Part shown: piece after piece, positions 1 through 64,000 of the stretch
Numbering within the stretch: the first letter of the stretch is position 1
How the letters are laid out: every line of letters starts with the position of its first letter
From: an uncultured bacterium
Lineage (GTDB): Bacteria; Babelota; Babeliae; Babelales; Babelaceae
Assembly (NCBI GenBank): GCA_963819815.1
Contig: CAWFXL010000001.1
Coordinates: 928,001 to 992,000 of the forward strand
Direction of reading: 5' to 3'
DNA: 64,000 nucleotides
Program-made: the position numbers and the translations under genes
Notes under the pieces: generated by a model
The model's input: the letters and a program-made list of their open reading frames with translations, nothing else
Told to the model about the DNA's origin: nothing
Databases searched by the model: none

Positions 1-1
1 T

Positions 2-622
2 ATACAAGAACTGTATTCTATAGAAAATCGTGCTGCTTTTTTAAAGTTTATGAGATTAGTATTGGCCGAAAGCGGCGGAATTTTTGAAGCAACTCGTTTT
101 GCCAACATGTGTGATGTCAGCAGACCTACGATTGGAAAATATGTGGACGCTGCAGAACAAACGCTTACAGCTCGGTTGATATCGCCCTTTAGTTCACATG
201 CATCATATGAAATAACAAGAGCTCCAAAAATCTACTGTTTTGATACAGGTTTTCTATGCTTTGCTAAAGGCTGGAACATTCTGCGTTCAGTTGATTACGA
301 TGTTCTTTGGGAACATCTTGTGTTAAATGACCTTATCGGCAGGCTACAGCACTTTCCCATAAAATATTGGCGTGATAAATCTGGCCATGAGATAGATTTC
401 ATTATAGGGGATTATGGCACAAGCGAACCGGTAGTAATCGAATGCAAATGGAACTCTGCTCACTTTGAGGCAAAAAATATCCAAGCATTTCGAAAACGAT
501 ATCCTCATGGCAAGAATTTTGTTGTTGCCCGTACTATTGGAGAATCATTCACAAGAAAATTTGATACGTTGGATATCACTTTCGTCTCTCTTGAGGAATT
601 ACCAAAACTAATAAGGTCATAG
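2..622 (+). CDS. AAA+ ATPase / DUF4143 domain protein, 5'-truncated by the window edge
   Basis: Frame is open from position 2 (IQELYSIENRAAFLKFMR...). KIYCFDTG, WEHLV, YWRDKSGHEIDFII and IECK motifs are typical of the DUF4143 C-terminal PD-(D/E)XK-like domain. Confidence 0.8.
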   Translation: MQELYSIENRAAFLKFMRLVLAESGGIFEATRFANMCDVSRPTIGKYVDAAEQTLTARLISPFSSHASYEITRAPKIYCFDTGFLCFAKGWNILRSVDYDVLWEHLVLNDLIGRLQHFPIKYWRDKSGHEIDFIIGDYGTSEPVVIECKWNSAHFEAKNIQAFRKRYPHGKNFVVARTIGESFTRKFDTLDITFVSLEELPKLIRS

Positions 623-698
623 ACCGTGGAAATTGGGCCTTGCTTGCCCTCAAGATCATTAGATGTACAAGCAAAGTTTCGTATAGTCGTACAACCGC

Positions 699-1271
699 CT
701 AATCCAATAAAACCTTCTGTACCTGCATATACGTTTGTACCTGATGCTGCTTCCAAAGCCTCATGACTTCGGTACGTGATAAGTCACTGCGCTGCCCTAC
801 AAAATTCAAAAAAGCCCATTCTTTCTTCAAAGGACGCTGCAATTGCCCTTCTGTCTGCCACCATACCGCAAATTCACCATACGTTGGAGGTTTACCCTGA
901 GCCCACCGCTCATGCATCCAATCGTTCCCTGCAGCAGTAAAATGGAACCTATCGCCAACCAGCTTCTTCATAAAAAGACGTGTCTTAAGATCATTCTTAT
1001 AACGGCCAAAAAGAATAAGAGCATCACGGCTCAATTCAGCCTTTTCACCCTTCTGAGCACAGGAGCCGGCAGGAAAAGCCTGGGGTTGTAACTCAACGCC
1101 CGTCAGCAGGTACTGCTTCAAACTTTCAATAAGAAAAACTTTTTTTCCCGTATCGATAAGCCCAAAGTACTTACATACAGTACGTAGCTGACCCATCGTC
1201 AAGACATAGAACGACTCAAAGAGTGCATCACGCTCCTGTGAAGAAAGATGCTTAATCTGAGGATGTATCAT
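699..1271 (-). CDS. Hypothetical protein, SAP-like N-terminus plus DUF6434-like domain
   Basis: LTMGQLRTVCKYFGLIDTGKKVFLIESL resembles a SAP motif. RFHFTAAGNDWM...PTYGEF resembles the domain found with SAP in such proteins. Recognised from memory only. Confidence 0.55.
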   Translation of the reverse strand: MIHPQIKHLSSQERDALFESFYVLTMGQLRTVCKYFGLIDTGKKVFLIESLKQYLLTGVELQPQAFPAGSCAQKGEKAELSRDALILFGRYKNDLKTRLFMKKLVGDRFHFTAAGNDWMHERWAQGKPPTYGEFAVWWQTEGQLQRPLKKEWAFLNFVGQRSDLSRTEVMRLWKQHQVQTYMQVQKVLLD

Positions 1272-1288
1272 ATCTTTCTCTCTATGAA

Positions 1289-1319
1289 AGAAGCGAACCG
1301 ATCATCTCAGTTCGCTTCT
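1289..1319 (-). terminator. Probable intrinsic terminator of rpsF-rpsR
   Basis: Inverted repeat AGAAGCGAAC (1289-1298) / GTTCGCTTCT (1310-1319) about 20 nt after the rpsR stop; the U tract on the minus strand is short. Confidence 0.55.
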
Positions 1320-1340
1320 GTATACATCTGCTGCTAACTC

Positions 1341-1613
1341 TTACTGGGCCGTATAAGGCAAAAGTGCCATAATACGAGAATTCTTTATCTCGCTAGCTAA
1401 CTGACGCTGATGACCAGCACAGTTTCCGGAAATGCGAGATGCGAGTATCTTACCACGTTCTGTAATAAAGCTTCGTAATAAGTAGGAGTTTTTGTAATCA
1501 AGTGATGACGCATTGGCATCATTGGCGCAAAAACGACAGTGTTTTTTGCCTTGGAACCCACTACGACGACGTTTTTTCTTCTGTAGCGTTTTGCTACTAA
1601 TTCTCATTTTCAT
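1341..1613 (-). CDS. rpsR: 30S ribosomal protein S18
   Basis: CRFC...LDYKN...[22 protein letters not shown]...IMALLPY is the S18 signature (zinc-binding type). Confidence 0.97.
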
Positions 1614-1624
1614 ACAAACCCCGC

Positions 1625-2071
1625 TTAATCTAAATTATCATCTTGAAACATATCAGCACCACCACGATCACGTCGAAGAATATTTTTAGATTCTTTCATA
1701 ATCGTATCGATATCTTTAGAAGGAGCTTCCTCTAAAGATTCAGGACGCTTGTATTCGAGTGAATGCTTAGCAGGTAGACTCTTGAGCACGCTCCTCATTA
1801 TGAGTTCGCCGTATTTAACACCATACAGCTTTTTAAGCTCTGCCAATACTTCATCTTTACGATCATCCCCTACCTCAAATCGCATGAGATAGTAGACACC
1901 ATAGTCGTTGCGACGAATTGGATAAGCGAGCTGGTATTTACCCCAGCGCTCAAACGAGATAATTGACCCTTTGGATTCGGTTACCGCCTTTGACAGTGTC
2001 TTTTCAAGACTACCCGCCTCATCGGTGGTAATCTCAGGGACGGTAATAAAGAGAGATTCATATCGAAGCAT
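1625..2071 (-). CDS. rpsF: 30S ribosomal protein S6
   Basis: [19 protein letters not shown] and GVYYLMRF motifs; adjacent to rpsR; GAAAGGG SD. Confidence 0.95.
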
Positions 2072-2073
2072 TT

Positions 2074-2152
2074 AAGCCCTTTCTACTAACTGGAAGTTCT
2101 GCCTTGCGGCACACTAGAGGGCAACGTACATCGTTGCCCTCTTTAGTAGTGT
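2074..2152 (-). promoter_or_regulatory. Structured rpsF leader (hairpins; candidate S6:S18 autoregulatory leader, or terminator of the upstream gene)
   Basis: 11-bp perfect stem AGAGGGCAACG (2116-2126) / CGTTGCCCTCT (2132-2142), a TGCC-GCAA-GGCA tetraloop hairpin on the minus strand, and GCCCT complementary to the AGGGC at the SD. Confidence 0.45.
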
Positions 2153-2187
2153 TGTATTCATGTAATAAGTATAGAGATACTTACTGA

Positions 2188-2859
2188 TTAATCAAGTCTT
2201 TGGTGACGACCAACGACGCGTCCAATGATTCTGAAATGATCTTTACCACGGACTAATGCAATCGGACGAGTTTTATGGTTAACTGCTTCGAGAACCACAA
2301 AATCTTCCGTATAGGTAACTTGCATGATCGCCTTAATAGGTGTCTCATTACCATACTCTACCGCTGCAATATCGCCTGAGCGAGTCCACACATCGGGAGA
2401 GATAATGAGCAAATCGCTCTTTTCAAACGTAGGAGCCAATTGGTTACTACCTAATGAAAGAGCGAACATAGATCCATCACTTGAATTTAAAGTAGGTACA
2501 AAGACATCTTTAAACCCAGTTGTAAGCTGCATAAGCTGATTATTATAGGGCGAAGGATTTGAAGGAATATCTCCAACAACCGGCACTATATGTACTTTCA
2601 ATTGTATATCTGATTTCTCAGGCATACTTACATTATTATCGATATCATCAGTACGTTTTCGGCGCTGTGCAAAAAGATCCAATGGGCTAATCTCAAAAGC
2701 ATTAGCCAATTTTCTGAGCGAATCTTCGTTCCAACGACGCGTACCATTCTTGATATGCGTTAGATAGCTTTCAGACATCCCGGTTTTTTCTGCTAAAACC
2801 TTGGTTGTCCAGCCCTTTTCGCGAAGCAACTCTTTTACACGGAGTGCTGTTGAAGACAT
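2188..2859 (-). CDS. XRE-family HTH transcriptional regulator with C-terminal S24 (LexA/CI-like) domain, catalytic residues apparently lost
   Basis: N-terminal RVKELLREKGWTTKVLAEKTGMSESYLTHIKNG is an HTH_3. The C-terminal VPVVG...FALSL...DLLII...GDIAAV...IIGRVV follows the S24 fold. Confidence 0.85.
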   Translation of the reverse strand: MSSTALRVKELLREKGWTTKVLAEKTGMSESYLTHIKNGTRRWNEDSLRKLANAFEISPLDLFAQRRKRTDDIDNNVSMPEKSDIQLKVHIVPVVGDIPSNPSPYNNQLMQLTTGFKDVFVPTLNSSDGSMFALSLGSNQLAPTFEKSDLLIISPDVWTRSGDIAAVEYGNETPIKAIMQVTYTEDFVVLEAVNHKTRPIALVRGKDHFRIIGRVVGRHQRLD

Positions 2860-2918
2860 AATAACTCCTTCCCTTACATGGAATATGGTTGTTTTGGTGT
2901 TAACACTGCTTACTTAAC

Positions 2919-2946
2919 AGTGTAACTTACGATTTATACCTGTCAA
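2919..2946 (-). promoter_or_regulatory. Sigma70-type promoter of the XRE regulator (TTGACA-N16-TACACT)
   Basis: Minus strand: TTGACA at 2946-2941 and TACACT at 2924-2919. The -10 overlaps the inverted repeat ACACTG-N9-CAGTGT (2903-2923). Confidence 0.55.
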
Positions 2947-3358
2947 ATGGAAACTAACTTCTTTTCAAAAATAGTATTCCACACTACCCTTTCTACAAAC
3001 TGCCTCAAGGTTCCCATCATAATAATGACGTGAACTCTGCTATTAGCAGCATCTACAAGAACATCTGTACGAGTCAAAGGGTCTTAGAGCCTATCGATTC
3101 TAGGTAACCCATGTATCATTTCATCACAAAGATTAAGGGTTCTTTGACATTTATAAACAATTCTACCAGTAAAAAAATCATTTGACAATAAGAAAAGATA
3201 GTTCTGCAGAAACTCTCTTCAATACCTTGAAATAGGCGCATTCTCAACGATAAAAGGCCACCCCTATAGGGATGGCACCAGCAATGCTGTTTGCACCAAA
3301 CACCTTGCCGATGCTTAAAAAACTGGTAGTCTTATAGCATACTTTACTGAAAGGATTT

Positions 3359-4000
3359 TTGGTGAATGCCTCACAATTAAAAGATCTCCATTCTACTGGT
3401 CCCTCAACTCCCTTTGCAGAAATTATCGAAAGCTCACTACACACCTGGCGAGCTCAATGCTGGGACGGGGAAATAATCCCTGCTCACGGGTCTATTCTTA
3501 CGGCCACCTCAGGCTCACGAACAATCTTTGGCATTGTACATGCAAGCAGTATAGGCTCACTCGATCAACAGAGAACCGTCTACGCTTATAAAAAAAGTGA
3601 AGCGCAGCTCAAGCAGGACCATCCTCATATATTTGAGTTTCTCACCTCCACCTTTGAATGTCTTACCCTTGGTTATGTAGAAGGCACGTCGATGCGCTAC
3701 CAACTAGCTCCTACGCCACCGAAAATTCATGCATTTGTCAGCGCCCCTGACCAACAGAGTCTTAAGCTCTTTTTTGCACAGGATCACTATTTACACACCC
3801 TTTTTTCCCATGAAAACCAGATCTTTGCCTTAGATGACCTTATATTAGCACTCATCGAACAGCTTGCGCACTCAAATACTCTTACTCCAGATCGCTTGAG
3901 AAGGTTTATGCAAACCTTTTCTCTCTTAACTGCCAATGATTACCGACGGCTTAAACTCTTTTTACAAAGGGCCCAACCGCTTTTAGCAGCTCAGGAGTAA
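3359..4000 (+). CDS. HAS-barrel domain-like protein
   Basis: FAEIIESS...AQC...GS...FGIV...QLKQDHPHIFEFL...PPKIH pattern resembles stand-alone HAS-barrel proteins. The start may be the GTG at 3362 after the AAAGGA SD. Confidence 0.6.
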   Translation: MVNASQLKDLHSTGPSTPFAEIIESSLHTWRAQCWDGEIIPAHGSILTATSGSRTIFGIVHASSIGSLDQQRTVYAYKKSEAQLKQDHPHIFEFLTSTFECLTLGYVEGTSMRYQLAPTPPKIHAFVSAPDQQSLKLFFAQDHYLHTLFSHENQIFALDDLILALIEQLAHSNTLTPDRLRRFMQTFSLLTANDYRRLKLFLQRAQPLLAAQE

Positions 4001-4004
4001 CCAA

Positions 4005-4895
4005 GTGCTGAGTCGTATAAAAAAAGCATTTTCTACGATCTATGAACAGATAACGGGCAAGCTACGTACTCTTTTTCATCGTTCCCATATTGATGAACAA
4101 ACGCTTACCGAGCTTGAGCGCATTTTAATTGAAGCTGACACGGGGATCCATACGACTAGGACCATCCTCAATGAACTGCGCAAGGAAGCCTCTCAGGGTA
4201 CCCTACAAGATGGCGCTGATCTTGAAAACGCACTCCAGGTTCACCTTGCAAGCATCCTTGCTCAGCGTTCCTATGACGATCAGGCCGATGTCTATCTTCT
4301 TGTCGGCATTAATGGGAGCGGCAAAACAACATTCGCCTCTAAGCTCGCTAACCAGCTTCAAAGCAGTGGCAAAAAGGTGCTCCTTGTTGCGGCAGATACC
4401 TTCCGCGCAGCGGCCACTGAGCAACTTCAAACCTGGGGCAGTCAACTAGGCATAGACCTCATCACCGGCAAAGCAGAACAAGATCCAGCCTCCGTCGTGT
4501 TTGCAGGATGTGAGGCCTTTAAGCAAGGCGATTACCAAGTGCTCATTATAGACACTGCCGGGCGCTTACAAACGAAAATCAATCTTATGAAAGAGCTTGA
4601 GAAGATCCGCAAAATCATCTCAAAGCAGCTTCCGCAGGCAAAAGTCGCCACACTCCTTACAATCGACTCGATGCTTGGCCAAAATTCATTCGACCAGGCA
4701 AAACTTTTTAAAGAAAGCACCGATGTAAACGGTATTGTGCTTACCAAAATGGATGGTACGGGTAAAGGCGGCATCGTATTTTCTATTGTGCAGCAGCTTG
4801 AGATACCGATCGCCTACATCTCCTTTGGAGAAAAGGTTGACCAAATAGCACTCTTTGATCGAGATGCATACCTTAAAGAGCTACTTGGCTCGTAG
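4005..4895 (+). CDS. ftsY: Signal recognition particle receptor FtsY
   Basis: GINGSGKTT, DTFRAAA, DTAGRLQ and TKMDGTGKGG SRP-GTPase motifs; NG domain only. Confidence 0.96.
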   Translation: MLSRIKKAFSTIYEQITGKLRTLFHRSHIDEQTLTELERILIEADTGIHTTRTILNELRKEASQGTLQDGADLENALQVHLASILAQRSYDDQADVYLLVGINGSGKTTFASKLANQLQSSGKKVLLVAADTFRAAATEQLQTWGSQLGIDLITGKAEQDPASVVFAGCEAFKQGDYQVLIIDTAGRLQTKINLMKELEKIRKIISKQLPQAKVATLLTIDSMLGQNSFDQAKLFKESTDVNGIVLTKMDGTGKGGIVFSIVQQLEIPIAYISFGEKVDQIALFDRDAYLKELLGS

Positions 4896-5061
4896 TTAGC
4901 AAAAAAAAAACAATCCACAACATTCAAGAACGTTTAAATTTGTCGAACCAATTCCATATAAGCATCTTTCAATAGTATAATTTCTTCATATACCCCATCT
5001 ATCTAAACATCATACCATCAAGCAGGTCCAGAATTTCCTTTTATACCTGCAACCTATCCCT

Positions 5062-5090
5062 TTGACAAGAGGAGGATTTTTCACTAAACT
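5062..5090 (+). promoter_or_regulatory. Sigma70-type promoter (TTGACA-N17-TAAACT)
   Basis: TTGACA at 5062-5067 and TAAACT at 5085-5090, upstream of the 5194 gene. Confidence 0.55.
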
Positions 5091-5193
5091 TACAAATAGA
5101 GTTAATATAAGTGAAAAATACTATTTTAAATACTCCGCTGCAGCCTCGACGTTCGTGAAATGAATCCAGAGGTACAGTATGAAAGGAATCATT

Positions 5194-6405
5194 ATGAAAC
5201 GATATATACTCGCCCTCATGGTATTGGGCACGCTTTCATCAGTTGCGGCATCGCAGAGAGCAGTACCTGCTAAAAAACCGATTCGAAAAGCGAATGGCCA
5301 CAAAGAGCCTGTTAGACCGAACTTTTTTGAAAAGTACATTGATATGGGCGACCTTATCATCAGTATGGGCCGCTTATACAAAAATAAGAAAAGAGACACT
5401 GCATCTATATCGATAGCATGCCTTGAGGCATTAAGCATCGAAGAACTGCCTATAACCCTTAAATCAGGTAGGGAAACGATAATCGGTGAATTTTTTGATG
5501 GAGATAAGCTCAAAGAAGGTCTCAAGTTTTTCCTCACCAAATGGTTTGCTGGAGCTTTGAAAAGAAGGCACATAGCAGAAACACTCGAAAGCATCCAAGC
5601 CAGCTTAAAACTAGAAGCTGTTCAGAGTGAATTGGATGAAGACTGGATCAATGTTGATGAAAGCCTTAAGACACTCATTGCCTATTTTGATGGAGATGAA
5701 GGTGGCAGCATTGAAGATGCTATTGATCTTGAAGAGATACCTTTCTTTGGTGCCATAATAAGAGATTATATTCTTACCGATAAGTTAATCGAGGCACTCG
5801 ATAAAGCTCTTAAAGGTGAAAAGCTTACTAAAAGCGTACTCCTTGATTGCCTTGATATAGAACAGATCGCTGAGCGAAATGGCTATGAAGAAGTTCCCAA
5901 CGCTAATGGTATACGAGAAGCTATCGAACTCTTCTTCTCAATGATGGAAGATGATAAAGATGCTATGTACAAGGTGTTTGATATCCTTGGTAACTATCGT
6001 GAAACTAAGCAAACTGAAGAAGAAGATGATGATCGCCCTGCCCGACGCAGGCTTCCTTCAAATGGTCGTCCACGTGTAATAGCTGATCAAGAAGATGCAG
6101 ATGCTGCCTATGCACGAAGCTTAGCCGACGAAGATGATGAAAGACCTGCACGAGTACGTCCTGGGGCATCAACTCAAAGACGTGTGCCAGCGGCATCTTC
6201 ATCAACAGCCCGACAACGTCCTGTAGCACCGCAGGCAAGACCTGCTGCATCAGCGACAAGACGAGTGCCAGCAACACCGGCAAGGCCAGCAGCTCCAGTA
6301 AGACAGCAAGGTTCATCTCGAGCTGTTATCGCACGTCAGGAAGCTGCGGATGCTGCGCTTGCACGAAGACTGCAAGAAGAGTGGAACAGCGAAGAAGAGA
6401 ACTAA
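5194..6405 (+). CDS. Secreted hypothetical protein with acidic core, Pro/Ala/Arg-rich linker and two MIU-like helices
   Basis: Signal peptide MKRYILALMVLGTLSSVAA after an AAAGGA SD (alternative start 5179). C-terminal DAAYARSLADE and DAALARRLQEE. Confidence 0.8.
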   Translation: MKRYILALMVLGTLSSVAASQRAVPAKKPIRKANGHKEPVRPNFFEKYIDMGDLIISMGRLYKNKKRDTASISIACLEALSIEELPITLKSGRETIIGEFFDGDKLKEGLKFFLTKWFAGALKRRHIAETLESIQASLKLEAVQSELDEDWINVDESLKTLIAYFDGDEGGSIEDAIDLEEIPFFGAIIRDYILTDKLIEALDKALKGEKLTKSVLLDCLDIEQIAERNGYEEVPNANGIREAIELFFSMMEDDKDAMYKVFDILGNYRETKQTEEEDDDRPARRRLPSNGRPRVIADQEDADAAYARSLADEDDERPARVRPGASTQRRVPAASSSTARQRPVAPQARPAASATRRVPATPARPAAPVRQQGSSRAVIARQEAADAALARRLQEEWNSEEEN

Positions 6406-6429
6406 CTTTTCCACAAGCAGGACTCACTC

Positions 6430-8376
6430 ATGAAACATATGTATCTCGTAGTAAGTGTACTTTGTGCACTTACTACAGGTGCGAGCAGCACACTGCTCGC
6501 CGCTCAACAAGCATCATCTTCGGAAAACTCGTGTGTCGAGATCAAAGATCTTGTCTTTGAACTAGGTGCTATCCTCTATAAAGGAAAGCTTGATAAGAAA
6601 GGGCTTGAACACCTTGTAGCTTGCTTTCACAAAGATAAGATAGCTGAGCTTTTTTCACTCTCACCCGATGCGTTTGAGCGACTCATAGATACCAAGAGCC
6701 TCCTTGAGTATTGTAACCTCGTGCTTGAAAAATCATATACTCATCAAGCACGTGAAAAAAAAGCACTCGCTCTAAAAAGATCTTTTCATCTAGAGGCCTG
6801 GGAAGAGGAGCTCGAATGTGAGAACCTACGACCTTTTTTTAATAACCTCACGAAGCTGATCTACTTTTCAGGAACTCAGCACGAGAAAGAAGATCTTATA
6901 AGAAAGCTTAGACGTGCAGTAACCGACCTACAATCTCAAAATGAAGATGATGATGAACCAAGAAAGATAGACAAGTACTTTGATCTACAAGCACTCAAAA
7001 GCATTTTTGATGACCTGCTGCGAAAAAAAGAAGTCTCAGAAGATCGTATCGTTTCAGTACTTAACGTAGAGACGGTACTTGAAAACATTTCCGATGGAGA
7101 TGAATCCGTCTTTAAGTACGTACACCTTAAGAACTTCTTAACGTTTATTGTTACGCTTATTGCAGCAGATCTCGCTGAAGAAGATCCTCCGTTAGCTCCA
7201 CTGCTTTCCTGTATGCGCTGGGATACTCTATTTATACAGTTACCTGAGCTCCTAGGTAATAGTCCTCGAGCTTTGCAATCATTATTTTCGATTCCTCATC
7301 TCAAACGGCAGATTGCTCTTTTACAAGAGGGCGCCGTCACTGCGGATGGCCTGAGAACCATATTTAAGAGAAACTTCGTGCTTACCCAAGAGCGCTTAGA
7401 GCTGCTTATTAATTTTGATAAGCTCGCAGATGGGCTTAATGCCTTACGTCACGGAGAACAAGCTCATGAGCTGAAGGATATAATTAATTTCCCTTTATTA
7501 GAGGAGATAGCTGGCATAGACCTACGATCAGCATTTAATACAGAGCTGCCTGAGTCGGTGCACCACAAAAAATTGTCTGAACTTATCGACCATTTCAAGA
7601 ACCCCAAATATCTCTCTGTTGTCGCTTCTGCATTACCTATTCTCTGGCTTGCCGGACATACCTTCTGTCATAATCTCATGGAAACATTAGAGCCACAGCA
7701 GTGGTGGACAGCGGGCCCCCTGCTCGTGGGAGCCATTATGCTCGTCTACCAGGCAACAGTGCACTTTGAAGAGAAACAACGTTTGGGCGCAATAGTCTTA
7801 AAAACAGGTATGGTAAAAGCACATCGAGCACTTGCAAAACTCTTGCCCCAGAAATCTCGAGAAAAAGAGGAGCTCTTAGCACTTGCTCCAAGCGACCCAC
7901 AGAAGGAACCTCTTTATATCGCCTTTATAGACCTTCTTACAGAAGAACACTTACAGACGCTTGAAAAACCTCTGGAGATCACCAACCTGTTTGCTAAACC
8001 CCGTATGTTTGTCGCAAAACATCCTGAGTTCATTGCAAGCATCTGTACCCATGATAAAGAGCATGCTCAAGAACGAATTGAGATCATCTCCACACTCTTA
8101 GAAGGGGTCGTTCCTTTTGCTCGATTGCAGCATAGTGAAGCCATCGAAACCTTTTTTGACCTGCTTAAGCCAGCTGTATTTCGTACCTTGCCGCATACCG
8201 GTTTTGCACAACTAGTCAGGTACTGCCCCCATATAGTACTTGACCTTAATCATAAAGAGTACCCCTTCCTGCAAGAAGCTTCGAAGTTCACCTTAGGTGA
8301 AAAGTCCGTCATTTCGTACTTATACGACGCGCTTGCCCAAGCTCAAGATATTCATGAGATCGATCTCGCTCAATAA
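6430..8376 (+). CDS. Secreted or membrane hypothetical protein, 648 aa
   Basis: Signal peptide MKHMYLVVSVLCALTTGASSTLLA, long helical-looking ORF, and two adjacent hydrophobic segments (YLSVVASALPILWLAG; WWTAGPLLVGAIMLVY). Confidence 0.8.
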   Translation: MKHMYLVVSVLCALTTGASSTLLAAQQASSSENSCVEIKDLVFELGAILYKGKLDKKGLEHLVACFHKDKIAELFSLSPDAFERLIDTKSLLEYCNLVLEKSYTHQAREKKALALKRSFHLEAWEEELECENLRPFFNNLTKLIYFSGTQHEKEDLIRKLRRAVTDLQSQNEDDDEPRKIDKYFDLQALKSIFDDLLRKKEVSEDRIVSVLNVETVLENISDGDESVFKYVHLKNFLTFIVTLIAADLAEEDPPLAPLLSCMRWDTLFIQLPELLGNSPRALQSLFSIPHLKRQIALLQEGAVTADGLRTIFKRNFVLTQERLELLINFDKLADGLNALRHGEQAHELKDIINFPLLEEIAGIDLRSAFNTELPESVHHKKLSELIDHFKNPKYLSVVASALPILWLAGHTFCHNLMETLEPQQWWTAGPLLVGAIMLVYQATVHFEEKQRLGAIVLKTGMVKAHRALAKLLPQKSREKEELLALAPSDPQKEPLYIAFIDLLTEEHLQTLEKPLEITNLFAKPRMFVAKHPEFIASICTHDKEHAQERIEIISTLLEGVVPFARLQHSEAIETFFDLLKPAVFRTLPHTGFAQLVRYCPHIVLDLNHKEYPFLQEASKFTLGEKSVISYLYDALAQAQDIHEIDLAQ

Positions 8377-8472
8377 GGCTCCCCGCTAGATGGATCTCAC
8401 AAGCAGCATACTTCCTCACGTGCCAAAAAAGCGCTGCCTACGCGATTTTCATCTGATTTTTCCACAAAATAA

Positions 8473-8500
8473 TTGACAGTTTGTTAAAATTGTATACACT
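8473..8500 (+). promoter_or_regulatory. Sigma70-type promoter of the ankyrin array, copy 1 (TTGACA-N16-TACACT)
   Basis: TTGACA at 8473-8478 and TACACT at 8495-8500; conserved in a second copy at 16157-16184. Confidence 0.65.
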
Positions 8501-8557
8501 AAGTCGTATATACTTTGACCCAAATTGAAATAATTTTTTTGTTATAGGAGCAATCTC

Positions 8558-10360
8558 ATGAAAAAACAGCTACTTCTGCTAAGCGGCCTACTCATTGGTT
8601 CGCCCAGCTTGTGCGCTATGACGTCACAAAAACCGCGTACTCAACAGGAAGAATATCTCATAAATCGTCAACTTGTCGAAGCTGCAACTGCGGGTGATAC
8701 TGACCGTATAAAAGCACTCCTAAAAGAAGGTGCTCTTAGAGATACACAAGAACATGGAATCTTTCATTATTACACGATACAAGCCCCTCATGAGGTAGCC
8801 ATGAGTGTTCTTGAACTCTTTGAAGATTATTTCAGCTTAAAAGAAGATACACAGGAAACCGCCCAAAGTAGTAATAATACCGATAGAAGTGAAAGACTAG
8901 CGAAGCTCAAGAAGTCCCTAGCAGGTTTCCGTTATTTTCTAGAACAGAGGCGAGTAGAGAGACAACTTATTAGAGCAGCAAAAGAAGGTAATGCACGTTT
9001 AGCAAAAGAGCTCATAAAAAAAGGTGCATCAGTAATAGCTTGCGATCAATCTGGACTTACACCATTTGAATGGGCAGCTATACAGGGACATACTGAAATC
9101 TTGAATATTATTCTTGATGCATTTGAAAATACTATCGAATTACGTGACAATAATGACCCACAATGGGGCCCGTATCTAGGGCTAAGCGAAGTGAATGAAG
9201 CTCGTCAGTTCATCGTTCCCCTCTTTCAAAGAAATGTCAGAGATCTAGATGAGCAGATGAGATGTATTGAAAAGATTCGACGCTATTGCAAGAGTTCTTC
9301 TTTAGAACGTGCTAAATCATTGCTTGGAGAGATTCTCAAAAACTTACAAATGGGCCTCTCTCGAGACATTATCTTTACCTTTTTCTCAGCACACAATAAC
9401 TCTCTCCGGCTTTCACTTCAGGCTATCGGAGCACAACAGCTTACTCATGCTCCTCATGCAATACGTCTTGATAAGCAAGAGCACCTTGACAGACTTTTGC
9501 TATTTGCAGCTGAAACGGATGATGAGCTGGTGAAGGCTCTTATAGATGAAGGTGCTGATGTTACTACAGTCGACAACAAACGGCGCACACCACTTCATAT
9601 TGCTGCATATCATGAAAATATCCGCGCGGCACGCATATTGCTTCGTGCAGGGGCCCCTATCGATGCTAAAGATGGACATGGGGTAACACCTCTGTATGTC
9701 AATGGCCTCATAATTGGCCCTGGAGTTGCAAAGCTCCTTCTTGAATCGGGGGCTACGGTAGAAGACAACGATAGAAGTATCACACCTGATGAGGCAAGAT
9801 CACAGGAGGCAATTACCACTCATTTAGAGGCTAGCGTAAGAAGATACGGGCCCACGCAAACAGAGGCAAAATGGGCTCTTCAAAATTTTGCATTCCTGAT
9901 CTATGTCTTTGGTATTAAACTTAATCTTCCCTTTTATGTCATCCATGAAATCATTTGCTTCGCAATAGGTGAACAAGATACCCCAGGACAATTCAATAAT
10001 TTGGTTAGAATCTGCGAAAACTTATGGTCTGAGAGATTACGAAATCAACTTGGAAATCTCTATCTTTACAAATGCAATGGCAATAAGCTTCGTTCCTTAT
10101 GGGAACAAACCGTTAGGCGTGTAGCAAAAGATCCAGATGAACAGTTGAGGCTCATTTCAAGGTTAGGTGGTTATTTAGAGCCATTTCTAGCAAACGACGT
10201 TAAGAAATTTGTATGTCTACGTATGATGAATGCAGTTGCTGCAGACAAAAGAATCCTGGGGAACAAATTTAATACAGACGAAATCCTTATCGATAACTTT
10301 AAACTCTATTACGACCATTTAGACAAGTATTTGCAGATGAGTGACTTTGATGAAGAATAG
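8558..10360 (+). CDS. Secreted ankyrin-repeat protein, array member 1 (subfamily A)
   Basis: Signal peptide; ANK repeats (GLTPFEWAAIQGH, RTPLHIAA, GVTPLY); conserved C-terminal domain. Confidence 0.9.
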   Translation: MKKQLLLLSGLLIGSPSLCAMTSQKPRTQQEEYLINRQLVEAATAGDTDRIKALLKEGALRDTQEHGIFHYYTIQAPHEVAMSVLELFEDYFSLKEDTQETAQSSNNTDRSERLAKLKKSLAGFRYFLEQRRVERQLIRAAKEGNARLAKELIKKGASVIACDQSGLTPFEWAAIQGHTEILNIILDAFENTIELRDNNDPQWGPYLGLSEVNEARQFIVPLFQRNVRDLDEQMRCIEKIRRYCKSSSLERAKSLLGEILKNLQMGLSRDIIFTFFSAHNNSLRLSLQAIGAQQLTHAPHAIRLDKQEHLDRLLLFAAETDDELVKALIDEGADVTTVDNKRRTPLHIAAYHENIRAARILLRAGAPIDAKDGHGVTPLYVNGLIIGPGVAKLLLESGATVEDNDRSITPDEARSQEAITTHLEASVRRYGPTQTEAKWALQNFAFLIYVFGIKLNLPFYVIHEIICFAIGEQDTPGQFNNLVRICENLWSERLRNQLGNLYLYKCNGNKLRSLWEQTVRRVAKDPDEQLRLISRLGGYLEPFLANDVKKFVCLRMMNAVAADKRILGNKFNTDEILIDNFKLYYDHLDKYLQMSDFDEE

Positions 10361-10406
10361 AACTGAAAAAGGCCATATATAATTTTTGAGGGTAAAGGAA
10401 AGTCTC

Positions 10407-12212
10407 ATGAAAAAACAGCTACTTCTGCTAAGCGGCCTACTCATTGGTTCGCCCAGTCTTAGTGCCGCTATGACGGTACAAAAACCGCGTACTCAATGGG
10501 AACAATATCTCGTAAATCGTCAACTTGTCGAAGCTGCAACTGCGGGTGATACTGACCGTATAAAAGCACTTCTAAAAGAAGGTGTTCTCAGAGATACGCA
10601 AGAATATGAAAGCTTTCCGTTTGAAGCGATCCGCGCCCCTTATGAGATAGCTACGAGTGTTCTTGAACTACTTGAAGATTATTTCACCCTAAAAGAAGAT
10701 ACACAGGCAACCGGTCAAAGTAATAATACTGATAAGAAAGACCAAGCAAAGCTCAAGAAGTCCCTAGCAAGTTTCCATCGATTCCTAGAACAGAAGAGAC
10801 TGAACCAGCAACTGATCAAAGCAGCAAAAGAGGGTAACGCACCTTTCGCAAAAGAACTCATAAAAAAGGGTGCTTCAATTACGTTTCGCGACCAGAAGGC
10901 TTGGCTTTCACCATTTGAGTGGGGAGCTATACAAGGACATACTGAAATCTTGAACATTCTCCTTGATGCACTTGAAGATACTATCGCACGTGACTACCAG
11001 GACTCTCTGTACATTGAAGTCGCCTTTCAAGATTTCAGGGAAGCGAATGAAGCCCGTCAGTTCATCGTTCCCCTCTTTCAAAGAGATGTCAGAGATCTAG
11101 ACGAGCAGATGAACTGTCTTGAAAAGATTCAACACTATTGTGAGAGTTCTTCTTTAAAACATGCTAAGTCTTTAATTGAAGGGATTGCAGAGAATATAAA
11201 AGTGAACCTATCACGCGATATCATCTTTACCTTTTTCTCGGCACATAATAACTCCCTCCGGCTTTCGCTTCAGGCTATCGGAGCACAACAGCTTACTCAC
11301 GCTCCTCATACAAGACGTCTTGATAAGCAAGAGCACCTTGACAGACTTTTGCTGTTTGCAGCTAAAACTGATGATGAGCTGGTGAAGGCTCTTATAGATG
11401 AAGGCGCTGATGTTACTACAGTCGATAGCATGGAACGTACACCTCTGCATATTGCTTCTTATCATGAAAATATGCGCACAGCAAGCATATTGATTCGTGA
11501 AGGGGCCCCTATCGATGCTAAAAATGGACATGGAGTAACACCTCTGTATGTCAATGGTCGGCCAATTGGCCCTGGAGTTGCAAAACTCCTACTTGAAGCG
11601 GGGGCTACGCTAGAAGACAACGATAGAAGTATGTCATATAATGATACGAGGTCACGGGAGGCAATTACCACTCATTTAGAGGCTGGCATACGAAGATTTG
11701 CGCCCACGCAAAGAGAAGCAAGAATTGCTCTTCAAAATGTTGCATTCCTGATCTATTTCTTTGGAATTAAACTTAATCTTCCCTCTTATGTCATATATGA
11801 AATCATTTGCTTCGCAATAGGTGAACAAGATACCCCAGGACAATTCAATAATTTGGTTAGAATCCGCGAGAGCTTATGGTCTGGGAGATTACAAAATCAA
11901 CTTGGAAATCTCTATCTTTACAAAATCAATGGCAATAAGCTTCGTTCCTTATGGGAACAAACCGTTAGGTGTGTAGCAAAAGATCCAGATGAACAATTGA
12001 GGCTCATTTCAAGGTTAGGTGGTTATTTAGAGCCATTTCTAGCAAACGACGTTAAGAGATTTGTATGCCTACGTATGATGAATAATGTTGCTGAAGGTAA
12101 AAAAATCTTGGGGAACAAATTCAATGCAGACGAAATCCTTGTCGATAACTTTAAGCTCTATTACGACCATTTAGACAAGTATTTGCAGATGAGTGGCTTT
12201 GATGAAGAATAG
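10407..12212 (+). CDS. Secreted ankyrin-repeat protein, array member 2 (subfamily A)
   Basis: ATG at 10407 after AAAGGA SD; close paralog of member 1; carries YKINGN instead of YKCNGN. Confidence 0.9.
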   Translation: MKKQLLLLSGLLIGSPSLSAAMTVQKPRTQWEQYLVNRQLVEAATAGDTDRIKALLKEGVLRDTQEYESFPFEAIRAPYEIATSVLELLEDYFTLKEDTQATGQSNNTDKKDQAKLKKSLASFHRFLEQKRLNQQLIKAAKEGNAPFAKELIKKGASITFRDQKAWLSPFEWGAIQGHTEILNILLDALEDTIARDYQDSLYIEVAFQDFREANEARQFIVPLFQRDVRDLDEQMNCLEKIQHYCESSSLKHAKSLIEGIAENIKVNLSRDIIFTFFSAHNNSLRLSLQAIGAQQLTHAPHTRRLDKQEHLDRLLLFAAKTDDELVKALIDEGADVTTVDSMERTPLHIASYHENMRTASILIREGAPIDAKNGHGVTPLYVNGRPIGPGVAKLLLEAGATLEDNDRSMSYNDTRSREAITTHLEAGIRRFAPTQREARIALQNVAFLIYFFGIKLNLPSYVIYEIICFAIGEQDTPGQFNNLVRIRESLWSGRLQNQLGNLYLYKINGNKLRSLWEQTVRCVAKDPDEQLRLISRLGGYLEPFLANDVKRFVCLRMMNNVAEGKKILGNKFNADEILVDNFKLYYDHLDKYLQMSGFDEE

Positions 12213-12258
12213 AACTGAAAAAGACCAAATATAATTTTTGAGGGTAAAGGAAAGTCTC

Positions 12259-14040
12259 ATGAAAGTTCGTCTATTTGGGCTCACCTGCCTACTCACTATA
12301 TCTATGAGCCTTAATTCGGTTAACCCGGTACAAAAAAAGCGTACCAACGAAGAACAGCTTTTTATCGATGCTGCAACCACGGGCGATACATTCGTTATGA
12401 GAAACCTCCTTGACAAAGGCGCTCTCAGAGGCACACAAGATTATACTGACTTGCTTTGGAATATCTATACTTCTGAAGGCGGAATATATGCCCCTTATGA
12501 AGTAGTAATGAATGTTTTTGAGCTGCTTGAAAAGTATTTCAAGCTAACAGAGGAAGATACAGATCAAGTAATTGCTCAAAGTCATAATGATATCGATAGG
12601 GGAAAGCTCAAGAAGTCGATTGCAATCCTCCGTCAAACTCTAGAACAGAGAAGAATGAACCAACAATTAATCAAAGCAGCAAAAGAGGGTAAAGCGCATC
12701 TGGTAAAGGAGCTCCTAAAAAAGGGTGCCGAAATAATTACCTATAGATGGGATGAGCCTGAGTCACTTGGATGGGCAGCAATACAGGGACATACTGAAAT
12801 CATGGACATTCTGCTTGATGATCTTCAATACATCAGCCACAAGGGATATTCAGGATTAAGTGAAGTAGGCGCAGATCGTCAACGCTTCGTTCCTCTCTTT
12901 CAAAGGAATGTCACAAGTCTAGAAGAGCAGATGAAATGTATTGAAAGGGTTCGTCTCTACCGTAAAAGCTCTTCCAATGCTACGTCGTTTCTTCGAGTGA
13001 TCGAAGCATATTTAAAGACATGCCTTTCGCGTGACATTATATTTACCTTTTTCTCATCACATAATACTGCCCTACGGCTCGCGCTTAAAGCTATTGGAGC
13101 ACAAGAGCTCACTCATGCTCCCCATGCACTACTTCCTGATAGGCAAGAACACCTTAATAGACTCTTGCTCTTTGCAGCTCAAGTAGATGATGAGCTCGTG
13201 AAGGCTCTCATTGATGAAGGCGCGGAGGTTGCTACGGTCAATGAATTTGAACCGAACCGCACACCACTTCATGTTGCCGCATATTTTGAAAATATGCGTG
13301 CTGCACGAATATTACTTCGTGCAGGGGCACCTATCGATGCTACAGATAGATATGGAGCAACACCTCTCTATGTCAATGGTCGAATAATTCGCCGCGGAGT
13401 TGCTAAACTCCTTCTTGAATCGGGGGCCACTCTAGAAGATAATACTATGCAAATGAACGATACTACTTTGTCACAGGAGACTATTACAACTGTTTTAGAA
13501 GCAAGTGTAAGAAGATTTGGGCCCCCCCACACACAGGCAAAAAGAGCCCTTCAAAATGTTGCATTCCTGATCTATATTTTGGGCATTAAACTTAATCTTC
13601 CGTATTATGTCATCCATGAAATCATTTGTTTCGCAACCTCTGAACAGGATGCACCGGGACGATGTACTCATGAATATGGCCGAATCGGCAGTAGATTGTG
13701 GTCCGCCATATTGAAAAATCATCTTGAAGACCTCTATCTCTACCAATGTAACGGCAATCAGCTTCTTCACTTATGGGAACAAACCATTAGGTGTATTGCT
13801 AAAGATCCACAGGACCAGCTTAAACTTACTTCAAGGCTAGGCAAATATTTAGAGCCATTCCGAGCAAATGACGTGAAGAGATTTGTGTGCTTGCGAATTA
13901 TGCATGAAGTTGCTGCAGGCAAAAAAATCGTGGGGGACAAAGAGAAAGAGAATACAGACGAAATCCTTGTCGATAACTTTAAGCTCTATTTCGATCATTT
14001 AGATAGGTATTTGCAGATGAGTGGCTTCGATGAAGAATAG
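12259..14040 (+). CDS. Secreted ankyrin-repeat protein, array member 3 (subfamily A)
   Basis: ATG at 12259 after SD; ANK repeats (RTPLHVAA); conserved C-terminal domain ending GFDEE. Confidence 0.9.
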   Translation: MKVRLFGLTCLLTISMSLNSVNPVQKKRTNEEQLFIDAATTGDTFVMRNLLDKGALRGTQDYTDLLWNIYTSEGGIYAPYEVVMNVFELLEKYFKLTEEDTDQVIAQSHNDIDRGKLKKSIAILRQTLEQRRMNQQLIKAAKEGKAHLVKELLKKGAEIITYRWDEPESLGWAAIQGHTEIMDILLDDLQYISHKGYSGLSEVGADRQRFVPLFQRNVTSLEEQMKCIERVRLYRKSSSNATSFLRVIEAYLKTCLSRDIIFTFFSSHNTALRLALKAIGAQELTHAPHALLPDRQEHLNRLLLFAAQVDDELVKALIDEGAEVATVNEFEPNRTPLHVAAYFENMRAARILLRAGAPIDATDRYGATPLYVNGRIIRRGVAKLLLESGATLEDNTMQMNDTTLSQETITTVLEASVRRFGPPHTQAKRALQNVAFLIYILGIKLNLPYYVIHEIICFATSEQDAPGRCTHEYGRIGSRLWSAILKNHLEDLYLYQCNGNQLLHLWEQTIRCIAKDPQDQLKLTSRLGKYLEPFRANDVKRFVCLRIMHEVAAGKKIVGDKEKENTDEILVDNFKLYFDHLDRYLQMSGFDEE

Positions 14041-14094
14041 ACCAAGCCTGACCTGAAAGGCCATCTCAATAATTTTTTAGTAAGGAAAATTCTC

Positions 14095-15981
14095 ATGAAA
14101 AAACAGATACTTGTGCTGGCCAGTCTACTCATGATATCAATGAGCCTTAGTGCCGCTATAACGGTACAAAAAAAAGCCACGATTACCACGGAAGAACAAA
14201 ATCATTTGAATCATCTATTTGCTACCGCTGCAACTGCCGGTGATCTGATGGGTATGAGAGACCTCCTTGACAAAGGCGCTCTCAGAGGCGTTCAAGATTA
14301 TAATAAATTTCTTGATATCTGTACTACTTCTGAGAAAGATTTTCATAGCCCATATGGTGTAATAATGAGTGTTTTTGGACTACTTGAAGATTATTTCATG
14401 CTAAATGAAGATGCCGTTCAGACACTTGCTCAAGGTCATGACGATGTCGATCGGGTAAACCTTAAGACATCTATTACAAGATTCCGTCAATTTCTAAAGC
14501 CCTATATGTTGAACCAAGGGCTACTCAGAGCAGTAAAAGATGGCAACGCACATCTGGTTAAAGAGCTCATAAAAGAAGGTGCCTTTATAGACTATTACGA
14601 TCACTCTTGGATTACATCATTTGAATGGGCAGCGATAAAGGGGCATACTGAAATCATGAACATTCTTCTTGGTGCACTTGAAGATACGATCGCACGTGAA
14701 AAAGCCCAAGATGCCCCAAGGATGGTTGACATCAGATATCAAAACCTAATAGAGGTACAATCAGACAGCGCGCACATTGTTCCATTATTTCAAAGAGATG
14801 TCAGAAGTCTAGAAGAGCAGATGAAGTGCGTTGAGAAGATTGATCTTTATTGCAAGAGTTCTTCTTTAGACGAGGCTAAATCTTGTCTTAGAAAAATTCA
14901 AGAACTGATTAAGATACATCTTTCACGCGACATCATCTTTACCTTTTTTTCATCACATAATAATTCCCTACATCTTTCACTTAAAGCTATCGGAGCACAA
15001 CAGCTTGCTCACGGTTCTCATGCAATACGTTTTGACGCATTTTCTTTTTTGACAGGATTGTATCGTTGGGCCACAACTAGGGTTTGGACAAGTTATTCCA
15101 AGCAAGAGCACCTTGATAGACTCTTGCTATTTGCAGCTCAAATGGATGATGAGTTAGTGAAGGCTCTTATAGACGAAGGGGCAGATGTTAATACGGTCGC
15201 AGCAGATATTAGGATGGTCTATGGTATGAGACGTACTCCACTTCATATTGCCGCATATTTTCAAAATATCCGCGCAGCCCGCATATTACTTCGTGCAGGG
15301 GCATCTATCGATGCTCAAGATCGAAATGGGACAACACCTCTGTATGTCAATGGTAGCACAATTGTACCTGGAGTTGCAAAACTCCTTCTTGAATGGGGGG
15401 CTACTCTCAAAGATAATTATAAAGCTACTTCTGATGATACTAGTTTCCAGGCGGCTGTTAAAACTGTTTTAGAAGCTGGCGTGAGAAGATTCATGCCAAC
15501 GCGAACAGAAGCAAAAATTGCTCTTCAAAATATTGCGTTCCTGATCTATATCTTAGGCATTAAACTTCGTCTTCCGCCTTACGTCATCCCTGAGATCATC
15601 TGTTTCGCAACTACTAATCCAAGGGCAGAAATATTTATATCAGAATGGACGCAGCAATTAAAAAGAGATCTTGTTGTGCTCTATCTTTACAAGTGTAATG
15701 GCAATAAGCTCTTTCCCCTCTGGGCACAAACCGTGAGGTGTTTCGCTAAAGATCCACAAGAACTGGCTAGTCTCATGTCAAAGGTAGGTAGCTATTTAGA
15801 GCCTTTCCTCGCAAATGACACAAAGAGATTTGCATGCCTAGCTATTATGAACGAAGTTGCTAAAGACAACCAAATACTCGGAAACAAAACTAATAACAGG
15901 GAAATTCTCGTCGATAACCGTAAGCTCTATTTCGACCATTTAGATCAATATTTGCAGGTGAGTGATTTTGATGAAGAATAG
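14095..15981 (+). CDS. Secreted ankyrin-repeat protein, array member 4 (subfamily A)
   Basis: Signal peptide, ANK repeats and conserved C-terminal domain; 21-aa insertion relative to siblings. Confidence 0.9.
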   Translation: MKKQILVLASLLMISMSLSAAITVQKKATITTEEQNHLNHLFATAATAGDLMGMRDLLDKGALRGVQDYNKFLDICTTSEKDFHSPYGVIMSVFGLLEDYFMLNEDAVQTLAQGHDDVDRVNLKTSITRFRQFLKPYMLNQGLLRAVKDGNAHLVKELIKEGAFIDYYDHSWITSFEWAAIKGHTEIMNILLGALEDTIAREKAQDAPRMVDIRYQNLIEVQSDSAHIVPLFQRDVRSLEEQMKCVEKIDLYCKSSSLDEAKSCLRKIQELIKIHLSRDIIFTFFSSHNNSLHLSLKAIGAQQLAHGSHAIRFDAFSFLTGLYRWATTRVWTSYSKQEHLDRLLLFAAQMDDELVKALIDEGADVNTVAADIRMVYGMRRTPLHIAAYFQNIRAARILLRAGASIDAQDRNGTTPLYVNGSTIVPGVAKLLLEWGATLKDNYKATSDDTSFQAAVKTVLEAGVRRFMPTRTEAKIALQNIAFLIYILGIKLRLPPYVIPEIICFATTNPRAEIFISEWTQQLKRDLVVLYLYKCNGNKLFPLWAQTVRCFAKDPQELASLMSKVGSYLEPFLANDTKRFACLAIMNEVAKDNQILGNKTNNREILVDNRKLYFDHLDQYLQVSDFDEE

Positions 15982-16012
15982 AACCTAGCTTGAATAGTCA
16001 GGCACCCACTCA

Positions 16013-16084
16013 TACTTATATGATGCACTCGCAGGATCAAGACATTCATGACACTGATCGCACTCATTAATGCCCTTAGCTAGA
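16013..16084 (+). pseudogene. Decayed copy of the 3' end of the 6430-8376 gene
   Basis: TACTTATATGATGCACTCGC...TCAAGACATTCATGA...CTCATTAA aligns with TACTTATACGACGCGCTTGC...TCAAGATATTCATGA...CTCAATAA at 8317-8376 and its flank. Confidence 0.7.
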
Positions 16085-16156
16085 CACCTGCCATCCACTC
16101 TTATGTACCAAAGGCGTAATAAGGGCGACCTGGGTACGGCTTTCTCTGCAAAATAA

Positions 16157-16184
16157 TTGACAATTTGTTAAAATTCTATACACT
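16157..16184 (+). promoter_or_regulatory. Sigma70-type promoter of the ankyrin array, copy 2 (TTGACA-N16-TACACT)
   Basis: Near-identical to 8473-8500, including the downstream CGTATATACTTTGAC. Confidence 0.65.
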
Positions 16185-16241
16185 AAATCGTATATACTTT
16201 GACTTAATTTGAATTAATTTTTTTCTATAGGAAAAAGTCTC

Positions 16242-18002
16242 ATGAAAAAACAGATACTTGTGCTGAGTGGTTTACTGATCGGCTCCCAGAGCCTTAGTGG
16301 TGCTATGACAACACAAAAACAAGTTACCCGTACCCAAGAAGAACACTATCAGCTCAATCGTCAATTTGTCGAGGCAACCAATGCGGGTGATACTGACCGT
16401 ATAAAAGCGCTCCTTAAAGAAGGCGCTCTCAGAGATACGCACACATATAGGATCTTTCCTTTTTACGCGATACGCGCCCCTCATGAGGTAGCCATGAGTG
16501 TTCTTGAACAACTTGAAGAGTATTTCAACCTACAAGAAGATATCCAGGCAACAGTTCAAGGTAATACTACTACCGATAGTAGTACAGGACAAACGAACCG
16601 CTTCCTCGAATCTTTCCGTGATTACCTAGAGCATCAGAGAATAGACCAGCAACTGACCAGATCAGCTAAAGAGGGTAACGCACCTTTAACAAAAGAGCTC
16701 ATGAAAAAGCTTGCTTTAAGATGTTATGGGCTTACACCATTTATATGCGCAGCCCTACAGGGACATACTGAAATCTTGGATAGTATTCTTGATGCATTTG
16801 AAAATGATCCACCATTGATGGAAAGAATCGCATATCGAAGGCTAAGCGAAGTGAATGCAGACCGTGAATCCATCGTCCGCCTCTTTCAAAGAGATGTCAG
16901 GAATCTAGATGATCAGATGGGATGTCTTGAAAAAATTCGTCACTATTGTGAGAGTTCTTCTTTAGAACATGCTAAGTTCCTTATTGGGATTATTGCGGAG
17001 AGTATAAAAGTGAACCTATCACGCGATATCATCTTTACCTTTTTCTCAGCACATAATGATTCCCTACGGCTCTCTCTTAAAGCTATCGGAGCTCAACAGC
17101 TTACTCATTCTCCTGCATTACGTGTTAACACGATTAGTAAGCAAGAGCATCTTAATAGACTCTTGCTGTTTGCAGTGAGAGAAGATGATGAGCTGATGAA
17201 GGCTCTTATAGATGAAGGAGCTGATGTTAGTACGGTCGATGACATGAAACGTACACCTCTGCATCTTGCTTCATATCATGAAAATATCCGCGCCGCACAG
17301 ATACTACTGCGTGCAGGGGCACCTATCGATGCTCTAGATAGCTTTGGAGTAACCCCTCTGTATATCAGTGGTCGAATAATTCGCCCTGGAGTTCCAAAAC
17401 TTCTTCTTGAATCGGGAGCTACGCTAGAAGACAACGATAGAAATATCTCGTTTAATGATGCTCAAGAGACTATTAAAACTATTTTAGAAGCTAGCGTAAG
17501 AAGATGTGTGCCCACGCAAACAGAGGCAAAAGTTGCTCTTCAAAATGTTGCATTCCTCTTCTATTTCTTGGGCACTAAATGCAGTCTTCCCTTCTATGTC
17601 ATCCATGAAATCATTTGTTTCGCAACCGGTGCACAAAACGTGGAAGGACGACTCATTGCACCTGAATGGACTCAGAGATTAAAAAGAGATCTTGAAGTAC
17701 TCTATCTCTACAAATGTAATGGCAATAGACTTCTTCCCCTGTGGGTACAAACTATTACCTGTATAGCTAAAGATCCACAAGAACAATCACAGCTCATTTC
17801 AAGGTTAGGTGGCTATGTAGAGCCTTTCCTCGCAAATGACACGAAGAGATTAGTATGCCTACGTATTATGAATAAAGTTGCTGCAGGCAAAAGAATCCTG
17901 GTGAACAAATTAAATACAGACGAAATTCTTGTCGATAACTTTAAGCTCTATTTCGAACATTTAGACAAGTATTTGCAGATGAGTGGCTTCGATGAAGAAT
18001 AA
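16242..18002 (+). CDS. Secreted ankyrin-repeat protein, array member 5 (subfamily A)
   Basis: Signal peptide and ANK repeats; shares APHEVAMSVLE with member 1. Confidence 0.9.
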   Translation: MKKQILVLSGLLIGSQSLSGAMTTQKQVTRTQEEHYQLNRQFVEATNAGDTDRIKALLKEGALRDTHTYRIFPFYAIRAPHEVAMSVLEQLEEYFNLQEDIQATVQGNTTTDSSTGQTNRFLESFRDYLEHQRIDQQLTRSAKEGNAPLTKELMKKLALRCYGLTPFICAALQGHTEILDSILDAFENDPPLMERIAYRRLSEVNADRESIVRLFQRDVRNLDDQMGCLEKIRHYCESSSLEHAKFLIGIIAESIKVNLSRDIIFTFFSAHNDSLRLSLKAIGAQQLTHSPALRVNTISKQEHLNRLLLFAVREDDELMKALIDEGADVSTVDDMKRTPLHLASYHENIRAAQILLRAGAPIDALDSFGVTPLYISGRIIRPGVPKLLLESGATLEDNDRNISFNDAQETIKTILEASVRRCVPTQTEAKVALQNVAFLFYFLGTKCSLPFYVIHEIICFATGAQNVEGRLIAPEWTQRLKRDLEVLYLYKCNGNRLLPLWVQTITCIAKDPQEQSQLISRLGGYVEPFLANDTKRLVCLRIMNKVAAGKRILVNKLNTDEILVDNFKLYFEHLDKYLQMSGFDEE

Positions 18003-18054
18003 ACCAAATCTAAATAGGCCATGTAAATAAATTTTTTATTAAAGGAAAAATCTC

Positions 18055-19665
18055 ATGAAAAAACAGATATTTGGACTCAGCAGTCTACTCATGATATCGA
18101 TGAACATTTGTGGTGCTACGTCGGCACTATGCCCAGTAGAAGTTGCACTTCCAACAGTAGAGAACGTGCAACAGCAGCTCAGCAGCGCTGCAAAAACTGG
18201 TGATGCCGATCGCATAAGAGCTTTGCTTGCTCAAGGTGCTTTACTATGCCAGAAAGATAGATTTGGCTATACTCCCTTTGATTGGGCTGCTATACATGGG
18301 CATGTTGCATGCTTACAGATTTTCCTTGATGCACTGGAAAATAATACCCCACCAGATCGCCAAGACGCTTACTATAGAACCTTACTAGGCATAAAGATGC
18401 AGCACCTCGATTTGGACATATTCCAAAGAGATCCGCAAAGCACGAATCTGACTGAGTTAGCCACGCTCCTTTTCTATATATATTTCAGTAGTAGAGGAAA
18501 TTGGGGTGATGAAATCCCTGGTTTGTTCGAGTTACTTACAAATATTTACTTCAGACTAGGAGACCAGCTTTCACTTAACATTGTACTGAGCTGCTTTTCA
18601 TCAAGTGTCCTAGAGCAAGCATTAGTATCTGCAGGAGGACTGCGTGCAGATGATGCTGAGAATCTATTTGGATCTTTACGAGATTGTAACTCTATATATT
18701 TTCGGCAGGCATGGCTCTGTGCTGGGGGAGATCCGGTTACGTATACCAACCTAAGAATACCCTCCACACAGGAAATCAGACAGTATCATCTTAATAGGCT
18801 CATGCGTTTTGCCATCCGTGAGGAACATGAAGATCTTTTACGTGCTCTTATAGCCGAAGGAGCAAGCGTTACTACTGGTACTAGATCAACAGCCCCATTC
18901 AGTGACATGCCACCTCTTCACGTTGCAGCATGGTTTGGCAAGACAAGAATGGCAAAACTATTACTTGACGCAGGCGCACCCGTCGACCGAAAACACGGTT
19001 CAGATACCGCTTTTCGTTACGCCTATGAAAGCAAATCAGATGATGTAGCCCAGCTCCTTTTTGAATCGGGTGCATCTATTACCTATGAGTACACCCGTGA
19101 ACTAGGCATACAATACTTTGGTAAACATCCCTATTTTAAAATGCTTCTCCAGGGAAGTAAACGAAGATATGCCCCCACCAAGAACGATGCGAAAATTGCT
19201 ATGCAAAATGTTGCACGTCTCATATATGCCTTGAACCACTTACCAGCTTACGTTATCTATGAGATCATCTTATTTGCGGCAGGAGAACAGAATAATGACC
19301 AAGGACAACTTATTGCACCAGAATGGACTAAGACTTTAAGAAATTCTCTCGCGGTGCTCTATCTCTACAAATGTAATGGAAATAAACTGTATCCACTATG
19401 GGAACAAACCATACGGTGTATAATAAAAGATCCTGAACAGCAAACCCTATTCATCTCAAAACTTGAAAACTTTTTACGTCCGTTTCTTGGCAATGATGTC
19501 ATAAGGTTAGCATGTTCACACCTTATGCAAAAAATTGCTGCCGATGCCTGTGATGTGCAACGAAGTATCTATGAAAATGATCTTTTTGGTGAAGATTTTG
19601 GGCTCTATTGCAAACATTTAAAAGAGTCAGGGCATCTAGCTATTAATGGATATGATGTACCTTAA
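18055..19665 (+). CDS. Secreted ankyrin-repeat protein, array member 6 (subfamily B)
   Basis: Signal peptide; GYTPFDWAAIHGH and PPLHVAA ANK repeats; conserved C-terminal domain. Confidence 0.9.
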   Translation: MKKQIFGLSSLLMISMNICGATSALCPVEVALPTVENVQQQLSSAAKTGDADRIRALLAQGALLCQKDRFGYTPFDWAAIHGHVACLQIFLDALENNTPPDRQDAYYRTLLGIKMQHLDLDIFQRDPQSTNLTELATLLFYIYFSSRGNWGDEIPGLFELLTNIYFRLGDQLSLNIVLSCFSSSVLEQALVSAGGLRADDAENLFGSLRDCNSIYFRQAWLCAGGDPVTYTNLRIPSTQEIRQYHLNRLMRFAIREEHEDLLRALIAEGASVTTGTRSTAPFSDMPPLHVAAWFGKTRMAKLLLDAGAPVDRKHGSDTAFRYAYESKSDDVAQLLFESGASITYEYTRELGIQYFGKHPYFKMLLQGSKRRYAPTKNDAKIAMQNVARLIYALNHLPAYVIYEIILFAAGEQNNDQGQLIAPEWTKTLRNSLAVLYLYKCNGNKLYPLWEQTIRCIIKDPEQQTLFISKLENFLRPFLGNDVIRLACSHLMQKIAADACDVQRSIYENDLFGEDFGLYCKHLKESGHLAINGYDVP

Positions 19666-19695
19666 GGAAAATAATTAGATCGTAAGGAAAATCTC

Positions 19696-21462
19696 ATGAA
19701 CATTCTTACATGTATACTAAGCAGTCTCTTGGTAGTTTCATATAGCGCTAGCGTTATTGCCGCACAGCGTTCAGAAGAAATTGCACTTCCCGCAGTAGAG
19801 AACATGCAAAAACAGCTCATCAGTGCTGCAAAAGCTGGTGATGCTAATCGTATAAGAATTCTTCTTGCACAAGGTGCTCTACTATGCCAGAAAGATAGTT
19901 CTGGCCGTACACCTTTTGATTGGGCAGCTATATATGGGCATGTTGCATGCTTACAGATTTTCCTGGATGAACTTGAAAACAATACACCACTTGATCGCCG
20001 AGATGAGTACTATGAGACTCTAAAAGGCATAAAGATGCACCACGTTGATTTGGGTATATTCCAAAGAGATCCACAGAGTACTGAGATTAGATGCCTGGCT
20101 CCTTTCCTTTTGAGGATGTATGATCATTTAGGCGACTGGGGTCATGAAATCCCTGGCTGCCAAAATTTACTTATAACGATTTACTACAGAATACGAGACC
20201 AGCTTTCACTTAACATTGTACTGAACTATTTTTCGTCTGGTGACAACGTTCTGCAGCAAGCCCTACTAGCCGCAGGAGCACATCGTGAAACAGGAAATCT
20301 TGATCACCTATTCAACCCTTTACAAGGCCCTCGCTCTATACTTAGGCTAGCACTACTCTGTGCTGGAGAAGAACCTGATACTAACCGTACAACTCCACCT
20401 CCTTCAAAAGAAAAAATCAGAGAGTATCATCTTAGTAGCCTCATGCGATTTGCCATCCGTGAAGAGCATCTAGACCTTTTAAGTGCTCTTATAGCTGTAG
20501 AATCGAGTTATATTGCCGTTATTAATGAAGTGGGTCCATTCAACGGAATGCCACCGCTTCACTGGGCAGCATGGTATGACAGGACAAGCATGCGATTTGC
20601 CATCCGTGAAGTGCATCTAGACCTTTTAAGTGCTCTTATAGCTGTAGAATCGAGTTATATTGCCGTTATTAATGCAGTGGGTCCATTCAACGGAATGCCA
20701 CCGCTTCACTGGGCAGCATGGTATAACAGGACAAGAATAGCAAGATTATTACTTGATGCAGGTGCACCCGTCGATCGACAACACGGTTCAGATACTGCGT
20801 TTCGTTTCGCCTATGAACGTAAATCAAATGATGTAGCACAGGTCCTTTTTGAATCGGGGGCATCTATTAAAGATGAAATCACCCGCCAGCTAGGCATACG
20901 ACACTTAGGTAAACACCCCTATTTTAAAATGCTTCTGCAGGGTAGCAAACTAAGATATGCCCCCACTAAGAACGATGCGAAAATTGCAATGCAAAATGTT
21001 GCCTCCCTCATCTATATCTTGGGCATTAAATGTAATCTTCCACCTTACGTTATCTATGAGATCATCTTGTTTGCAACAGGGGAAAAGAAAAATGACCAAG
21101 GACAACCGATTGCACCGGAGTGGACTCGATCGTTAAAAAAATCTCTCGCAGTGCTGTATCTCTACAAATGTAACGGCAATAAGCTTTTTCCTTTATGGGA
21201 ACAAACCATTAAGTGCCTAGCAAAAGATCCACAACAGCAAGCACTGGTCATTTCAAAACTTGAGAATTTTATTCGACCGTTTCTCGGCAATGATGTCTTA
21301 AGACTAGCATGTATGCACTTTATGCAGAAAATTGCTAACGATGCTCACCCACTACAGCAAAGTACCTATGAAAATGACTTTTTTGGCGAAGATTTTGAGC
21401 TCTATTACAAACATTTAAAAGGGTCAGGGTATCTAGCAATTAACGGAGCTGATGCACCTTAA
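19696..21462 (+). CDS. Secreted ankyrin-repeat protein, array member 7 (subfamily B), with internal 49-aa duplication
   Basis: As siblings; contains a 147-bp tandem duplication. Confidence 0.9.
   Translation: MNILTCILSSLLVVSYSASVIAAQRSEEIALPAVENMQKQLISAAKAGDANRIRILLAQGALLCQKDSSGRTPFDWAAIYGHVACLQIFLDELENNTPLDRRDEYYETLKGIKMHHVDLGIFQRDPQSTEIRCLAPFLLRMYDHLGDWGHEIPGCQNLLITIYYRIRDQLSLNIVLNYFSSGDNVLQQALLAAGAHRETGNLDHLFNPLQGPRSILRLALLCAGEEPDTNRTTPPPSKEKIREYHLSSLMRFAIREEHLDLLSALIAVESSYIAVINEVGPFNGMPPLHWAAWYDRTSMRFAIREVHLDLLSALIAVESSYIAVINAVGPFNGMPPLHWAAWYNRTRIARLLLDAGAPVDRQHGSDTAFRFAYERKSNDVAQVLFESGASIKDEITRQLGIRHLGKHPYFKMLLQGSKLRYAPTKNDAKIAMQNVASLIYILGIKCNLPPYVIYEIILFATGEKKNDQGQPIAPEWTRSLKKSLAVLYLYKCNGNKLFPLWEQTIKCLAKDPQQQALVISKLENFIRPFLGNDVLRLACMHFMQKIANDAHPLQQSTYENDFFGEDFELYYKHLKGSGYLAINGADAP
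20442..20735 (+). repeat. 147-bp in-frame tandem duplication
   Basis: 20442-20588 and 20589-20735 are near-identical (MRFAIRE.HLDLLSALIAVESSYIAVIN.VGPFNGMPPLHWAAWY.RT, twice). Confidence 0.95.
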
Positions 21463-21495
21463 AATCTAGAAATAAGTTATGACAAGGAAAATCTC

Positions 21496-23109
21496 ATGAA
21501 CATTCGTACATGCACACTAAGCAGTTTACTCATAATCCTATGGGGCCTTTGTGCTATGGCTGCACAAAATTCCGCAGAGATTGTACTTCCAGCAGTAGAG
21601 AGCGTACAACTACAGCTCATCGATGCTGCAAAAATCGGTGATGCTAACCGTATAAGAACTCTTCTTGCTCAAGGCGCTCTACTATGCCAGAAAGATAGAT
21701 TTGACTATACACCCTTTGATTGGGCTGCTATACATGGCCATGTTGCATGCTTACAGATTTTCCTGGATGAATTGGAAAACAATACACCACTTGATCGCCG
21801 AGACGCTTACTATACAACCTTACAAGGAATAAAGACACAGCATATCGATTTGGGCATTTTCCAAAGAGATGCGCAGAATGCTGAGTTGGGCGAGCTATCT
21901 ACGTTCCTTTTGAAAATATATGACAACTTAGGGGATTGGGGTTACGGAATCTCTGGTGGCAGAGACTTACTTACAGAAATTTACAACAGAATAGGCGACC
22001 AGCTTTCACTTAATATCGTTCTGAACTGCTTTTCATCAAGCATTCTAGATCAAGCATTAATATCTGCAGGAGCACAGCCTGCAACAGATGACCCTGATTT
22101 TCTGTTCAAATCTTTACGAAATTCCAACTCTAGATATTATCGACAAGCATTACTCTTTGCTGGAGAAGACCCTCAGACTTTTAACAACCTAAGCATGCCC
22201 ACTGAACAGCAAATTAGAGAATACCATCTTAACAGGCTCATGCGTTTTGCCATCCGAGAAGAGCATGAAGATCTTTTACGTGCTCTTATAGATGAAGGAA
22301 CGACGAAAGTCACAACCTTTACTAATGAAGTAGCCCCATTCAGCAATTGGCCACCCCTTGACGTTGCAGCTTGGTTTGACAAGGTAAAAATGGCAAAAGT
22401 ATTACTTGATGCAGGAGCACCCATCGAGGAGGGACTCAGCGGTGGTATTCATACCCCTTTTCATTCGGCATGTGAACGTAACTCCTGGGATGTCGGACAG
22501 CTTCTTTTTGAATCTGGGGCATCTATTAAATCTACCTACATCATTGAACTAGGCGTACGAAATTTAGGTAAACAACCCTTTTATAAAATGCTTCTCCAGG
22601 GGAGCAAAGTAAGATATGCTCCCACAAAGAACGATGCAAAAATTGCTATGCAAACCATTGCACGTCTCATATATGCCTTGAACCACTTACCAGCTTACGT
22701 TATCTATGAGATCATCTTATTTGCGGCAGGAGAACAGAATGATGACCAAGGACAACGTATTGCACCAGAATGGACTAAGACTTTAAGAAATTCTCTCGCG
22801 GTACTCTATCTCTACAAATGCAATGGTAATAAACTGTATCACCTATGGGAACAAACCATGCGGTGTATAATAAAAGATCCTGAACAGCAAACCCTATTCA
22901 TCTCAAAACTTGAAAACTTTTTACGGCCGTTTCTTGGCAATGAAGTCATAAGATTAGCATGCTCGCACCTTATGCAGAAAATTGCTGATGATGCCTGTCA
23001 GGAGCAACAAAGTATCTATGAAAATGATTTATTTGGTGAAGATTTTGGGCGCTATTACAACCATATGGCACAAGGGCCACTGAAAATAGATGGATCTGAT
23101 ACTCCCTAA
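21496..23109 (+). CDS. Secreted ankyrin-repeat protein, array member 8 (subfamily B)
   Basis: Signal peptide, ANK repeats, conserved C-terminal domain. Confidence 0.9.
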   Translation: MNIRTCTLSSLLIILWGLCAMAAQNSAEIVLPAVESVQLQLIDAAKIGDANRIRTLLAQGALLCQKDRFDYTPFDWAAIHGHVACLQIFLDELENNTPLDRRDAYYTTLQGIKTQHIDLGIFQRDAQNAELGELSTFLLKIYDNLGDWGYGISGGRDLLTEIYNRIGDQLSLNIVLNCFSSSILDQALISAGAQPATDDPDFLFKSLRNSNSRYYRQALLFAGEDPQTFNNLSMPTEQQIREYHLNRLMRFAIREEHEDLLRALIDEGTTKVTTFTNEVAPFSNWPPLDVAAWFDKVKMAKVLLDAGAPIEEGLSGGIHTPFHSACERNSWDVGQLLFESGASIKSTYIIELGVRNLGKQPFYKMLLQGSKVRYAPTKNDAKIAMQTIARLIYALNHLPAYVIYEIILFAAGEQNDDQGQRIAPEWTKTLRNSLAVLYLYKCNGNKLYHLWEQTMRCIIKDPEQQTLFISKLENFLRPFLGNEVIRLACSHLMQKIADDACQEQQSIYENDLFGEDFGRYYNHMAQGPLKIDGSDTP

Positions 23110-23143
23110 GTTATAGAAATATGTATATGAAAAGGAAAATCTC

Positions 23144-24763
23144 ATGAAAATTCGTACATTATCGCTACGCAATCTACTCCTAATTCTATGGCCCCTTTGT
23201 GTTATGGCCGCACAGCGTTCAGAAGAAATTGCACTTCCCGCAGTAGAAAACATGCAACAACAACTCATCAGTGCTGCAAAAGCTGGTGATGCCAATCGTA
23301 TAAGAATTCTTCTTGCTCAAGGTGCTCTACTTTGCCAGGAAGATAGTTCTGGCCGTACACCTTTTGACTGGGCAGCTATTTATGGGCATGTTGCGTGCTT
23401 ACATATTTTCCTTGGTGAACTTGAAAACAATACACCACTTGATCGCCGAAATGAGTATTATGAAACTCTAAAAGGCATAAAGATGCACCACGTTGATTTG
23501 GATATATTTCAAAGAGATCCCCAGAATACTGAGATTAGAGGCGTAGCTTCTTTCCTTTTGAGGATGTTTGACCATTTAGAGGACTGGGGTCATGAAGTCC
23601 CTGGCTGCCCACGTTTACTTAGTACCATTTACTACAGAATACAAGACCAGCTTTCACTTAACATTGTACTGAACTGTTTTTCATCTGGTGACGACGTTTT
23701 GCAGCAAGCCTTACTAGCCGCAGGAGCACATCGTGAAACAGGAAATCTTGATCACCTATTCAACCCTTTTCAAGGCCCTCGCTCTATACTCAGACTAGCA
23801 CTACTCTGTGCTGGCGAAGAACCTGATGCTAACCGTACAATTCCACATCCGTCAAAAGAAAAAATCAGAGAGCGTCATCTTAGCAGCCTCATGAAATTTG
23901 CTATCCGTGAAGAGCATGAAGACCTTTTACATGCTCTTATAGCTGTAGAATCAAGTTTTATTGCCGTTATTAATGCAGGGGGCCCATTTAACGGAGAGCC
24001 TCCTCTTCACGAGGCAGCATGGTATAACAGGACAAGAATGGCAAGATTATTACTGAATGCGGGCGCGCCTATCGACCGGCGAAACGGTTCAGATACTGCA
24101 TTTCGTTACGCTTATGAACGTAAATCACATGATGTAGCACAGCTCCTTTTTGAATCTGGGGCATCTATTAAAGATAAACCCACCCATCAACTATGCATAC
24201 GGCATTTGGGTAAACAGCCCTTTTATAAAATGCTTCTGCAGGGTAGCAAAGTAAGATATGCCCCCACTAAGAACGATGCGAAAATTGCAATGCAAAATGT
24301 TGCATCCCTCATCTATATCTTGGGCATTAAATGTAATCTTCCAGCTTACGTCATCTATGAACTAATTCTATTTGCTGCAGGCGAAAAGAATGATGAGCAA
24401 GGAAATCCAATTGCACAGGAATGGACTAGATCATTAAGAAATTCTCTCGCGCTGCTCTATCTCTACAAATGTAACGGCAATACGCTTTTTCCTTTATGGG
24501 AACAAACCATTAAGTGCCTAGAGAAAGATCCACAACAGCAAGCACTGGTCATTTCAAAACTGGAGAATTTCATTCGACCGTTTCTCGGCAATGAAGTCAT
24601 AAGACTAGCATGCTCGCACCTTATGCAGAAAATTGCTGAAGATGCTGAACCAGAAAAGCGAAGTAAATATGAAAATGATTTATTTGGCGAAGATTTTGAG
24701 CTCTATTACAAACACTTAAAAGGGTCAGGGTATCTAACAATTAACGGAGCTGATGCACCTTAA
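23144..24763 (+). CDS. Secreted ankyrin-repeat protein, array member 9 (subfamily B)
   Basis: Signal peptide, ANK repeats, conserved C-terminal domain. Confidence 0.9.
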   Translation: MKIRTLSLRNLLLILWPLCVMAAQRSEEIALPAVENMQQQLISAAKAGDANRIRILLAQGALLCQEDSSGRTPFDWAAIYGHVACLHIFLGELENNTPLDRRNEYYETLKGIKMHHVDLDIFQRDPQNTEIRGVASFLLRMFDHLEDWGHEVPGCPRLLSTIYYRIQDQLSLNIVLNCFSSGDDVLQQALLAAGAHRETGNLDHLFNPFQGPRSILRLALLCAGEEPDANRTIPHPSKEKIRERHLSSLMKFAIREEHEDLLHALIAVESSFIAVINAGGPFNGEPPLHEAAWYNRTRMARLLLNAGAPIDRRNGSDTAFRYAYERKSHDVAQLLFESGASIKDKPTHQLCIRHLGKQPFYKMLLQGSKVRYAPTKNDAKIAMQNVASLIYILGIKCNLPAYVIYELILFAAGEKNDEQGNPIAQEWTRSLRNSLALLYLYKCNGNTLFPLWEQTIKCLEKDPQQQALVISKLENFIRPFLGNEVIRLACSHLMQKIAEDAEPEKRSKYENDLFGEDFELYYKHLKGSGYLTINGADAP

Positions 24764-24793
24764 TGAAAATAATTATATAGTAAGGAAAATCTC

Positions 24794-26410
24794 ATGAAAA
24801 TTCGTACATTTGCATTACGCAATCTGCTCATGATTCTATGGCCCCTTTGTGTTATGGCCGCACAGCGTTCAGAAGAAGTTGCACTTCCGGCAGTTGAGAA
24901 CGTCCAACAGCAGCTCATCAGTGCTGCAAAAGCTGGCGATGCCAATCGTATAAGAACCTTTCTTGCACAAGGTGCTCTACTTTGCCAGCAAGATAGTTCT
25001 GGCCGGACACCTTTTGACTGGGCAGCTATCTATGGGCATGTGGCTTGCTTACATATTTTTCTTGATGAACTTGAAAACAATACACCACTTGATCGCCGAA
25101 ATGAGTACTATGAAACTCTAAAAGGCATAAAGATGCACCACGTAGATTTGGGTATATTCCAAAGAGATCCACAGAATACTCAGATTAGAGACCTAGCTCC
25201 TTTCCTTTTGAGGATGTATGACCATTTAGACGACTGGGGTCATGAAATCCCTGGCTGCAAACGGTTACTTATAGAGATTTACTATAGAGTAGCAGACCTG
25301 CTTTCACTTAACATTGTACTGAACTGTTTTTCATCTAGTGACAACGTTCTGCAGCAAGCCTTACTAGCCGCAGGGGCACACCGTGAAACAGGAAATCTTG
25401 ATCACCTATTCAACCCTTTACAGCGCCCTCGCTCTATACTCAGGCTAGCACTACTCTGTGCTGGAGAAGCACCTGATGCTAACGCTACAACTCCACCTCT
25501 TATAAAAGAAGAAATCAGAGAGAATAATCTTAGACGCCTCATGCAATTTGCCATCCGTGAAGAGCATGAAGACCTTTTACGCGCCCTTATAGCTATAGAA
25601 TCGAGTTTTATTGCCGTTATTAATGCAGGAGGCACATTCATTGGTGTACCGCCTCTTCACTGGGCAGCATGGTATAACAGGGCAAGAATGGCAAGATTAT
25701 TGCTTGATGCGGGTGCGCCCGTCAACCGAGAACATGGTTCAGATGCCGCTTTTCGCTTCGCCTATGAACGTAAATCATATGATGTAGCACAGCTCCTATT
25801 TGAATCGGGTGCATCTATTACCTATGAGTACACCCGTGAACTAGGCATAGAACACTTTGGTAAGCATCCCTATTTTAAAATACTCCTCCAGGGAAGTAAA
25901 AAAAGATATGCCCCCACAAAGAATGATGCGAAAATTGCAATGCAAAATGTTGCACAGCTCATCTATATCTTTGGGATTACATGTAATCTTCCACCTTACG
26001 TTGTTTATGAGCTATTTCTATTTGCAACAGGTGAACAGAATGATGAGCAAGGAAATCCAATTGCACAGGAATGGACTCAGGCATTAAGAAAATCTCTCGC
26101 GGTGCTCTATCTCTACAAATGTAATGGCAATAAGCTGTATCCCCTGTGGGAACAAACCATACGGTGTATAATAAAAGACCCTGAACAGCAAGCCCGATTC
26201 ATCTCAAAACTTGAAAACTTTTTACGTCCGTTTCTTGGCAATGAAGTCATAAGATTAGCATGCTCGCACCTTATGCAGAAAATTGCTGCCGATGCCTGTC
26301 ATGAGCAACGAAGTATCTATGAAAATGATTTATTTGGTGAAGATTTTGAGCTCTATAACAACCATATGGCACAAGGGCCGCTCAAAATAGATGGATCTGA
26401 TAACCCTTAG
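24794..26410 (+). CDS. Secreted ankyrin-repeat protein, array member 10 (subfamily B)
   Basis: Signal peptide, ANK repeats, conserved C-terminal domain; mosaic of sibling segments. Confidence 0.9.
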   Translation: MKIRTFALRNLLMILWPLCVMAAQRSEEVALPAVENVQQQLISAAKAGDANRIRTFLAQGALLCQQDSSGRTPFDWAAIYGHVACLHIFLDELENNTPLDRRNEYYETLKGIKMHHVDLGIFQRDPQNTQIRDLAPFLLRMYDHLDDWGHEIPGCKRLLIEIYYRVADLLSLNIVLNCFSSSDNVLQQALLAAGAHRETGNLDHLFNPLQRPRSILRLALLCAGEAPDANATTPPLIKEEIRENNLRRLMQFAIREEHEDLLRALIAIESSFIAVINAGGTFIGVPPLHWAAWYNRARMARLLLDAGAPVNREHGSDAAFRFAYERKSYDVAQLLFESGASITYEYTRELGIEHFGKHPYFKILLQGSKKRYAPTKNDAKIAMQNVAQLIYIFGITCNLPPYVVYELFLFATGEQNDEQGNPIAQEWTQALRKSLAVLYLYKCNGNKLYPLWEQTIRCIIKDPEQQARFISKLENFLRPFLGNEVIRLACSHLMQKIAADACHEQRSIYENDLFGEDFELYNNHMAQGPLKIDGSDNP

Positions 26411-26443
26411 TTATAGAAATATGTATATGAAAAGGAAAACCTC

Positions 26444-28090
26444 ATGAAAATTCGTACATTTGCATTACGCAATCTGCTCATGATTCTATGGCCCCTTTGT
26501 GTTATGGCCGCACAGCGTTCAGAAGAAGTTGCACTTCCGGCAATAGAAAACGTCCAACAGCAGCTCATCAGTGCTTCAAAAGCTGGCGATGCTGATCGTA
26601 TAAGAACTCTTCTTACTCAAGGTGCGTTGCTATGCCAGAAAGATAGATCTGGCTATACACCCTTTGAGTGGGCAGCTATCTATGGGCATGTGGCTTGCTT
26701 ACATATTTTCCTTGGTGAACTTGAAAACAATACACCTTCCGATTGCAGAGGTCCTTATTACGTAACCTTAAAAGCCATCAAGAGGTTCAACGTTAACTTG
26801 GATATATTCCAAAGGGATGCCCAGAGCACAGAACTGACTGAGCTTGCCAGATGCATTTTGAAAATATATGACGAGGGGTTTTGCGATGACATGGGCTTCA
26901 AATGGGACAAAGATATCGTCGGTTGTGGAGAAATACGTTCGAAGGTTTACGAGAGATTACAAGTCCAACTTTCACTTAATATCGTTCTGAACTGTTTTTC
27001 ATCGGGTGACAACGTTCTGCAGCAAGCTCTACTATCTGCTGGGGCAGACCGTACAACTGATGATCCACATAAAGTGATCCTATCATTTTTAAAAGACCGT
27101 CACTTTTATTACCATTCTAGAGAATATCGGCAGGCATTACTGTATGCTGGAGCTCGCCCCGATGGTTCTAACTGCCCAGGAGGGTATTATGAAGAGAGGA
27201 TTAGAGAATATCATTTTAATACGCTCATGCGTTTTGCCATCCATGAGGAGCGCGAAGATCTTCTATGTGCTCTTATAGCTACAAAAACAAGTCTTACTAA
27301 AACGTACGACTGGGAAAACCCACGCCGAGACAGCGGTAAGACGCTTCTTCACATTGCAGGAGAGCTTGACAGGGCAAGAATGGTTAAACTATTAATTGAT
27401 GCAGGCGCCCCGATCGAGCAAGAAGGGAGATTCACAGAGGGTACTGCCTTTGATGTAGCCTGTAAACAGAAATCATTGAATGCTGCACAGGTCCTTTTTG
27501 AATCGGGTGCATCTATTAAAGCTACGTACACCCATGAACTAGTCATACGACATTTAGGTAAACAGCCCTTTTATAAAATGCTCCTGCAGGGAGGCAAAGT
27601 AAGATATGTCCCCACAAGGAATGATGCAAAGATTGCAATGCAGACCATTGCACGTCTCATATATACCTTGAACCACTTGCCAGCTTACGTTATCTATGAG
27701 ATCATCTTATTTGCGGCAGGAGAACAGAATGATGAGCAAGGACTTCTGGTTACACCTAAATGGACCAGATCATTAAGAAATTCCCTCGCGGTGTTGTATC
27801 TCTACAAATGTAACGGCAATAAGCTTTTTCCTATCTGGGAACAAACCATTAAGTGCTTAGTAAAAGATCCACAACAGCAAGCTCTGGTCATTTCAAAACT
27901 CGAGAATTTTTTTCGACCATTTCTAGGCAATGACGTCATAAAGATCGCCTGTTCGCACCTGATGCAGAAAATTGCTAAAGATGCAGAGCAAAGTAAATAT
28001 GAAAATGATCTATTTGGTGAAGATTTTGAGCCCTATTACAAACATATGGCACAAGGGCCACTGAAAATAGATGGATCTGATACCCCTTAG
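26444..28090 (+). CDS. Secreted ankyrin-repeat protein, array member 11 (subfamily B)
   Basis: N-terminus near-identical to member 10, divergent middle, conserved C-terminal domain. Confidence 0.9.
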   Translation: MKIRTFALRNLLMILWPLCVMAAQRSEEVALPAIENVQQQLISASKAGDADRIRTLLTQGALLCQKDRSGYTPFEWAAIYGHVACLHIFLGELENNTPSDCRGPYYVTLKAIKRFNVNLDIFQRDAQSTELTELARCILKIYDEGFCDDMGFKWDKDIVGCGEIRSKVYERLQVQLSLNIVLNCFSSGDNVLQQALLSAGADRTTDDPHKVILSFLKDRHFYYHSREYRQALLYAGARPDGSNCPGGYYEERIREYHFNTLMRFAIHEEREDLLCALIATKTSLTKTYDWENPRRDSGKTLLHIAGELDRARMVKLLIDAGAPIEQEGRFTEGTAFDVACKQKSLNAAQVLFESGASIKATYTHELVIRHLGKQPFYKMLLQGGKVRYVPTRNDAKIAMQTIARLIYTLNHLPAYVIYEIILFAAGEQNDEQGLLVTPKWTRSLRNSLAVLYLYKCNGNKLFPIWEQTIKCLVKDPQQQALVISKLENFFRPFLGNDVIKIACSHLMQKIAKDAEQSKYENDLFGEDFEPYYKHMAQGPLKIDGSDTP

Positions 28091-28123
28091 TTATAGAAAT
28101 ATGTATATGGAAAGGAAAATCTC

Positions 28124-29776
28124 ATGAAAATTCGTACATTTGCACTACGCAATCTACTCCTGATTCTATGGCCCCTTGGTGTTATGGCCGCACAACGTGC
28201 AGAAGAAATTGCACTTCCCGCAGTAGAGAACATGCAACAACAACTCATCAGTGCTGCAAAAGCTGGCGATGCCAATCGTATAAGAACTCTTCTTGCTCAA
28301 GGTGCTCTACTTTGCCAGGAAGATAGTTCTGGCCGTACACCTTTTGACTGGGCAGCTATTTATGGGCATGTTGCATGCTTACATATTTTCCTTGGTGAAC
28401 TTGAAAACAATACACCACTTGATCGCCGTAATGAGTATTATGAAACTCTAAAAGGCATAAAAATGCACCACTTAGATTTGGATATATTCCAAAGAGATCC
28501 ACAGAGTACTGAGATTAGATGCCTGGCTCCTTTCCTTTTAAGGATGTATGATCATTTATGGATATATGATCATTTAGGCGGCTTGGGTCATGAAATCCCT
28601 GGCTGCCAACGTTTACTTAGAGAGATTTACTACAGAATACGAGACCAGCTTTCACTTAACATTGTACTGAACTGTTTTTCGTCTGGTGACGACGTTCTGC
28701 AGCAAGCCCTACTAGCCGCAGGGGCACAGCGTGAAACAGGAAATCTTGATCACCTATTCAACCCTTTACAAGGCCCTCGCTCTATACTCAGACTAAAACT
28801 ACTCAGACTAAAACTACTTTGTGAAGGAGAAATACCTGATGCTAACTGTACAACTCCACCTCCTTCAAAAGAAAAAATCAGAGAAAATCATCTTACAAGG
28901 CTCATGCATTTTGCCATCCGTGAAGAGCATGAAGCCCTTTTGCTCGCTTTTATAGCTGTAGAATCGAGTTTTATTGCCGCTATTAATGCAGGAGGCCAAT
29001 TTAACGGAGTGCCACCGCTTCACCGGGCAGCATGGTATAACAGAACAAGAATGGCAAGATTATTACTTGATGCGGGTGCACCCGTCGACCGGCGAAATGG
29101 TTCAGATACTGCGTTTCGTTACGCCTATGAACGTAAATCACACGATGTCGCCCAGGTCCTTTTTGAATCAGGCGCTTCTATTAAAGATAGATATACCCGT
29201 GAACTATGCATCCAACATTTAGGTAAACAGCCCTTTTATAAAATGCTTCTGCAGGGTAGCAAAGTAAGATATGCTCCCACAAAGAACGATGCAAAAATTG
29301 CCATGCAAAATGTTGCATCCCTCATCTATCTCCTTGGCGTTCGTCTTGCTTTACCACCATATATCATCTATGAACTCATTCTATTTGCTGCAGGCAAAAA
29401 GAATGATGAGCAAGGAAATCCAATTGCACAAGAATGGACTAGATCATTAAGAAATTCCCTCGCGGTGCTCTATCTCTACAAATGTAACGGCAATACGCTT
29501 TTTCCTTTATGGGAACAAACCATTAAGTGCCTAGCAAAAGATCCACAACAGCAAGCACTGGTTATTTCAAAACTTGAAAATTTCATTCGGCCATTTCTCG
29601 GCAATGATGTCATAAAGACCGCCTGTTCGCACCTGATGCAGAAAATTGCTGAAGATGCTAGCCTAGAAGAGCAAAGTACCTATTATGAAGACTTATTTGG
29701 AGAAGATTTTAAGCTCTATTACAAACATTTAAAAGAGTCAGGGTATCTAACAATTAACGGAACTGAAGCCCCTTAA
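28124..29776 (+). CDS. Secreted ankyrin-repeat protein, array member 12 (subfamily B)
   Basis: As siblings; carries 18-bp and 15-bp in-frame micro-duplications. Confidence 0.9.
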   Translation: MKIRTFALRNLLLILWPLGVMAAQRAEEIALPAVENMQQQLISAAKAGDANRIRTLLAQGALLCQEDSSGRTPFDWAAIYGHVACLHIFLGELENNTPLDRRNEYYETLKGIKMHHLDLDIFQRDPQSTEIRCLAPFLLRMYDHLWIYDHLGGLGHEIPGCQRLLREIYYRIRDQLSLNIVLNCFSSGDDVLQQALLAAGAQRETGNLDHLFNPLQGPRSILRLKLLRLKLLCEGEIPDANCTTPPPSKEKIRENHLTRLMHFAIREEHEALLLAFIAVESSFIAAINAGGQFNGVPPLHRAAWYNRTRMARLLLDAGAPVDRRNGSDTAFRYAYERKSHDVAQVLFESGASIKDRYTRELCIQHLGKQPFYKMLLQGSKVRYAPTKNDAKIAMQNVASLIYLLGVRLALPPYIIYELILFAAGKKNDEQGNPIAQEWTRSLRNSLAVLYLYKCNGNTLFPLWEQTIKCLAKDPQQQALVISKLENFIRPFLGNDVIKTACSHLMQKIAEDASLEEQSTYYEDLFGEDFKLYYKHLKESGYLTINGTEAP

Positions 29777-29808
29777 GTTCTGGAAATAAGTATATAGTAA
29801 GGAATAAT

Positions 29809-31425
29809 GTGATGAGCTTTCGTATATTTGGACTAAGTAGTCTACTCATTATATCAATGAACCTTGGTGGTGCTATGACTACACAACGCATAGATGTTGC
29901 ACTTCCAGCAGTAGAGAATGTGCAACAACAGCTCATTAGTGCTGCAAAAGCTGGCGATGCCGATCGTATAAGAACTCTTCTTGCTCAAGGTGCTTTACTA
30001 TGCCAGAAAGATAGCTGTTGGTATACACCCTTTGACTGGGCAGCTATTTATGGGCATGTTACATGCTTACATATTTTCCTTGATGAACTTGAAAACAATA
30101 CACCAATAGATTGCCGAGATGAGTACTATGAAACTCTAAAAGGCATAAAGATGCACCACGTTGATTTGGGTATATTCCAAAGAGATCCCCAGAGTATTGA
30201 GATTAAATGCCTGGCTCCTTTCCTTCTGAGGATGTATGACCATTTCGGCGACTGGGGTCATGAAATCCGTGGCAGCCCAAATTTACTGAGAGAGATTTAC
30301 GACAGAATACGAGACCAGCTTTCACTTAACATTGTACTGAACTATTTTTCGTCTGGTGACAACGTTCTGCAGCAAGCCCTACTAGCCTCAGGAGCACATC
30401 GTGAAATAGGAAATCTTGATCACCTATTCAACCCTTTACAAGGCCCTCGCTCTATACTCAGACTAGCACTACTCTGTGCTGGAGAAGCACCTGACATTAA
30501 CCATACAACTGCACCTCCTTCAAAAGAAAAAATCAGAGAGCATCATCTTACAAGGCTCATGCGTTTTGCCATCCGTGAAGAGCATGAAGCCCTTTTGCGG
30601 GCTCTTATAGATGAAGGAATAAGCGTTAGAACTGCCACTGTATCAAGCGACTGGCCAAATCTTCACGTTGCAGCATGGTATGGCAAGGTAGGAATGGCAA
30701 GAATATTACTTGATGCAGGCGCGCCTATCGACCAGCGACGCGGTTCAGATACTGCTTTTTGTTTCGCCTGTGAACGTAAATCATACGATGTAGCACAACT
30801 CCTTTTTGAATCAGGCACTTCCATTGAAGATAGCTATACCCGTCGACTATGCATACGACATTTAGGTAAACAGCCCTTTTATAAAATGCTTCTCACGGGA
30901 AGTAAAAAAAGATATGCCCCCACAAAGAATGATGCGAAAATTGCCATGCAAAATATTGCATTCCTCATCTACATCTTTGGCACTACATGTAATCTTCCAC
31001 CTTACGTTATCTATGAGCTACTTCTATTTGCAACAGGCGAACAGAAAGATGAGCAGGGAGATCCGATTGCACCTGAATGGACTCGATCAATAAAAAAATC
31101 CCTCTCAGTGTTGTATCTCTACAAATGTAATGGCAATAGACTTTTTCCCCTGTGGGAACAAACTATTAAGTGCCTTGTAAAAGATCCACAACAGCAAGCA
31201 CTGGTCATTTCAAACCTTGAGAATTTCATTCGACCGGTTCTCGGCAATGATGTCGTGAAATTAGCTTGCATATTTCTTATGCAGAAAATTGCTGCAGATG
31301 CTGGCCCACAACAGCAACTTGCATATGAAAATGCCCTTTTTGGCAAAGATTTTGAGCTGTATTGCAAATATTTAAAAGGGTCAGGGTATCTAGCAATTGA
31401 TGGAAACGGAAAGGAAGCACCTTAA
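29809..31425 (+). CDS. Secreted ankyrin-repeat protein, array member 13 (subfamily B)
   Basis: Start is GTG 29809 or ATG 29812; signal peptide, ANK repeats, conserved C-terminal domain. Confidence 0.9.
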   Translation: MMSFRIFGLSSLLIISMNLGGAMTTQRIDVALPAVENVQQQLISAAKAGDADRIRTLLAQGALLCQKDSCWYTPFDWAAIYGHVTCLHIFLDELENNTPIDCRDEYYETLKGIKMHHVDLGIFQRDPQSIEIKCLAPFLLRMYDHFGDWGHEIRGSPNLLREIYDRIRDQLSLNIVLNYFSSGDNVLQQALLASGAHREIGNLDHLFNPLQGPRSILRLALLCAGEAPDINHTTAPPSKEKIREHHLTRLMRFAIREEHEALLRALIDEGISVRTATVSSDWPNLHVAAWYGKVGMARILLDAGAPIDQRRGSDTAFCFACERKSYDVAQLLFESGTSIEDSYTRRLCIRHLGKQPFYKMLLTGSKKRYAPTKNDAKIAMQNIAFLIYIFGTTCNLPPYVIYELLLFATGEQKDEQGDPIAPEWTRSIKKSLSVLYLYKCNGNRLFPLWEQTIKCLVKDPQQQALVISNLENFIRPVLGNDVVKLACIFLMQKIAADAGPQQQLAYENALFGKDFELYCKYLKGSGYLAIDGNGKEAP

Positions 31426-31437
31426 GTTCTGGAAATA

Positions 31438-31593
31438 ATCGCCTGTTTGTACCTTTTGGAGAAAGTTACGGAAGAAGTGGCCCTCAATAGCAAAGTGCCT
31501 ATGAAAATGCCCTTTTTTGGCAAAGATTGCGAGCTCTATTACAAGCCTTTGGCAGGGTATCTGCAGCCCATACATTGACTTGACACACCTTAA
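31438..31593 (+). pseudogene. Frameshifted remnant of the 3' end of a lost ankyrin-array paralog
   Basis: ATCGCCTGTTTGTACCTTTTGGAGAAAGTT...TATGAAAATGCCCTTTTTTGGCAAAGATTGCGAGCTCTATTACAA...CAGGGTATCT matches the ends of members 13 and 14. Confidence 0.75.
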
Positions 31594-31676
31594 GTTTAGA
31601 ATGCTCAACAAATTGTCTCTTGTGACAAATGAGGAAAAAAATCATCTGTAAAATTGTAAAAATAAGGAACAATCGT

Positions 31677-33215
31677 ATGAAAAAACTACTTGGGCTCACT
31701 AGTCTACTCATTATCTCATGGAGTCTTTGCGCTTTGGCTGCACAATGCGCAGAAGTTACTCTTCCAGCAGTAGAGGATGTGCAACAACAGCTCATCAATG
31801 CTGCAAAAGCTGGTGATGCTGCTCATATAAAAGCTCTCCTCACTCAGGGTGCTTTAATCGTTGAGCCTGATAGTTCAGGGATGGATAAGCTTACAGCATT
31901 TGAGTGGGCAGCAATAAGGGGACATATTGAATGTTGTAATGTGTTACTTGATGAGCTTGAAAGCAATACTCCATCGGCAGTTAAAGTAGTACAAACTGGC
32001 CATTACGATTATCAAAAGCTAATATATATAAAACTGCACCGCAATCTTATTATACCTTTATTTCAAAGAGATCTTAAAAGCACCTCATTAGCTGAACTCA
32101 GCAAGTGTATTGAAGAGATTCGTCAACAGATGCGTAAACACCCTTCCATTTGTATCACACTTAAAGACATCGCAGATAAATTAGATGATCAACTTTCCCT
32201 TAACACTGTGCTCAGCTTTTTTTCATCAGATGATCGTGCTCTAAGGCTCGCACTAGTATCTGCTGGAGCAGAGTATGCAACCGATGCACATACAGTACGT
32301 GATAACGACAAACAAGATGATCTTGAAAGACTTTTGAAGTTTGCCGTTGTAGAGAAAAATAAACAATTATTGGAAGCTCTTATAAGATCAAGCAATAGCA
32401 CTTATTCTCTTAACGAGACTCTTATCCTTGCAACAGAGAGGAACGTAGTACCGATGGCAAAAATATTACTTGATGCAGGTGCATCGATCGAATATCAAAA
32501 TGGGGCTCCTATTCGTGCTGCCTTTCACAATAGGGCGCTAGATATGGCACAGTTCCTTTTTGAGTCAGGTGCTTCTCTACGCGCCTCTATTGCTCAAAGA
32601 TTCAATGAACTTGTTGAATCTCACAGGTCTCAACAATATGCGTCTAAACTATTGGTAACCCTTACACTCCCGGAGCCTTATTTTAAAACTCTACTGCGGG
32701 GAAGCGTGCGAAGATATGTTCCCACAAAGATCGAGGCGAAAGTTGCAATGCAAAACATTGCGCGTCTGATATATGCATTAGGTAGGCACTTTCCAGCTTA
32801 CGTTGTGTTTGAGGTACTGTTATTTGCGACAGATGATCAGCGTGATGCACAAAAACAATTGGTTGCACCGGAATGGACCAGATCGTTAAAAAGTTCACTC
32901 GCAGTGCTCTATCTCTACAAATGTAACGGCAATAAGCTTTTTCCTCTTTGGGAAAAAACCATTAAGTGCTTAGTAAAAGATCCACAACAGCAAGCTCTGG
33001 TCATTTCAAAACTTGAGAATTTCATTCGACCGTTTCTAGGCAATGATGTCATAGAGATCGCCTGCTTGTATCTTATGGAAAAAGTCGCTGAAGAAGGTGG
33101 CCCACATCAGCAAAAACAATACGAAACCCGACTTTTCGGTAGAGATTTTGAGCTCTATTACAACCACTTGAAAGAGTCGGCGCAACTGAAAATAAATGGA
33201 TTTGAAGCTCCTTAA
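31677..33215 (+). CDS. Secreted ankyrin-repeat protein, array member 14 (subfamily C)
   Basis: ATG at 31677 after AAGGA SD; LTAFEWAAIRGH; conserved C-terminal domain. Confidence 0.9.
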   Translation: MKKLLGLTSLLIISWSLCALAAQCAEVTLPAVEDVQQQLINAAKAGDAAHIKALLTQGALIVEPDSSGMDKLTAFEWAAIRGHIECCNVLLDELESNTPSAVKVVQTGHYDYQKLIYIKLHRNLIIPLFQRDLKSTSLAELSKCIEEIRQQMRKHPSICITLKDIADKLDDQLSLNTVLSFFSSDDRALRLALVSAGAEYATDAHTVRDNDKQDDLERLLKFAVVEKNKQLLEALIRSSNSTYSLNETLILATERNVVPMAKILLDAGASIEYQNGAPIRAAFHNRALDMAQFLFESGASLRASIAQRFNELVESHRSQQYASKLLVTLTLPEPYFKTLLRGSVRRYVPTKIEAKVAMQNIARLIYALGRHFPAYVVFEVLLFATDDQRDAQKQLVAPEWTRSLKSSLAVLYLYKCNGNKLFPLWEKTIKCLVKDPQQQALVISKLENFIRPFLGNDVIEIACLYLMEKVAEEGGPHQQKQYETRLFGRDFELYYNHLKESAQLKINGFEAP

Positions 33216-33249
33216 ATTCTGGAAATAATTATATAGTAAGGAAAATCTC

Positions 33250-34764
33250 ATGAACATTAGCATACTTGCACTAAGTGGTCTACTCCTGATCTCACATAAC
33301 CTGGGCGGCATGATCGAACACCAAGAGCAAACTGTAGTAAGTACCAAAGATGAACAAAACTTATTAAATTACCAACTTATCAGTGCCACAAAAGCTGGTG
33401 ATGCCTTGCGTATTAAAGAGCTTCTTAAAAAAGGAGCCTTAATAGTTGATGAAGACGACCCATTTCGCTATTTGTCTATTCATTGGGCTGCAATAAGGGG
33501 ACATCTTGAATGCTTAGACATCCTTCTTGATGCGCTTGAAAGCAATATTCCTCTAGCTTTACAAGGTGAAGACATTTTTCAGACACTACAAACAGTACGG
33601 GCATATCGTCATAAACTTGTGCCACTCTTTCAAAGGGATCCAAGGAGCCTTGCTGAGCTCACCAAATGTATTGAGAAAATAGATCAATATAAAATGAACG
33701 AAGTTGATGTCGGTTATGAGCTACATTGGACACTTAATCAGATTTTAGACAAGTTAGAATATCAACTCTCACTGAACGTCGTCTTCAATTGTTTTCATTC
33801 TCATGAAAACCTACGTTCCATACTAGTACGTGCAGGAGCAGTGCTTGCTACCGATGCCCACGCGGTAAGTACTGCCGAAAAGCAGAAACATCTTGATAAG
33901 CTTTTGCTGTTTGCAGCACGAGAAGATGATGAACTTGTTAAAGCTCTTATAGACTGCGGAGCAAATGTGCATACAGTTGAAAAGCCGAATAATCGAACAC
34001 CCCTGCACACTGCAGCAAGGTATGATCATCTGCGCACCGTTAAACTATTACTAAATGCAGGCGCGTCCCTTGAGTCCGAAGATAAAAATGGGTTAACACC
34101 ATTGCATGAAGCTCGAGACATCAGAGCATTTGGCACGATGCAGATCCTTCTTGAATCAGGTGCTAACATTCGTCGAAACGGGTTTAAATACAGGTTAAAA
34201 GATGATCTCATAGCATCTCTCAAAACACTCCTCCAGGCGAGTGTTCGAAGATATGCTCCTACCAAGACCGAGGCTAAAATTGCCATGCAAAATATTGCAT
34301 TCCTCATCTATATCTTGGGCATTACCTGTAATCTTCCACCTTACGTTATTTATGAGATCATCTTATTTGCGGCAGGAGAGAAAAATGAGCAAGGACACCT
34401 TATTGCACCAGAATGGACAAACGCATTAAAACGAGATATTGCCGTGATCCATCTCTATATGTGTAACGGCAATAAGCTTCGTCCTCTATGGGAACAAACT
34501 GTTAGGTGTATAGTAAAAGATCCACAACAGCAGACTCTTCTCATTTCAAAACTTGAGAATTTTATACAGCCATTTTTAGGAAGCGACGTCAGAAAAATCG
34601 TCTGCCACAGACTTATGAATCAAGTTGCCGCTGAACCTCTGCTCACTGCCGGGGTCGATGGCAGATTTGAAGGTACAAATAGAGATGATATTTTTGGCGA
34701 AGATGCCCAGCTCTATTTGGATCACTTGCAAGAATATCTTCACGTAGATGGGCTTTTTGAATAG
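33250..34764 (+). CDS. Secreted ankyrin-repeat protein, array member 15 (subfamily D)
   Basis: Signal peptide; RTPLHTAA and GLTPLHEA ANK repeats; closest to member 17. Confidence 0.9.
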   Translation: MNISILALSGLLLISHNLGGMIEHQEQTVVSTKDEQNLLNYQLISATKAGDALRIKELLKKGALIVDEDDPFRYLSIHWAAIRGHLECLDILLDALESNIPLALQGEDIFQTLQTVRAYRHKLVPLFQRDPRSLAELTKCIEKIDQYKMNEVDVGYELHWTLNQILDKLEYQLSLNVVFNCFHSHENLRSILVRAGAVLATDAHAVSTAEKQKHLDKLLLFAAREDDELVKALIDCGANVHTVEKPNNRTPLHTAARYDHLRTVKLLLNAGASLESEDKNGLTPLHEARDIRAFGTMQILLESGANIRRNGFKYRLKDDLIASLKTLLQASVRRYAPTKTEAKIAMQNIAFLIYILGITCNLPPYVIYEIILFAAGEKNEQGHLIAPEWTNALKRDIAVIHLYMCNGNKLRPLWEQTVRCIVKDPQQQTLLISKLENFIQPFLGSDVRKIVCHRLMNQVAAEPLLTAGVDGRFEGTNRDDIFGEDAQLYLDHLQEYLHVDGLFE

Positions 34765-34892
34765 GGTGTATATCTAAGGCTAAAAAATGGAATGCCATTA
34801 ATGAAATAGTACGAATTGTCGGAAAGTTTGGTAAAGGAAATACAGACTATCAAATTATTTTAATGCGTCAGCCCCTGCCTACAGTTGCTGAA

Positions 34893-34952
34893 AAAGATTT
34901 CGAGCTATATCATAACCATTTAAAAGAGTCAGGTTATCTTGATCGACCTTAA
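34893..34952 (+). pseudogene. Short remnant of a paralog 3' end (KDFELYHNHLKESGYL)
   Basis: AAAGATTTCGAGCTATATCATAACCATTTAAAAGAGTCAGGTTATCTT matches family C-termini and is followed by the CCTTAAGT..GAAAATAAGTATA intergenic motif. Confidence 0.7.
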
Positions 34953-34981
34953 GTCCTGAAAATAAGTATAGGTAAACCTCC

Positions 34982-36448
34982 ATGAGCATTCGAATATTTA
35001 CCGTAATTGGTCTACTCATCTTGTGGAGCTTTTGTACTATGGCTGCAGAACGTGCAGAAGAAGTTGCACTTCCAGCAGTAGCAGATCTTCAACAACAGCT
35101 CATCGGTGCTTCAAAAGTCGGTGATGCTGCCCGCATAAAAGCTCTTCTTGCTCAAGGTGCTTTAATAGTTGAGTCTGATAGTCCAAGGTTATCTGATCTC
35201 ACAGCGTTTGAGTGGGCAGCACTAAAGGGACACCCTGAATGCTGTAATTTGTTGCTTGATGAACTTGAAAATAATACTCCCCTGGATGCCAAAGGAAAGG
35301 GATATACCAACCGCCATCAAAATTACCGCACCCTGCAAAATGTAAAACAGCACCGAGATCTTTTTGTACCTCTCTTTCAAAAAGATCTTCGAGGCACATC
35401 CCTGGCTAAACTCAGGCTGTGTATACAGACTCTCAAGTTGTGGAGTTACCTTGCCCAGCTTTATAGGCTCATAGATAAGTTAGAAGATCAGTATTCCCTT
35501 AACACCGTTCTCAGCTATTTTTCATCTGATGATACGCCGTTAAGACTCGCACTCCTATCTGCGGAAGCAAAGTATGTAACAGATGCTCATTATAGCGACA
35601 AACAAGAGCATCTTGACAGACTCTTAAGGCTTGCTGTTGCACAGGAAAATAAAGAGCTACTAGAAGCTCTCATACACGCAAATGCAAGCATCGATTCTCT
35701 GAGCAATGCCTTATGCCTTGCAGCTGCAAGAGATACGGTGCCCATGGCAAAAATCTTGCTTCATGCAGGTGCATCGATCGATTACAAGCCTAAAAGAGCA
35801 TCCACCCCTTATTTTGAAGCCTTCAACAATAATGCGCTACGTATGGGACATTTCCTTTTTGAGTCAGGCGCTTCTATACAACACCACCTTCTATCACCTA
35901 GCTATTACCTTGATAGGCGCTATTTTGAAACACTTATGCGAGGAAGTGTACGAAGATATGCTCCCACAAAAAAAGAAGCCAAAAACGCAATGCAGAACAT
36001 TGCACGTCTCATATATGCCTTGAACCACTTACCAGCTTACGTTATCTATGAGATCATCTTATTTGCGGCAGGAGAACAGAATGATGACCAAGGACAACCG
36101 ATTGCACCAGAATGGACTATGGCATTAAAAAATTCCCTCGCGGTATTGTATCTCTACAAATGTAACGGCAATAAGCTTTTTCCCCTTTGGGAACAAACCA
36201 TGAGGTGTATAGTAAAAGATCCACAACAGCAGGCTCTGCTTATTTCAAAACTTGAGAACTTTATTCGACCGTTTCTCGCTAATGATGTCATAAAGATCAC
36301 CTGTTTATATCTTATGGAAAAGGTTGCTGAAGATGCTGGTCCCCAACACAAAGGTGAATATACCAATGCACTTTGTGATGATTTTGAGTTCTATTACAAC
36401 CATTTGAAAGACGGACCACTAAACATAGGTGGATTTGATACCCCTTGA
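34982..36448 (+). CDS. Secreted ankyrin-repeat protein, array member 16 (subfamily C)
   Basis: Signal peptide; LTAFEWAALKGH; closest to member 14. Confidence 0.9.
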   Translation: MSIRIFTVIGLLILWSFCTMAAERAEEVALPAVADLQQQLIGASKVGDAARIKALLAQGALIVESDSPRLSDLTAFEWAALKGHPECCNLLLDELENNTPLDAKGKGYTNRHQNYRTLQNVKQHRDLFVPLFQKDLRGTSLAKLRLCIQTLKLWSYLAQLYRLIDKLEDQYSLNTVLSYFSSDDTPLRLALLSAEAKYVTDAHYSDKQEHLDRLLRLAVAQENKELLEALIHANASIDSLSNALCLAAARDTVPMAKILLHAGASIDYKPKRASTPYFEAFNNNALRMGHFLFESGASIQHHLLSPSYYLDRRYFETLMRGSVRRYAPTKKEAKNAMQNIARLIYALNHLPAYVIYEIILFAAGEQNDDQGQPIAPEWTMALKNSLAVLYLYKCNGNKLFPLWEQTMRCIVKDPQQQALLISKLENFIRPFLANDVIKITCLYLMEKVAEDAGPQHKGEYTNALCDDFEFYYNHLKDGPLNIGGFDTP

Positions 36449-36686
36449 GTTAGAAGGAAAAAACAAATGAAACAAATTCCACAAACCCCCCATTCTGCGG
36501 CTTGGAACCACTTGCTCCTTCTTCAAAGAATATACTGTTTAGGAACAGTCTTTATAACAGCTACCTTACTAGCTTGATTAGATGCTCTATGAGTATAGGC
36601 TGGCTAAACTCATTACCTGTCGGTTGACATGGCAACCGCGGTAAAGAAAAGAATTATTGGGAAAATAATTGTATCGGAAACATCTC

Positions 36687-38180
36687 ATGAACATTCGTAT
36701 ACTAAGTGGTCTCCTCGTGATTTCACAGAGTCTGGGAGCTATGATTGTGCACCAAGAACAAGCCGTTGTACGTACCAAGGAAGAACAAAACATACTGAAT
36801 TACCAGCTGATCAGCGCTACAAAAGCTGGTGATGCTTCGCGTATTAAAGAGCTCCTTAAAAAAGGAGCCTTGATAGTTGATGAAGACCCTTTCCACTATA
36901 TATCTATTCATTGGGCTGCAATAAGGGGACATATTAACTGCTTGAACATCCTTCTTGATGCGCTTGAAAACAACACCCCCTTAGCTCTACAACGTGCAGG
37001 TGCGTATCTGGAACTGCAAACAGTACGGGAAAACCGCCATCTTATTGTACGACTCTTTCAAAGAGATCCAAAGAGTCTAGCTGAGCTCACCACGTGTATT
37101 GAGAAATGTAACTATAAGAAGAATGATCCTGAATTCGGTGTGCGCTGGACACTTAATAGGATTTTAATCAAGTTAAAAGAGCAACTTTCACTGAATGTTG
37201 TTTTTAATTGTTTTTATTCTGTTGAAAAATTACGTTCCATGCTTTTACTTGCCGGCGCAGAGCTTGCTACCGATGCGCATACGGTAAGTAATGCCAAAAG
37301 GCAAAAGCACCTCGATAGGCTTTTGCTGTTTGCAGCGAGAGAAGATGATGAGCTTGTTAAAGCTCTTATAGAATCTGGTGCAAACATCCATACTGTCTCG
37401 CGCAATAGTCTAACACCACTGCATATTGCAGCAATGCTGGATAATCTGCGCACCGTTAAAATTTTACTCGATGCGGGCGCATCTATCGAGTCTGAAGATA
37501 AAAATGGGCTAACACCATTGCATCATGCCCGCGGTACAAGGTCATTTGGCTCATTGCAGATCCTTCTTGAATCGGGTGCTAACATTCGCCGAAAAGGAGA
37601 TTGCTTAAGGATCAAAGATGATCTCATAGCGTCTCTTAAAATACTCCTACAAGCAAGCATACGAAGATATGCACCCACAAGGATTGAAACAAAAATTGCT
37701 CTTCAAATTATTGCACGTCTCGTGTATGTCTTAAGTATGCATTTTCCAGCTTACGTCATCTATGAGATTCTTTTATTTGCCGCAGGAAAACAGAAAAATG
37801 AGCACGGATACCCTAATGCACCAGAATGGACAAACGCATTAAAACGAAATCTTGCCGTGATCTATCTCTATACATGTAACGGCAATAAGCTTCGTCCTCT
37901 GTGGGAGCAAACCATAAGATGCATTGTAAAGGATCCACGACAGCAGACTCTTCTCATTTCAAAACTCGAGAATTATATACAGCCGTTTCTCGGAAACGAA
38001 GTCAGAAAAATCGTCTGTCTAAGGCTTATGAATCAAGCTGCCAATGAACCTCTGCTCACCGCATTGGTTAATGGCACATTTGAAGGTACGAATAGAGCCG
38101 ATATTTTTGGCGAAAATTACAAGCTCTATTTGGATCACTTGCAAGAATATCTTCATATAGATGGACTTTTTGAAGGGTGA
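36687..38180 (+). CDS. Secreted ankyrin-repeat protein, array member 17 (subfamily D)
   Basis: ATG at 36687; LTPLHIAA and GLTPLHHA; closest to member 15. Confidence 0.9.
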   Translation: MNIRILSGLLVISQSLGAMIVHQEQAVVRTKEEQNILNYQLISATKAGDASRIKELLKKGALIVDEDPFHYISIHWAAIRGHINCLNILLDALENNTPLALQRAGAYLELQTVRENRHLIVRLFQRDPKSLAELTTCIEKCNYKKNDPEFGVRWTLNRILIKLKEQLSLNVVFNCFYSVEKLRSMLLLAGAELATDAHTVSNAKRQKHLDRLLLFAAREDDELVKALIESGANIHTVSRNSLTPLHIAAMLDNLRTVKILLDAGASIESEDKNGLTPLHHARGTRSFGSLQILLESGANIRRKGDCLRIKDDLIASLKILLQASIRRYAPTRIETKIALQIIARLVYVLSMHFPAYVIYEILLFAAGKQKNEHGYPNAPEWTNALKRNLAVIYLYTCNGNKLRPLWEQTIRCIVKDPRQQTLLISKLENYIQPFLGNEVRKIVCLRLMNQAANEPLLTALVNGTFEGTNRADIFGENYKLYLDHLQEYLHIDGLFEG

Positions 38181-38368
38181 GTGTATCCTCAGGAATAAGT
38201 AGGAGCACCTTCGTAAACATCTTATAGGTGTACTATAATTCTATAGCCTTGGGATCGCCCTGCACTCAATTTTGAGATTATCATGCCATTTTAAAGGCGG
38301 TCTCACTTTACAATTCATGCACCCTTGAGTAGTATACCTATCAAGCTCTCCTCATTAGACAAGACAAT

Positions 38369-39253
38369 ATGACCATTATAGAAGCACGTTCGTGGATTAC
38401 CCAAGAACTCTCGCACAAGTATTCACCAAGCGAATCGCAGGTACTTGCCCAACAGCTATTAAGCTGGGCACTATCACAATCCTTTGCTCACCTTCTTGCC
38501 AATCCACGGCAACCAGTCTCAACAAAAAGTCTTTCTGTACTATCACGCATACTGAGTGAGCATCTAGAAGAGCACAAACCACTTCAGTACTGTTTAGGAA
38601 CAGTTCCTTTTATAACAGCTATCCTGAAGGTACACCCTCCCATCTTAATCCCACGCCCTGAAACAGAATGGTGGGTCGCCCTTATGATCGGTCTTCTGAA
38701 AAAGGTTTCTCATCCAAAACTCACGCTACTTGATATGTGTACCGGTTCTGGCTGCATCGCTATAGCTCTTGCACAAGCCTTTCCTGAAGCAACTATTTAT
38801 GCGGTGGATATTGAAGTAGAAGCCCTTAAGCTTGCCCAAGAAAACGGCACCCTTAACGGATGCACAAATATTATTTTTATCCACTCAGATCTTTTTAAGG
38901 ACATACCTCAAGAGCTCGCATTTGATTGTATAGTAAGCAACCCGCCCTATATCTCACCTTCTGAATATGAGCACCTTGATCCGGATGTAAAACTTTGGGA
39001 AGATGCAAAAGCACTCCGAGCTGAAGATGAAGGGCTTTCGATACTTACTCAAGTTATTGAAGAATCACCCTCCTGGCTTACCCAAAATCCTCTCTTTACC
39101 GAACAGCACGTGCCGCAGCTCGCCGTAGAAATTGGTGAACATCAAGCTGAGAGGGTAAGTACTCAGATGCGTAAATCAGGCTTTGTCCCCACCGTATACC
39201 GCGATCTTGCAGGCAAAGATCGTATGGTAGCTGGTGAGGTACTTGATGAGTAA
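38369..39253 (+). CDS. prmC: Release factor glutamine methyltransferase PrmC/HemK
   Basis: PLQY, ILIPRPETE, LDMCTGSGCIAIALA and VSNPPYI motifs. Confidence 0.95.
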   Translation: MTIIEARSWITQELSHKYSPSESQVLAQQLLSWALSQSFAHLLANPRQPVSTKSLSVLSRILSEHLEEHKPLQYCLGTVPFITAILKVHPPILIPRPETEWWVALMIGLLKKVSHPKLTLLDMCTGSGCIAIALAQAFPEATIYAVDIEVEALKLAQENGTLNGCTNIIFIHSDLFKDIPQELAFDCIVSNPPYISPSEYEHLDPDVKLWEDAKALRAEDEGLSILTQVIEESPSWLTQNPLFTEQHVPQLAVEIGEHQAERVSTQMRKSGFVPTVYRDLAGKDRMVAGEVLDE

Positions 39254-39827
39254 TGTACTAAACCTAAGCGAGCAGGTAAAAAGATACCAAGAAAAAAGGC
39301 TTCGACGTTGGACTTTCTTTCTCATCGTAAGTATAAGCCTACTTACCTTCTTTGTAGGTACGATTTCGAGTATAGCCTGGTATCGTGTTACCAAAGCTCG
39401 TACACAAAACGAACAGCTGCTTGCTGAACACAAAGAGCTTGCCCATAGGTGGAGCCACCTACAAAAGTCCGCTAAAGAGCTCAAAGCGCTAATCAAAGAA
39501 CAAACGTTACTTGAACGCAACAAGCTTGCACACTACCTAAAATCAGTGTCGGAAAGTATCCCGGTGCATACCTTACTGACCTTGCTTGAATTCAAGGCAC
39601 CACAAACTCTTACTCTACAAGGGTATGCAGAGTCCTTAGAAGAGCTTGGGCTCTTTATGCACCAGCTTGCTAAAAGTGATATTCAGATGCATCTCAAGCA
39701 GGCCTATGCTCTGCACCCGGTGATTTTTTTTAAGATGAGCACTGAGATACCATCAGAAAGTACAGCAAGAAAAAGAGCTCCTCGTAACCAAAAAGCTCCC
39801 AAACTACGTACGCAAAACTCACCATAG
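39246..39827 (+). CDS. PilN-like membrane protein (type IV pilus / T2SS assembly family)
   Basis: N-terminal TM, coiled coil, then SIPVHTLLTLL...LTLQGYAES...LFMHQL as in PilN domains. The ATG overlaps the end of prmC. Confidence 0.6.
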   Translation: MSNVLNLSEQVKRYQEKRLRRWTFFLIVSISLLTFFVGTISSIAWYRVTKARTQNEQLLAEHKELAHRWSHLQKSAKELKALIKEQTLLERNKLAHYLKSVSESIPVHTLLTLLEFKAPQTLTLQGYAESLEELGLFMHQLAKSDIQMHLKQAYALHPVIFFKMSTEIPSESTARKRAPRNQKAPKLRTQNSP

Positions 39828-40155
39828 CACCCATAAAGATAGAAATCTTGCACCTGCAATACACAAGGCACCATATCAGAGTGCCCTGTGTCATACTAAG
39901 AAATTCACCCCGCTCCCCAAAAGTTCCATCCTCCTTTCAAGCGCATGCTCTCTGATCGATTGCGGAAACCTCCCACATCAATCCTTGCTTAAGCAAGCAG
40001 GACTGAGCACTAGACTCACCCTCTCTAAGCATTCAGTTGAGAGCACTGCATACTATTTGAAAGAAAATCACGTAACCATTGCATATGATCAGCCCTTTTA
40101 GGTAGTCTTAAATAAGAAGCAATGATCAAGGCCCACTGAAGGATGGTAGAATGCG

Positions 40156-40398
40156 ATGATCATACGGTATATATTAGCTATGTTAGTCGTTTTACCAGGC
40201 TATTCCTGGGCCGTTACCCTTTATTCTCCCTTCTGCTCAAGCCCCTGTCAAACAACCAAAGGGCCTGGCAGTTATGGAAAGTCTCCTTCAGATGTCCGCT
40301 ACCGCGATGCATGGCAATGGAACCAAGTTCCATGTAATACTCCCTGTAAAAATTCACGCACACCACGATGCCCAGCAAAAAGTTCTGCTCTGCGCTAA
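40156..40398 (+). CDS. Small Cys-rich secreted hypothetical protein
   Basis: Signal peptide MIIRYILAMLVVLPGYSWA; CxxPC occurs twice (CSSPC, CNTPC). The ORF is short, so the call is uncertain. Confidence 0.45.
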   Translation: MIIRYILAMLVVLPGYSWAVTLYSPFCSSPCQTTKGPGSYGKSPSDVRYRDAWQWNQVPCNTPCKNSRTPRCPAKSSALR

Positions 40399-40552
40399 AG
40401 ATACCAACCGATATCTTTTTGTTTATCCAGCATTTTAATGGTATTCTAGAAAATAAATACTGACTACAAAGAGCTCCTTAGTTAAGCACCGATACGTTTT
40501 ACTATACTAAGGCACAATAGTACCCTTTCTCATTGAATAAGAGGTCAATCAC

Positions 40553-42385
40553 ATGGCTAAGATACATCGCCTGGCTCCCGAGGAAGCCCAAAAAATTGCA
40601 GCCGGTGAAGTCGCTGAGCGTCCTGCTAACGTCGTAAAAGAGCTTCTTGAAAATTCCCTTGATGCAGGTGCTACTGATATAACCATATATATTGAAGAAG
40701 GCGGCAAGAAACTCATACGCATTACCGACAATGGCTGCGGTATGAGCAGAGAAGATGCCTATCTCTGTATTGAGCATCATGCAACCAGTAAAATTACCTC
40801 AGTAAACGACCTTGCTTCCATAGCTACCTTTGGGTTTCGTGGAGAAGCACTTTCAAGTATCGCTGCAGTAAGTCAGATGACTCTTATCACTAAAGAGGCA
40901 TCCGCGGATGCAGGGATCTCTTTGTTCATCACATCAGGATCTCCTCCGCAAGAAACAATCGTTGCAACTAATACTGGTACCGATATTTCCGTGAAGGACC
41001 TTTTTTACAATGTTCCTGCTCGACAAAAATTCTTAAAATCATCAGAAACGGAATGGCGCGCCATTGTACAACTGTTCCAAGCAATGTGTCTTGCTCATAA
41101 GCATGTTTCCTTTAAACTTTTTCATAATGATAGAGCTCTTTACACCGTGCCTAAAGCAGAAACTCTTGAAGATCGGATTTGCCAAGTGTTTGAGCCTGCA
41201 TTAAAGAATAAGCTTATCGTGTCTGAATCCCATGAAGAGCGCATGGGACTCTCAATCAAAGCAGCAGTAAGCAAACCGGACTATACTCGCTTTGACCGAA
41301 GTCAGATATTTTATTTTGTGAATAATCGTTGGGTTAAGAACTATAAACTTGGTCAAGCTTTGATTAAAGGATACCAAGGAATGTTGCAGCCACAGCGGTA
41401 CCCTGCAGGTGTGCTCTTTATTACACTCGACGCCCCTTACGTAGATATTAATATTCATCCACGCAAGGAGGAAGTACAGTTCTTGCACCCTCGTATAGTT
41501 ACCGATCTCATCGAACAAACGGTGAACGAGTCGTTGCAGCATGCTCAAGAAAATCTCTTTCGTCCAGCACAATCGTTACCACAGGCAAGCACTCGTGAGT
41601 TTACCGAGCCGCTCCCTAAAACTTTTTGCCCATCGCCTACACGAGAACCTTATCGCGAAGGGCACGCAAAAGTGGCTCACCAAACGCCCCCATCGGTTGA
41701 AAACCAAGATGCCTTTATAAAAGCAGTTACCGCCTATTTTACGCATGAGGAGGGACCACAAGTTCCTAAGGAAACAAACCTTACTATTGTTTCTGATTTA
41801 CAGTATCGTCTCATTGGCCAAATCATGAATACGTATATTCTCATCGAGATAGAAGAGAGCTTAGTCTATGTTGATCAACATGCCGCTCATGAGCGTGTTA
41901 TGTATGAACGTCTACGCTCTCAGTTTGATGAGATAGCACGTGTTCGCTTACTATTCCCTCAAGTGGTACATCTGACAACAAGTGATCTTGATCTGATTGA
42001 ACCTCACCTTGAACTTCTTCAAAGCTTTGGTATTGAAGCACAGCGCATGGCCAAAACAGAACTGGTTATTAATGCGACACCTCTCTTTGTCAAAAACCAG
42101 TCTCTTGATGACTGCATTAAGCAAGCGATCGCCGTACTTCACGAACATCAGTATCTTGATGAAGCTGATTTAAGAAAGATAATTCAAGAGCGCATTCATG
42201 CTCTCCTAAGCTGCAAAGCTGCCGTAAAAGCTGGTGACGAGCTTTCAGACGAATCCATGCATACAATCATCTCAGAGCTCTATAGCTGTGACAATAAATT
42301 AACCTGTCCGCATGGACGCCCTACCGTGTGGGAACTCAAGACAAGCGACCTTGAAAAGAAATTTAAGCGGGACTATCGCTCATAA
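40553..42385 (+). CDS. mutL: DNA mismatch repair protein MutL
   Basis: IAAGEVAERPANVVKELLENSLDAG, GFRGEALSSI, DQHAAHERV and CPHGRP motifs. Confidence 0.98.
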   Translation: MAKIHRLAPEEAQKIAAGEVAERPANVVKELLENSLDAGATDITIYIEEGGKKLIRITDNGCGMSREDAYLCIEHHATSKITSVNDLASIATFGFRGEALSSIAAVSQMTLITKEASADAGISLFITSGSPPQETIVATNTGTDISVKDLFYNVPARQKFLKSSETEWRAIVQLFQAMCLAHKHVSFKLFHNDRALYTVPKAETLEDRICQVFEPALKNKLIVSESHEERMGLSIKAAVSKPDYTRFDRSQIFYFVNNRWVKNYKLGQALIKGYQGMLQPQRYPAGVLFITLDAPYVDINIHPRKEEVQFLHPRIVTDLIEQTVNESLQHAQENLFRPAQSLPQASTREFTEPLPKTFCPSPTREPYREGHAKVAHQTPPSVENQDAFIKAVTAYFTHEEGPQVPKETNLTIVSDLQYRLIGQIMNTYILIEIEESLVYVDQHAAHERVMYERLRSQFDEIARVRLLFPQVVHLTTSDLDLIEPHLELLQSFGIEAQRMAKTELVINATPLFVKNQSLDDCIKQAIAVLHEHQYLDEADLRKIIQERIHALLSCKAAVKAGDELSDESMHTIISELYSCDNKLTCPHGRPTVWELKTSDLEKKFKRDYRS

Positions 42386-43259
42386 CTTCTTTCGCTACCC
42401 GCTCTTTTTCAAGAGCCTTATAGGCATCCCAGAGCTTCTTATGTAATCCCGTATGCCCACCATCACAGCCGGTAACAAGCTGCGTAGTGCCCTTATTAAC
42501 CGCCTTGAGCTTGCCGTAAAAAAGTGCATCATCACGATTAGAGAGCACATCATCCGGCTCCTCAAAATAGACCAAGCATGAAAGGGTAAGACCTTTAAGG
42601 CGCTCAATGCAATCTATTGCCTGAAACCCATTGGTAACGTAGCGTGAAGCAAGAACTTTAAGCATTTCTTCATGAGGACGGGAAGCAAGCAGTTCAGTAA
42701 TTGATTTTAAGGGAGCATCCAATATAACTATTCCACGCGAAACTGCAGCAAGGATAGCACGTGCATCTTCTTGAGCAATTCCTATACGTTGTAACGTATC
42801 TTTATATGAAGGCGTATTGAGAATAGACAATGCAGCAATCACTGCTCCACCACCCGCTGAAAACCCATAGAGATGTATCGTGGACACACCCTTACCGACA
42901 AGCTCTTTTAGGAGATACAGTAATGGCAAATACTCATCGATGGTGCCAAATGAGGTTGTATGAATATCATCTTCACTGCTCACATCATGATCAGGGAAAT
43001 TAAACGTGATAATCGGCAGCGTAACCTGTTTCGCTACAAATTGTCCGATATCCTTGTTTGCTCCATATCCGTGACACGTAACCATGACTTCAGATACGCG
43101 GTATATAAGTTCTATAGAAGGATTATAGGTAAAAAGCAGTTCAGCTTTCTCATTAAGTTGGGTTGCATACAGCGAAGAAGGATTCCCTACATTGTACGAA
43201 CAACTACATACAAAGATCCATAATAGTACTTGCTTGAATAACATATTTTCGCCTCGCAT
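42363..43259 (-). CDS. Secreted alpha/beta-hydrolase-fold protein
   Basis: CHGYG, nucleophile elbow GFSAGG, DDVL and GGH; N-terminal signal-like segment. Alternative start 43244. Confidence 0.75.
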   Translation of the reverse strand: MRGENMLFKQVLLWIFVCSCSYNVGNPSSLYATQLNEKAELLFTYNPSIELIYRVSEVMVTCHGYGANKDIGQFVAKQVTLPIITFNFPDHDVSSEDDIHTTSFGTIDEYLPLLYLLKELVGKGVSTIHLYGFSAGGGAVIAALSILNTPSYKDTLQRIGIAQEDARAILAAVSRGIVILDAPLKSITELLASRPHEEMLKVLASRYVTNGFQAIDCIERLKGLTLSCLVYFEEPDDVLSNRDDALFYGKLKAVNKGTTQLVTGCDGGHTGLHKKLWDAYKALEKERVAKEVMSDSPA

Positions 43260-43384
43260 ATCATTTCACCTATCACGAATTCTGTCTTCTATCGTACGCA
43301 AAAAGCTGTACGTCTGCTATCATAATGGGAAGCTCATGTCGCTTGTTATTGATTGGCTCTACCAAAAGAGTCCATCATCCATCT

Positions 43385-44167
43385 CTATCTTTTGTGTAAC
43401 GTATAACGATGATCTCGATCTTTCAATAGTAGGTATGCTGCAGAATCTCTAGAAGAGCAGACATAGGCACGATACCCTTCCAGGCCTGGCCTACGGTTTG
43501 CTATCATTTCTTCTTTCGTCTTCTCGTCTACGTGACGTGCCCTAATCCAATCCCATCCCAATATATCGTCATCATCAGCATCGACAAAAATCCCGAATTG
43601 AGAGTAGCGCCTGAAGTCGTATGGTTCATCATCAGAGAGCGTAAATTCACCCTCAAACAAAATCAGATCAATTCCCTGTACTGAAAAATCTACTTCTATC
43701 TTAAGAGGAGGCCTAGGCCCTGGATTCCAGACTGGCTTCCGAACAGATTTTTCACCATCTAAAATTTTTTGTAGCGTAGCATGGACTCTCGTAAACTCGA
43801 AACGCCGATGAAAATGTTCGAGATCAAACTGCTCTGGATTATGGAAATCATCCCCTCTTAATATCGCAACTTTGATGCCCTCACGCTCAAGCAATTCAGC
43901 TAATTCTTCTGCAAAGAAACTTTTCCCCACAGCAGAACAACCTGCTATTGCAATCATATTAGGCACCCCGCCTTTACCCTTTTCTTTGACGAGTAATTTT
44001 GCATGTTCTATAACTGGCTTTAATTCATCTGCATTCTGCTGCTTTATATCGTCCACTTCTGTCTTTGCGATCATTTCATCCGCTTCAATGCGTAATAATA
44101 CCAATGAGCTGGAGAAAATTTCAGACGAAGAAAAAGCAAGCATACAGAAAAGAACTCTTTTATACAT
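43385..44167 (-). CDS. Uridine kinase/PRK-family P-loop kinase with signal-like N-terminus, copy 1
   Basis: IAIAGCSAVGKS Walker A, GDDF and LILFEGEF motifs of the uridine/pantothenate kinase family. Confidence 0.8.
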   Translation of the reverse strand: MYKRVLFCMLAFSSSEIFSSSLVLLRIEADEMIAKTEVDDIKQQNADELKPVIEHAKLLVKEKGKGGVPNMIAIAGCSAVGKSFFAEELAELLEREGIKVAILRGDDFHNPEQFDLEHFHRRFEFTRVHATLQKILDGEKSVRKPVWNPGPRPPLKIEVDFSVQGIDLILFEGEFTLSDDEPYDFRRYSQFGIFVDADDDDILGWDWIRARHVDEKTKEEMIANRRPGLEGYRAYVCSSRDSAAYLLLKDRDHRYTLHKR

Positions 44168-44447
44168 TGCGATACTCCTACAACACTAGAACTATAGGTA
44201 ATTTTAGCTAGTATGCACAGATTTGCTCAGTCTGCCAACTACGCAAATTTAGGATAAGTCCGAGAATAGGGGATACTTTTCTTTCCTTAAACATCGCGCC
44301 CGTGCTATTTTTTGTACATGTTAAAGTAGTAACAGCACAAAATAGTCATTTGTAGGCAAAGTTACACCTTTGGATGCTTTTTATCAATTTTTGTTGTATA
44401 CTATAGCGTGATTTCAGAAATTGTTAATTAAGCAATAAGGAGTAATT

Positions 44448-44669
44448 ATGGCATCAACAGTAAAGCTTTCAAAAGAGTTCATTGAGGAGGCTCGTATATT
44501 ATCAAGAGCGTTTAATAGATCGCTTTCTGGCCAAATCGAGCACTGGGCAAAGATAGGAAAACTAGCCGAAGAGAATCCCGATTTAACCTATGATTTTATC
44601 AAAGATATTTTAATTAGTATGAGTGAGGATGAGGCAGGAATGAGAGAGCCCTTTGAATTCGGGAGTTGA
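44448..44669 (+). CDS. ParD-like type II antitoxin
   Basis: TVKLS...RSLSGQIEHWAKIGKLAEENPDLTYDFIKDIL is the ParD-like family pattern; AGGAG SD; coupled to the downstream toxin. Confidence 0.88.
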   Translation: MASTVKLSKEFIEEARILSRAFNRSLSGQIEHWAKIGKLAEENPDLTYDFIKDILISMSEDEAGMREPFEFGS

Positions 44670-44671
44670 TC

Positions 44672-44947
44672 ATGCCAATATATGCTACACCGAACTTCAG
44701 AAGACAAGCCAAGAAATTGCGTGAAAATCAATTAATTGATTTGAAGAATGCCATAGATGTTGTCGCTAAAACTCCTGAAAAAGGCATCCAAAAAAAAGGG
44801 ATATTAGTAGATATTTATGTTTATAAGTTTCGCATGAATAAGCAATTAACCTTGCTTGCCTATAAAGTGGAAAGTGAGGTAATTATTCTTTACTCGATAG
44901 GATCTCACGAAAATTTTTACCGTAACCTTGAACAACACCTTCATTAA
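44672..44947 (+). CDS. RelE/ParE-family type II toxin
   Basis: TPNFRRQAKKL...GIQKKG...VYKF...LLAY...IGSHENFY. Start is ATG 44672 (or TTG 44666 overlapping the antitoxin stop). Confidence 0.88.
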   Translation: MPIYATPNFRRQAKKLRENQLIDLKNAIDVVAKTPEKGIQKKGILVDIYVYKFRMNKQLTLLAYKVESEVIILYSIGSHENFYRNLEQHLH

Positions 44948-45017
44948 GGCAAAATGTAATTATCTCGGAAGCGCTGAGCAACTTACCAAGCGAGTTTTGT
45001 AATCGATCCCTCAAATA

Positions 45018-45800
45018 TTACCTTTTATGCAAGGTATAACGATGATCCCGGTCTTTCAGCAATAGGTATGCTGCAGAATCTCTAGAAGAGCGAACATATG
45101 CACGATACCTTTCCTGGTATGGCTTACGATTAACCATCATCTCTTCTTTCGTCTTCTCCACCCTGCGGCGTGGCCTAATCCAATCCCATCCCAAAATATC
45201 ATCACCATCAGCATCTATAAAAATCCCGAATTCAGAATAGCGCCTAAAATCATAGGGTACGTCGTCACACAGCGTAAACTCACCTTCAAACAAAATAAGA
45301 TTAATTCCCTGTACAGAAAAGTCCTCTTCTATTATAAAAGGAGGCTTTCGCTCTGGGTTCCAAGCAGGCTTGCGTACAGTTTTTTCACCATCTAGAATTC
45401 TTTGCACTGTAGAATGGGCTTTCGCATAGTCAAATCGGGGATGGAAACGTTCGCGATCACACTGGTCTGGATTAATAAAATCATCAGCTCTTAATATAAC
45501 CACCTTTATGCCCTCAGACCTGAGCAATTCAGCTAATTCGTTTGAAAAGAAGCTTTTTCCCACAGCAGAACAACCTGCTATTGCTAGTATCTTAGGAACT
45601 CCATCCGTACCTTTTTCTTTAATGAGTAATTTCGCCTGCTCTATAACTGGCTTTAAGGCTTCAGCATTCTGCCGCTTTATATCGTCCACTTCTGTCTTTG
45701 CGATCATTTCATCCGCTTCAACGCGTAGTAACACCAATGCGCTGGAGAAAATTTCAGATGAAGAGAAAGAGAGCAAACAAAGAAGAACTCTTTTATACAT
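45018..45800 (-). CDS. Uridine kinase/PRK-family P-loop kinase with signal-like N-terminus, copy 2
   Basis: Same length (260 aa) and motifs as 43385-44167; the upstream DNA is also duplicated. Confidence 0.8.
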   Translation of the reverse strand: MYKRVLLCLLSFSSSEIFSSALVLLRVEADEMIAKTEVDDIKRQNAEALKPVIEQAKLLIKEKGTDGVPKILAIAGCSAVGKSFFSNELAELLRSEGIKVVILRADDFINPDQCDRERFHPRFDYAKAHSTVQRILDGEKTVRKPAWNPERKPPFIIEEDFSVQGINLILFEGEFTLCDDVPYDFRRYSEFGIFIDADGDDILGWDWIRPRRRVEKTKEEMMVNRKPYQERYRAYVRSSRDSAAYLLLKDRDHRYTLHKR

Positions 45801-45979
45801 AAGATACTCCTATAACACTGGAACTATAAGTATTTTTAGTATGCACAGAATTGCTCAGTCTGCCAACTACGCAATTCGGGATTATGTTCGAGAATAGGGG
45901 AATACTTCGATTTCTTTAAACTTCTTGCTCAAGCTATTGCTTGCACATGTTAAGTAATGAATGTGCTCTAGGCAGTTGC

Positions 45980-46453
45980 CTACCAAACGAGCCCTATAAT
46001 CGAACTCTTTGCTATAGGCCCAAAAACGCGACTATCATCATGCTGAGCAGAAAGATTATCTGACAGTACAAAGACATGCCCTTGTGGAATCTCCAACGGT
46101 GTATCGATTGCATAGGAGCCTTGCTTCCAGCCGGTCCAATTTCTCTTGATTTTGGTATCTTCAAGTGCAGCACCGTTCACTACGACACTACCTTCATGAA
46201 TCTGCAGAGTATTTGTCGCTAGGGCTACAATGCGGGATATCCACACTTTCCCCTCATGCGTAAATAAGACAATATCGCCAATCTGATAATGTCTCAGATA
46301 TGGAGCTAGTCGATTCAAAAAGGTGTACTGTCCATCCTTAACTGCGGGCTCCATACAATCGCCCGAAACGCGCCAAGGCCAGGCGCATACCCACGCCACA
46401 ATGATCATGGCAATAAGGGTTACCAATATATGCTTAAATGTGAATTTAATCAT
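45980..46453 (-). CDS. Signal peptidase I (S26)-like protein with atypical active-site residues
   Basis: TM, then VSGDCMEP, GDIVLF, ISRIVA and VFVLSDN..DDSRVFGPI boxes. Start is ATG 46453; the longer ORF runs through the tRNA genes. Confidence 0.82.
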   Translation of the reverse strand: MIKFTFKHILVTLIAMIIVAWVCAWPWRVSGDCMEPAVKDGQYTFLNRLAPYLRHYQIGDIVLFTHEGKVWISRIVALATNTLQIHEGSVVVNGAALEDTKIKRNWTGWKQGSYAIDTPLEIPQGHVFVLSDNLSAQHDDSRVFGPIAKSSIIGLVW

Positions 46454-46503
46454 AGTCTCAACTCTTCCTGGCACAAGCAAAAAGTGCGTGCATATGGACA
46501 AAC

Positions 46504-46581
46504 TGGCGTCCCTAAGGGGATTTGAACCCCTGTCTCCGCCGTGAAAGGGCGACGTCCTAGACCAGGCTAGACGATAGGGAC
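46504..46581 (-). tRNA. tRNA-Glu (TTC)
   Basis: GTCCCTA...TAGGGAC acceptor stem, anticodon loop CTTTCAC, GGTTCAAATCC T-arm, encoded CCA. Confidence 0.95.
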
Positions 46582-46591
46582 AGCGATGCTT

Positions 46592-46667
46592 TGGTGAGCC
46601 GTGATGGACTCGAACCATCGACCCACAGATTAAAAGTCTGTTGCTCTACCAACTGAGCTAACGGCTC
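46592..46667 (-). tRNA. tRNA-Lys (TTT)
   Basis: GAGCCGT...ACGGCTC acceptor stem, anticodon loop CTTTTAA, GGTTCGAGTCC T-arm, encoded CCA. Confidence 0.96.
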
Positions 46668-46689
46668 GCTTTCTACAGATATACCTTTA

Positions 46690-46718
46690 AAAGTACTTAT
46701 TTAAGGGTATTTTGTCAA
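46690..46718 (-). promoter_or_regulatory. Promoter of the tRNA-Lys/tRNA-Glu operon (TTGACA-N17-TACTTT)
   Basis: Minus strand TTGACA at 46718-46713 and TACTTT at 46695-46690, just upstream of tRNA-Lys. Confidence 0.55.
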
Positions 46719-46822
46719 GGCAGTGAGGAGGAATTTCAAGCCCTCACTAGCATATCAAATAGTCGATTTCATGCAACTTTTCTCTTATTCGTATCAAAGA
46801 AGCTCTCCAGGCGCCTATTGGC

Positions 46823-48187
46823 TTACTTGGGGCTTAAGAATAACTGCCCTACCTGGCAGTAGATAAATAACCCGAGGATATCCATAATCGTTGCAAGAAA
46901 TGGTCCTGCAGAGTAGGCAGGGTCGAGATTTAAGCGGCGAAGTACGATGGGAATCAAACTTCCCAGAAGGTTAGATACCAATACTACTATTCCTAGGGCA
47001 ACACTAATAGCTAACGCAGCCATAAAACTTCCTGGCGTGAAAATATAGATTCGAACAAATGAGACAACCCCAAGAATAAGTGCTATGATGGCCGCCATCA
47101 GCATTTCTCGCCGCAGAAAACGATGTATATTTAAGCTGGTAAATTCACCTGATGATATTCCCTGGATAGCAAAAGCTGAGGACTGGCTACTGCTATTCCC
47201 TCCGGTACTCTGAATCATAGTCATGAATAAGAAAAGAAACCCTGTCAGCAGTGTTTCGTAGTACTTAATAATCACCGAAGAGAAGATCTGTGTGAGCAGG
47301 AGCAGAATAAGTATAGAGCTTCGTTGAAAGAGCAAGGTTCTAAAGGGAGTCTCAAAATACGTATGCTTAATAGGCCCCACCGCAGAAATTCGGTACACGT
47401 CCTCTGCAGCCTCTTGCTCAAGAACATTGACCAACGCCTCACTGGGAATGATTCCCAGAAAGACATTATTGTCTCCCACGACAGGCACGATCATTTCACT
47501 ATAACGAACCATCTGGTTAGCAATCTTTTCTTGATCTTCATTGACCCCAATAACCAGAGCATTCTGTCGGAGTATTGAAGAAAGTCTTGTTTGCGGCGGC
47601 TTTAAAACAAGGTCTTGAAGTATAATGTGCCCCACCAGCTCATTTTCTTGGTTGGTCACATAAATATGTAGATGCAGCTCTATGCTCGGTTGCAGGCGCT
47701 GCAAGATCTGAATACTTTTTTCGATCGTAAAGTCTTGCATAAGCGTAATAACATCGGTATGCATGATACCGCCAGCAGTATCAGGATCAAATCGTCGTAA
47801 CGATACAACCTTTTCACGATCCCGCTTGTGAAGCAGTTTAAGGTAGACTTTGAGATCTTTATCAGAGAGTTCATCGAACAAATCGGTCAACTCATCAAGA
47901 GGCAAACTGCTCAGCAGATCACTCCTATCCTGGTCCTCAAGAAAAGAGAGGCAGTTAAGCATCATAGGAGATGAAAAATAAGAGAATACCGCCGCTCGTT
48001 GCTGATGCGTAAGCATGGTAAAGAGCCTTTGAGCATCATCTTTTCCACAATCGGATAAAAATTGGGCAATATCGGCAGGATGGAGCTTTATAAATTCTTG
48101 CCATAAGATAACCCCCAATGGAGAGTCCTGCTTCTCCACTGTTTCCATATTATCAGCTATCTGGTCGAGTATCTTCTGTTTATCCAT
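46823..48187 (-). CDS. mgtE: Magnesium transporter MgtE
   Basis: LHPADIA N-domain, TAGGIM CBS pair, GGNSSSQ and DPAYSAGPFLATIMD TM motifs. Confidence 0.93.
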   Translation of the reverse strand: MDKQKILDQIADNMETVEKQDSPLGVILWQEFIKLHPADIAQFLSDCGKDDAQRLFTMLTHQQRAAVFSYFSSPMMLNCLSFLEDQDRSDLLSSLPLDELTDLFDELSDKDLKVYLKLLHKRDREKVVSLRRFDPDTAGGIMHTDVITLMQDFTIEKSIQILQRLQPSIELHLHIYVTNQENELVGHIILQDLVLKPPQTRLSSILRQNALVIGVNEDQEKIANQMVRYSEMIVPVVGDNNVFLGIIPSEALVNVLEQEAAEDVYRISAVGPIKHTYFETPFRTLLFQRSSILILLLLTQIFSSVIIKYYETLLTGFLFLFMTMIQSTGGNSSSQSSAFAIQGISSGEFTSLNIHRFLRREMLMAAIIALILGVVSFVRIYIFTPGSFMAALAISVALGIVVLVSNLLGSLIPIVLRRLNLDPAYSAGPFLATIMDILGLFIYCQVGQLFLSPK

Positions 48188-48485
48188 TATTCTCAGGGCT
48201 ACACAGTCCTACGCTTCACTCATAGCGTAATCCATCTTAGTCTTCCTGTCTACGAGCTGTGCAGGTCCGGTACCTATCATACCCTAAAGAGCATGTTGTG
48301 AGATGTCACTATACTGTTCCTTAGGAATCAAGTATTTTAATGTTTGGGGAGGCCTTACTATATAAAAAGCTTAATGAGCTCTCAATATAACTATGCATGC
48401 GATCTTCAATGATACATCGTCGCGAAATAATTACTCATTCTATCCTTTCATCGCATCTGATACAAACTGAGGCGTCATCGCACCA

Positions 48486-49355
48486 TTAGGATGATACCGT
48501 ACGTAGCTCGTGGGGAAAATCGGTTTGATAGAGTCGATGGACAGTATCCTCAGCAGATCTGACAGCTTGCTCATGCCATGAACCTCCGCCACCTCCATTG
48601 TCATCCAGTAACATTGAGGGGTCCTCAAATTCACATCCGGGCACATCCATATTGAAAAAAACATCGATAACGCTCTCAGCATCGCTCAACTGAGTTGCTT
48701 GCTGATAGGCGGTGGAGTTCGAGTTGTCCAGAATCTCAGGGTTGATGTTATGCATGATGAGAAGCTCACAAAGTTCAGCATCTCGGCAGAATACTGCTAC
48801 ATGAAGCGCGCTTCTGCCATGATTATCAACAAAGTTAATGTCAAAATAGTTATGAGCGCCCTCGAGCTGCAATAGCCGTTTTATTTTTGGCAGGTCTCCA
48901 TTCCAACAGGCTGCATGAAAATCTGCCATGTTCTGTTCGAAGTTACCAATGATCCTTGCCTCAAAAAAAAGATCAAGCATAGAAGAATTGTCTTCGAAAG
49001 CTTGAAGAGCGGCTAGGCTCAAAGCAGTTTCTTGGTCATTGTTTACAAGGATATTGAGTTGTAGATAATTTTCCAATAGGAACTTACATAAGGTACCATT
49101 ACCGCTCAGGACGGCCAAGTGAAGACCTGTGTTTCCTCGTTCATCGCGACAGAGGAAATTTATTGCATCGGCGACTAGTATAAAATTCTCTCTCACCTGT
49201 TCGAAATTACCCATGCAACAGACTTCAAGAAACCGTTCGTCAGTGTCTATCACGGTATGTACAGCGGCCATCGCCGCCGTTACTCTTGGTGCAAATACCA
49301 AAATGATTGCTAGATTAAAAAATAATGCTGTTCGATTGGCGACAATACAAGCCAT
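48486..49355 (-). CDS. Ankyrin-repeat protein (unrelated to the large array) with signal-like N-terminus
   Basis: GNTGLHLAV, ETALSLAA and GRSALHVAV ANK repeats; AAGGAG SD. Confidence 0.85.
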   Translation of the reverse strand: MACIVANRTALFFNLAIILVFAPRVTAAMAAVHTVIDTDERFLEVCCMGNFEQVRENFILVADAINFLCRDERGNTGLHLAVLSGNGTLCKFLLENYLQLNILVNNDQETALSLAALQAFEDNSSMLDLFFEARIIGNFEQNMADFHAACWNGDLPKIKRLLQLEGAHNYFDINFVDNHGRSALHVAVFCRDAELCELLIMHNINPEILDNSNSTAYQQATQLSDAESVIDVFFNMDVPGCEFEDPSMLLDDNGGGGGSWHEQAVRSAEDTVHRLYQTDFPHELRTVSS

Positions 49356-49630
49356 AGCAACTCCTTAAATAACTCTAACAATATACACAATTATTTCGAT
49401 TCATAAATTTTTATGTGATTGACCTACTCGACCAGGAATAAATTCAGGGGATTCTGGGATCAGACAGCGATAGCCAACAATCTTGGTCTTACATCAACCC
49501 AAGAGAGGCCTTTCGTATTTTAAAGCGCTACCCAAACAGCCTCATACATTTGACTTGCTTCGCGATACAACCTATACTAGAAGCACAATTAATAGTATCA
49601 AATAGAAATTACCATCTGGAGATAGGTGTT

Positions 49631-50545
49631 ATGGAAACCTTCACGTATAGGGTAGAGAGCGATGTGGTGGGAAGCCGCTTGGATCGCTTATTAACCCAAA
49701 AGCTCCAGGATCGATCTCGCACCTATATCCAAGAACTTATTGAGGCTGACTGCGTTACCGTGAATGGTACCTATGCCAACAAACCAAGCTTAGCAGTGAA
49801 GCTGGGCGATACGATTCACGTGAGTATCCCCGCAGTTGTACCTCGTGGTGCCTTAGCCTTACCTTCGCAAGATATGGGCGTTCGTATCCTCTTTGAGCAT
49901 GAAGAGTTTCTCATCGTCTATAAGCCAGCAGGGCTCGTAGTGCATGCTCCTCATGCACAGAGCACTGAAGTCTCCTTAGTTGATTGGCTCGTTCACTCTT
50001 TCAAGGATCTCAAAACAGTAGGGCCCGAAGATCGGCCAGGAATCGTACACAGGCTTGATAAAGATACCTCAGGAATACTTATAATACCGCGCACTAATCA
50101 GGCTCATGCTGCATTTACTGCTCTTTTTCAAGAGCGATCTATTGAAAAAACCTATCTTGCTGTAGTCAAAGGACACCCTAAGAAAGAAGGGCTGATCGAT
50201 CTTGCTCTTGGACGTCATCCTGTGCATCGCCATAAAATAGCAGTTTTGCCTCATGGCAGAGAATCATCTACGAACTATGAAGTCGTATCATACTTACAAG
50301 AAAGCGCCTTACTCAAGGTCCGGCCTCACACGGGGCGAACTCATCAGATTCGAGTCCATTGCGCCGCACTTGGACATCCCGTGCTTGGCGACGCTACCTA
50401 CGGGACAACGCATACGTTGATAGCACGACATGCTTTACATGCCTATCAGCTTGCGTTTACGTATAAAGATCATTGGTACAGTTTTTCGTATGATATGCCT
50501 CAAGATATGAAAGCACTAATCATAGAGCTCCAGACTCAGCTCTGA
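49631..50545 (+). CDS. rluD: RluA-family pseudouridine synthase (RluD-like)
   Basis: S4 domain (RLD...SRT), KPAGLVVH, GIVHRLDKDTSG and TGRTHQIRVH. ATG at 49631 after AGGTG. Confidence 0.85.
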   Translation: METFTYRVESDVVGSRLDRLLTQKLQDRSRTYIQELIEADCVTVNGTYANKPSLAVKLGDTIHVSIPAVVPRGALALPSQDMGVRILFEHEEFLIVYKPAGLVVHAPHAQSTEVSLVDWLVHSFKDLKTVGPEDRPGIVHRLDKDTSGILIIPRTNQAHAAFTALFQERSIEKTYLAVVKGHPKKEGLIDLALGRHPVHRHKIAVLPHGRESSTNYEVVSYLQESALLKVRPHTGRTHQIRVHCAALGHPVLGDATYGTTHTLIARHALHAYQLAFTYKDHWYSFSYDMPQDMKALIIELQTQL

Positions 50546-52448
50546 GGCGCTGGCGCTGCTGACGCAGCTCCTCAAGAGGATCTCCTCCCCATGAACGATT
50601 CCACCACCAATAGGTTGCCCCAGTTAGCACTATTCCTGTCATAAAGTGTTTAAGGGTCTGTTTCCAGTTCTCAAAGAATGATTTTCGCCCTTTTTGGTTT
50701 GCTTTTTGCTGAGCAAGTTCCTTATCATCTTGCCCTTGGGCTTCTTGATTTCCCGCTCCTTTACCGCCTGAAACAATCGGTTTTTCAGGCATCTTCTCTT
50801 GGAGCCATTCACCCTCTTCCCCCTCAAAACGAGCAGTTAAGCCAGAATTAAACTCATCAAGGCGCTTCTTAAAGTGGGCTGCCGTTTGCGAATCTATGGT
50901 GGAGAGATAATGCTCAGAAGTACCAAGTCTTTGATAAGGATGGTCAGGTGAGACATACTGGCTCACATCTTTCGTATAATCAGCAAGTACTTCCTCTACC
51001 GATGGAGCTTCAACATCGCTTATTACGGTGCGGTAGCCGAAGGTACCCTGAACTCGTGCACTCCTTCGTACCTGATGCCTTTTTTTAAAGTCTGCCCCAT
51101 TAAGAAGAAGGAACGAAAAAAAGCGTCCGAGCATTTTTTTCCTAGTTTCGGTCATGAAATCATAATTGCAATATTCACGCAATACCACATACAGGACTGA
51201 AAGACCCGAAGGTTCGTAAGCATTAGCCAAGGCTGGCCGTTCTTTAATTATCTCAAAAGCATTAGACAACTGGTCATCATCATTTGAATATTCTAGAAGT
51301 GAATTGAAAAGATCTGCAGCCGCATAGGCGGAAACTTTTTGATCATTCGGTTGCACAGCAGGGGCAGGATTACCCCCAGCAGCTCCTTCTTCACTGGATT
51401 CTTGTTGATTTCTCTGAACTTTGTAGGCAGCAAATTTTCCAGGAAAGTAAGTGGTATCAAAAATTTCAATAAGCGGCTCACAGTCTTCCTCATTTTGAAG
51501 GAAGCAGTCCATCAGATCATCGAGTTGGCGCACAAACTGCGCATCGTTTCTGCCATTATTGAGGATGGCAATAAAGGCATCTGTAAGCATTCTACAATTA
51601 TATTTCTCCACATACCAGTAGTCACTATGGGTTATGAGACTACCTCTTCCAAAAAAGCTCCTGTGGTATAACCTGACTATACCCTTACGATCATCTTCCG
51701 TCTTTGGGCAATCAAGAAGCCATCGCTCCACAACGTAGCGAATGAGTGTCTTACCATGCGGATCTTTCTCGCAGTAGTCAGCCACTGTAAGCCCGTCTGT
51801 ATTTAAGTGGAGATGAGAGCTCCTACTTAAGTGATATCGATAACTTTTAAATCGCAATGCAGCAAGAGCACTATCATTTGATGGGCGAACATAGGTAAAA
51901 GCTTTTTCAGCCTCCTCAGCATTCTCTTCTGGTATCTCATTTTCTGGTTCAGCAGGCTCTGGGAAAATATCAGGAAATGCATCGCAAAGAATCGTAATAC
52001 AAGCTCCATAGTTCTCTCCATTGTTTTCAAACTCTTTCATGAGATCTTTCAAAGTCTTTTCAAAAGGCTCATGGCCCTTGCCAGTGTTAACCAATGCAGC
52101 AAAAACCTCATATAATGACTCTTGCTGAGCCCTTGTTTCCCTAAGCTCGCCTTCTAGTCGTTCATTCGAAGCCGCCTCCAAGCTCCTTTCAAGCCTCTCT
52201 CGCTTTTGGGTCGCATCAGCATAGAGCTTTCCAATATGGCCCAAAAGGCTCTTCCCTTGATAGCTATGCACGAGAACCTCTTTATGCTTTCCGATTAAGA
52301 GAAGAGACTCTTTCGTAGGCTGGTTTCGGTGTATATCAGAGAGAAGCCCTTTACAGAGACTATCCATTTTTTCGACACTGAGAACAGAGTGTGCGCCAAA
52401 ACAGTTCATAGCTACCATCAAGGTTATTACGAGTATCCTTTGTATCAT
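50520..52448 (-). CDS. Signal-peptide protein with C-terminal TM anchor, 642 aa
   Basis: MIQRILVITLMVAMNCFGA; C-terminal FMTGIVLTGATYWWW; degenerate ANK-like segments. Confidence 0.8.
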   Translation of the reverse strand: MIQRILVITLMVAMNCFGAHSVLSVEKMDSLCKGLLSDIHRNQPTKESLLLIGKHKEVLVHSYQGKSLLGHIGKLYADATQKRERLERSLEAASNERLEGELRETRAQQESLYEVFAALVNTGKGHEPFEKTLKDLMKEFENNGENYGACITILCDAFPDIFPEPAEPENEIPEENAEEAEKAFTYVRPSNDSALAALRFKSYRYHLSRSSHLHLNTDGLTVADYCEKDPHGKTLIRYVVERWLLDCPKTEDDRKGIVRLYHRSFFGRGSLITHSDYWYVEKYNCRMLTDAFIAILNNGRNDAQFVRQLDDLMDCFLQNEEDCEPLIEIFDTTYFPGKFAAYKVQRNQQESSEEGAAGGNPAPAVQPNDQKVSAYAAADLFNSLLEYSNDDDQLSNAFEIIKERPALANAYEPSGLSVLYVVLREYCNYDFMTETRKKMLGRFFSFLLLNGADFKKRHQVRRSARVQGTFGYRTVISDVEAPSVEEVLADYTKDVSQYVSPDHPYQRLGTSEHYLSTIDSQTAAHFKKRLDEFNSGLTARFEGEEGEWLQEKMPEKPIVSGGKGAGNQEAQGQDDKELAQQKANQKGRKSFFENWKQTLKHFMTGIVLTGATYWWWNRSWGGDPLEELRQQRQRLRAESGAL

Positions 52449-52462
52449 AGCTATCCTCGTTC

Positions 52463-53422
52463 CTATTGCAGCTGTTGCAGTTGGGCAACGTTATTTGGTT
52501 GTGCTTGAAGCCCCTTATCACTACCTGAGCGCATAAGATACAACAAAACACCTATCAATCCTATGCCACCGGCTAGATACATTCTGTAGGGGCGAATTTT
52601 TTGATAGGCAGGATTTAGGAACTTCTTTGCCCGGGCTGTAAGTTCACGAACACTAGGCAATGATTTTTTTTGTAAACCAGCTTTTTCATTTTTATAGAGC
52701 TCTGAAGCATTATGAATACCTTTATTCATAATACGTGCCACTGATTCTCCTTTGGCGTCCGGCATATCAACGTCAGCGCCTTTTCGAATAAGATGGGCAA
52801 ACATCTGCACTGATTTAGCATCATTGGCAACGAACTGCTCTGCTGCAGCATGAAGTAATGTTTTACCCTCAAAAGGACAGTACATTTCAACGAGCATTGA
52901 ATAGGGAATATCGTTCGTGTTCCCCGTAGGCTTCAAAAGTTCATCTAGAGCATGAATATCTTTATCACGGACTGCTTTAAATGCTAACGGAAGTTGCTTG
53001 CGGAGAGTTTCGTAGGTAAGTCCAATGGCTTTAAGATCAGGAACTTCCACAAGATCATCAACATTCAATCGACTCTCACTATCTGCTACAAAATCTGCAC
53101 CACATTTAAGGAGAATCTCCCAGAGCTTTTTAAAGCGCTCTCTTTTGTCTAGGTCTGCCTTATCAAGTCGTGCACCCAGATACACGAGAATCTCCAAAGG
53201 ATAATAACCATCTGCATCCTGCAACGAATAATACCGAAAGTTCTTCTTAACGGCCCAGGCGCAGTAAGCATAGTTGTCCTCTGTGAGGTCATTAAGACCG
53301 TTTATAAACCTTTGCTCACTAAGATCACTATCTTCAAAGCTATAGATTTTGGGATTACTCGCAGCATTACTGAGAGATATACCTAAAAAGCTGAAGGCTA
53401 AGCCTAAGATTTTATAGTTCAT
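52463..53422 (-). CDS. Signal-peptide ankyrin-like protein with C-terminal TM anchor
   Basis: ATG at 53422 after AAAGGA; GKTLLHAAA...GADVDMPD ANK repeat; YLAGGIGLIGVLLYLM anchor. Confidence 0.82.
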   Translation of the reverse strand: MNYKILGLAFSFLGISLSNAASNPKIYSFEDSDLSEQRFINGLNDLTEDNYAYCAWAVKKNFRYYSLQDADGYYPLEILVYLGARLDKADLDKRERFKKLWEILLKCGADFVADSESRLNVDDLVEVPDLKAIGLTYETLRKQLPLAFKAVRDKDIHALDELLKPTGNTNDIPYSMLVEMYCPFEGKTLLHAAAEQFVANDAKSVQMFAHLIRKGADVDMPDAKGESVARIMNKGIHNASELYKNEKAGLQKKSLPSVRELTARAKKFLNPAYQKIRPYRMYLAGGIGLIGVLLYLMRSGSDKGLQAQPNNVAQLQQLQ

Positions 53423-53439
53423 ACTGTTCCTTTGCATAG

Positions 53440-54375
53440 CTAAGCATATCTTTGCGCCTGCTCACTTCCCTTAGTTTGGGACACATTGTCATTACTTGTG
53501 GAAAGATACCAATAAATAGTATAACCCACGAGAGCACCTAAACCAAGAAGTAGTCGAGACCATCGTTTCTGCTTGTTAGCATGTTGCTCTTCTTCTTTCT
53601 TCAGCTGATCACTGATTTGTTGTAAACGATCGCTGACATTGTGTAAACGAATGCTCATGTTGGACTCGCCTCTTAAACGGCTACAAAGATCCTCCCATGT
53701 CTGCCCAATATTTCTATTATGGGCCATATACACATCCTGCAAATCTTCAATATCGCAATCAGCGAAAGATAGAGGGGCTGGGTGCTCTAAGCCATAGGTC
53801 GACCCAGTACCAACATCAAGAAGATAAGCAAGTATATTCCTATGCTGCTCTTTTTCATCTTCTGTGCCCTTTGGATAGGCAATAATAAGTGTGGCTATAG
53901 GGGAAAGACCTGTCGCTGGATCGATCGCATAGCGCATTTCCTGATCTTCAAAAATCGCGTGCTTAATAAAATCGAGAGATTCTTCAGAGGGATCCTTAAG
54001 CTCTGCAAAGAACCGTTTACTCATTCCTAGCTTATTTTTTCGAACTTTCTCAATACAATCGAGAGGCTCTTCAGAAGGATGCTTAAGCTCATCAAAAAGT
54101 TGCTTATTCATTCCCGTCCTATTCTTGCCTGCATACCACGTGCGGAAACTCTTCATTATCGCAGAAGGGCCCCAAGAGGTCGTTGGCTTATCAAACCACG
54201 CCTCAGCCTCTTGTTCTGTCATTAAGCGACCACTCTCAAAATATCCGGGCCTCATCCCAGCTTTTAAGAGCTCCTCTTTCGTCAAGATGTTTGGCGACTC
54301 AGAAGCGTAGGCATATCCTGTTATCAACAGGAACACCATACAGCTCTTACGTATGAGTGGCATGCGTATCATCAT
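53440..54375 (-). CDS. Signal-peptide protein with C-terminal TM anchor, 311 aa
   Basis: N-terminal hydrophobic segment ending AYA; internal near-repeat GMNKQLFDELKHPSEEPLD / GMSKRFFAELKDPSEESLD; LLLGLGALVGYTIYWYL anchor. Confidence 0.8.
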   Translation of the reverse strand: MMIRMPLIRKSCMVFLLITGYAYASESPNILTKEELLKAGMRPGYFESGRLMTEQEAEAWFDKPTTSWGPSAIMKSFRTWYAGKNRTGMNKQLFDELKHPSEEPLDCIEKVRKNKLGMSKRFFAELKDPSEESLDFIKHAIFEDQEMRYAIDPATGLSPIATLIIAYPKGTEDEKEQHRNILAYLLDVGTGSTYGLEHPAPLSFADCDIEDLQDVYMAHNRNIGQTWEDLCSRLRGESNMSIRLHNVSDRLQQISDQLKKEEEQHANKQKRWSRLLLGLGALVGYTIYWYLSTSNDNVSQTKGSEQAQRYA

Positions 54376-54390
54376 GACAGTAATCCTTAA

Positions 54391-55527
54391 TTAGGCAGCA
54401 GCTACTTTTCCACCGGGACGTTCAGGAGTAGCTAAGGCACCATTTTTACTATAATAATAAAAATAATAGATCCCAGCTACGGCTGTTAATGCTCCCACAA
54501 TGGCACTAGCTTTATTAAATTTGTGTGCTTTTCTATCCGCTATAAGCTTTTCTTGGGCTTTGCGTTCGCTTTCTTTACGATCTCGAATGTCATTAAGAGC
54601 ATTAAGACGATCCCTACTTAACGTTGGCCGTAGTAAGGCCTTGAGCTCATTAAGGCGGTCTTGTTTAGCTCCATCTTGAGGATAAGAAGCTTCAAACAAA
54701 AGCCATTCATCAAATGGTATGCTCGATAGACCTGCCTTTATAAGGAACTTTGATTCAATTCGGGGATCTTTTACCAGCGCCTCAAACCCATCAATCGGAG
54801 GGATAACGCCTTCAATCTCACCATGTATGTAGCCAAATGCAGCATTTGAAAGAGCCCTATTATCCCCATCAGGAACATCCAATAAATGTGCGTATGCATC
54901 ATTACGTAAGAAAGTTTGAATGACTTGCAGACGGCCTTGGTAACAAGCAGCACTCCAATCCTGCAGAGTAAACCCATCTTTCAGCTGAGGATCTCCAGAG
55001 AGAGGGAATGATTTCCTCTTCCAAATTGCCTGTTCAATAAAACCTAGAACCTGTCCCACCATTCCATCATTACCATGCTTTTTTCGAAATGCTTGAAACT
55101 GTCGAAACCCCCAACCTGCTTTATCGGTTATAAAATCAAGGACCTCTTGCTTGACTGAATCGAGTAATTTTTTCGTATCTTCTGGCTTAGCCGCTGCAGA
55201 CGCTGTAAAATCACTAAACCATTGTATGGCTGTCTCTTTTAACTGACCCAATGTTTCTGGATCTGAAATAACTCCCCGTACCATGCCAGCAGCATTATTA
55301 ATGAGAATATCCCCAAACACCGCTCTTAATTGAGGGTTCTGGGCATTGGCAAGAATTGCATTCCCAATGAGCGCCTGGAATTCGGGACTATCAGCATTTT
55401 GATTAATCGCATTGCGAATAAAGGCTTGCATAGCAGGATCTTGAGCGCCACCACCGCGGTTCATTGCTTGAATCGATTCAAAGCTTGAGACAATGAGTGT
55501 TGCAATTAAGAATCGCTTTAATAGCAT
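54391..55527 (-). CDS. Signal-peptide protein with C-terminal TM anchor and AAA tail; ends shared with the 77-aa-repeat family, core different
   Basis: MLLKRFLIATLIVSSFESIQAM; AIVGALTAVAGIYYFYYY...KVAAA. Confidence 0.82.
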   Translation of the reverse strand: MLLKRFLIATLIVSSFESIQAMNRGGGAQDPAMQAFIRNAINQNADSPEFQALIGNAILANAQNPQLRAVFGDILINNAAGMVRGVISDPETLGQLKETAIQWFSDFTASAAAKPEDTKKLLDSVKQEVLDFITDKAGWGFRQFQAFRKKHGNDGMVGQVLGFIEQAIWKRKSFPLSGDPQLKDGFTLQDWSAACYQGRLQVIQTFLRNDAYAHLLDVPDGDNRALSNAAFGYIHGEIEGVIPPIDGFEALVKDPRIESKFLIKAGLSSIPFDEWLLFEASYPQDGAKQDRLNELKALLRPTLSRDRLNALNDIRDRKESERKAQEKLIADRKAHKFNKASAIVGALTAVAGIYYFYYYSKNGALATPERPGGKVAAA

Positions 55528-55584
55528 AGTGTTCCTTCACGCCCATAGAGATACATAGTTTCAACTGTTACGTCCAGTAATACC

Positions 55585-55613
55585 ACAATACCATAAAATA
55601 AGTCTATCTTCAA
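55585..55613 (-). promoter_or_regulatory. Conserved cassette promoter, copy A (TTGAAG-N17-TATTGT)
   Basis: One of six homologous copies, each upstream of a family gene. Confidence 0.65.
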
Positions 55614-55693
55614 AGGCCCGAGTACTTTGCTGCCTCCAGCAAGGCCTGGGGGAATGCCAAGTATGCCTTTTAGGTAAGCCCCTAGAATGGAGA

Positions 55694-55725
55694 AGAGCCT
55701 GTGCCTATACTAGAGTACAGGCTCT
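55694..55725 (-). terminator. Conserved AGAGCCTG...CAGGCTCT hairpin, copy 1
   Basis: Inverted repeat 15 nt after the stop of the 55741-57324 gene. Confidence 0.65.
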
Positions 55726-55740
55726 CATTATGATTCTTAG

Positions 55741-57324
55741 TTACGCTGCGGCAGGCAGGGCCTGCGGCTTCTCAGAAACGTTCTTCTTAGGATCTTTATA
55801 GATCATATAATAGTACAAGAGACCTGCACCAGCAGCGAGGGCGCCAAGTCCTACCGCCTTAGACCAATTAGCCTTTTTACCATCATGAGCATTGGTTGTC
55901 GTAGACTTAAAGAGATCTGATAAGTCATTCCTCTTAAGAGCATCAATTCTTTGGGCAAGCGTTATTTTCTTATCAAAATCATAGTAGATTTTATGAGCAT
56001 CTACTTTAACGAAGTCTTGCCATTCCTTCAGATCTGCAAATACCTTTTGATCTTGTTCATAGGCTTTAAATAAAGTCAGTACTATCGATTCCTGGTTCCG
56101 ACGAGCACCTTGAAAAAGTTTAGCTACAGCTAGTGCCTCTTTCCTATGAGCATCAGTGATTAAACGCTCCGTTATGCGATCTCCGATCGTATCTTTAAGC
56201 AGGCGATAGTATACCTTATCTATGTCTACAGGAAATTGATTAAGCCAGCTTTTAAGGTCATCATATACCCCATTATCATGTTCATAGGCTTTATATAAAA
56301 CCCGAACTACTTCTTTCTCGAATGAGCGATCCCGCTGTACAACTGCAGCAGCGGCTAGCGCTTTTTGCCTTGTCGTGGGAGAATTGAGAAGCTCCGTAAT
56401 GCGCTCTCCAATCTTCTTGCCTGGATTGGCTGGATCATAGTCAACTTCATCTACATCTTCTCTTCCTTCGAGCCCATCAACCCATTTTTTCAGATCCTCA
56501 AGTACCTCTAGGTCGCTTTCATATGCCCTATAGAGGGTTTGCATTACTATATCATTTTTTGATCGCTTCTCCTCAACAATCATGGCAACTGCCAATGCAG
56601 CTTTCCTCGTTGCCTTCTCTTGTAAGCCATCTGTAATATGATCACCAATCTTCTTGCCTGGACTTGCTGGATCATAGTCAATCCTATCGATATCTTCTTC
56701 GAACTCATCAATCCACGTTTTCAGATCTTCTAGTGCCCTTGGATCGCTTTCACAAACTTTACACAAAGTCTGCAATACTGATTCTTTCTTCGAACGAGTA
56801 TCTTGCACAATCTTAGCAATTGCTAATGCATCTTTTCGAATGCTGGCTTCTAAAAGTGTGGCGATGTCCTCACCAATCGTGCATTGTATGTGCTGTACAA
56901 GGCAACTGCCCCTTTCAATATCAATCTTAATAGCATCTACATCTTCCTCGAAATGATAGAGCCAATCTTGCATATCAGCCAATACCTTTTGATCATTTTC
57001 GTAAGCTTCATACAGTGTCTTGAAAGTTTCCTTCTTATTTGAGCGACTATTTTGTACAAGCTTAGCAATGGCTAATGCTCCTCTCCTATGTACTGTCCTC
57101 AAACCGTAAGTAATGAGCTGGCCTACAGTCATGCCTGGCTCAATTAAAAGTTTATCAACATCACATACATTTCTTTTGAAGCGCTCTTCAAAGGCCCTAT
57201 AGGCAGCTTTATCTACAAGAGCCGTTTCAAGAAGTGCTATGAAAGTAGGATCAGCCATCGCTTGAATCGATCCAAAACTTGAGACTATGAGGGTCACCAT
57301 TACCAGTCGTTTTGATAGCATCAT
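55741..57324 (-). CDS. Tail-anchored ~77-aa repeat protein (5 units)
   Basis: Signal peptide; five RKxALAVAKLV...LYKAYE.D...W...D.D...YD...TIG.RI units; GALAAGAGLLYYY anchor; ends QALPAAA. Confidence 0.88.
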   Translation of the reverse strand: MMLSKRLVMVTLIVSSFGSIQAMADPTFIALLETALVDKAAYRAFEERFKRNVCDVDKLLIEPGMTVGQLITYGLRTVHRRGALAIAKLVQNSRSNKKETFKTLYEAYENDQKVLADMQDWLYHFEEDVDAIKIDIERGSCLVQHIQCTIGEDIATLLEASIRKDALAIAKIVQDTRSKKESVLQTLCKVCESDPRALEDLKTWIDEFEEDIDRIDYDPASPGKKIGDHITDGLQEKATRKAALAVAMIVEEKRSKNDIVMQTLYRAYESDLEVLEDLKKWVDGLEGREDVDEVDYDPANPGKKIGERITELLNSPTTRQKALAAAAVVQRDRSFEKEVVRVLYKAYEHDNGVYDDLKSWLNQFPVDIDKVYYRLLKDTIGDRITERLITDAHRKEALAVAKLFQGARRNQESIVLTLFKAYEQDQKVFADLKEWQDFVKVDAHKIYYDFDKKITLAQRIDALKRNDLSDLFKSTTTNAHDGKKANWSKAVGLGALAAGAGLLYYYMIYKDPKKNVSEKPQALPAAA

Positions 57325-57384
57325 GTTCCTTTAGCCTCATAGAGACGTATAATCTGCATTTTTGTGGTCCAGTTCAGTACTACT

Positions 57385-57413
57385 ACGATATCATAAAATA
57401 CAACTCTCTTCAA
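57385..57413 (-). promoter_or_regulatory. Conserved cassette promoter, copy B (TTGAAG-N17-TATCGT)
   Basis: Homologous to copy A, same spacing. Confidence 0.6.
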
Positions 57414-57499
57414 AGACCAGAGCTTTCCTCATATCTGAAAGCATTGAAGGGCTTCGCCTTTTCCGCCTAATCTCCGTAGAAATTTCCAACACATACGAA

Positions 57500-57530
57500 A
57501 GAGCCTGTACCCATTATAGGCACAGGCTCT
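57500..57530 (-). terminator. Conserved AGAGCCTG...CAGGCTCT hairpin, copy 2
   Basis: Inverted repeat just after the stop of the 57546-58745 gene. Confidence 0.65.
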
Positions 57531-57545
57531 CGTATTAATTCTTAG

Positions 57546-58745
57546 TTACGCTGCAGCAATCAGGGTCTGAGGTTTCTCAGAAATAGTATTTTTAGGATCT
57601 TTGTAGTTCATATAATAGTACAGGAGCCCTGCACCAGCAATGAGCGCTCCAACTATTCCAGCCTTCTTGCTCATTGACCATTTGGCCTTTTTAGCATCAT
57701 CAGCATTAGCTTTTGGTTTTGCATTGGCATCAGAAGGAGCTGACTTGGAGAGCTTAAAGATATTTGTTACATCATCTCTTTTGAGACCTGCAACCCTTTG
57801 AGCAATCGTTATCTTCTTGGCAGAATCATAATAGATTTTACTACTATCTGCTTGAACAAATTCTTGCCATTCCCTCAAGTCTGCAAATACCTTTGAATCT
57901 TTTTCATAAGCTTTAAATAAGGTCACGAGTACAGAGTTCTTTCTTGAGCGAACTCCCTGTGCAAGCTTAGCAAATGCTAATGCCTCTTTCCTGTGTTCGT
58001 TCGTACTTAAGCGCTCTGTAACACGTTCACCAATCGTCTTGCCTGGACGTGCTGGATCAAAGTCTATAGCATCTATATCTTCTCCGCCCTCTAAGAAAAG
58101 ATCGAACCAATAGTGTAGATCCTCAAGAGCTGTTAAATCGTTTTCATAGGCTTTATAGAGGGTTTGCAGTACTGATTGGTAATTGGAACGATCAACGTAT
58201 AGAATATCTGCAACTTTTATTGCTTCTCTTCTCGTCGCTTTCTCTTGTAAACGCTTTGTTAGGTGTTCACCTATAGTCATATCACGCTTAGCAGGATCAT
58301 AGTATAGTTTATCAACGTCTGGGCGAGCATACTCAACCCAATCTTCTAGCTCATCCAGTACTACTAACCCGCTTTCATGACCCTTATATAAGGTCCGGGT
58401 AACTGATGGCTTATCACTTCGTTTAACATACACAAGCTTAGCCACAGCCAAAGCTTCTTTCGTAAGGCTAAATACTACTTTATGCCTCCGAACAACCTTG
58501 TCGAGTCTCTCATTAACCAAACCCTCATTAATGAACTGGCCTACTGTCTTCCCTGGCTCAATAAGACGGTCATCAACATCAAAAGTGTCTCTTCTATAAT
58601 AATCTTGAAAGGCTTTATAGGCAGTATGATCAACAAGAGCCCTTTCAAGTAGCTCTTTAAAAGTAGGATCAACCATATCCATAGCTTGCATCGATCCAAA
58701 GCCTGAGACACCGAGAACTATAATTAAAAGACGTTTTAATACCAT
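57546..58745 (-). CDS. Tail-anchored ~77-aa repeat protein (3 units)
   Basis: Signal peptide, three repeat units, GALIAGAGLLYYY anchor, ends QTLIAAA. Confidence 0.88.
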   Translation of the reverse strand: MVLKRLLIIVLGVSGFGSMQAMDMVDPTFKELLERALVDHTAYKAFQDYYRRDTFDVDDRLIEPGKTVGQFINEGLVNERLDKVVRRHKVVFSLTKEALAVAKLVYVKRSDKPSVTRTLYKGHESGLVVLDELEDWVEYARPDVDKLYYDPAKRDMTIGEHLTKRLQEKATRREAIKVADILYVDRSNYQSVLQTLYKAYENDLTALEDLHYWFDLFLEGGEDIDAIDFDPARPGKTIGERVTERLSTNEHRKEALAFAKLAQGVRSRKNSVLVTLFKAYEKDSKVFADLREWQEFVQADSSKIYYDSAKKITIAQRVAGLKRDDVTNIFKLSKSAPSDANAKPKANADDAKKAKWSMSKKAGIVGALIAGAGLLYYYMNYKDPKNTISEKPQTLIAAA

Positions 58746-58802
58746 ACTATTCCTTCATGCTCATAGAGGTGTATCGTTTTCAACTTTTACGAACTGCTTA
58801 TT

Positions 58803-58831
58803 ACACTAGCAAGAAATAGCTCTCTTTTCAA
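58803..58831 (-). promoter_or_regulatory. Conserved cassette promoter, copy C (TTGAAA-N17-TAGTGT)
   Basis: Homologous to the other copies, same spacing. Confidence 0.55.
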
Positions 58832-59015
58832 AGACCTTAGTTTTGCAGAACTCAGAAAACAAAAAAAACATTATATAGTTGGAGCGAACCTTTAGAATGA
58901 GAAGCTCTAACTAGAGGACCGAAGTAGATCATCAGATTACCTAATGCGGATCGCTGCCATCTGCAAAAAAAATAAAATCTCGCTTCTCTATACAATCTGA
59001 TTATCTACATTGGAA

Positions 59016-59045
59016 AGAGCCTGCACTCCATCGTAGGCAGGCTCT
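59016..59045 (-). terminator. Conserved AGAGCCTG...CAGGCTCT hairpin, copy 3
   Basis: Inverted repeat just after the stop of the 59057-60604 gene. Confidence 0.65.
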
Positions 59046-59056
59046 CGAAATGATTC

Positions 59057-60604
59057 TTATGCTGCAGCAGGCAGAGTCTGCGGCTTTTGAGAAATAGTAT
59101 TCTTAGAATCCTTGGCATTCATAAAATAGTACACGAGTCCTGCACCAGCAATGAGTGCTCCAACTACTCCAGCCTTCTTACCCATTGACCATTTACCATC
59201 ATGAGTTATTTTTCTATCTACTTTATAGACTTTTTTATCTATATTTGGGGTTGCAGGAGAAAGCTTAAAGAGATTCGATACATCATCCCTCTTGAGAGTT
59301 TCAATTCTTTGAGCAAGCGTTACCTTCTTATCAGAATCATAATAGATTTTACTACTATCTGCTTTGACAAAGTCTTGCCATTCTTTTAGATCAGCAAATA
59401 CCGTCGTATCTTTTTCATAGGCCTTAAACAAGGTCACCAGTACTGAGTGCTTATTTGAGCGGGTTCTCTGTGCAAGCTTAGCAAATGCTAATGCCTCTTT
59501 CCTGTGCTCATTTGCACTAAGCTCTGTAAATCGTTGACTATCTTTACTTACAGGAGCACCGACCGCGCCAGCCCCCTTTTTTTTGGAGAAAAAGGCCCCA
59601 AACGGATTGCCTAGAGAACTAAACACTGAAGGTGCAGTCTCTTTTACTGAAGTATCCTTGCTTTGTGCATTCATGTTTAAACGCTCCGCAAGACGATCCC
59701 CAATGGTCTTACCAGGCTTAGCAGGATCATAGTCTATAGTATCTATATTGTCTGCCTCCTCCTCGAACTCATTAAGCCAATTTTCCAGATCTTCGAGTGT
59801 TGTCGGATCGCTTTCATAGGCTTGGTAGAGGGTTTGCATTACTGAACGCCTATTTGAGCGCTGCGTATCTACAATTATAGCAATCTCTAATGCTTCTTTT
59901 CTTGTCTCTTTTGCGCGTAAGAGCTCCGTAATGCGCTCTCCCATAGTTTGCTTACTCTTACCATTATAGTAGAACTGATCTACGTCTAGAGGGAACTTCT
60001 TAATCCAACTTTTTAGATCGTCCAACACGTCTTGACCACTTTCATACGCCCGATAGAGGGTATGAAAAACTGAACATTCCAAAGAGCGATAAGGCTGAAA
60101 AAGCTCAGCAACTGCTAAGGTTGCTTCTCTCGTCTCATCAACATCTAAACGCTCAGTAATCCGATCAGCAATGGTCTTATCACTCTTCTTCGCAGGATCC
60201 TGGTAATGGTACCGATCTATGTCAGGTTGAGCGTACGGAACCCACCATGCTATAGCATCTAATACCGCATAACCATTCTCATAAGCTTTGTATAAAGTTC
60301 TAATAACCGATCGCTTATCGGTTCGCCTACAATGCACAATTCGAGCAACTAAAACCGCTGTGTTCGTATGAGTAACCAAAGCTTCAGAAATGCGTTGACC
60401 TACAGTCTTACCTGGCTCAATAAAAAGTTCATCAACATTACACATATCGCCGTTGAAATGATTTCTGAAGTCTTCATTAGCAGCCCGATCAATGAGGGCC
60501 CTTTCAAGAAGCTCTTTAAAAGTAGGATCAACCATATCCATAGCTTGCATCGATCCAAAGCCTGAGACCACGAGGATTATAATTAAAAATCTTTTTAATG
60601 GCAT
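59057..60604 (-). CDS. Tail-anchored ~77-aa repeat protein (4 units plus insertion)
   Basis: Signal peptide, four repeat units, ~50-aa insertion, GALIAGAGLVYYF anchor, ends QTLPAAA. Confidence 0.88.
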   Translation of the reverse strand: MPLKRFLIIILVVSGFGSMQAMDMVDPTFKELLERALIDRAANEDFRNHFNGDMCNVDELFIEPGKTVGQRISEALVTHTNTAVLVARIVHCRRTDKRSVIRTLYKAYENGYAVLDAIAWWVPYAQPDIDRYHYQDPAKKSDKTIADRITERLDVDETREATLAVAELFQPYRSLECSVFHTLYRAYESGQDVLDDLKSWIKKFPLDVDQFYYNGKSKQTMGERITELLRAKETRKEALEIAIIVDTQRSNRRSVMQTLYQAYESDPTTLEDLENWLNEFEEEADNIDTIDYDPAKPGKTIGDRLAERLNMNAQSKDTSVKETAPSVFSSLGNPFGAFFSKKKGAGAVGAPVSKDSQRFTELSANEHRKEALAFAKLAQRTRSNKHSVLVTLFKAYEKDTTVFADLKEWQDFVKADSSKIYYDSDKKVTLAQRIETLKRDDVSNLFKLSPATPNIDKKVYKVDRKITHDGKWSMGKKAGVVGALIAGAGLVYYFMNAKDSKNTISQKPQTLPAAA

Positions 60605-60662
60605 AGTATTCCTTTATGCTCGTAGAGGTATATCTTTTTCGACTTCATGTTCAGTACTACAT

Positions 60663-60691
60663 ACCATAGCATGAAATACGTATCTCTTCAA
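60663..60691 (-). promoter_or_regulatory. Conserved cassette promoter, copy D (TTGAAG-N17-TATGGT)
   Basis: Homologous to the other copies, same spacing. Confidence 0.6.
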
Positions 60692-60777
60692 AGGCCTTAG
60701 TTTTTGCCGCAATACGTAATATCGTGGCAAATTCTCATTATATCTTGTGAGTGATCTCAAGAAAATCGCATTAAAAA

Positions 60778-60809
60778 AGAGCCTGCACTCCATTATAGGC
60801 ACAGGCTCT
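60778..60809 (-). terminator. Conserved AGAGCCTG...CAGGCTCT hairpin, copy 4 (with U tract)
   Basis: Inverted repeat followed by TTTTT on the minus strand, after the stop of the 60824-62185 gene. Confidence 0.72.
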
Positions 60810-60823
60810 CGTATAATTCTTAG

Positions 60824-62185
60824 TTACGCCGCAGCAGGCAACTGAGGTTGCTCTGATAGTTTATTTTTAGAATCTTTATTGTTCATAAGATAGTACAAGA
60901 GACCTGCACCAGCAGCAAGCGCTGTAACAACTCCAACCTTCTTGCCCATTGACCATTTGGCCTTTTTACCATCAACTGGTTGCGTTATCGTAGAGTGCTT
61001 AAAGAGATTTGAGACATCATCCCTGTTGAGAGCTGCAACTTTTTGAGCAATCGTTATCTTCTTAGCAGAATCATAGTAGATTTTGCTAACATCTGCTTTA
61101 ACAAATTCTTGCCATTCCTTCAGATCACTAAATACCGTTGGATCTTTTTCACAGGCTTTAAATAAGGTCAGCAATACTGAATTCTTCAGTGAACGGGCAC
61201 CTTGCACAAGCTTAGCAACAGCTAATGCTTCTTTCCTATGGGTATTCGTCCTTAGATGTTTTGCGAGGCGATCCCCAATAGTCTCAATACGCTTAGCACG
61301 ATCATAAAATACCATATCTATATCTAGAGGAAACTTCAGAAACCAACCTTCGAGTTCAGCATATACTGCATTATCGCATAGGTAGTCCTTAAATAATTCC
61401 CGGAATATTACCTTCTTGCACGAGCGAGCCTCCTGTACAACGGCGGCAACGGCAAGTGCTTCTTTCTTATCCCTCTGAGTTCTTAAACGTTCTGTAATGC
61501 GATCACCAATAGTCTTGCCCGGATCTTGCGGATTGTAGTCTATTTCATCCACATCATCTGCACCTTCGAATGCAACAATCCATTTTTTTATGTCTTCAAG
61601 TACTGTATGATCTTTTTCATAGGCCGCATACAGTGTTTGCATTACTATATCCCTATTTGCACGGTACTCGTCTACAAGAATGGCAACATCTAATGCTGCT
61701 TTTCGGGTATCTTTTGTCTTTAAGCGATCTACGATGTGCTCACCAATGGTTCCGCCATCCTCATTGGCAGGATCATAATAGATATCATCTACATCTAGGT
61801 AGAGATCGTCGGGAAAATCCTCAATCCAATGTTCTAGATCAGCTAATACTGTCTGATCCTCTTCATGAAGTTTATATAATTCCCGAAAAACTGATGACTT
61901 GTCCGAGCTTTCATTAAGAACAAGCCGAGCAACAGTGAGAGCTGCAGCTCGATGTTGGGTGCCCAAAAATGTATTGATGTGCTGACTAACGGTCACACCT
62001 AATGTGTACATCAGTTCATCAACATCAAATGGGTTAGCTCTGAAATGTTCTTCAAAGGCTTCAAAGTGCTTTTGATCCTGAACAGCCCTATCAAGAAGCT
62101 CCTCGGTGACCTGATCAATCACTGCTTGCACCGATCCAAAACCTGAGATTACAAGGCCTACAATTATAAATCGTTTTAATGACAT
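60824..62185 (-). CDS. Tail-anchored ~77-aa repeat protein (4 units)
   Basis: Signal peptide, four repeat units, TALAAGAGLLYYL anchor, ends QLPAAA. Confidence 0.88.
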   Translation of the reverse strand: MSLKRFIIVGLVISGFGSVQAVIDQVTEELLDRAVQDQKHFEAFEEHFRANPFDVDELMYTLGVTVSQHINTFLGTQHRAAALTVARLVLNESSDKSSVFRELYKLHEEDQTVLADLEHWIEDFPDDLYLDVDDIYYDPANEDGGTIGEHIVDRLKTKDTRKAALDVAILVDEYRANRDIVMQTLYAAYEKDHTVLEDIKKWIVAFEGADDVDEIDYNPQDPGKTIGDRITERLRTQRDKKEALAVAAVVQEARSCKKVIFRELFKDYLCDNAVYAELEGWFLKFPLDIDMVFYDRAKRIETIGDRLAKHLRTNTHRKEALAVAKLVQGARSLKNSVLLTLFKACEKDPTVFSDLKEWQEFVKADVSKIYYDSAKKITIAQKVAALNRDDVSNLFKHSTITQPVDGKKAKWSMGKKVGVVTALAAGAGLLYYLMNNKDSKNKLSEQPQLPAAA

Positions 62186-62239
62186 AGCATTCCTTTACGC
62201 TCATGGAAGATAGCTTCAGCTTTTTACGTACCTTAAGCC

Positions 62240-62268
62240 ACAATACCATAAAATAGGTCTCTCTTCAA
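62240..62268 (-). promoter_or_regulatory. Conserved cassette promoter, copy E (TTGAAG-N17-TATTGT)
   Basis: Homologous to copy A, same spacing. Confidence 0.65.
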
Positions 62269-62382
62269 AGGCCTTATGTGCTTCTGGCGATGACATATTT
62301 CATTATATCTCATGAGATACCAAAACATCGAAAGCTTTCACCTGAGACATAGAAGCCCTCATTCACTTCACATGCAATGAGA

Positions 62383-62416
62383 AGAGCCTGCACCCTATTA
62401 TAGGAGTACAGGCTCT
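62383..62416 (-). terminator. Conserved AGAGCCTG...CAGGCTCT hairpin, copy 5
   Basis: Inverted repeat just after the stop of the 62432-63301 gene. Confidence 0.65.
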
Positions 62417-62431
62417 CGTAATGATTCTTAG

Positions 62432-63301
62432 TTACGCTGCTGCAGGCAACTGAGGTTGCTCTGATAGTTTATTTTTATCCTTACTATTCATGTAGTAGTA
62501 CAAGAGACCTGCACCAGCAGCTAGTACTACAACTCCAACCTTCTTACCCATCGACAATTGCATCTTTTTACCATCATTGTTTGTCTTAGGGAGATTAAAG
62601 AGTTTCAACAGATCATCCCTATTAAGAGCTTGAATTCTTTCAGCAATCGTTTCAGAACATGCAGGATCAAAGCGAATCACCTTAACATCTACTTTCACAA
62701 ATTCTTGCCATTCCTTCAGATCCCCAAATACCGATTGATCTATTTCATAAGCTTTGTACAAAGTCCGCAGTACTGATTCTTTCTCCGTACGAGCACCCTG
62801 AACAAGCTTAGCAACAGCTAATGCACCTTTCCGAGCACTATGCAATCTTAAGCGCTGAGCAATGCATTCACCAAAGGTCTTGCCTGGATGGACTGGATCA
62901 TGAACCACCGTATCTACATCTAGAGGGAACTGGTCAAACCAATATTTTAGGTCCTTCAGTGCTGTTGGATCGATCACCTGAGCTTTATATAACTGCCTGA
63001 AAACGTCTGACTTATTCGAGCGACGGTTTTGTATAAGCTTAGCAACAGCTAGTACCCCTTCTCTCTGTTTATAGTACAAACGATGAGAAATAAGCTGACC
63101 TATAGTGACACCATCTCTGCTCATAATGGTATCAACATCAACTCGATTTTTATTGAAGTACTCTTCAAAGGCTTTATAGCCAGCTTGGTCCCGAAGAGCC
63201 CCCTTAAGAAGGTTTTTGAAAGTCTTAAGATCAAACGTAGCTTGAATCGATCCAAAGAATGAGACTATAAGGGTTACCATCAGGAGTCGTTTTACGTACA
63301 T
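62432..63301 (-). CDS. Tail-anchored ~77-aa repeat protein (2 units)
   Basis: Signal peptide, two repeat units, VLAAGAGLLYYY anchor, ends QLPAAA. Confidence 0.88.
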   Translation of the reverse strand: MYVKRLLMVTLIVSFFGSIQATFDLKTFKNLLKGALRDQAGYKAFEEYFNKNRVDVDTIMSRDGVTIGQLISHRLYYKQREGVLAVAKLIQNRRSNKSDVFRQLYKAQVIDPTALKDLKYWFDQFPLDVDTVVHDPVHPGKTFGECIAQRLRLHSARKGALAVAKLVQGARTEKESVLRTLYKAYEIDQSVFGDLKEWQEFVKVDVKVIRFDPACSETIAERIQALNRDDLLKLFNLPKTNNDGKKMQLSMGKKVGVVVLAAGAGLLYYYMNSKDKNKLSEQPQLPAAA

Positions 63302-63352
63302 AGTGTTCCTTTATGGAGATGTATAAGCTTCAACTTTTTCCTACTGTGTACA

Positions 63353-63381
63353 ACAATAGCATAAAATCCCTCTCTCTTCAA
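63353..63381 (-). promoter_or_regulatory. Conserved cassette promoter, copy F (TTGAAG-N17-TATTGT)
   Basis: Homologous to copy A, same spacing. Confidence 0.65.
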
Positions 63382-63492
63382 AGGTAGTACATTGCATAAG
63401 AGAAAAGTGCTGTACATTTCTTACTCATGAACCGTTCTTTCCCTCAGGCATTTGCTCCAGCCAATGCCTTCACGAACCCCACTACATGCAAA

Positions 63493-63522
63493 AGAGCCTG
63501 GACTATGATAAGTCCAGGCTCT
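63493..63522 (-). terminator. Conserved AGAGCCTG...CAGGCTCT hairpin, copy 6
   Basis: 12-bp perfect stem AGAGCCTGGACT / AGTCCAGGCTCT after the stop at 63537. Confidence 0.7.
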
Positions 63523-63536
63523 CGTACTCATGTAAT

Positions 63537-63998
63537 TTACGCAGCTAGGGTCTGGTGCTCATTTTTAGAATCTTTAGAGTTCATATAATAATAGTAGCAC
63601 AAGACACCTGCACCAGCAGCAAGTGTTGTAAGTCCTAGCGTCTTACCGATTGACCATTTAGCCTTTTTATCATCGGGAGTCTTGGCCTTTGGTTGCGCTG
63701 TAGCAGTTATCTTAAAGAGATTTGTTAGGTCATCTCTCTTAAGAGCTTCAATTCTTTGAGCAATCGTCTCAGGAAGAGCAGGATCAAAACGAATCGCTGT
63801 AATATCTGCGTTAACAAATTCTTGCCATTCTTTTAGATCTGCAAATACGGTTTGATCCTTTTCATACGCTGTATACAAAGTTCGCAATACCGATTCTTTA
63901 TCAGAACGGTCACCCTGTACAAGCTTGGCAACCGCCAATGCATCTTTTCTTGTCTTGTCCTTACTTAAACGCGCTGCAATGCGCTCACCAATGGTTTT
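63537..63998 (-). CDS. Tail-anchored ~77-aa repeat protein, 5'-truncated by the window edge
   Basis: Frame is open to the window end (KTIGERIAARLSKDKTRKDALAVAKLV...); TLAAGAGVLCYYYY anchor; ends QTLAA. Confidence 0.85.
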   Translation of the reverse strand, partial: KTIGERIAARLSKDKTRKDALAVAKLVQGDRSDKESVLRTLYTAYEKDQTVFADLKEWQEFVNADITAIRFDPALPETIAQRIEALKRDDLTNLFKITATAQPKAKTPDDKKAKWSIGKTLGLTTLAAGAGVLCYYYYMNSKDSKNEHQTLAA

Positions 63999-64000
63999 AC

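Follow-up and report, generated by a model that had tools for sequence, protein, structure and literature searches.

Ten tandem genes with a leader and a C-terminal tail

The final part of the window (the 64,000-nucleotide stretch of DNA analyzed here), from 50520 to 64000, holds ten minus-strand ORFs in a row, each coding for a leader and a C-terminal tail (Table 1). A previous sequence-only reading had described this interval as ten consecutive ORFs for signal-peptide proteins; all ten were recovered in place on the minus strand, and leaders could be read from the sequence of each complete ORF (9/9). One end of the cluster is a tightly spaced run that w4 opens and w1 closes (w4-w3-w2-w1; gaps of 15, 2 and 14 bp), and w5-w10 are six paralogs made of a 78-aa all-helical repeat, one unit of which is split in w7 by a Gly/Ala/Ser/Phe-rich insertion.

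Table 1. Genes and cassette elements of the cluster, in window coordinates.
Feature	Position	Strand	Description
w1	50520..52448	-	642 aa; leader, unique core, tail ...KGRKSFFENWKQTLKHFMTGIVLTGATYWWWN + 26 polar aa; ortholog P0025
w2	52463..53437	-	324 aa; leader, weakly ankyrin-like core, tail ...KIRPYRMYLAGGIGLIGVLLYLMRS + 20 polar aa
w3	53440..54375	-	311 aa; leader, core of no family, tail ...KQKRWSRLLLGLGALVGYTIYWYLST + 18 polar aa; ortholog P0017
w4	54391..55527	-	378 aa; leader type …SFESIQA/M and AAA end as in repeat family, different core; ortholog P0015
w5	55741..57324	-	527 aa; leader, five full 78-aa helical units, C-terminal partial unit, tail ...KKANWSKAVGLGALAAGAGLLYYYMIYKDPKKNVSEKPQALPAAA
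w6	57546..58745	-	399 aa; leader, three full units, partial unit, repeat-family-type tail
w7	59057..60604	-	515 aa; leader, three full units, one split unit, partial unit, repeat-family-type tail
w8	60824..62185	-	453 aa; leader, four full units, partial unit, tail ...GKKAKWSMGKKVGVVTALAAGAGLLYYLMNNKDSKNKLSEQPQLPAAA
w9	62432..63301	-	289 aa; leader, two full units, partial unit, repeat-family-type tail; structure modelled
w10	63537..64000	-	5' end cut by window; last unit, tail ...KKAKWSIGKTLGLTTLAAGAGVLCYYYYMNSKDSKNEHQTLAA; ortholog P0005, 444 aa
Upstream box	55592..55615	-	CTTTGAAGA.A....ATTT..TG; precedes w4; read as TTGAAG, 17 nt, TATTGT with TG upstream
Upstream box	57392..57415	-	precedes w5
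Upstream box	58810..58833	-	precedes w6
Upstream box	60670..60693	-	precedes w7
Upstream box	62247..62270	-	precedes w8
Upstream box	63360..63383	-	precedes w9
Hairpin	55694..55726	-	GAGAGCCTG...CAGGCTCT; conserved; directly 3' of w5 stop
Hairpin	57500..57531	-	3' of w6
Hairpin	59016..59046	-	3' of w7
Hairpin	60778..60810	-	3' of w8
Hairpin	62383..62417	-	3' of w9
Hairpin	63493..63523	-	3' of w10

A Candidatus Dependentiae (TM6) MAG, the nearest relative, supplied two loci, L001 and L002, and the w4 ortholog. Its cluster is syntenic and longer: L001 carries eleven complete tail-bearing genes (three of which lie past the part that the window covers) and the start of the w4 ortholog, with the same gene order and tails, and L002 carries one lone tail-bearing member. 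Orthologs share 91% identity in the core and 96% in the tail for w1, and 80.5% and 91.7% for w3. We take the cluster genes to be real because the orthologs in the second genome (six pairs) gave a dN/dS of 0.36 over cores (1922 codons) and 0.30 over tails (286 codons); the tails are under purifying selection. The organisms concerned are a small set of closely related amoeba-type parasitic bacteria, and the repeat-protein cluster is fast-evolving.

Each repeat-family gene is a complete cassette: the conserved upstream box and a ribosome site lead into leader, core and tail, and a hairpin follows. The upstream box was aligned across six intergenic regions, where an AAAGGAA ribosome site comes next, and its pattern occurs at 6 sites per 64 kb (0 expected), every one in the cluster. 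We infer a candidate promoter from its position and conservation, since the box scores 8 of 12 consensus positions and the generic promoter scan needs 9 of 12. The hairpin pattern likewise has 6 sites per 64 kb, all within the cluster (0 expected), and folding at four of these gave -16.8 to -26.4 kcal/mol (z -3.0 to -6.9); the list from a generic terminator scan included none of the six. No phase-variation tract was seen, the repeats found being two short 21-bp repeats.

Architecture of leaders and tails

The leaders of the nine complete ORFs, read from sequence as Sec type, have a Lys/Arg n-region, followed by a hydrophobic core (top Kyte-Doolittle mean over 12 residues 1.88-2.79) and a site of small-x-small type (e.g. 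SIQA/M). In all ten ORFs the tail runs from basic residues through a Gly/Ala/Ser-rich hydrophobic stretch to aromatic residues and then 13-26 polar residues. The hydrophobic helix comprises 17-19 Gly/Ala-rich residues, preceded by a basic/aromatic flank and followed by a Tyr/Trp belt, and the polar end (~20 aa) often finishes in Ala-Ala. An aromatic cluster had been reported for every ORF; this stands for 9 of the 10, as w2 has only one Tyr (LYL). By a crude criterion (15-residue mean >= 1.5 inside the last 60 aa) a C-terminal hydrophobic stretch was scored in 9/10 cluster ORFs and in 1/22 other leader-bearing ORFs of the window (Fisher p = 3.4e-6). The cluster ORF that fell short was w1, whose stretch is the weakest (top 19-residue mean 0.43), and the sole passing ORF elsewhere has an amphipathic, charged stretch and lacks an aromatic cluster.

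The tail stretches are marginally hydrophobic (top 19-residue means 0.43-1.64, compared with 1.57-2.54 for four MgtE transporter helices in the same window), and stop-transfer by the tail is thus not assured. Of 14 tails, 12 had the more basic flank on the N-terminal side, 2 had equally basic flanks and none had the more basic one on the C-terminal side, which is the reverse of the positive-inside prediction for an outside-in anchor and counts against an anchor. AlphaFold2 confidence on the tail was a pLDDT of 30-41, a further point against an anchor.

Across 15 repeat-family paralog pairs, identity was 70% in tails, 63% in leaders and 44% in N-terminal caps. The leaders of the ankyrin trio are identical (20/20), with identities of 46-63% in cores and 64-81% in tails, and in two of the three pairs the tail is more conserved than the core. 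Leave-out tail HMMs detected w4 (15.5 bits; p 6.6e-7) and w3 (5.9 bits; p 7e-4). From the repeat family, w1, w2 and a 691-aa ankyrin protein were undetectable (p ~0.05, or no match), w2 and the 691-aa protein scoring at chance level, so common descent of all tails is unsupported.

The tail sits on several kinds of core

The cores had been called unrelated, which holds insofar as several core kinds share the tail and fails insofar as w5-w10 are paralogs and several others are ankyrin or ankyrin-like. The data support a shared tail on three or more classes of exported ectodomain. One class is the orphan 78-aa repeat, another is bona fide ankyrin, and a third takes in cores that are unique or bear a weak resemblance to ankyrin. 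The 78-aa repeat gave 91 unit matches in 18 proteins (2-6 copies). An AlphaFold2 model of w9 had a mean pLDDT of 78.4 (79-96 at residues 21-240; <50 at 243-289), and a second all-helical repeat model was confident (pLDDT 86.6). No significant relative was found in Pfam, PDB sequences or PDB folds; the repeat is an orphan and not detectably ankyrin.

Beyond the repeat family, the remaining tail carriers include ankyrin or ankyrin-like cores. The w2 core matched Pfam Ank at E 7.2e-4 (20.2 bits, under the 21.1 cut-off), and its best PDB sequence was a designed ankyrin at a non-significant E of 0.27. Designed ankyrin fusions were also the best PDB sequences for w4 (E 0.6-0.8, non-significant). For w1, ankyrin is a weak lead only (Atlas ankyrin clusters at 0.86-0.87) and a PDB sequence search returned no match, and for w3 no family was assigned in searches that included Pfam and NCBIfam models.

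Distribution of the tail

A tail profile run against 1,835,955,588 representative proteins returned 17 matches at E <= 1e-3, of which 15 were C-terminal and in the cluster family and 2 were internal, multi-stretch matches in unrelated repetitive proteins. In a word-indexed 5.8-billion set, all 14 matches at E <= 10 belonged to the cluster family. Tail carriers lie on contigs of 1,604,641, 49,980, 58,565, 6,382, 7,359 and 4,533 bp. By profile search only, the tail appears confined to two to four closely related genomes, a restriction that applies to detectable profile similarity, as the scan is blind to a degenerate signal class. The sequence-only reading had raised a general sorting system; the HMM scan (1.84 billion and 5.8-billion sets) falls on the refuting side of that proposal, with paralogs and orthologs as the only carriers.

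Leaders also occur without tails. In the window, 17 tandem leader-bearing ORFs at 8558-38180 have no tail (three were scanned, and all three are ankyrin), and the leader-bearing genes of L002 (WD40, ankyrin, MYND and ADP-ribosylglycohydrolase) are tailless as well. A published account of Chromulinavorax destructans gives a signal peptide on 44% of CDS, with ankyrin-rich exported sets (PMC6561590).

Interpretation of the tail

Our leading explanation, to which we give about an even chance, is a lineage-private Dependentiae (TM6) gene family, amplified in tandem, whose products are exported by Sec, anchored at the C-terminus and built from constant ends around a variable middle; the tail is shared inside the cluster. 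The tail has the look of an anchor module private to this lineage rather than of a new, widespread sorting system. The leader would route the protein via SecYEG and be cut by signal peptidase I, and the tail would act as a stop-transfer membrane anchor, leaving the short polar end in the cytoplasm and the scaffold on the far side of the membrane. Because leader-bearing ORFs at 8558-38180 and in L002 are tailless, the tail may mark an anchored subset among many tailless leader-bearing ankyrin, WD40 and other eukaryote-like proteins; it would have spread by duplication and recombination within the cluster, not via a widespread machine reading it. The best reading of the family members is as host-interface proteins, with host-membrane or surface targeting kept open by the charge bias and marginal hydrophobicity. 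Ankyrin-type scaffold proteins in Dependentiae are usually read as making contact with the host. Periplasmic anchoring of such scaffolds leaves the host encounter unexplained, a point that counts against an anchor.

Alternatively, the tail could be a new C-terminal sorting signal, in which a dedicated membrane enzyme (e.g. a rhomboid-type protease, cf. GlyGly-CTERM) cuts the Gly/Ala-rich helix and the protein reaches the surface, perhaps via type II secretion. We judge this unlikely, even though a leader and tail on heterogeneous cores is the pattern that Haft used for predicting new sorting systems (PMC3237569), and purifying selection acts on the tail, conserved above the core in 2/3 ankyrin-trio pairs. 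Also in its favor, TM6 core genes include type II secretion with two gspD copies (PMC4776705), and VesB of Vibrio cholerae offers a precedent with leader, C-terminal Gly-rich anchor, rhombosortase and surface retention (PMC6219818, PMC13393428). However, tail alignments A2 and A5 have no invariant column, hence no motif common to all carriers, and the extreme C-terminus has 13-26 mixed polar residues after the helix without a basic cluster; since a shared motif and a terminal basic cluster are hallmarks of LPXTG, PEP-CTERM and GlyGly-CTERM, a general sorting system is unsupported. NCBIfam sorting-signal models gave no match at E <= 1 except a sub-threshold MyrrCad (14.4 bits; cut-off 33), tail-profile searches found no carriers outside the two to four close genomes, and the carriers are clustered paralogs rather than dispersed unrelated proteins. 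The window, L001 and L002 contain no candidate processing enzyme, housekeeping signal peptidase I alone being present.

We also think it improbable that the proteins exit the bacterium and that the tail inserts post-translationally in a host membrane in the manner of eukaryotic tail anchors, leaving the scaffold exposed to the host cytosol. Unlike true tail-anchored proteins, which to our knowledge have by definition no N-terminal signal peptide, all complete cluster ORFs have a leader; a Sec leader would deliver the protein to the periplasm, and no route is known for an exposed hydrophobic tail across the outer membrane and vacuole. The phylum reports, in the portions available, name genes for Sec, type II secretion and the type IV pilus and for no other system (PMC6561590, PMC4776705), and the periplasmic loops of Legionella transmembrane effectors with an inner-membrane intermediate are short, in contrast to domains of 250-1100 aa (PMC11602083). 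Consistent with host insertion, each tail has one short, marginally hydrophobic segment 13-26 residues from the C-terminus, the more basic N-flank (12/14 tails) fits an orientation in which most of the protein is cytosolic, and binding scaffolds of ankyrin or other helical repeats make up the ectodomains. Moreover, type III/IV effector transmembrane segments are described as typically slightly below the inner-membrane targeting threshold (PMC6110835), and a phylum relative replicates in contact with host mitochondria (bioRxiv 10.1101/379388). Far less probable again is chance or an annotation artefact, with non-coding ORFs or ordinary hydrophobic C-termini producing the pattern. Hydrophobic stretches do look alike by composition alone, and the chance-level leave-out scores of w2 and the 691-aa protein agree, but ortholog conservation (dN/dS 0.30-0.36), tail enrichment (9/10 vs 1/22) and a second genome that repeats the gene order and tails contradict it, and the confident core structure models weigh against it too.

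Comparison with known systems

GlyGly-CTERM/rhombosortase (VesB), LPXTG, PEP-CTERM and MYXO-CTERM, as the cited accounts present them, resemble the cluster proteins in combining a signal peptide with a short C-terminal domain bearing one Gly/Ala-rich membrane helix; GlyGly-CTERM and kindred signals are also lineage-restricted and found on several otherwise different proteins per genome (PMC3237569, PMC6219818). In contrast to the GlyGly-CTERM class, the cluster tails have no common signature motif and a 13-26 aa polar end instead of a terminal basic cluster, their basic residues are concentrated before the helix and not after it, and their carriers are mostly tandem paralogs at one locus without a curated-model match. 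Type III/IV transmembrane effectors and eukaryotic tail-anchored proteins are similar in having one moderately hydrophobic near-C-terminal segment, basic flanks and host-type interaction domains (PMC6110835). Unlike such effectors, the cluster proteins have predicted cleavable Sec-type leaders and large would-be periplasmic domains, and the phylum accounts available report no type III/IV systems (PMC6561590, PMC4776705).

Within the phylum, the leader-bearing ankyrin proteins of Babela and Chromulinavorax likewise combine a Sec leader with a helical-repeat scaffold in large paralogous expansions (PMC6561590, PMC4776705). Those outside the cluster, in the window and L002, differ in having no C-terminal anchor, and the 78-aa repeat is distinct in not being detectably ankyrin. 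Mycoplasma variable lipoproteins form a multigene surface family with conserved ends and variable repeat middles. Although those are anchored by an N-terminal lipid and the cluster proteins by a putative C-terminal helix, and although the cluster shows no phase-variation tract, the two families are alike in their tandem cassettes, conserved 5' region and leader, variable repeat number and fast divergence.

Leaders and tails of ten consecutive ORFs

The sequence-only reading had singled out ten consecutive ORFs (w1–w10) that combine an N-terminal leader with a shared C-terminal tail, and this layout proved real on ORF reading and on comparison with the rest of the window. By a crude hydropathy cut, a C-terminal hydrophobic stretch was present in 9/10 cluster ORFs vs 1/22 other leader-bearing window ORFs (Fisher p = 3.4e-6), and the stretch of the sole non-cluster ORF that passed was charged and amphipathic. 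Read from the sequence, all complete ORFs (9/9) have a leader: Lys/Arg residues in the n-region, a hydrophobic core whose best 12-residue Kyte-Doolittle mean is 1.88–2.79, and a small-x-small site such as SIQA|M. The tail opens with several Lys/Arg residues plus Trp, Phe or Tyr (10/10 ORFs) and continues with an apolar stretch of 17–19 residues (Gly/Ala/Ser making up 16–47% of residues in the best window of 19), a Tyr/Trp cluster and 13–26 mixed polar residues, the end carrying a net charge of 0 to +2. The least hydrophobic tail is that of w1 (19-residue Kyte-Doolittle mean, KD19, of 0.43), and w2 has the weakest aromatic cluster, a single Tyr. AlphaFold2 confidence over the tail stretch was <50.

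A K-W-S-M-G-K-K tail motif was limited to the repeat family (w5–w10 and their kin). Ala-Ala forms the C-terminus in 9/14 tails of alignment A2 (55 C-terminal residues from each of 14 carriers), as in …PAAA, …LAA and …TAAA. The Ala-Ala end resembles the LAA terminus of ssrA degradation tags and could act as a protease handle at a cytoplasmic end. A two-copy complex prediction of the 55-aa tail, addressing glycine-zipper self-association, scored 0.02 and gave no answer.

Coordinates of the features described (window positions unless L001 or L002, the two family loci of a Candidatus Dependentiae (TM6) MAG, is named)
Feature	Location	Description
Tail cluster, w1–w10	50520 to window end (-)	ten consecutive ORFs; w10 5'-truncated
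w7	59057-60604	carries insertion ...SVFSSLGNPFGAFFSKKKGAGAVGAP...
MAG orthologs with w7-type insertion	L001 12921-16122; L002 8597-10807	insertion kept
Ala-Ala ends	C-terminal codons of w4-w10, e.g. 60827-60835; L001 3465-3473, 7359-7364	
Hairpin	directly behind each upstream stop	GAGAGCCTG...CAGGCTCT; six copies in 64 kb, all in this cluster
Upstream box	~65-90 nt before each start	CTTTGAAGA.A....ATTT..TG; six copies in 64 kb, all in this cluster
L001 genes beyond window		1134-aa repeat protein; 348-aa ankyrin protein; 691-aa ankyrin protein
Ankyrin carrier	L001 2430-3473	Ank_4 36.8 bits, Ank_2 34.5 bits
Leader-bearing tail-less genes	L002 1487-5870, 12769-14139, 15909-17351	flank the lone family member
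Tandem scaffold ORFs	8558-38180 (+)	17 paralogous ORFs, 488-628 aa
PRK/uridine-kinase paralogs	43385-44167, 45018-45800 (-)	260 aa each
S26 signal peptidase I	45980-46618 (-)	
tRNA-Glu, tRNA-Lys	46504-46581, 46592-46667	
Leader-bearing ORFs	5179-6405, 6430-8376 (+)	408 and 648 aa
PilN-domain ORF	39234-39827 (+)	197 aa, one N-terminal helix

An orphan 78-aa repeat and ankyrin-type cores

The cores had been described as mutually unrelated, which does not hold for six of the ten genes: w5–w10 are paralogs built of a 78-aa unit, for which an iterated HMM gave 91 unit matches in 18 proteins. AlphaFold2 predicted w9 to be all-helical (mean pLDDT 78.4; 79–96 across residues 21–240), as it did a single unit modelled from 48 aligned units (pLDDT 86.6). 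A PDB fold search with both models gave nothing at E ≤ 1e-3 among the matches listed, the closest of these being designed helical repeats and ankyrin-type solenoids (TM 0.3–0.55). Pfam assigned no family, Ank included, to w5–w10, and we do not claim an ankyrin origin for the repeat. The locus contributes an orphan 78-aa helical repeat with a confident predicted fold and no Pfam or PDB relative. In w7, a Gly/Ala/Ser/Phe-rich, mildly hydrophobic insertion (about residues 318–360) splits one unit and is kept in orthologs at both MAG loci.

A death-domain reading of the unit arose from a match of the family profile (A1) to FADD (E 0.058–0.27). It was rejected, as the match was absent with the better 48-unit profile (A4) and no death fold stood among the best 50 of 224 single-unit matches at E ≤ 10.

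Bona fide ankyrin carriers, above the Pfam gathering score, were P0024, a relative from the protein searches (Ank_4, 49.8 bits), and one gene of L001. The Pfam Ank score of w2 was 20.2 bits, just under the 21.1 cut-off, and the Ank-family scan found nothing in w1 or w3–w10. The best matches of w2 and w4 were designed ankyrins, both non-significant; for w1, Atlas ankyrin leads stood at 0.86–0.87. The core of w3 had no match of any kind in the family and sequence searches.

Selection on ends and cores

From six ortholog pairs between the window and the MAG (dS ~0.17–0.25), dN/dS came to 0.30 in tails over 286 codons, 0.36 in cores over 1922 and 0.65 in leaders over 109. Pooled ortholog identity was 74% for leaders, 82% for cores and 81% for tails, a pool that includes the mispaired w2/P0015; the MAG ortholog of w4 is P0015 and that of w2 is P0022. 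Among w5–w10 (15 paralog pairs), residue identity was 70% in the tail, 62.5% in the last unit, 63% in the leader and 44% in the N-terminal cap, and the same codon was used at identical residues in 68.6%, 68.8%, 73.2% and 64.5% of cases, respectively. Gene conversion was considered as the source of tail conservation and rejected, tail codon identity being no higher than that of other regions; because codon identity is similar across regions, the ends are kept by protein-level selection, not by recent local gene conversion.

An ankyrin trio (from the MAG, the window genome and a 4,533-bp contig) had leaders identical at 20/20 positions, cores 46–63% identical and tails 64–81% identical, with the tail exceeding the core in two of three pairs and equalling it in the third. 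Constant ends around a fast-changing middle are, judged from these alignments, what one expects of proteins whose central part would face a changing partner. The tail is a real, non-random feature under selection.

Cassette elements between the genes

The six intergenic regions upstream of w4–w9 align and share three conserved elements: a hairpin, an upstream box and, downstream of the box, an AAAGGAA ribosome site. Four of the six hairpin copies were folded, with energies between -16.8 and -26.4 kcal/mol and z-scores between -3.0 and -6.9. The box can be read as TTGAAG, 17 nt and TATTGT with an upstream TG. A generic promoter/terminator scan of the window listed neither the conserved box nor the hairpins, so the promoter and terminator roles are ones we infer for them; promoter-like sites in that scan were fewer than in shuffles (20 vs 29.9). 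No known RNA element was found in the conserved intergenic regions at E ≤ 0.1. The gaps along w4-w3-w2-w1 are 15, 2 and 14 bp, with no box or hairpin between, and these four genes are probably a single transcript from the box of w4.

Distribution of the family

A protein search with w9 returned only eight proteins, on the window's own contig (1,604,641 bp) and on a 49,980-bp contig, and a genome scan found two family loci, L001 and L002, both in the MAG. L001 is syntenic with the window and extends three tail-bearing genes past the window end; their window-genome counterparts, in the order of the table, are P0012, P0028 and P0024. L002 holds a single isolated family member of 736 aa, and P0011 is an additional member of the window's genome. 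From this tally of members, each genome carries ~14–15 tails, nearly all at one locus.

The A2 tail profile, searched without a word index, matched 17 of 1,835,955,588 representative proteins at E ≤ 1e-3. Fifteen were extreme C-terminal matches, all of this family, and the other two (P0016 and P0019) are unrelated proteins of repetitive sequence, matched internally over several stretches; the matched carriers sit on contigs of 1,604,641, 49,980, 58,565, 6,382 and 7,359 bp. A search with 18 tails (A5), aimed at longer proteins at E ≤ 10 and word-indexed, so that absence is weak evidence, gave 14 matches, family members only, and added a carrier on the 4,533-bp contig. The sequence-only reading had named a tail HMM that finds only these paralogs as evidence against a general signal; since the tail profiles return only family members, paralogs or orthologs, the sequence half of that check went against such a signal.

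These scans are limited in power, and a degenerate class defined by layout, not by sequence, would escape them. The ankyrin-type tail, though within A2, missed E ≤ 1e-3 in the A2 search. An HMM of the repeat-family tails alone gave the tail of w4 15.5 bits, that of the 348-aa ankyrin protein 9.9 and that of w3 5.9; the tails of w2 and of the 691-aa protein scored -0.2 each, and w1 had no match. In a set of 73 proteins resembling the 348-aa ankyrin carrier, the tail occurs only on its 3 orthologs, and 4 more have another type of hydrophobic stretch at the C-terminus. The Dependentiae/TM6 literature on signal peptides, ankyrin, secretion, effectors and genomes gave no account of this tail or repeat. 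On present evidence the tail is private to one small lineage, and we rate the family as one of exported, probably C-terminally anchored paralogs.

The wider exported repertoire

Dependentiae are obligate protist parasites. Plain Sec leaders serve to export a very large part of their proteome, many ankyrin proteins included. In Chromulinavorax, 44% of CDS have signal peptides, with ankyrin proteins prominent among them (PMC6561590). TM6 genomes share type II secretion genes, with gspD present twice, and a degenerate envelope of the Gram-negative type (PMC4776705).

The window also contains, beside the tail cluster, an even larger expanded set of exported scaffolds, the tandem ORFs at 8558-38180, all leader-bearing and none with a C-terminal anchor; the three of the 17 that were scanned with Pfam all gave ankyrin. 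The neighbours of the lone member in L002 are likewise a eukaryote-like exported repertoire lacking the tail: a WD40 protein (443 aa), an ankyrin protein (972 aa), an ankyrin protein with a MYND zinc finger (480 aa) and an ADP-ribosylglycohydrolase (456 aa). The locus sets a putatively anchored subset, whose constant tail is under selection, apart from the many exported scaffolds that this organism makes without a tail.

Other window genes are noted here in their own right. In each of two paralogs a leader-like N-terminus is combined with a P-loop domain of the PRK/uridine-kinase family (Pfam E 1.1e-6 and 1.3e-5), which makes them candidates for exported kinases of nucleosides or nucleotides. 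The first ~38 codons of the S26 signal peptidase I ORF overlap two tRNA genes, which places its true start farther downstream. Two further leader-bearing ORFs, the shorter with a C-terminal Pro/Ala/Arg-rich region, had nothing in Pfam at E ≤ 0.001. The PilN-domain ORF (Pfam E 1.7e-5) is the only pilus/type II secretion-related gene seen in the window.

Topology and destination of the tail

The default reading, and the most likely one, is Sec export with arrest of the tail in the inner membrane: Sec would export the protein, the leader would be cleaved and the C-terminal stretch would halt in the inner membrane, so that the scaffold would end outside the cytoplasm and ~20 polar residues would remain inside. 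Two properties are odd for such an outside-in stop-transfer anchor. The N-side flank is the more basic in 12/14 tails, the C-side never, and the stretch is marginal by hydropathy (KD19 0.43–1.64 vs 1.57–2.54 for MgtE helices of the same window). Because both are typical of insertion from the other side, the earlier suggestion that the tail enters a host membrane, as the anchors of effectors do, is kept alive as a quite improbable alternative. Helices of host-membrane effectors lie just below the bacterial targeting threshold (PMC6110835). Host-membrane insertion is opposed by the Sec leader and by the large size of what is exported, and no export route is known for it; in Legionella, transmembrane effectors form inner-membrane intermediates whose periplasmic loops are short, and they depend on a type IVB system (PMC11602083).

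A broader proposal, which we regard as unlikely, is that the tail represents a new type of portable targeting module, one that takes Sec-exported scaffolds to the cell surface or to host membranes. It would combine the basic/aromatic flank and the conserved polar end with a tyrosine belt and a marginal helix resembling a glycine zipper. Ankyrin or helical-repeat cargo would then pass the inner membrane of a bacterium presumably without type III or IV secretion and would finish either at the surface after processing or in a host organelle membrane, with the tail as tail anchor. If true, this would reveal how Dependentiae show eukaryote-like scaffolds to their hosts; if the tail is merely a private anchor, the locus is a tidy case of a fast-evolving cassette family and no more. 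The tail is in itself a concrete handle on where exported scaffolds finish, being one short, reporter-fusable module.

Comparison with tail-anchored proteins and tripartite sorting signals

By definition, tail-anchored proteins lack an N-terminal signal peptide and have one helix, placed no more than about 30 residues from the C-terminus. The position of the presumed helix here fits, with 13–26 residues after it; unlike tail-anchored proteins, every complete protein of the cluster has a leader.

Haft's sorting signals are defined by a signature motif followed by a helix and by basic residues clustered at the protein end; their carriers have signal peptides and are similar only in the tail, and the signal co-occurs with a dedicated enzyme (PMC3237569). 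We compared the tail with this class (LPXTG, PEP-CTERM, GlyGly-CTERM, MYXO-CTERM). Unlike tripartite signals, it has no motif common to all carriers, with zero invariant columns in A2 (14 tails) and A5 (18 tails); its basic residues precede the helix, and no basic cluster closes it; and a long polar end (13–26 residues), often Ala-Ala, follows the helix. The curated sorting-signal models are part of NCBIfam, and a scan of all ten proteins against it returned at E ≤ 1 only NF033158 MyrrCad on w10 (14.4 bits, below the cut-off of 33). No processing-enzyme candidate was found among the Pfam-scanned window genes, L001 or L002, where the sole peptidase seen was the S26 signal peptidase I of the window. 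A C-terminal sorting system, as envisaged by the sequence-only reading, finds no backing in motif, terminal basic cluster or curated model match, and the tail, as far as its alignments tell, departs in these respects from what defines known sorting signals. The apolar stretch near the C-terminus, marginal by hydropathy, is probably a helix; what the carriers do share with those of LPXTG, PEP-CTERM, GlyGly-CTERM and MYXO-CTERM is the N-terminal leader, read from the sequence on all complete proteins.
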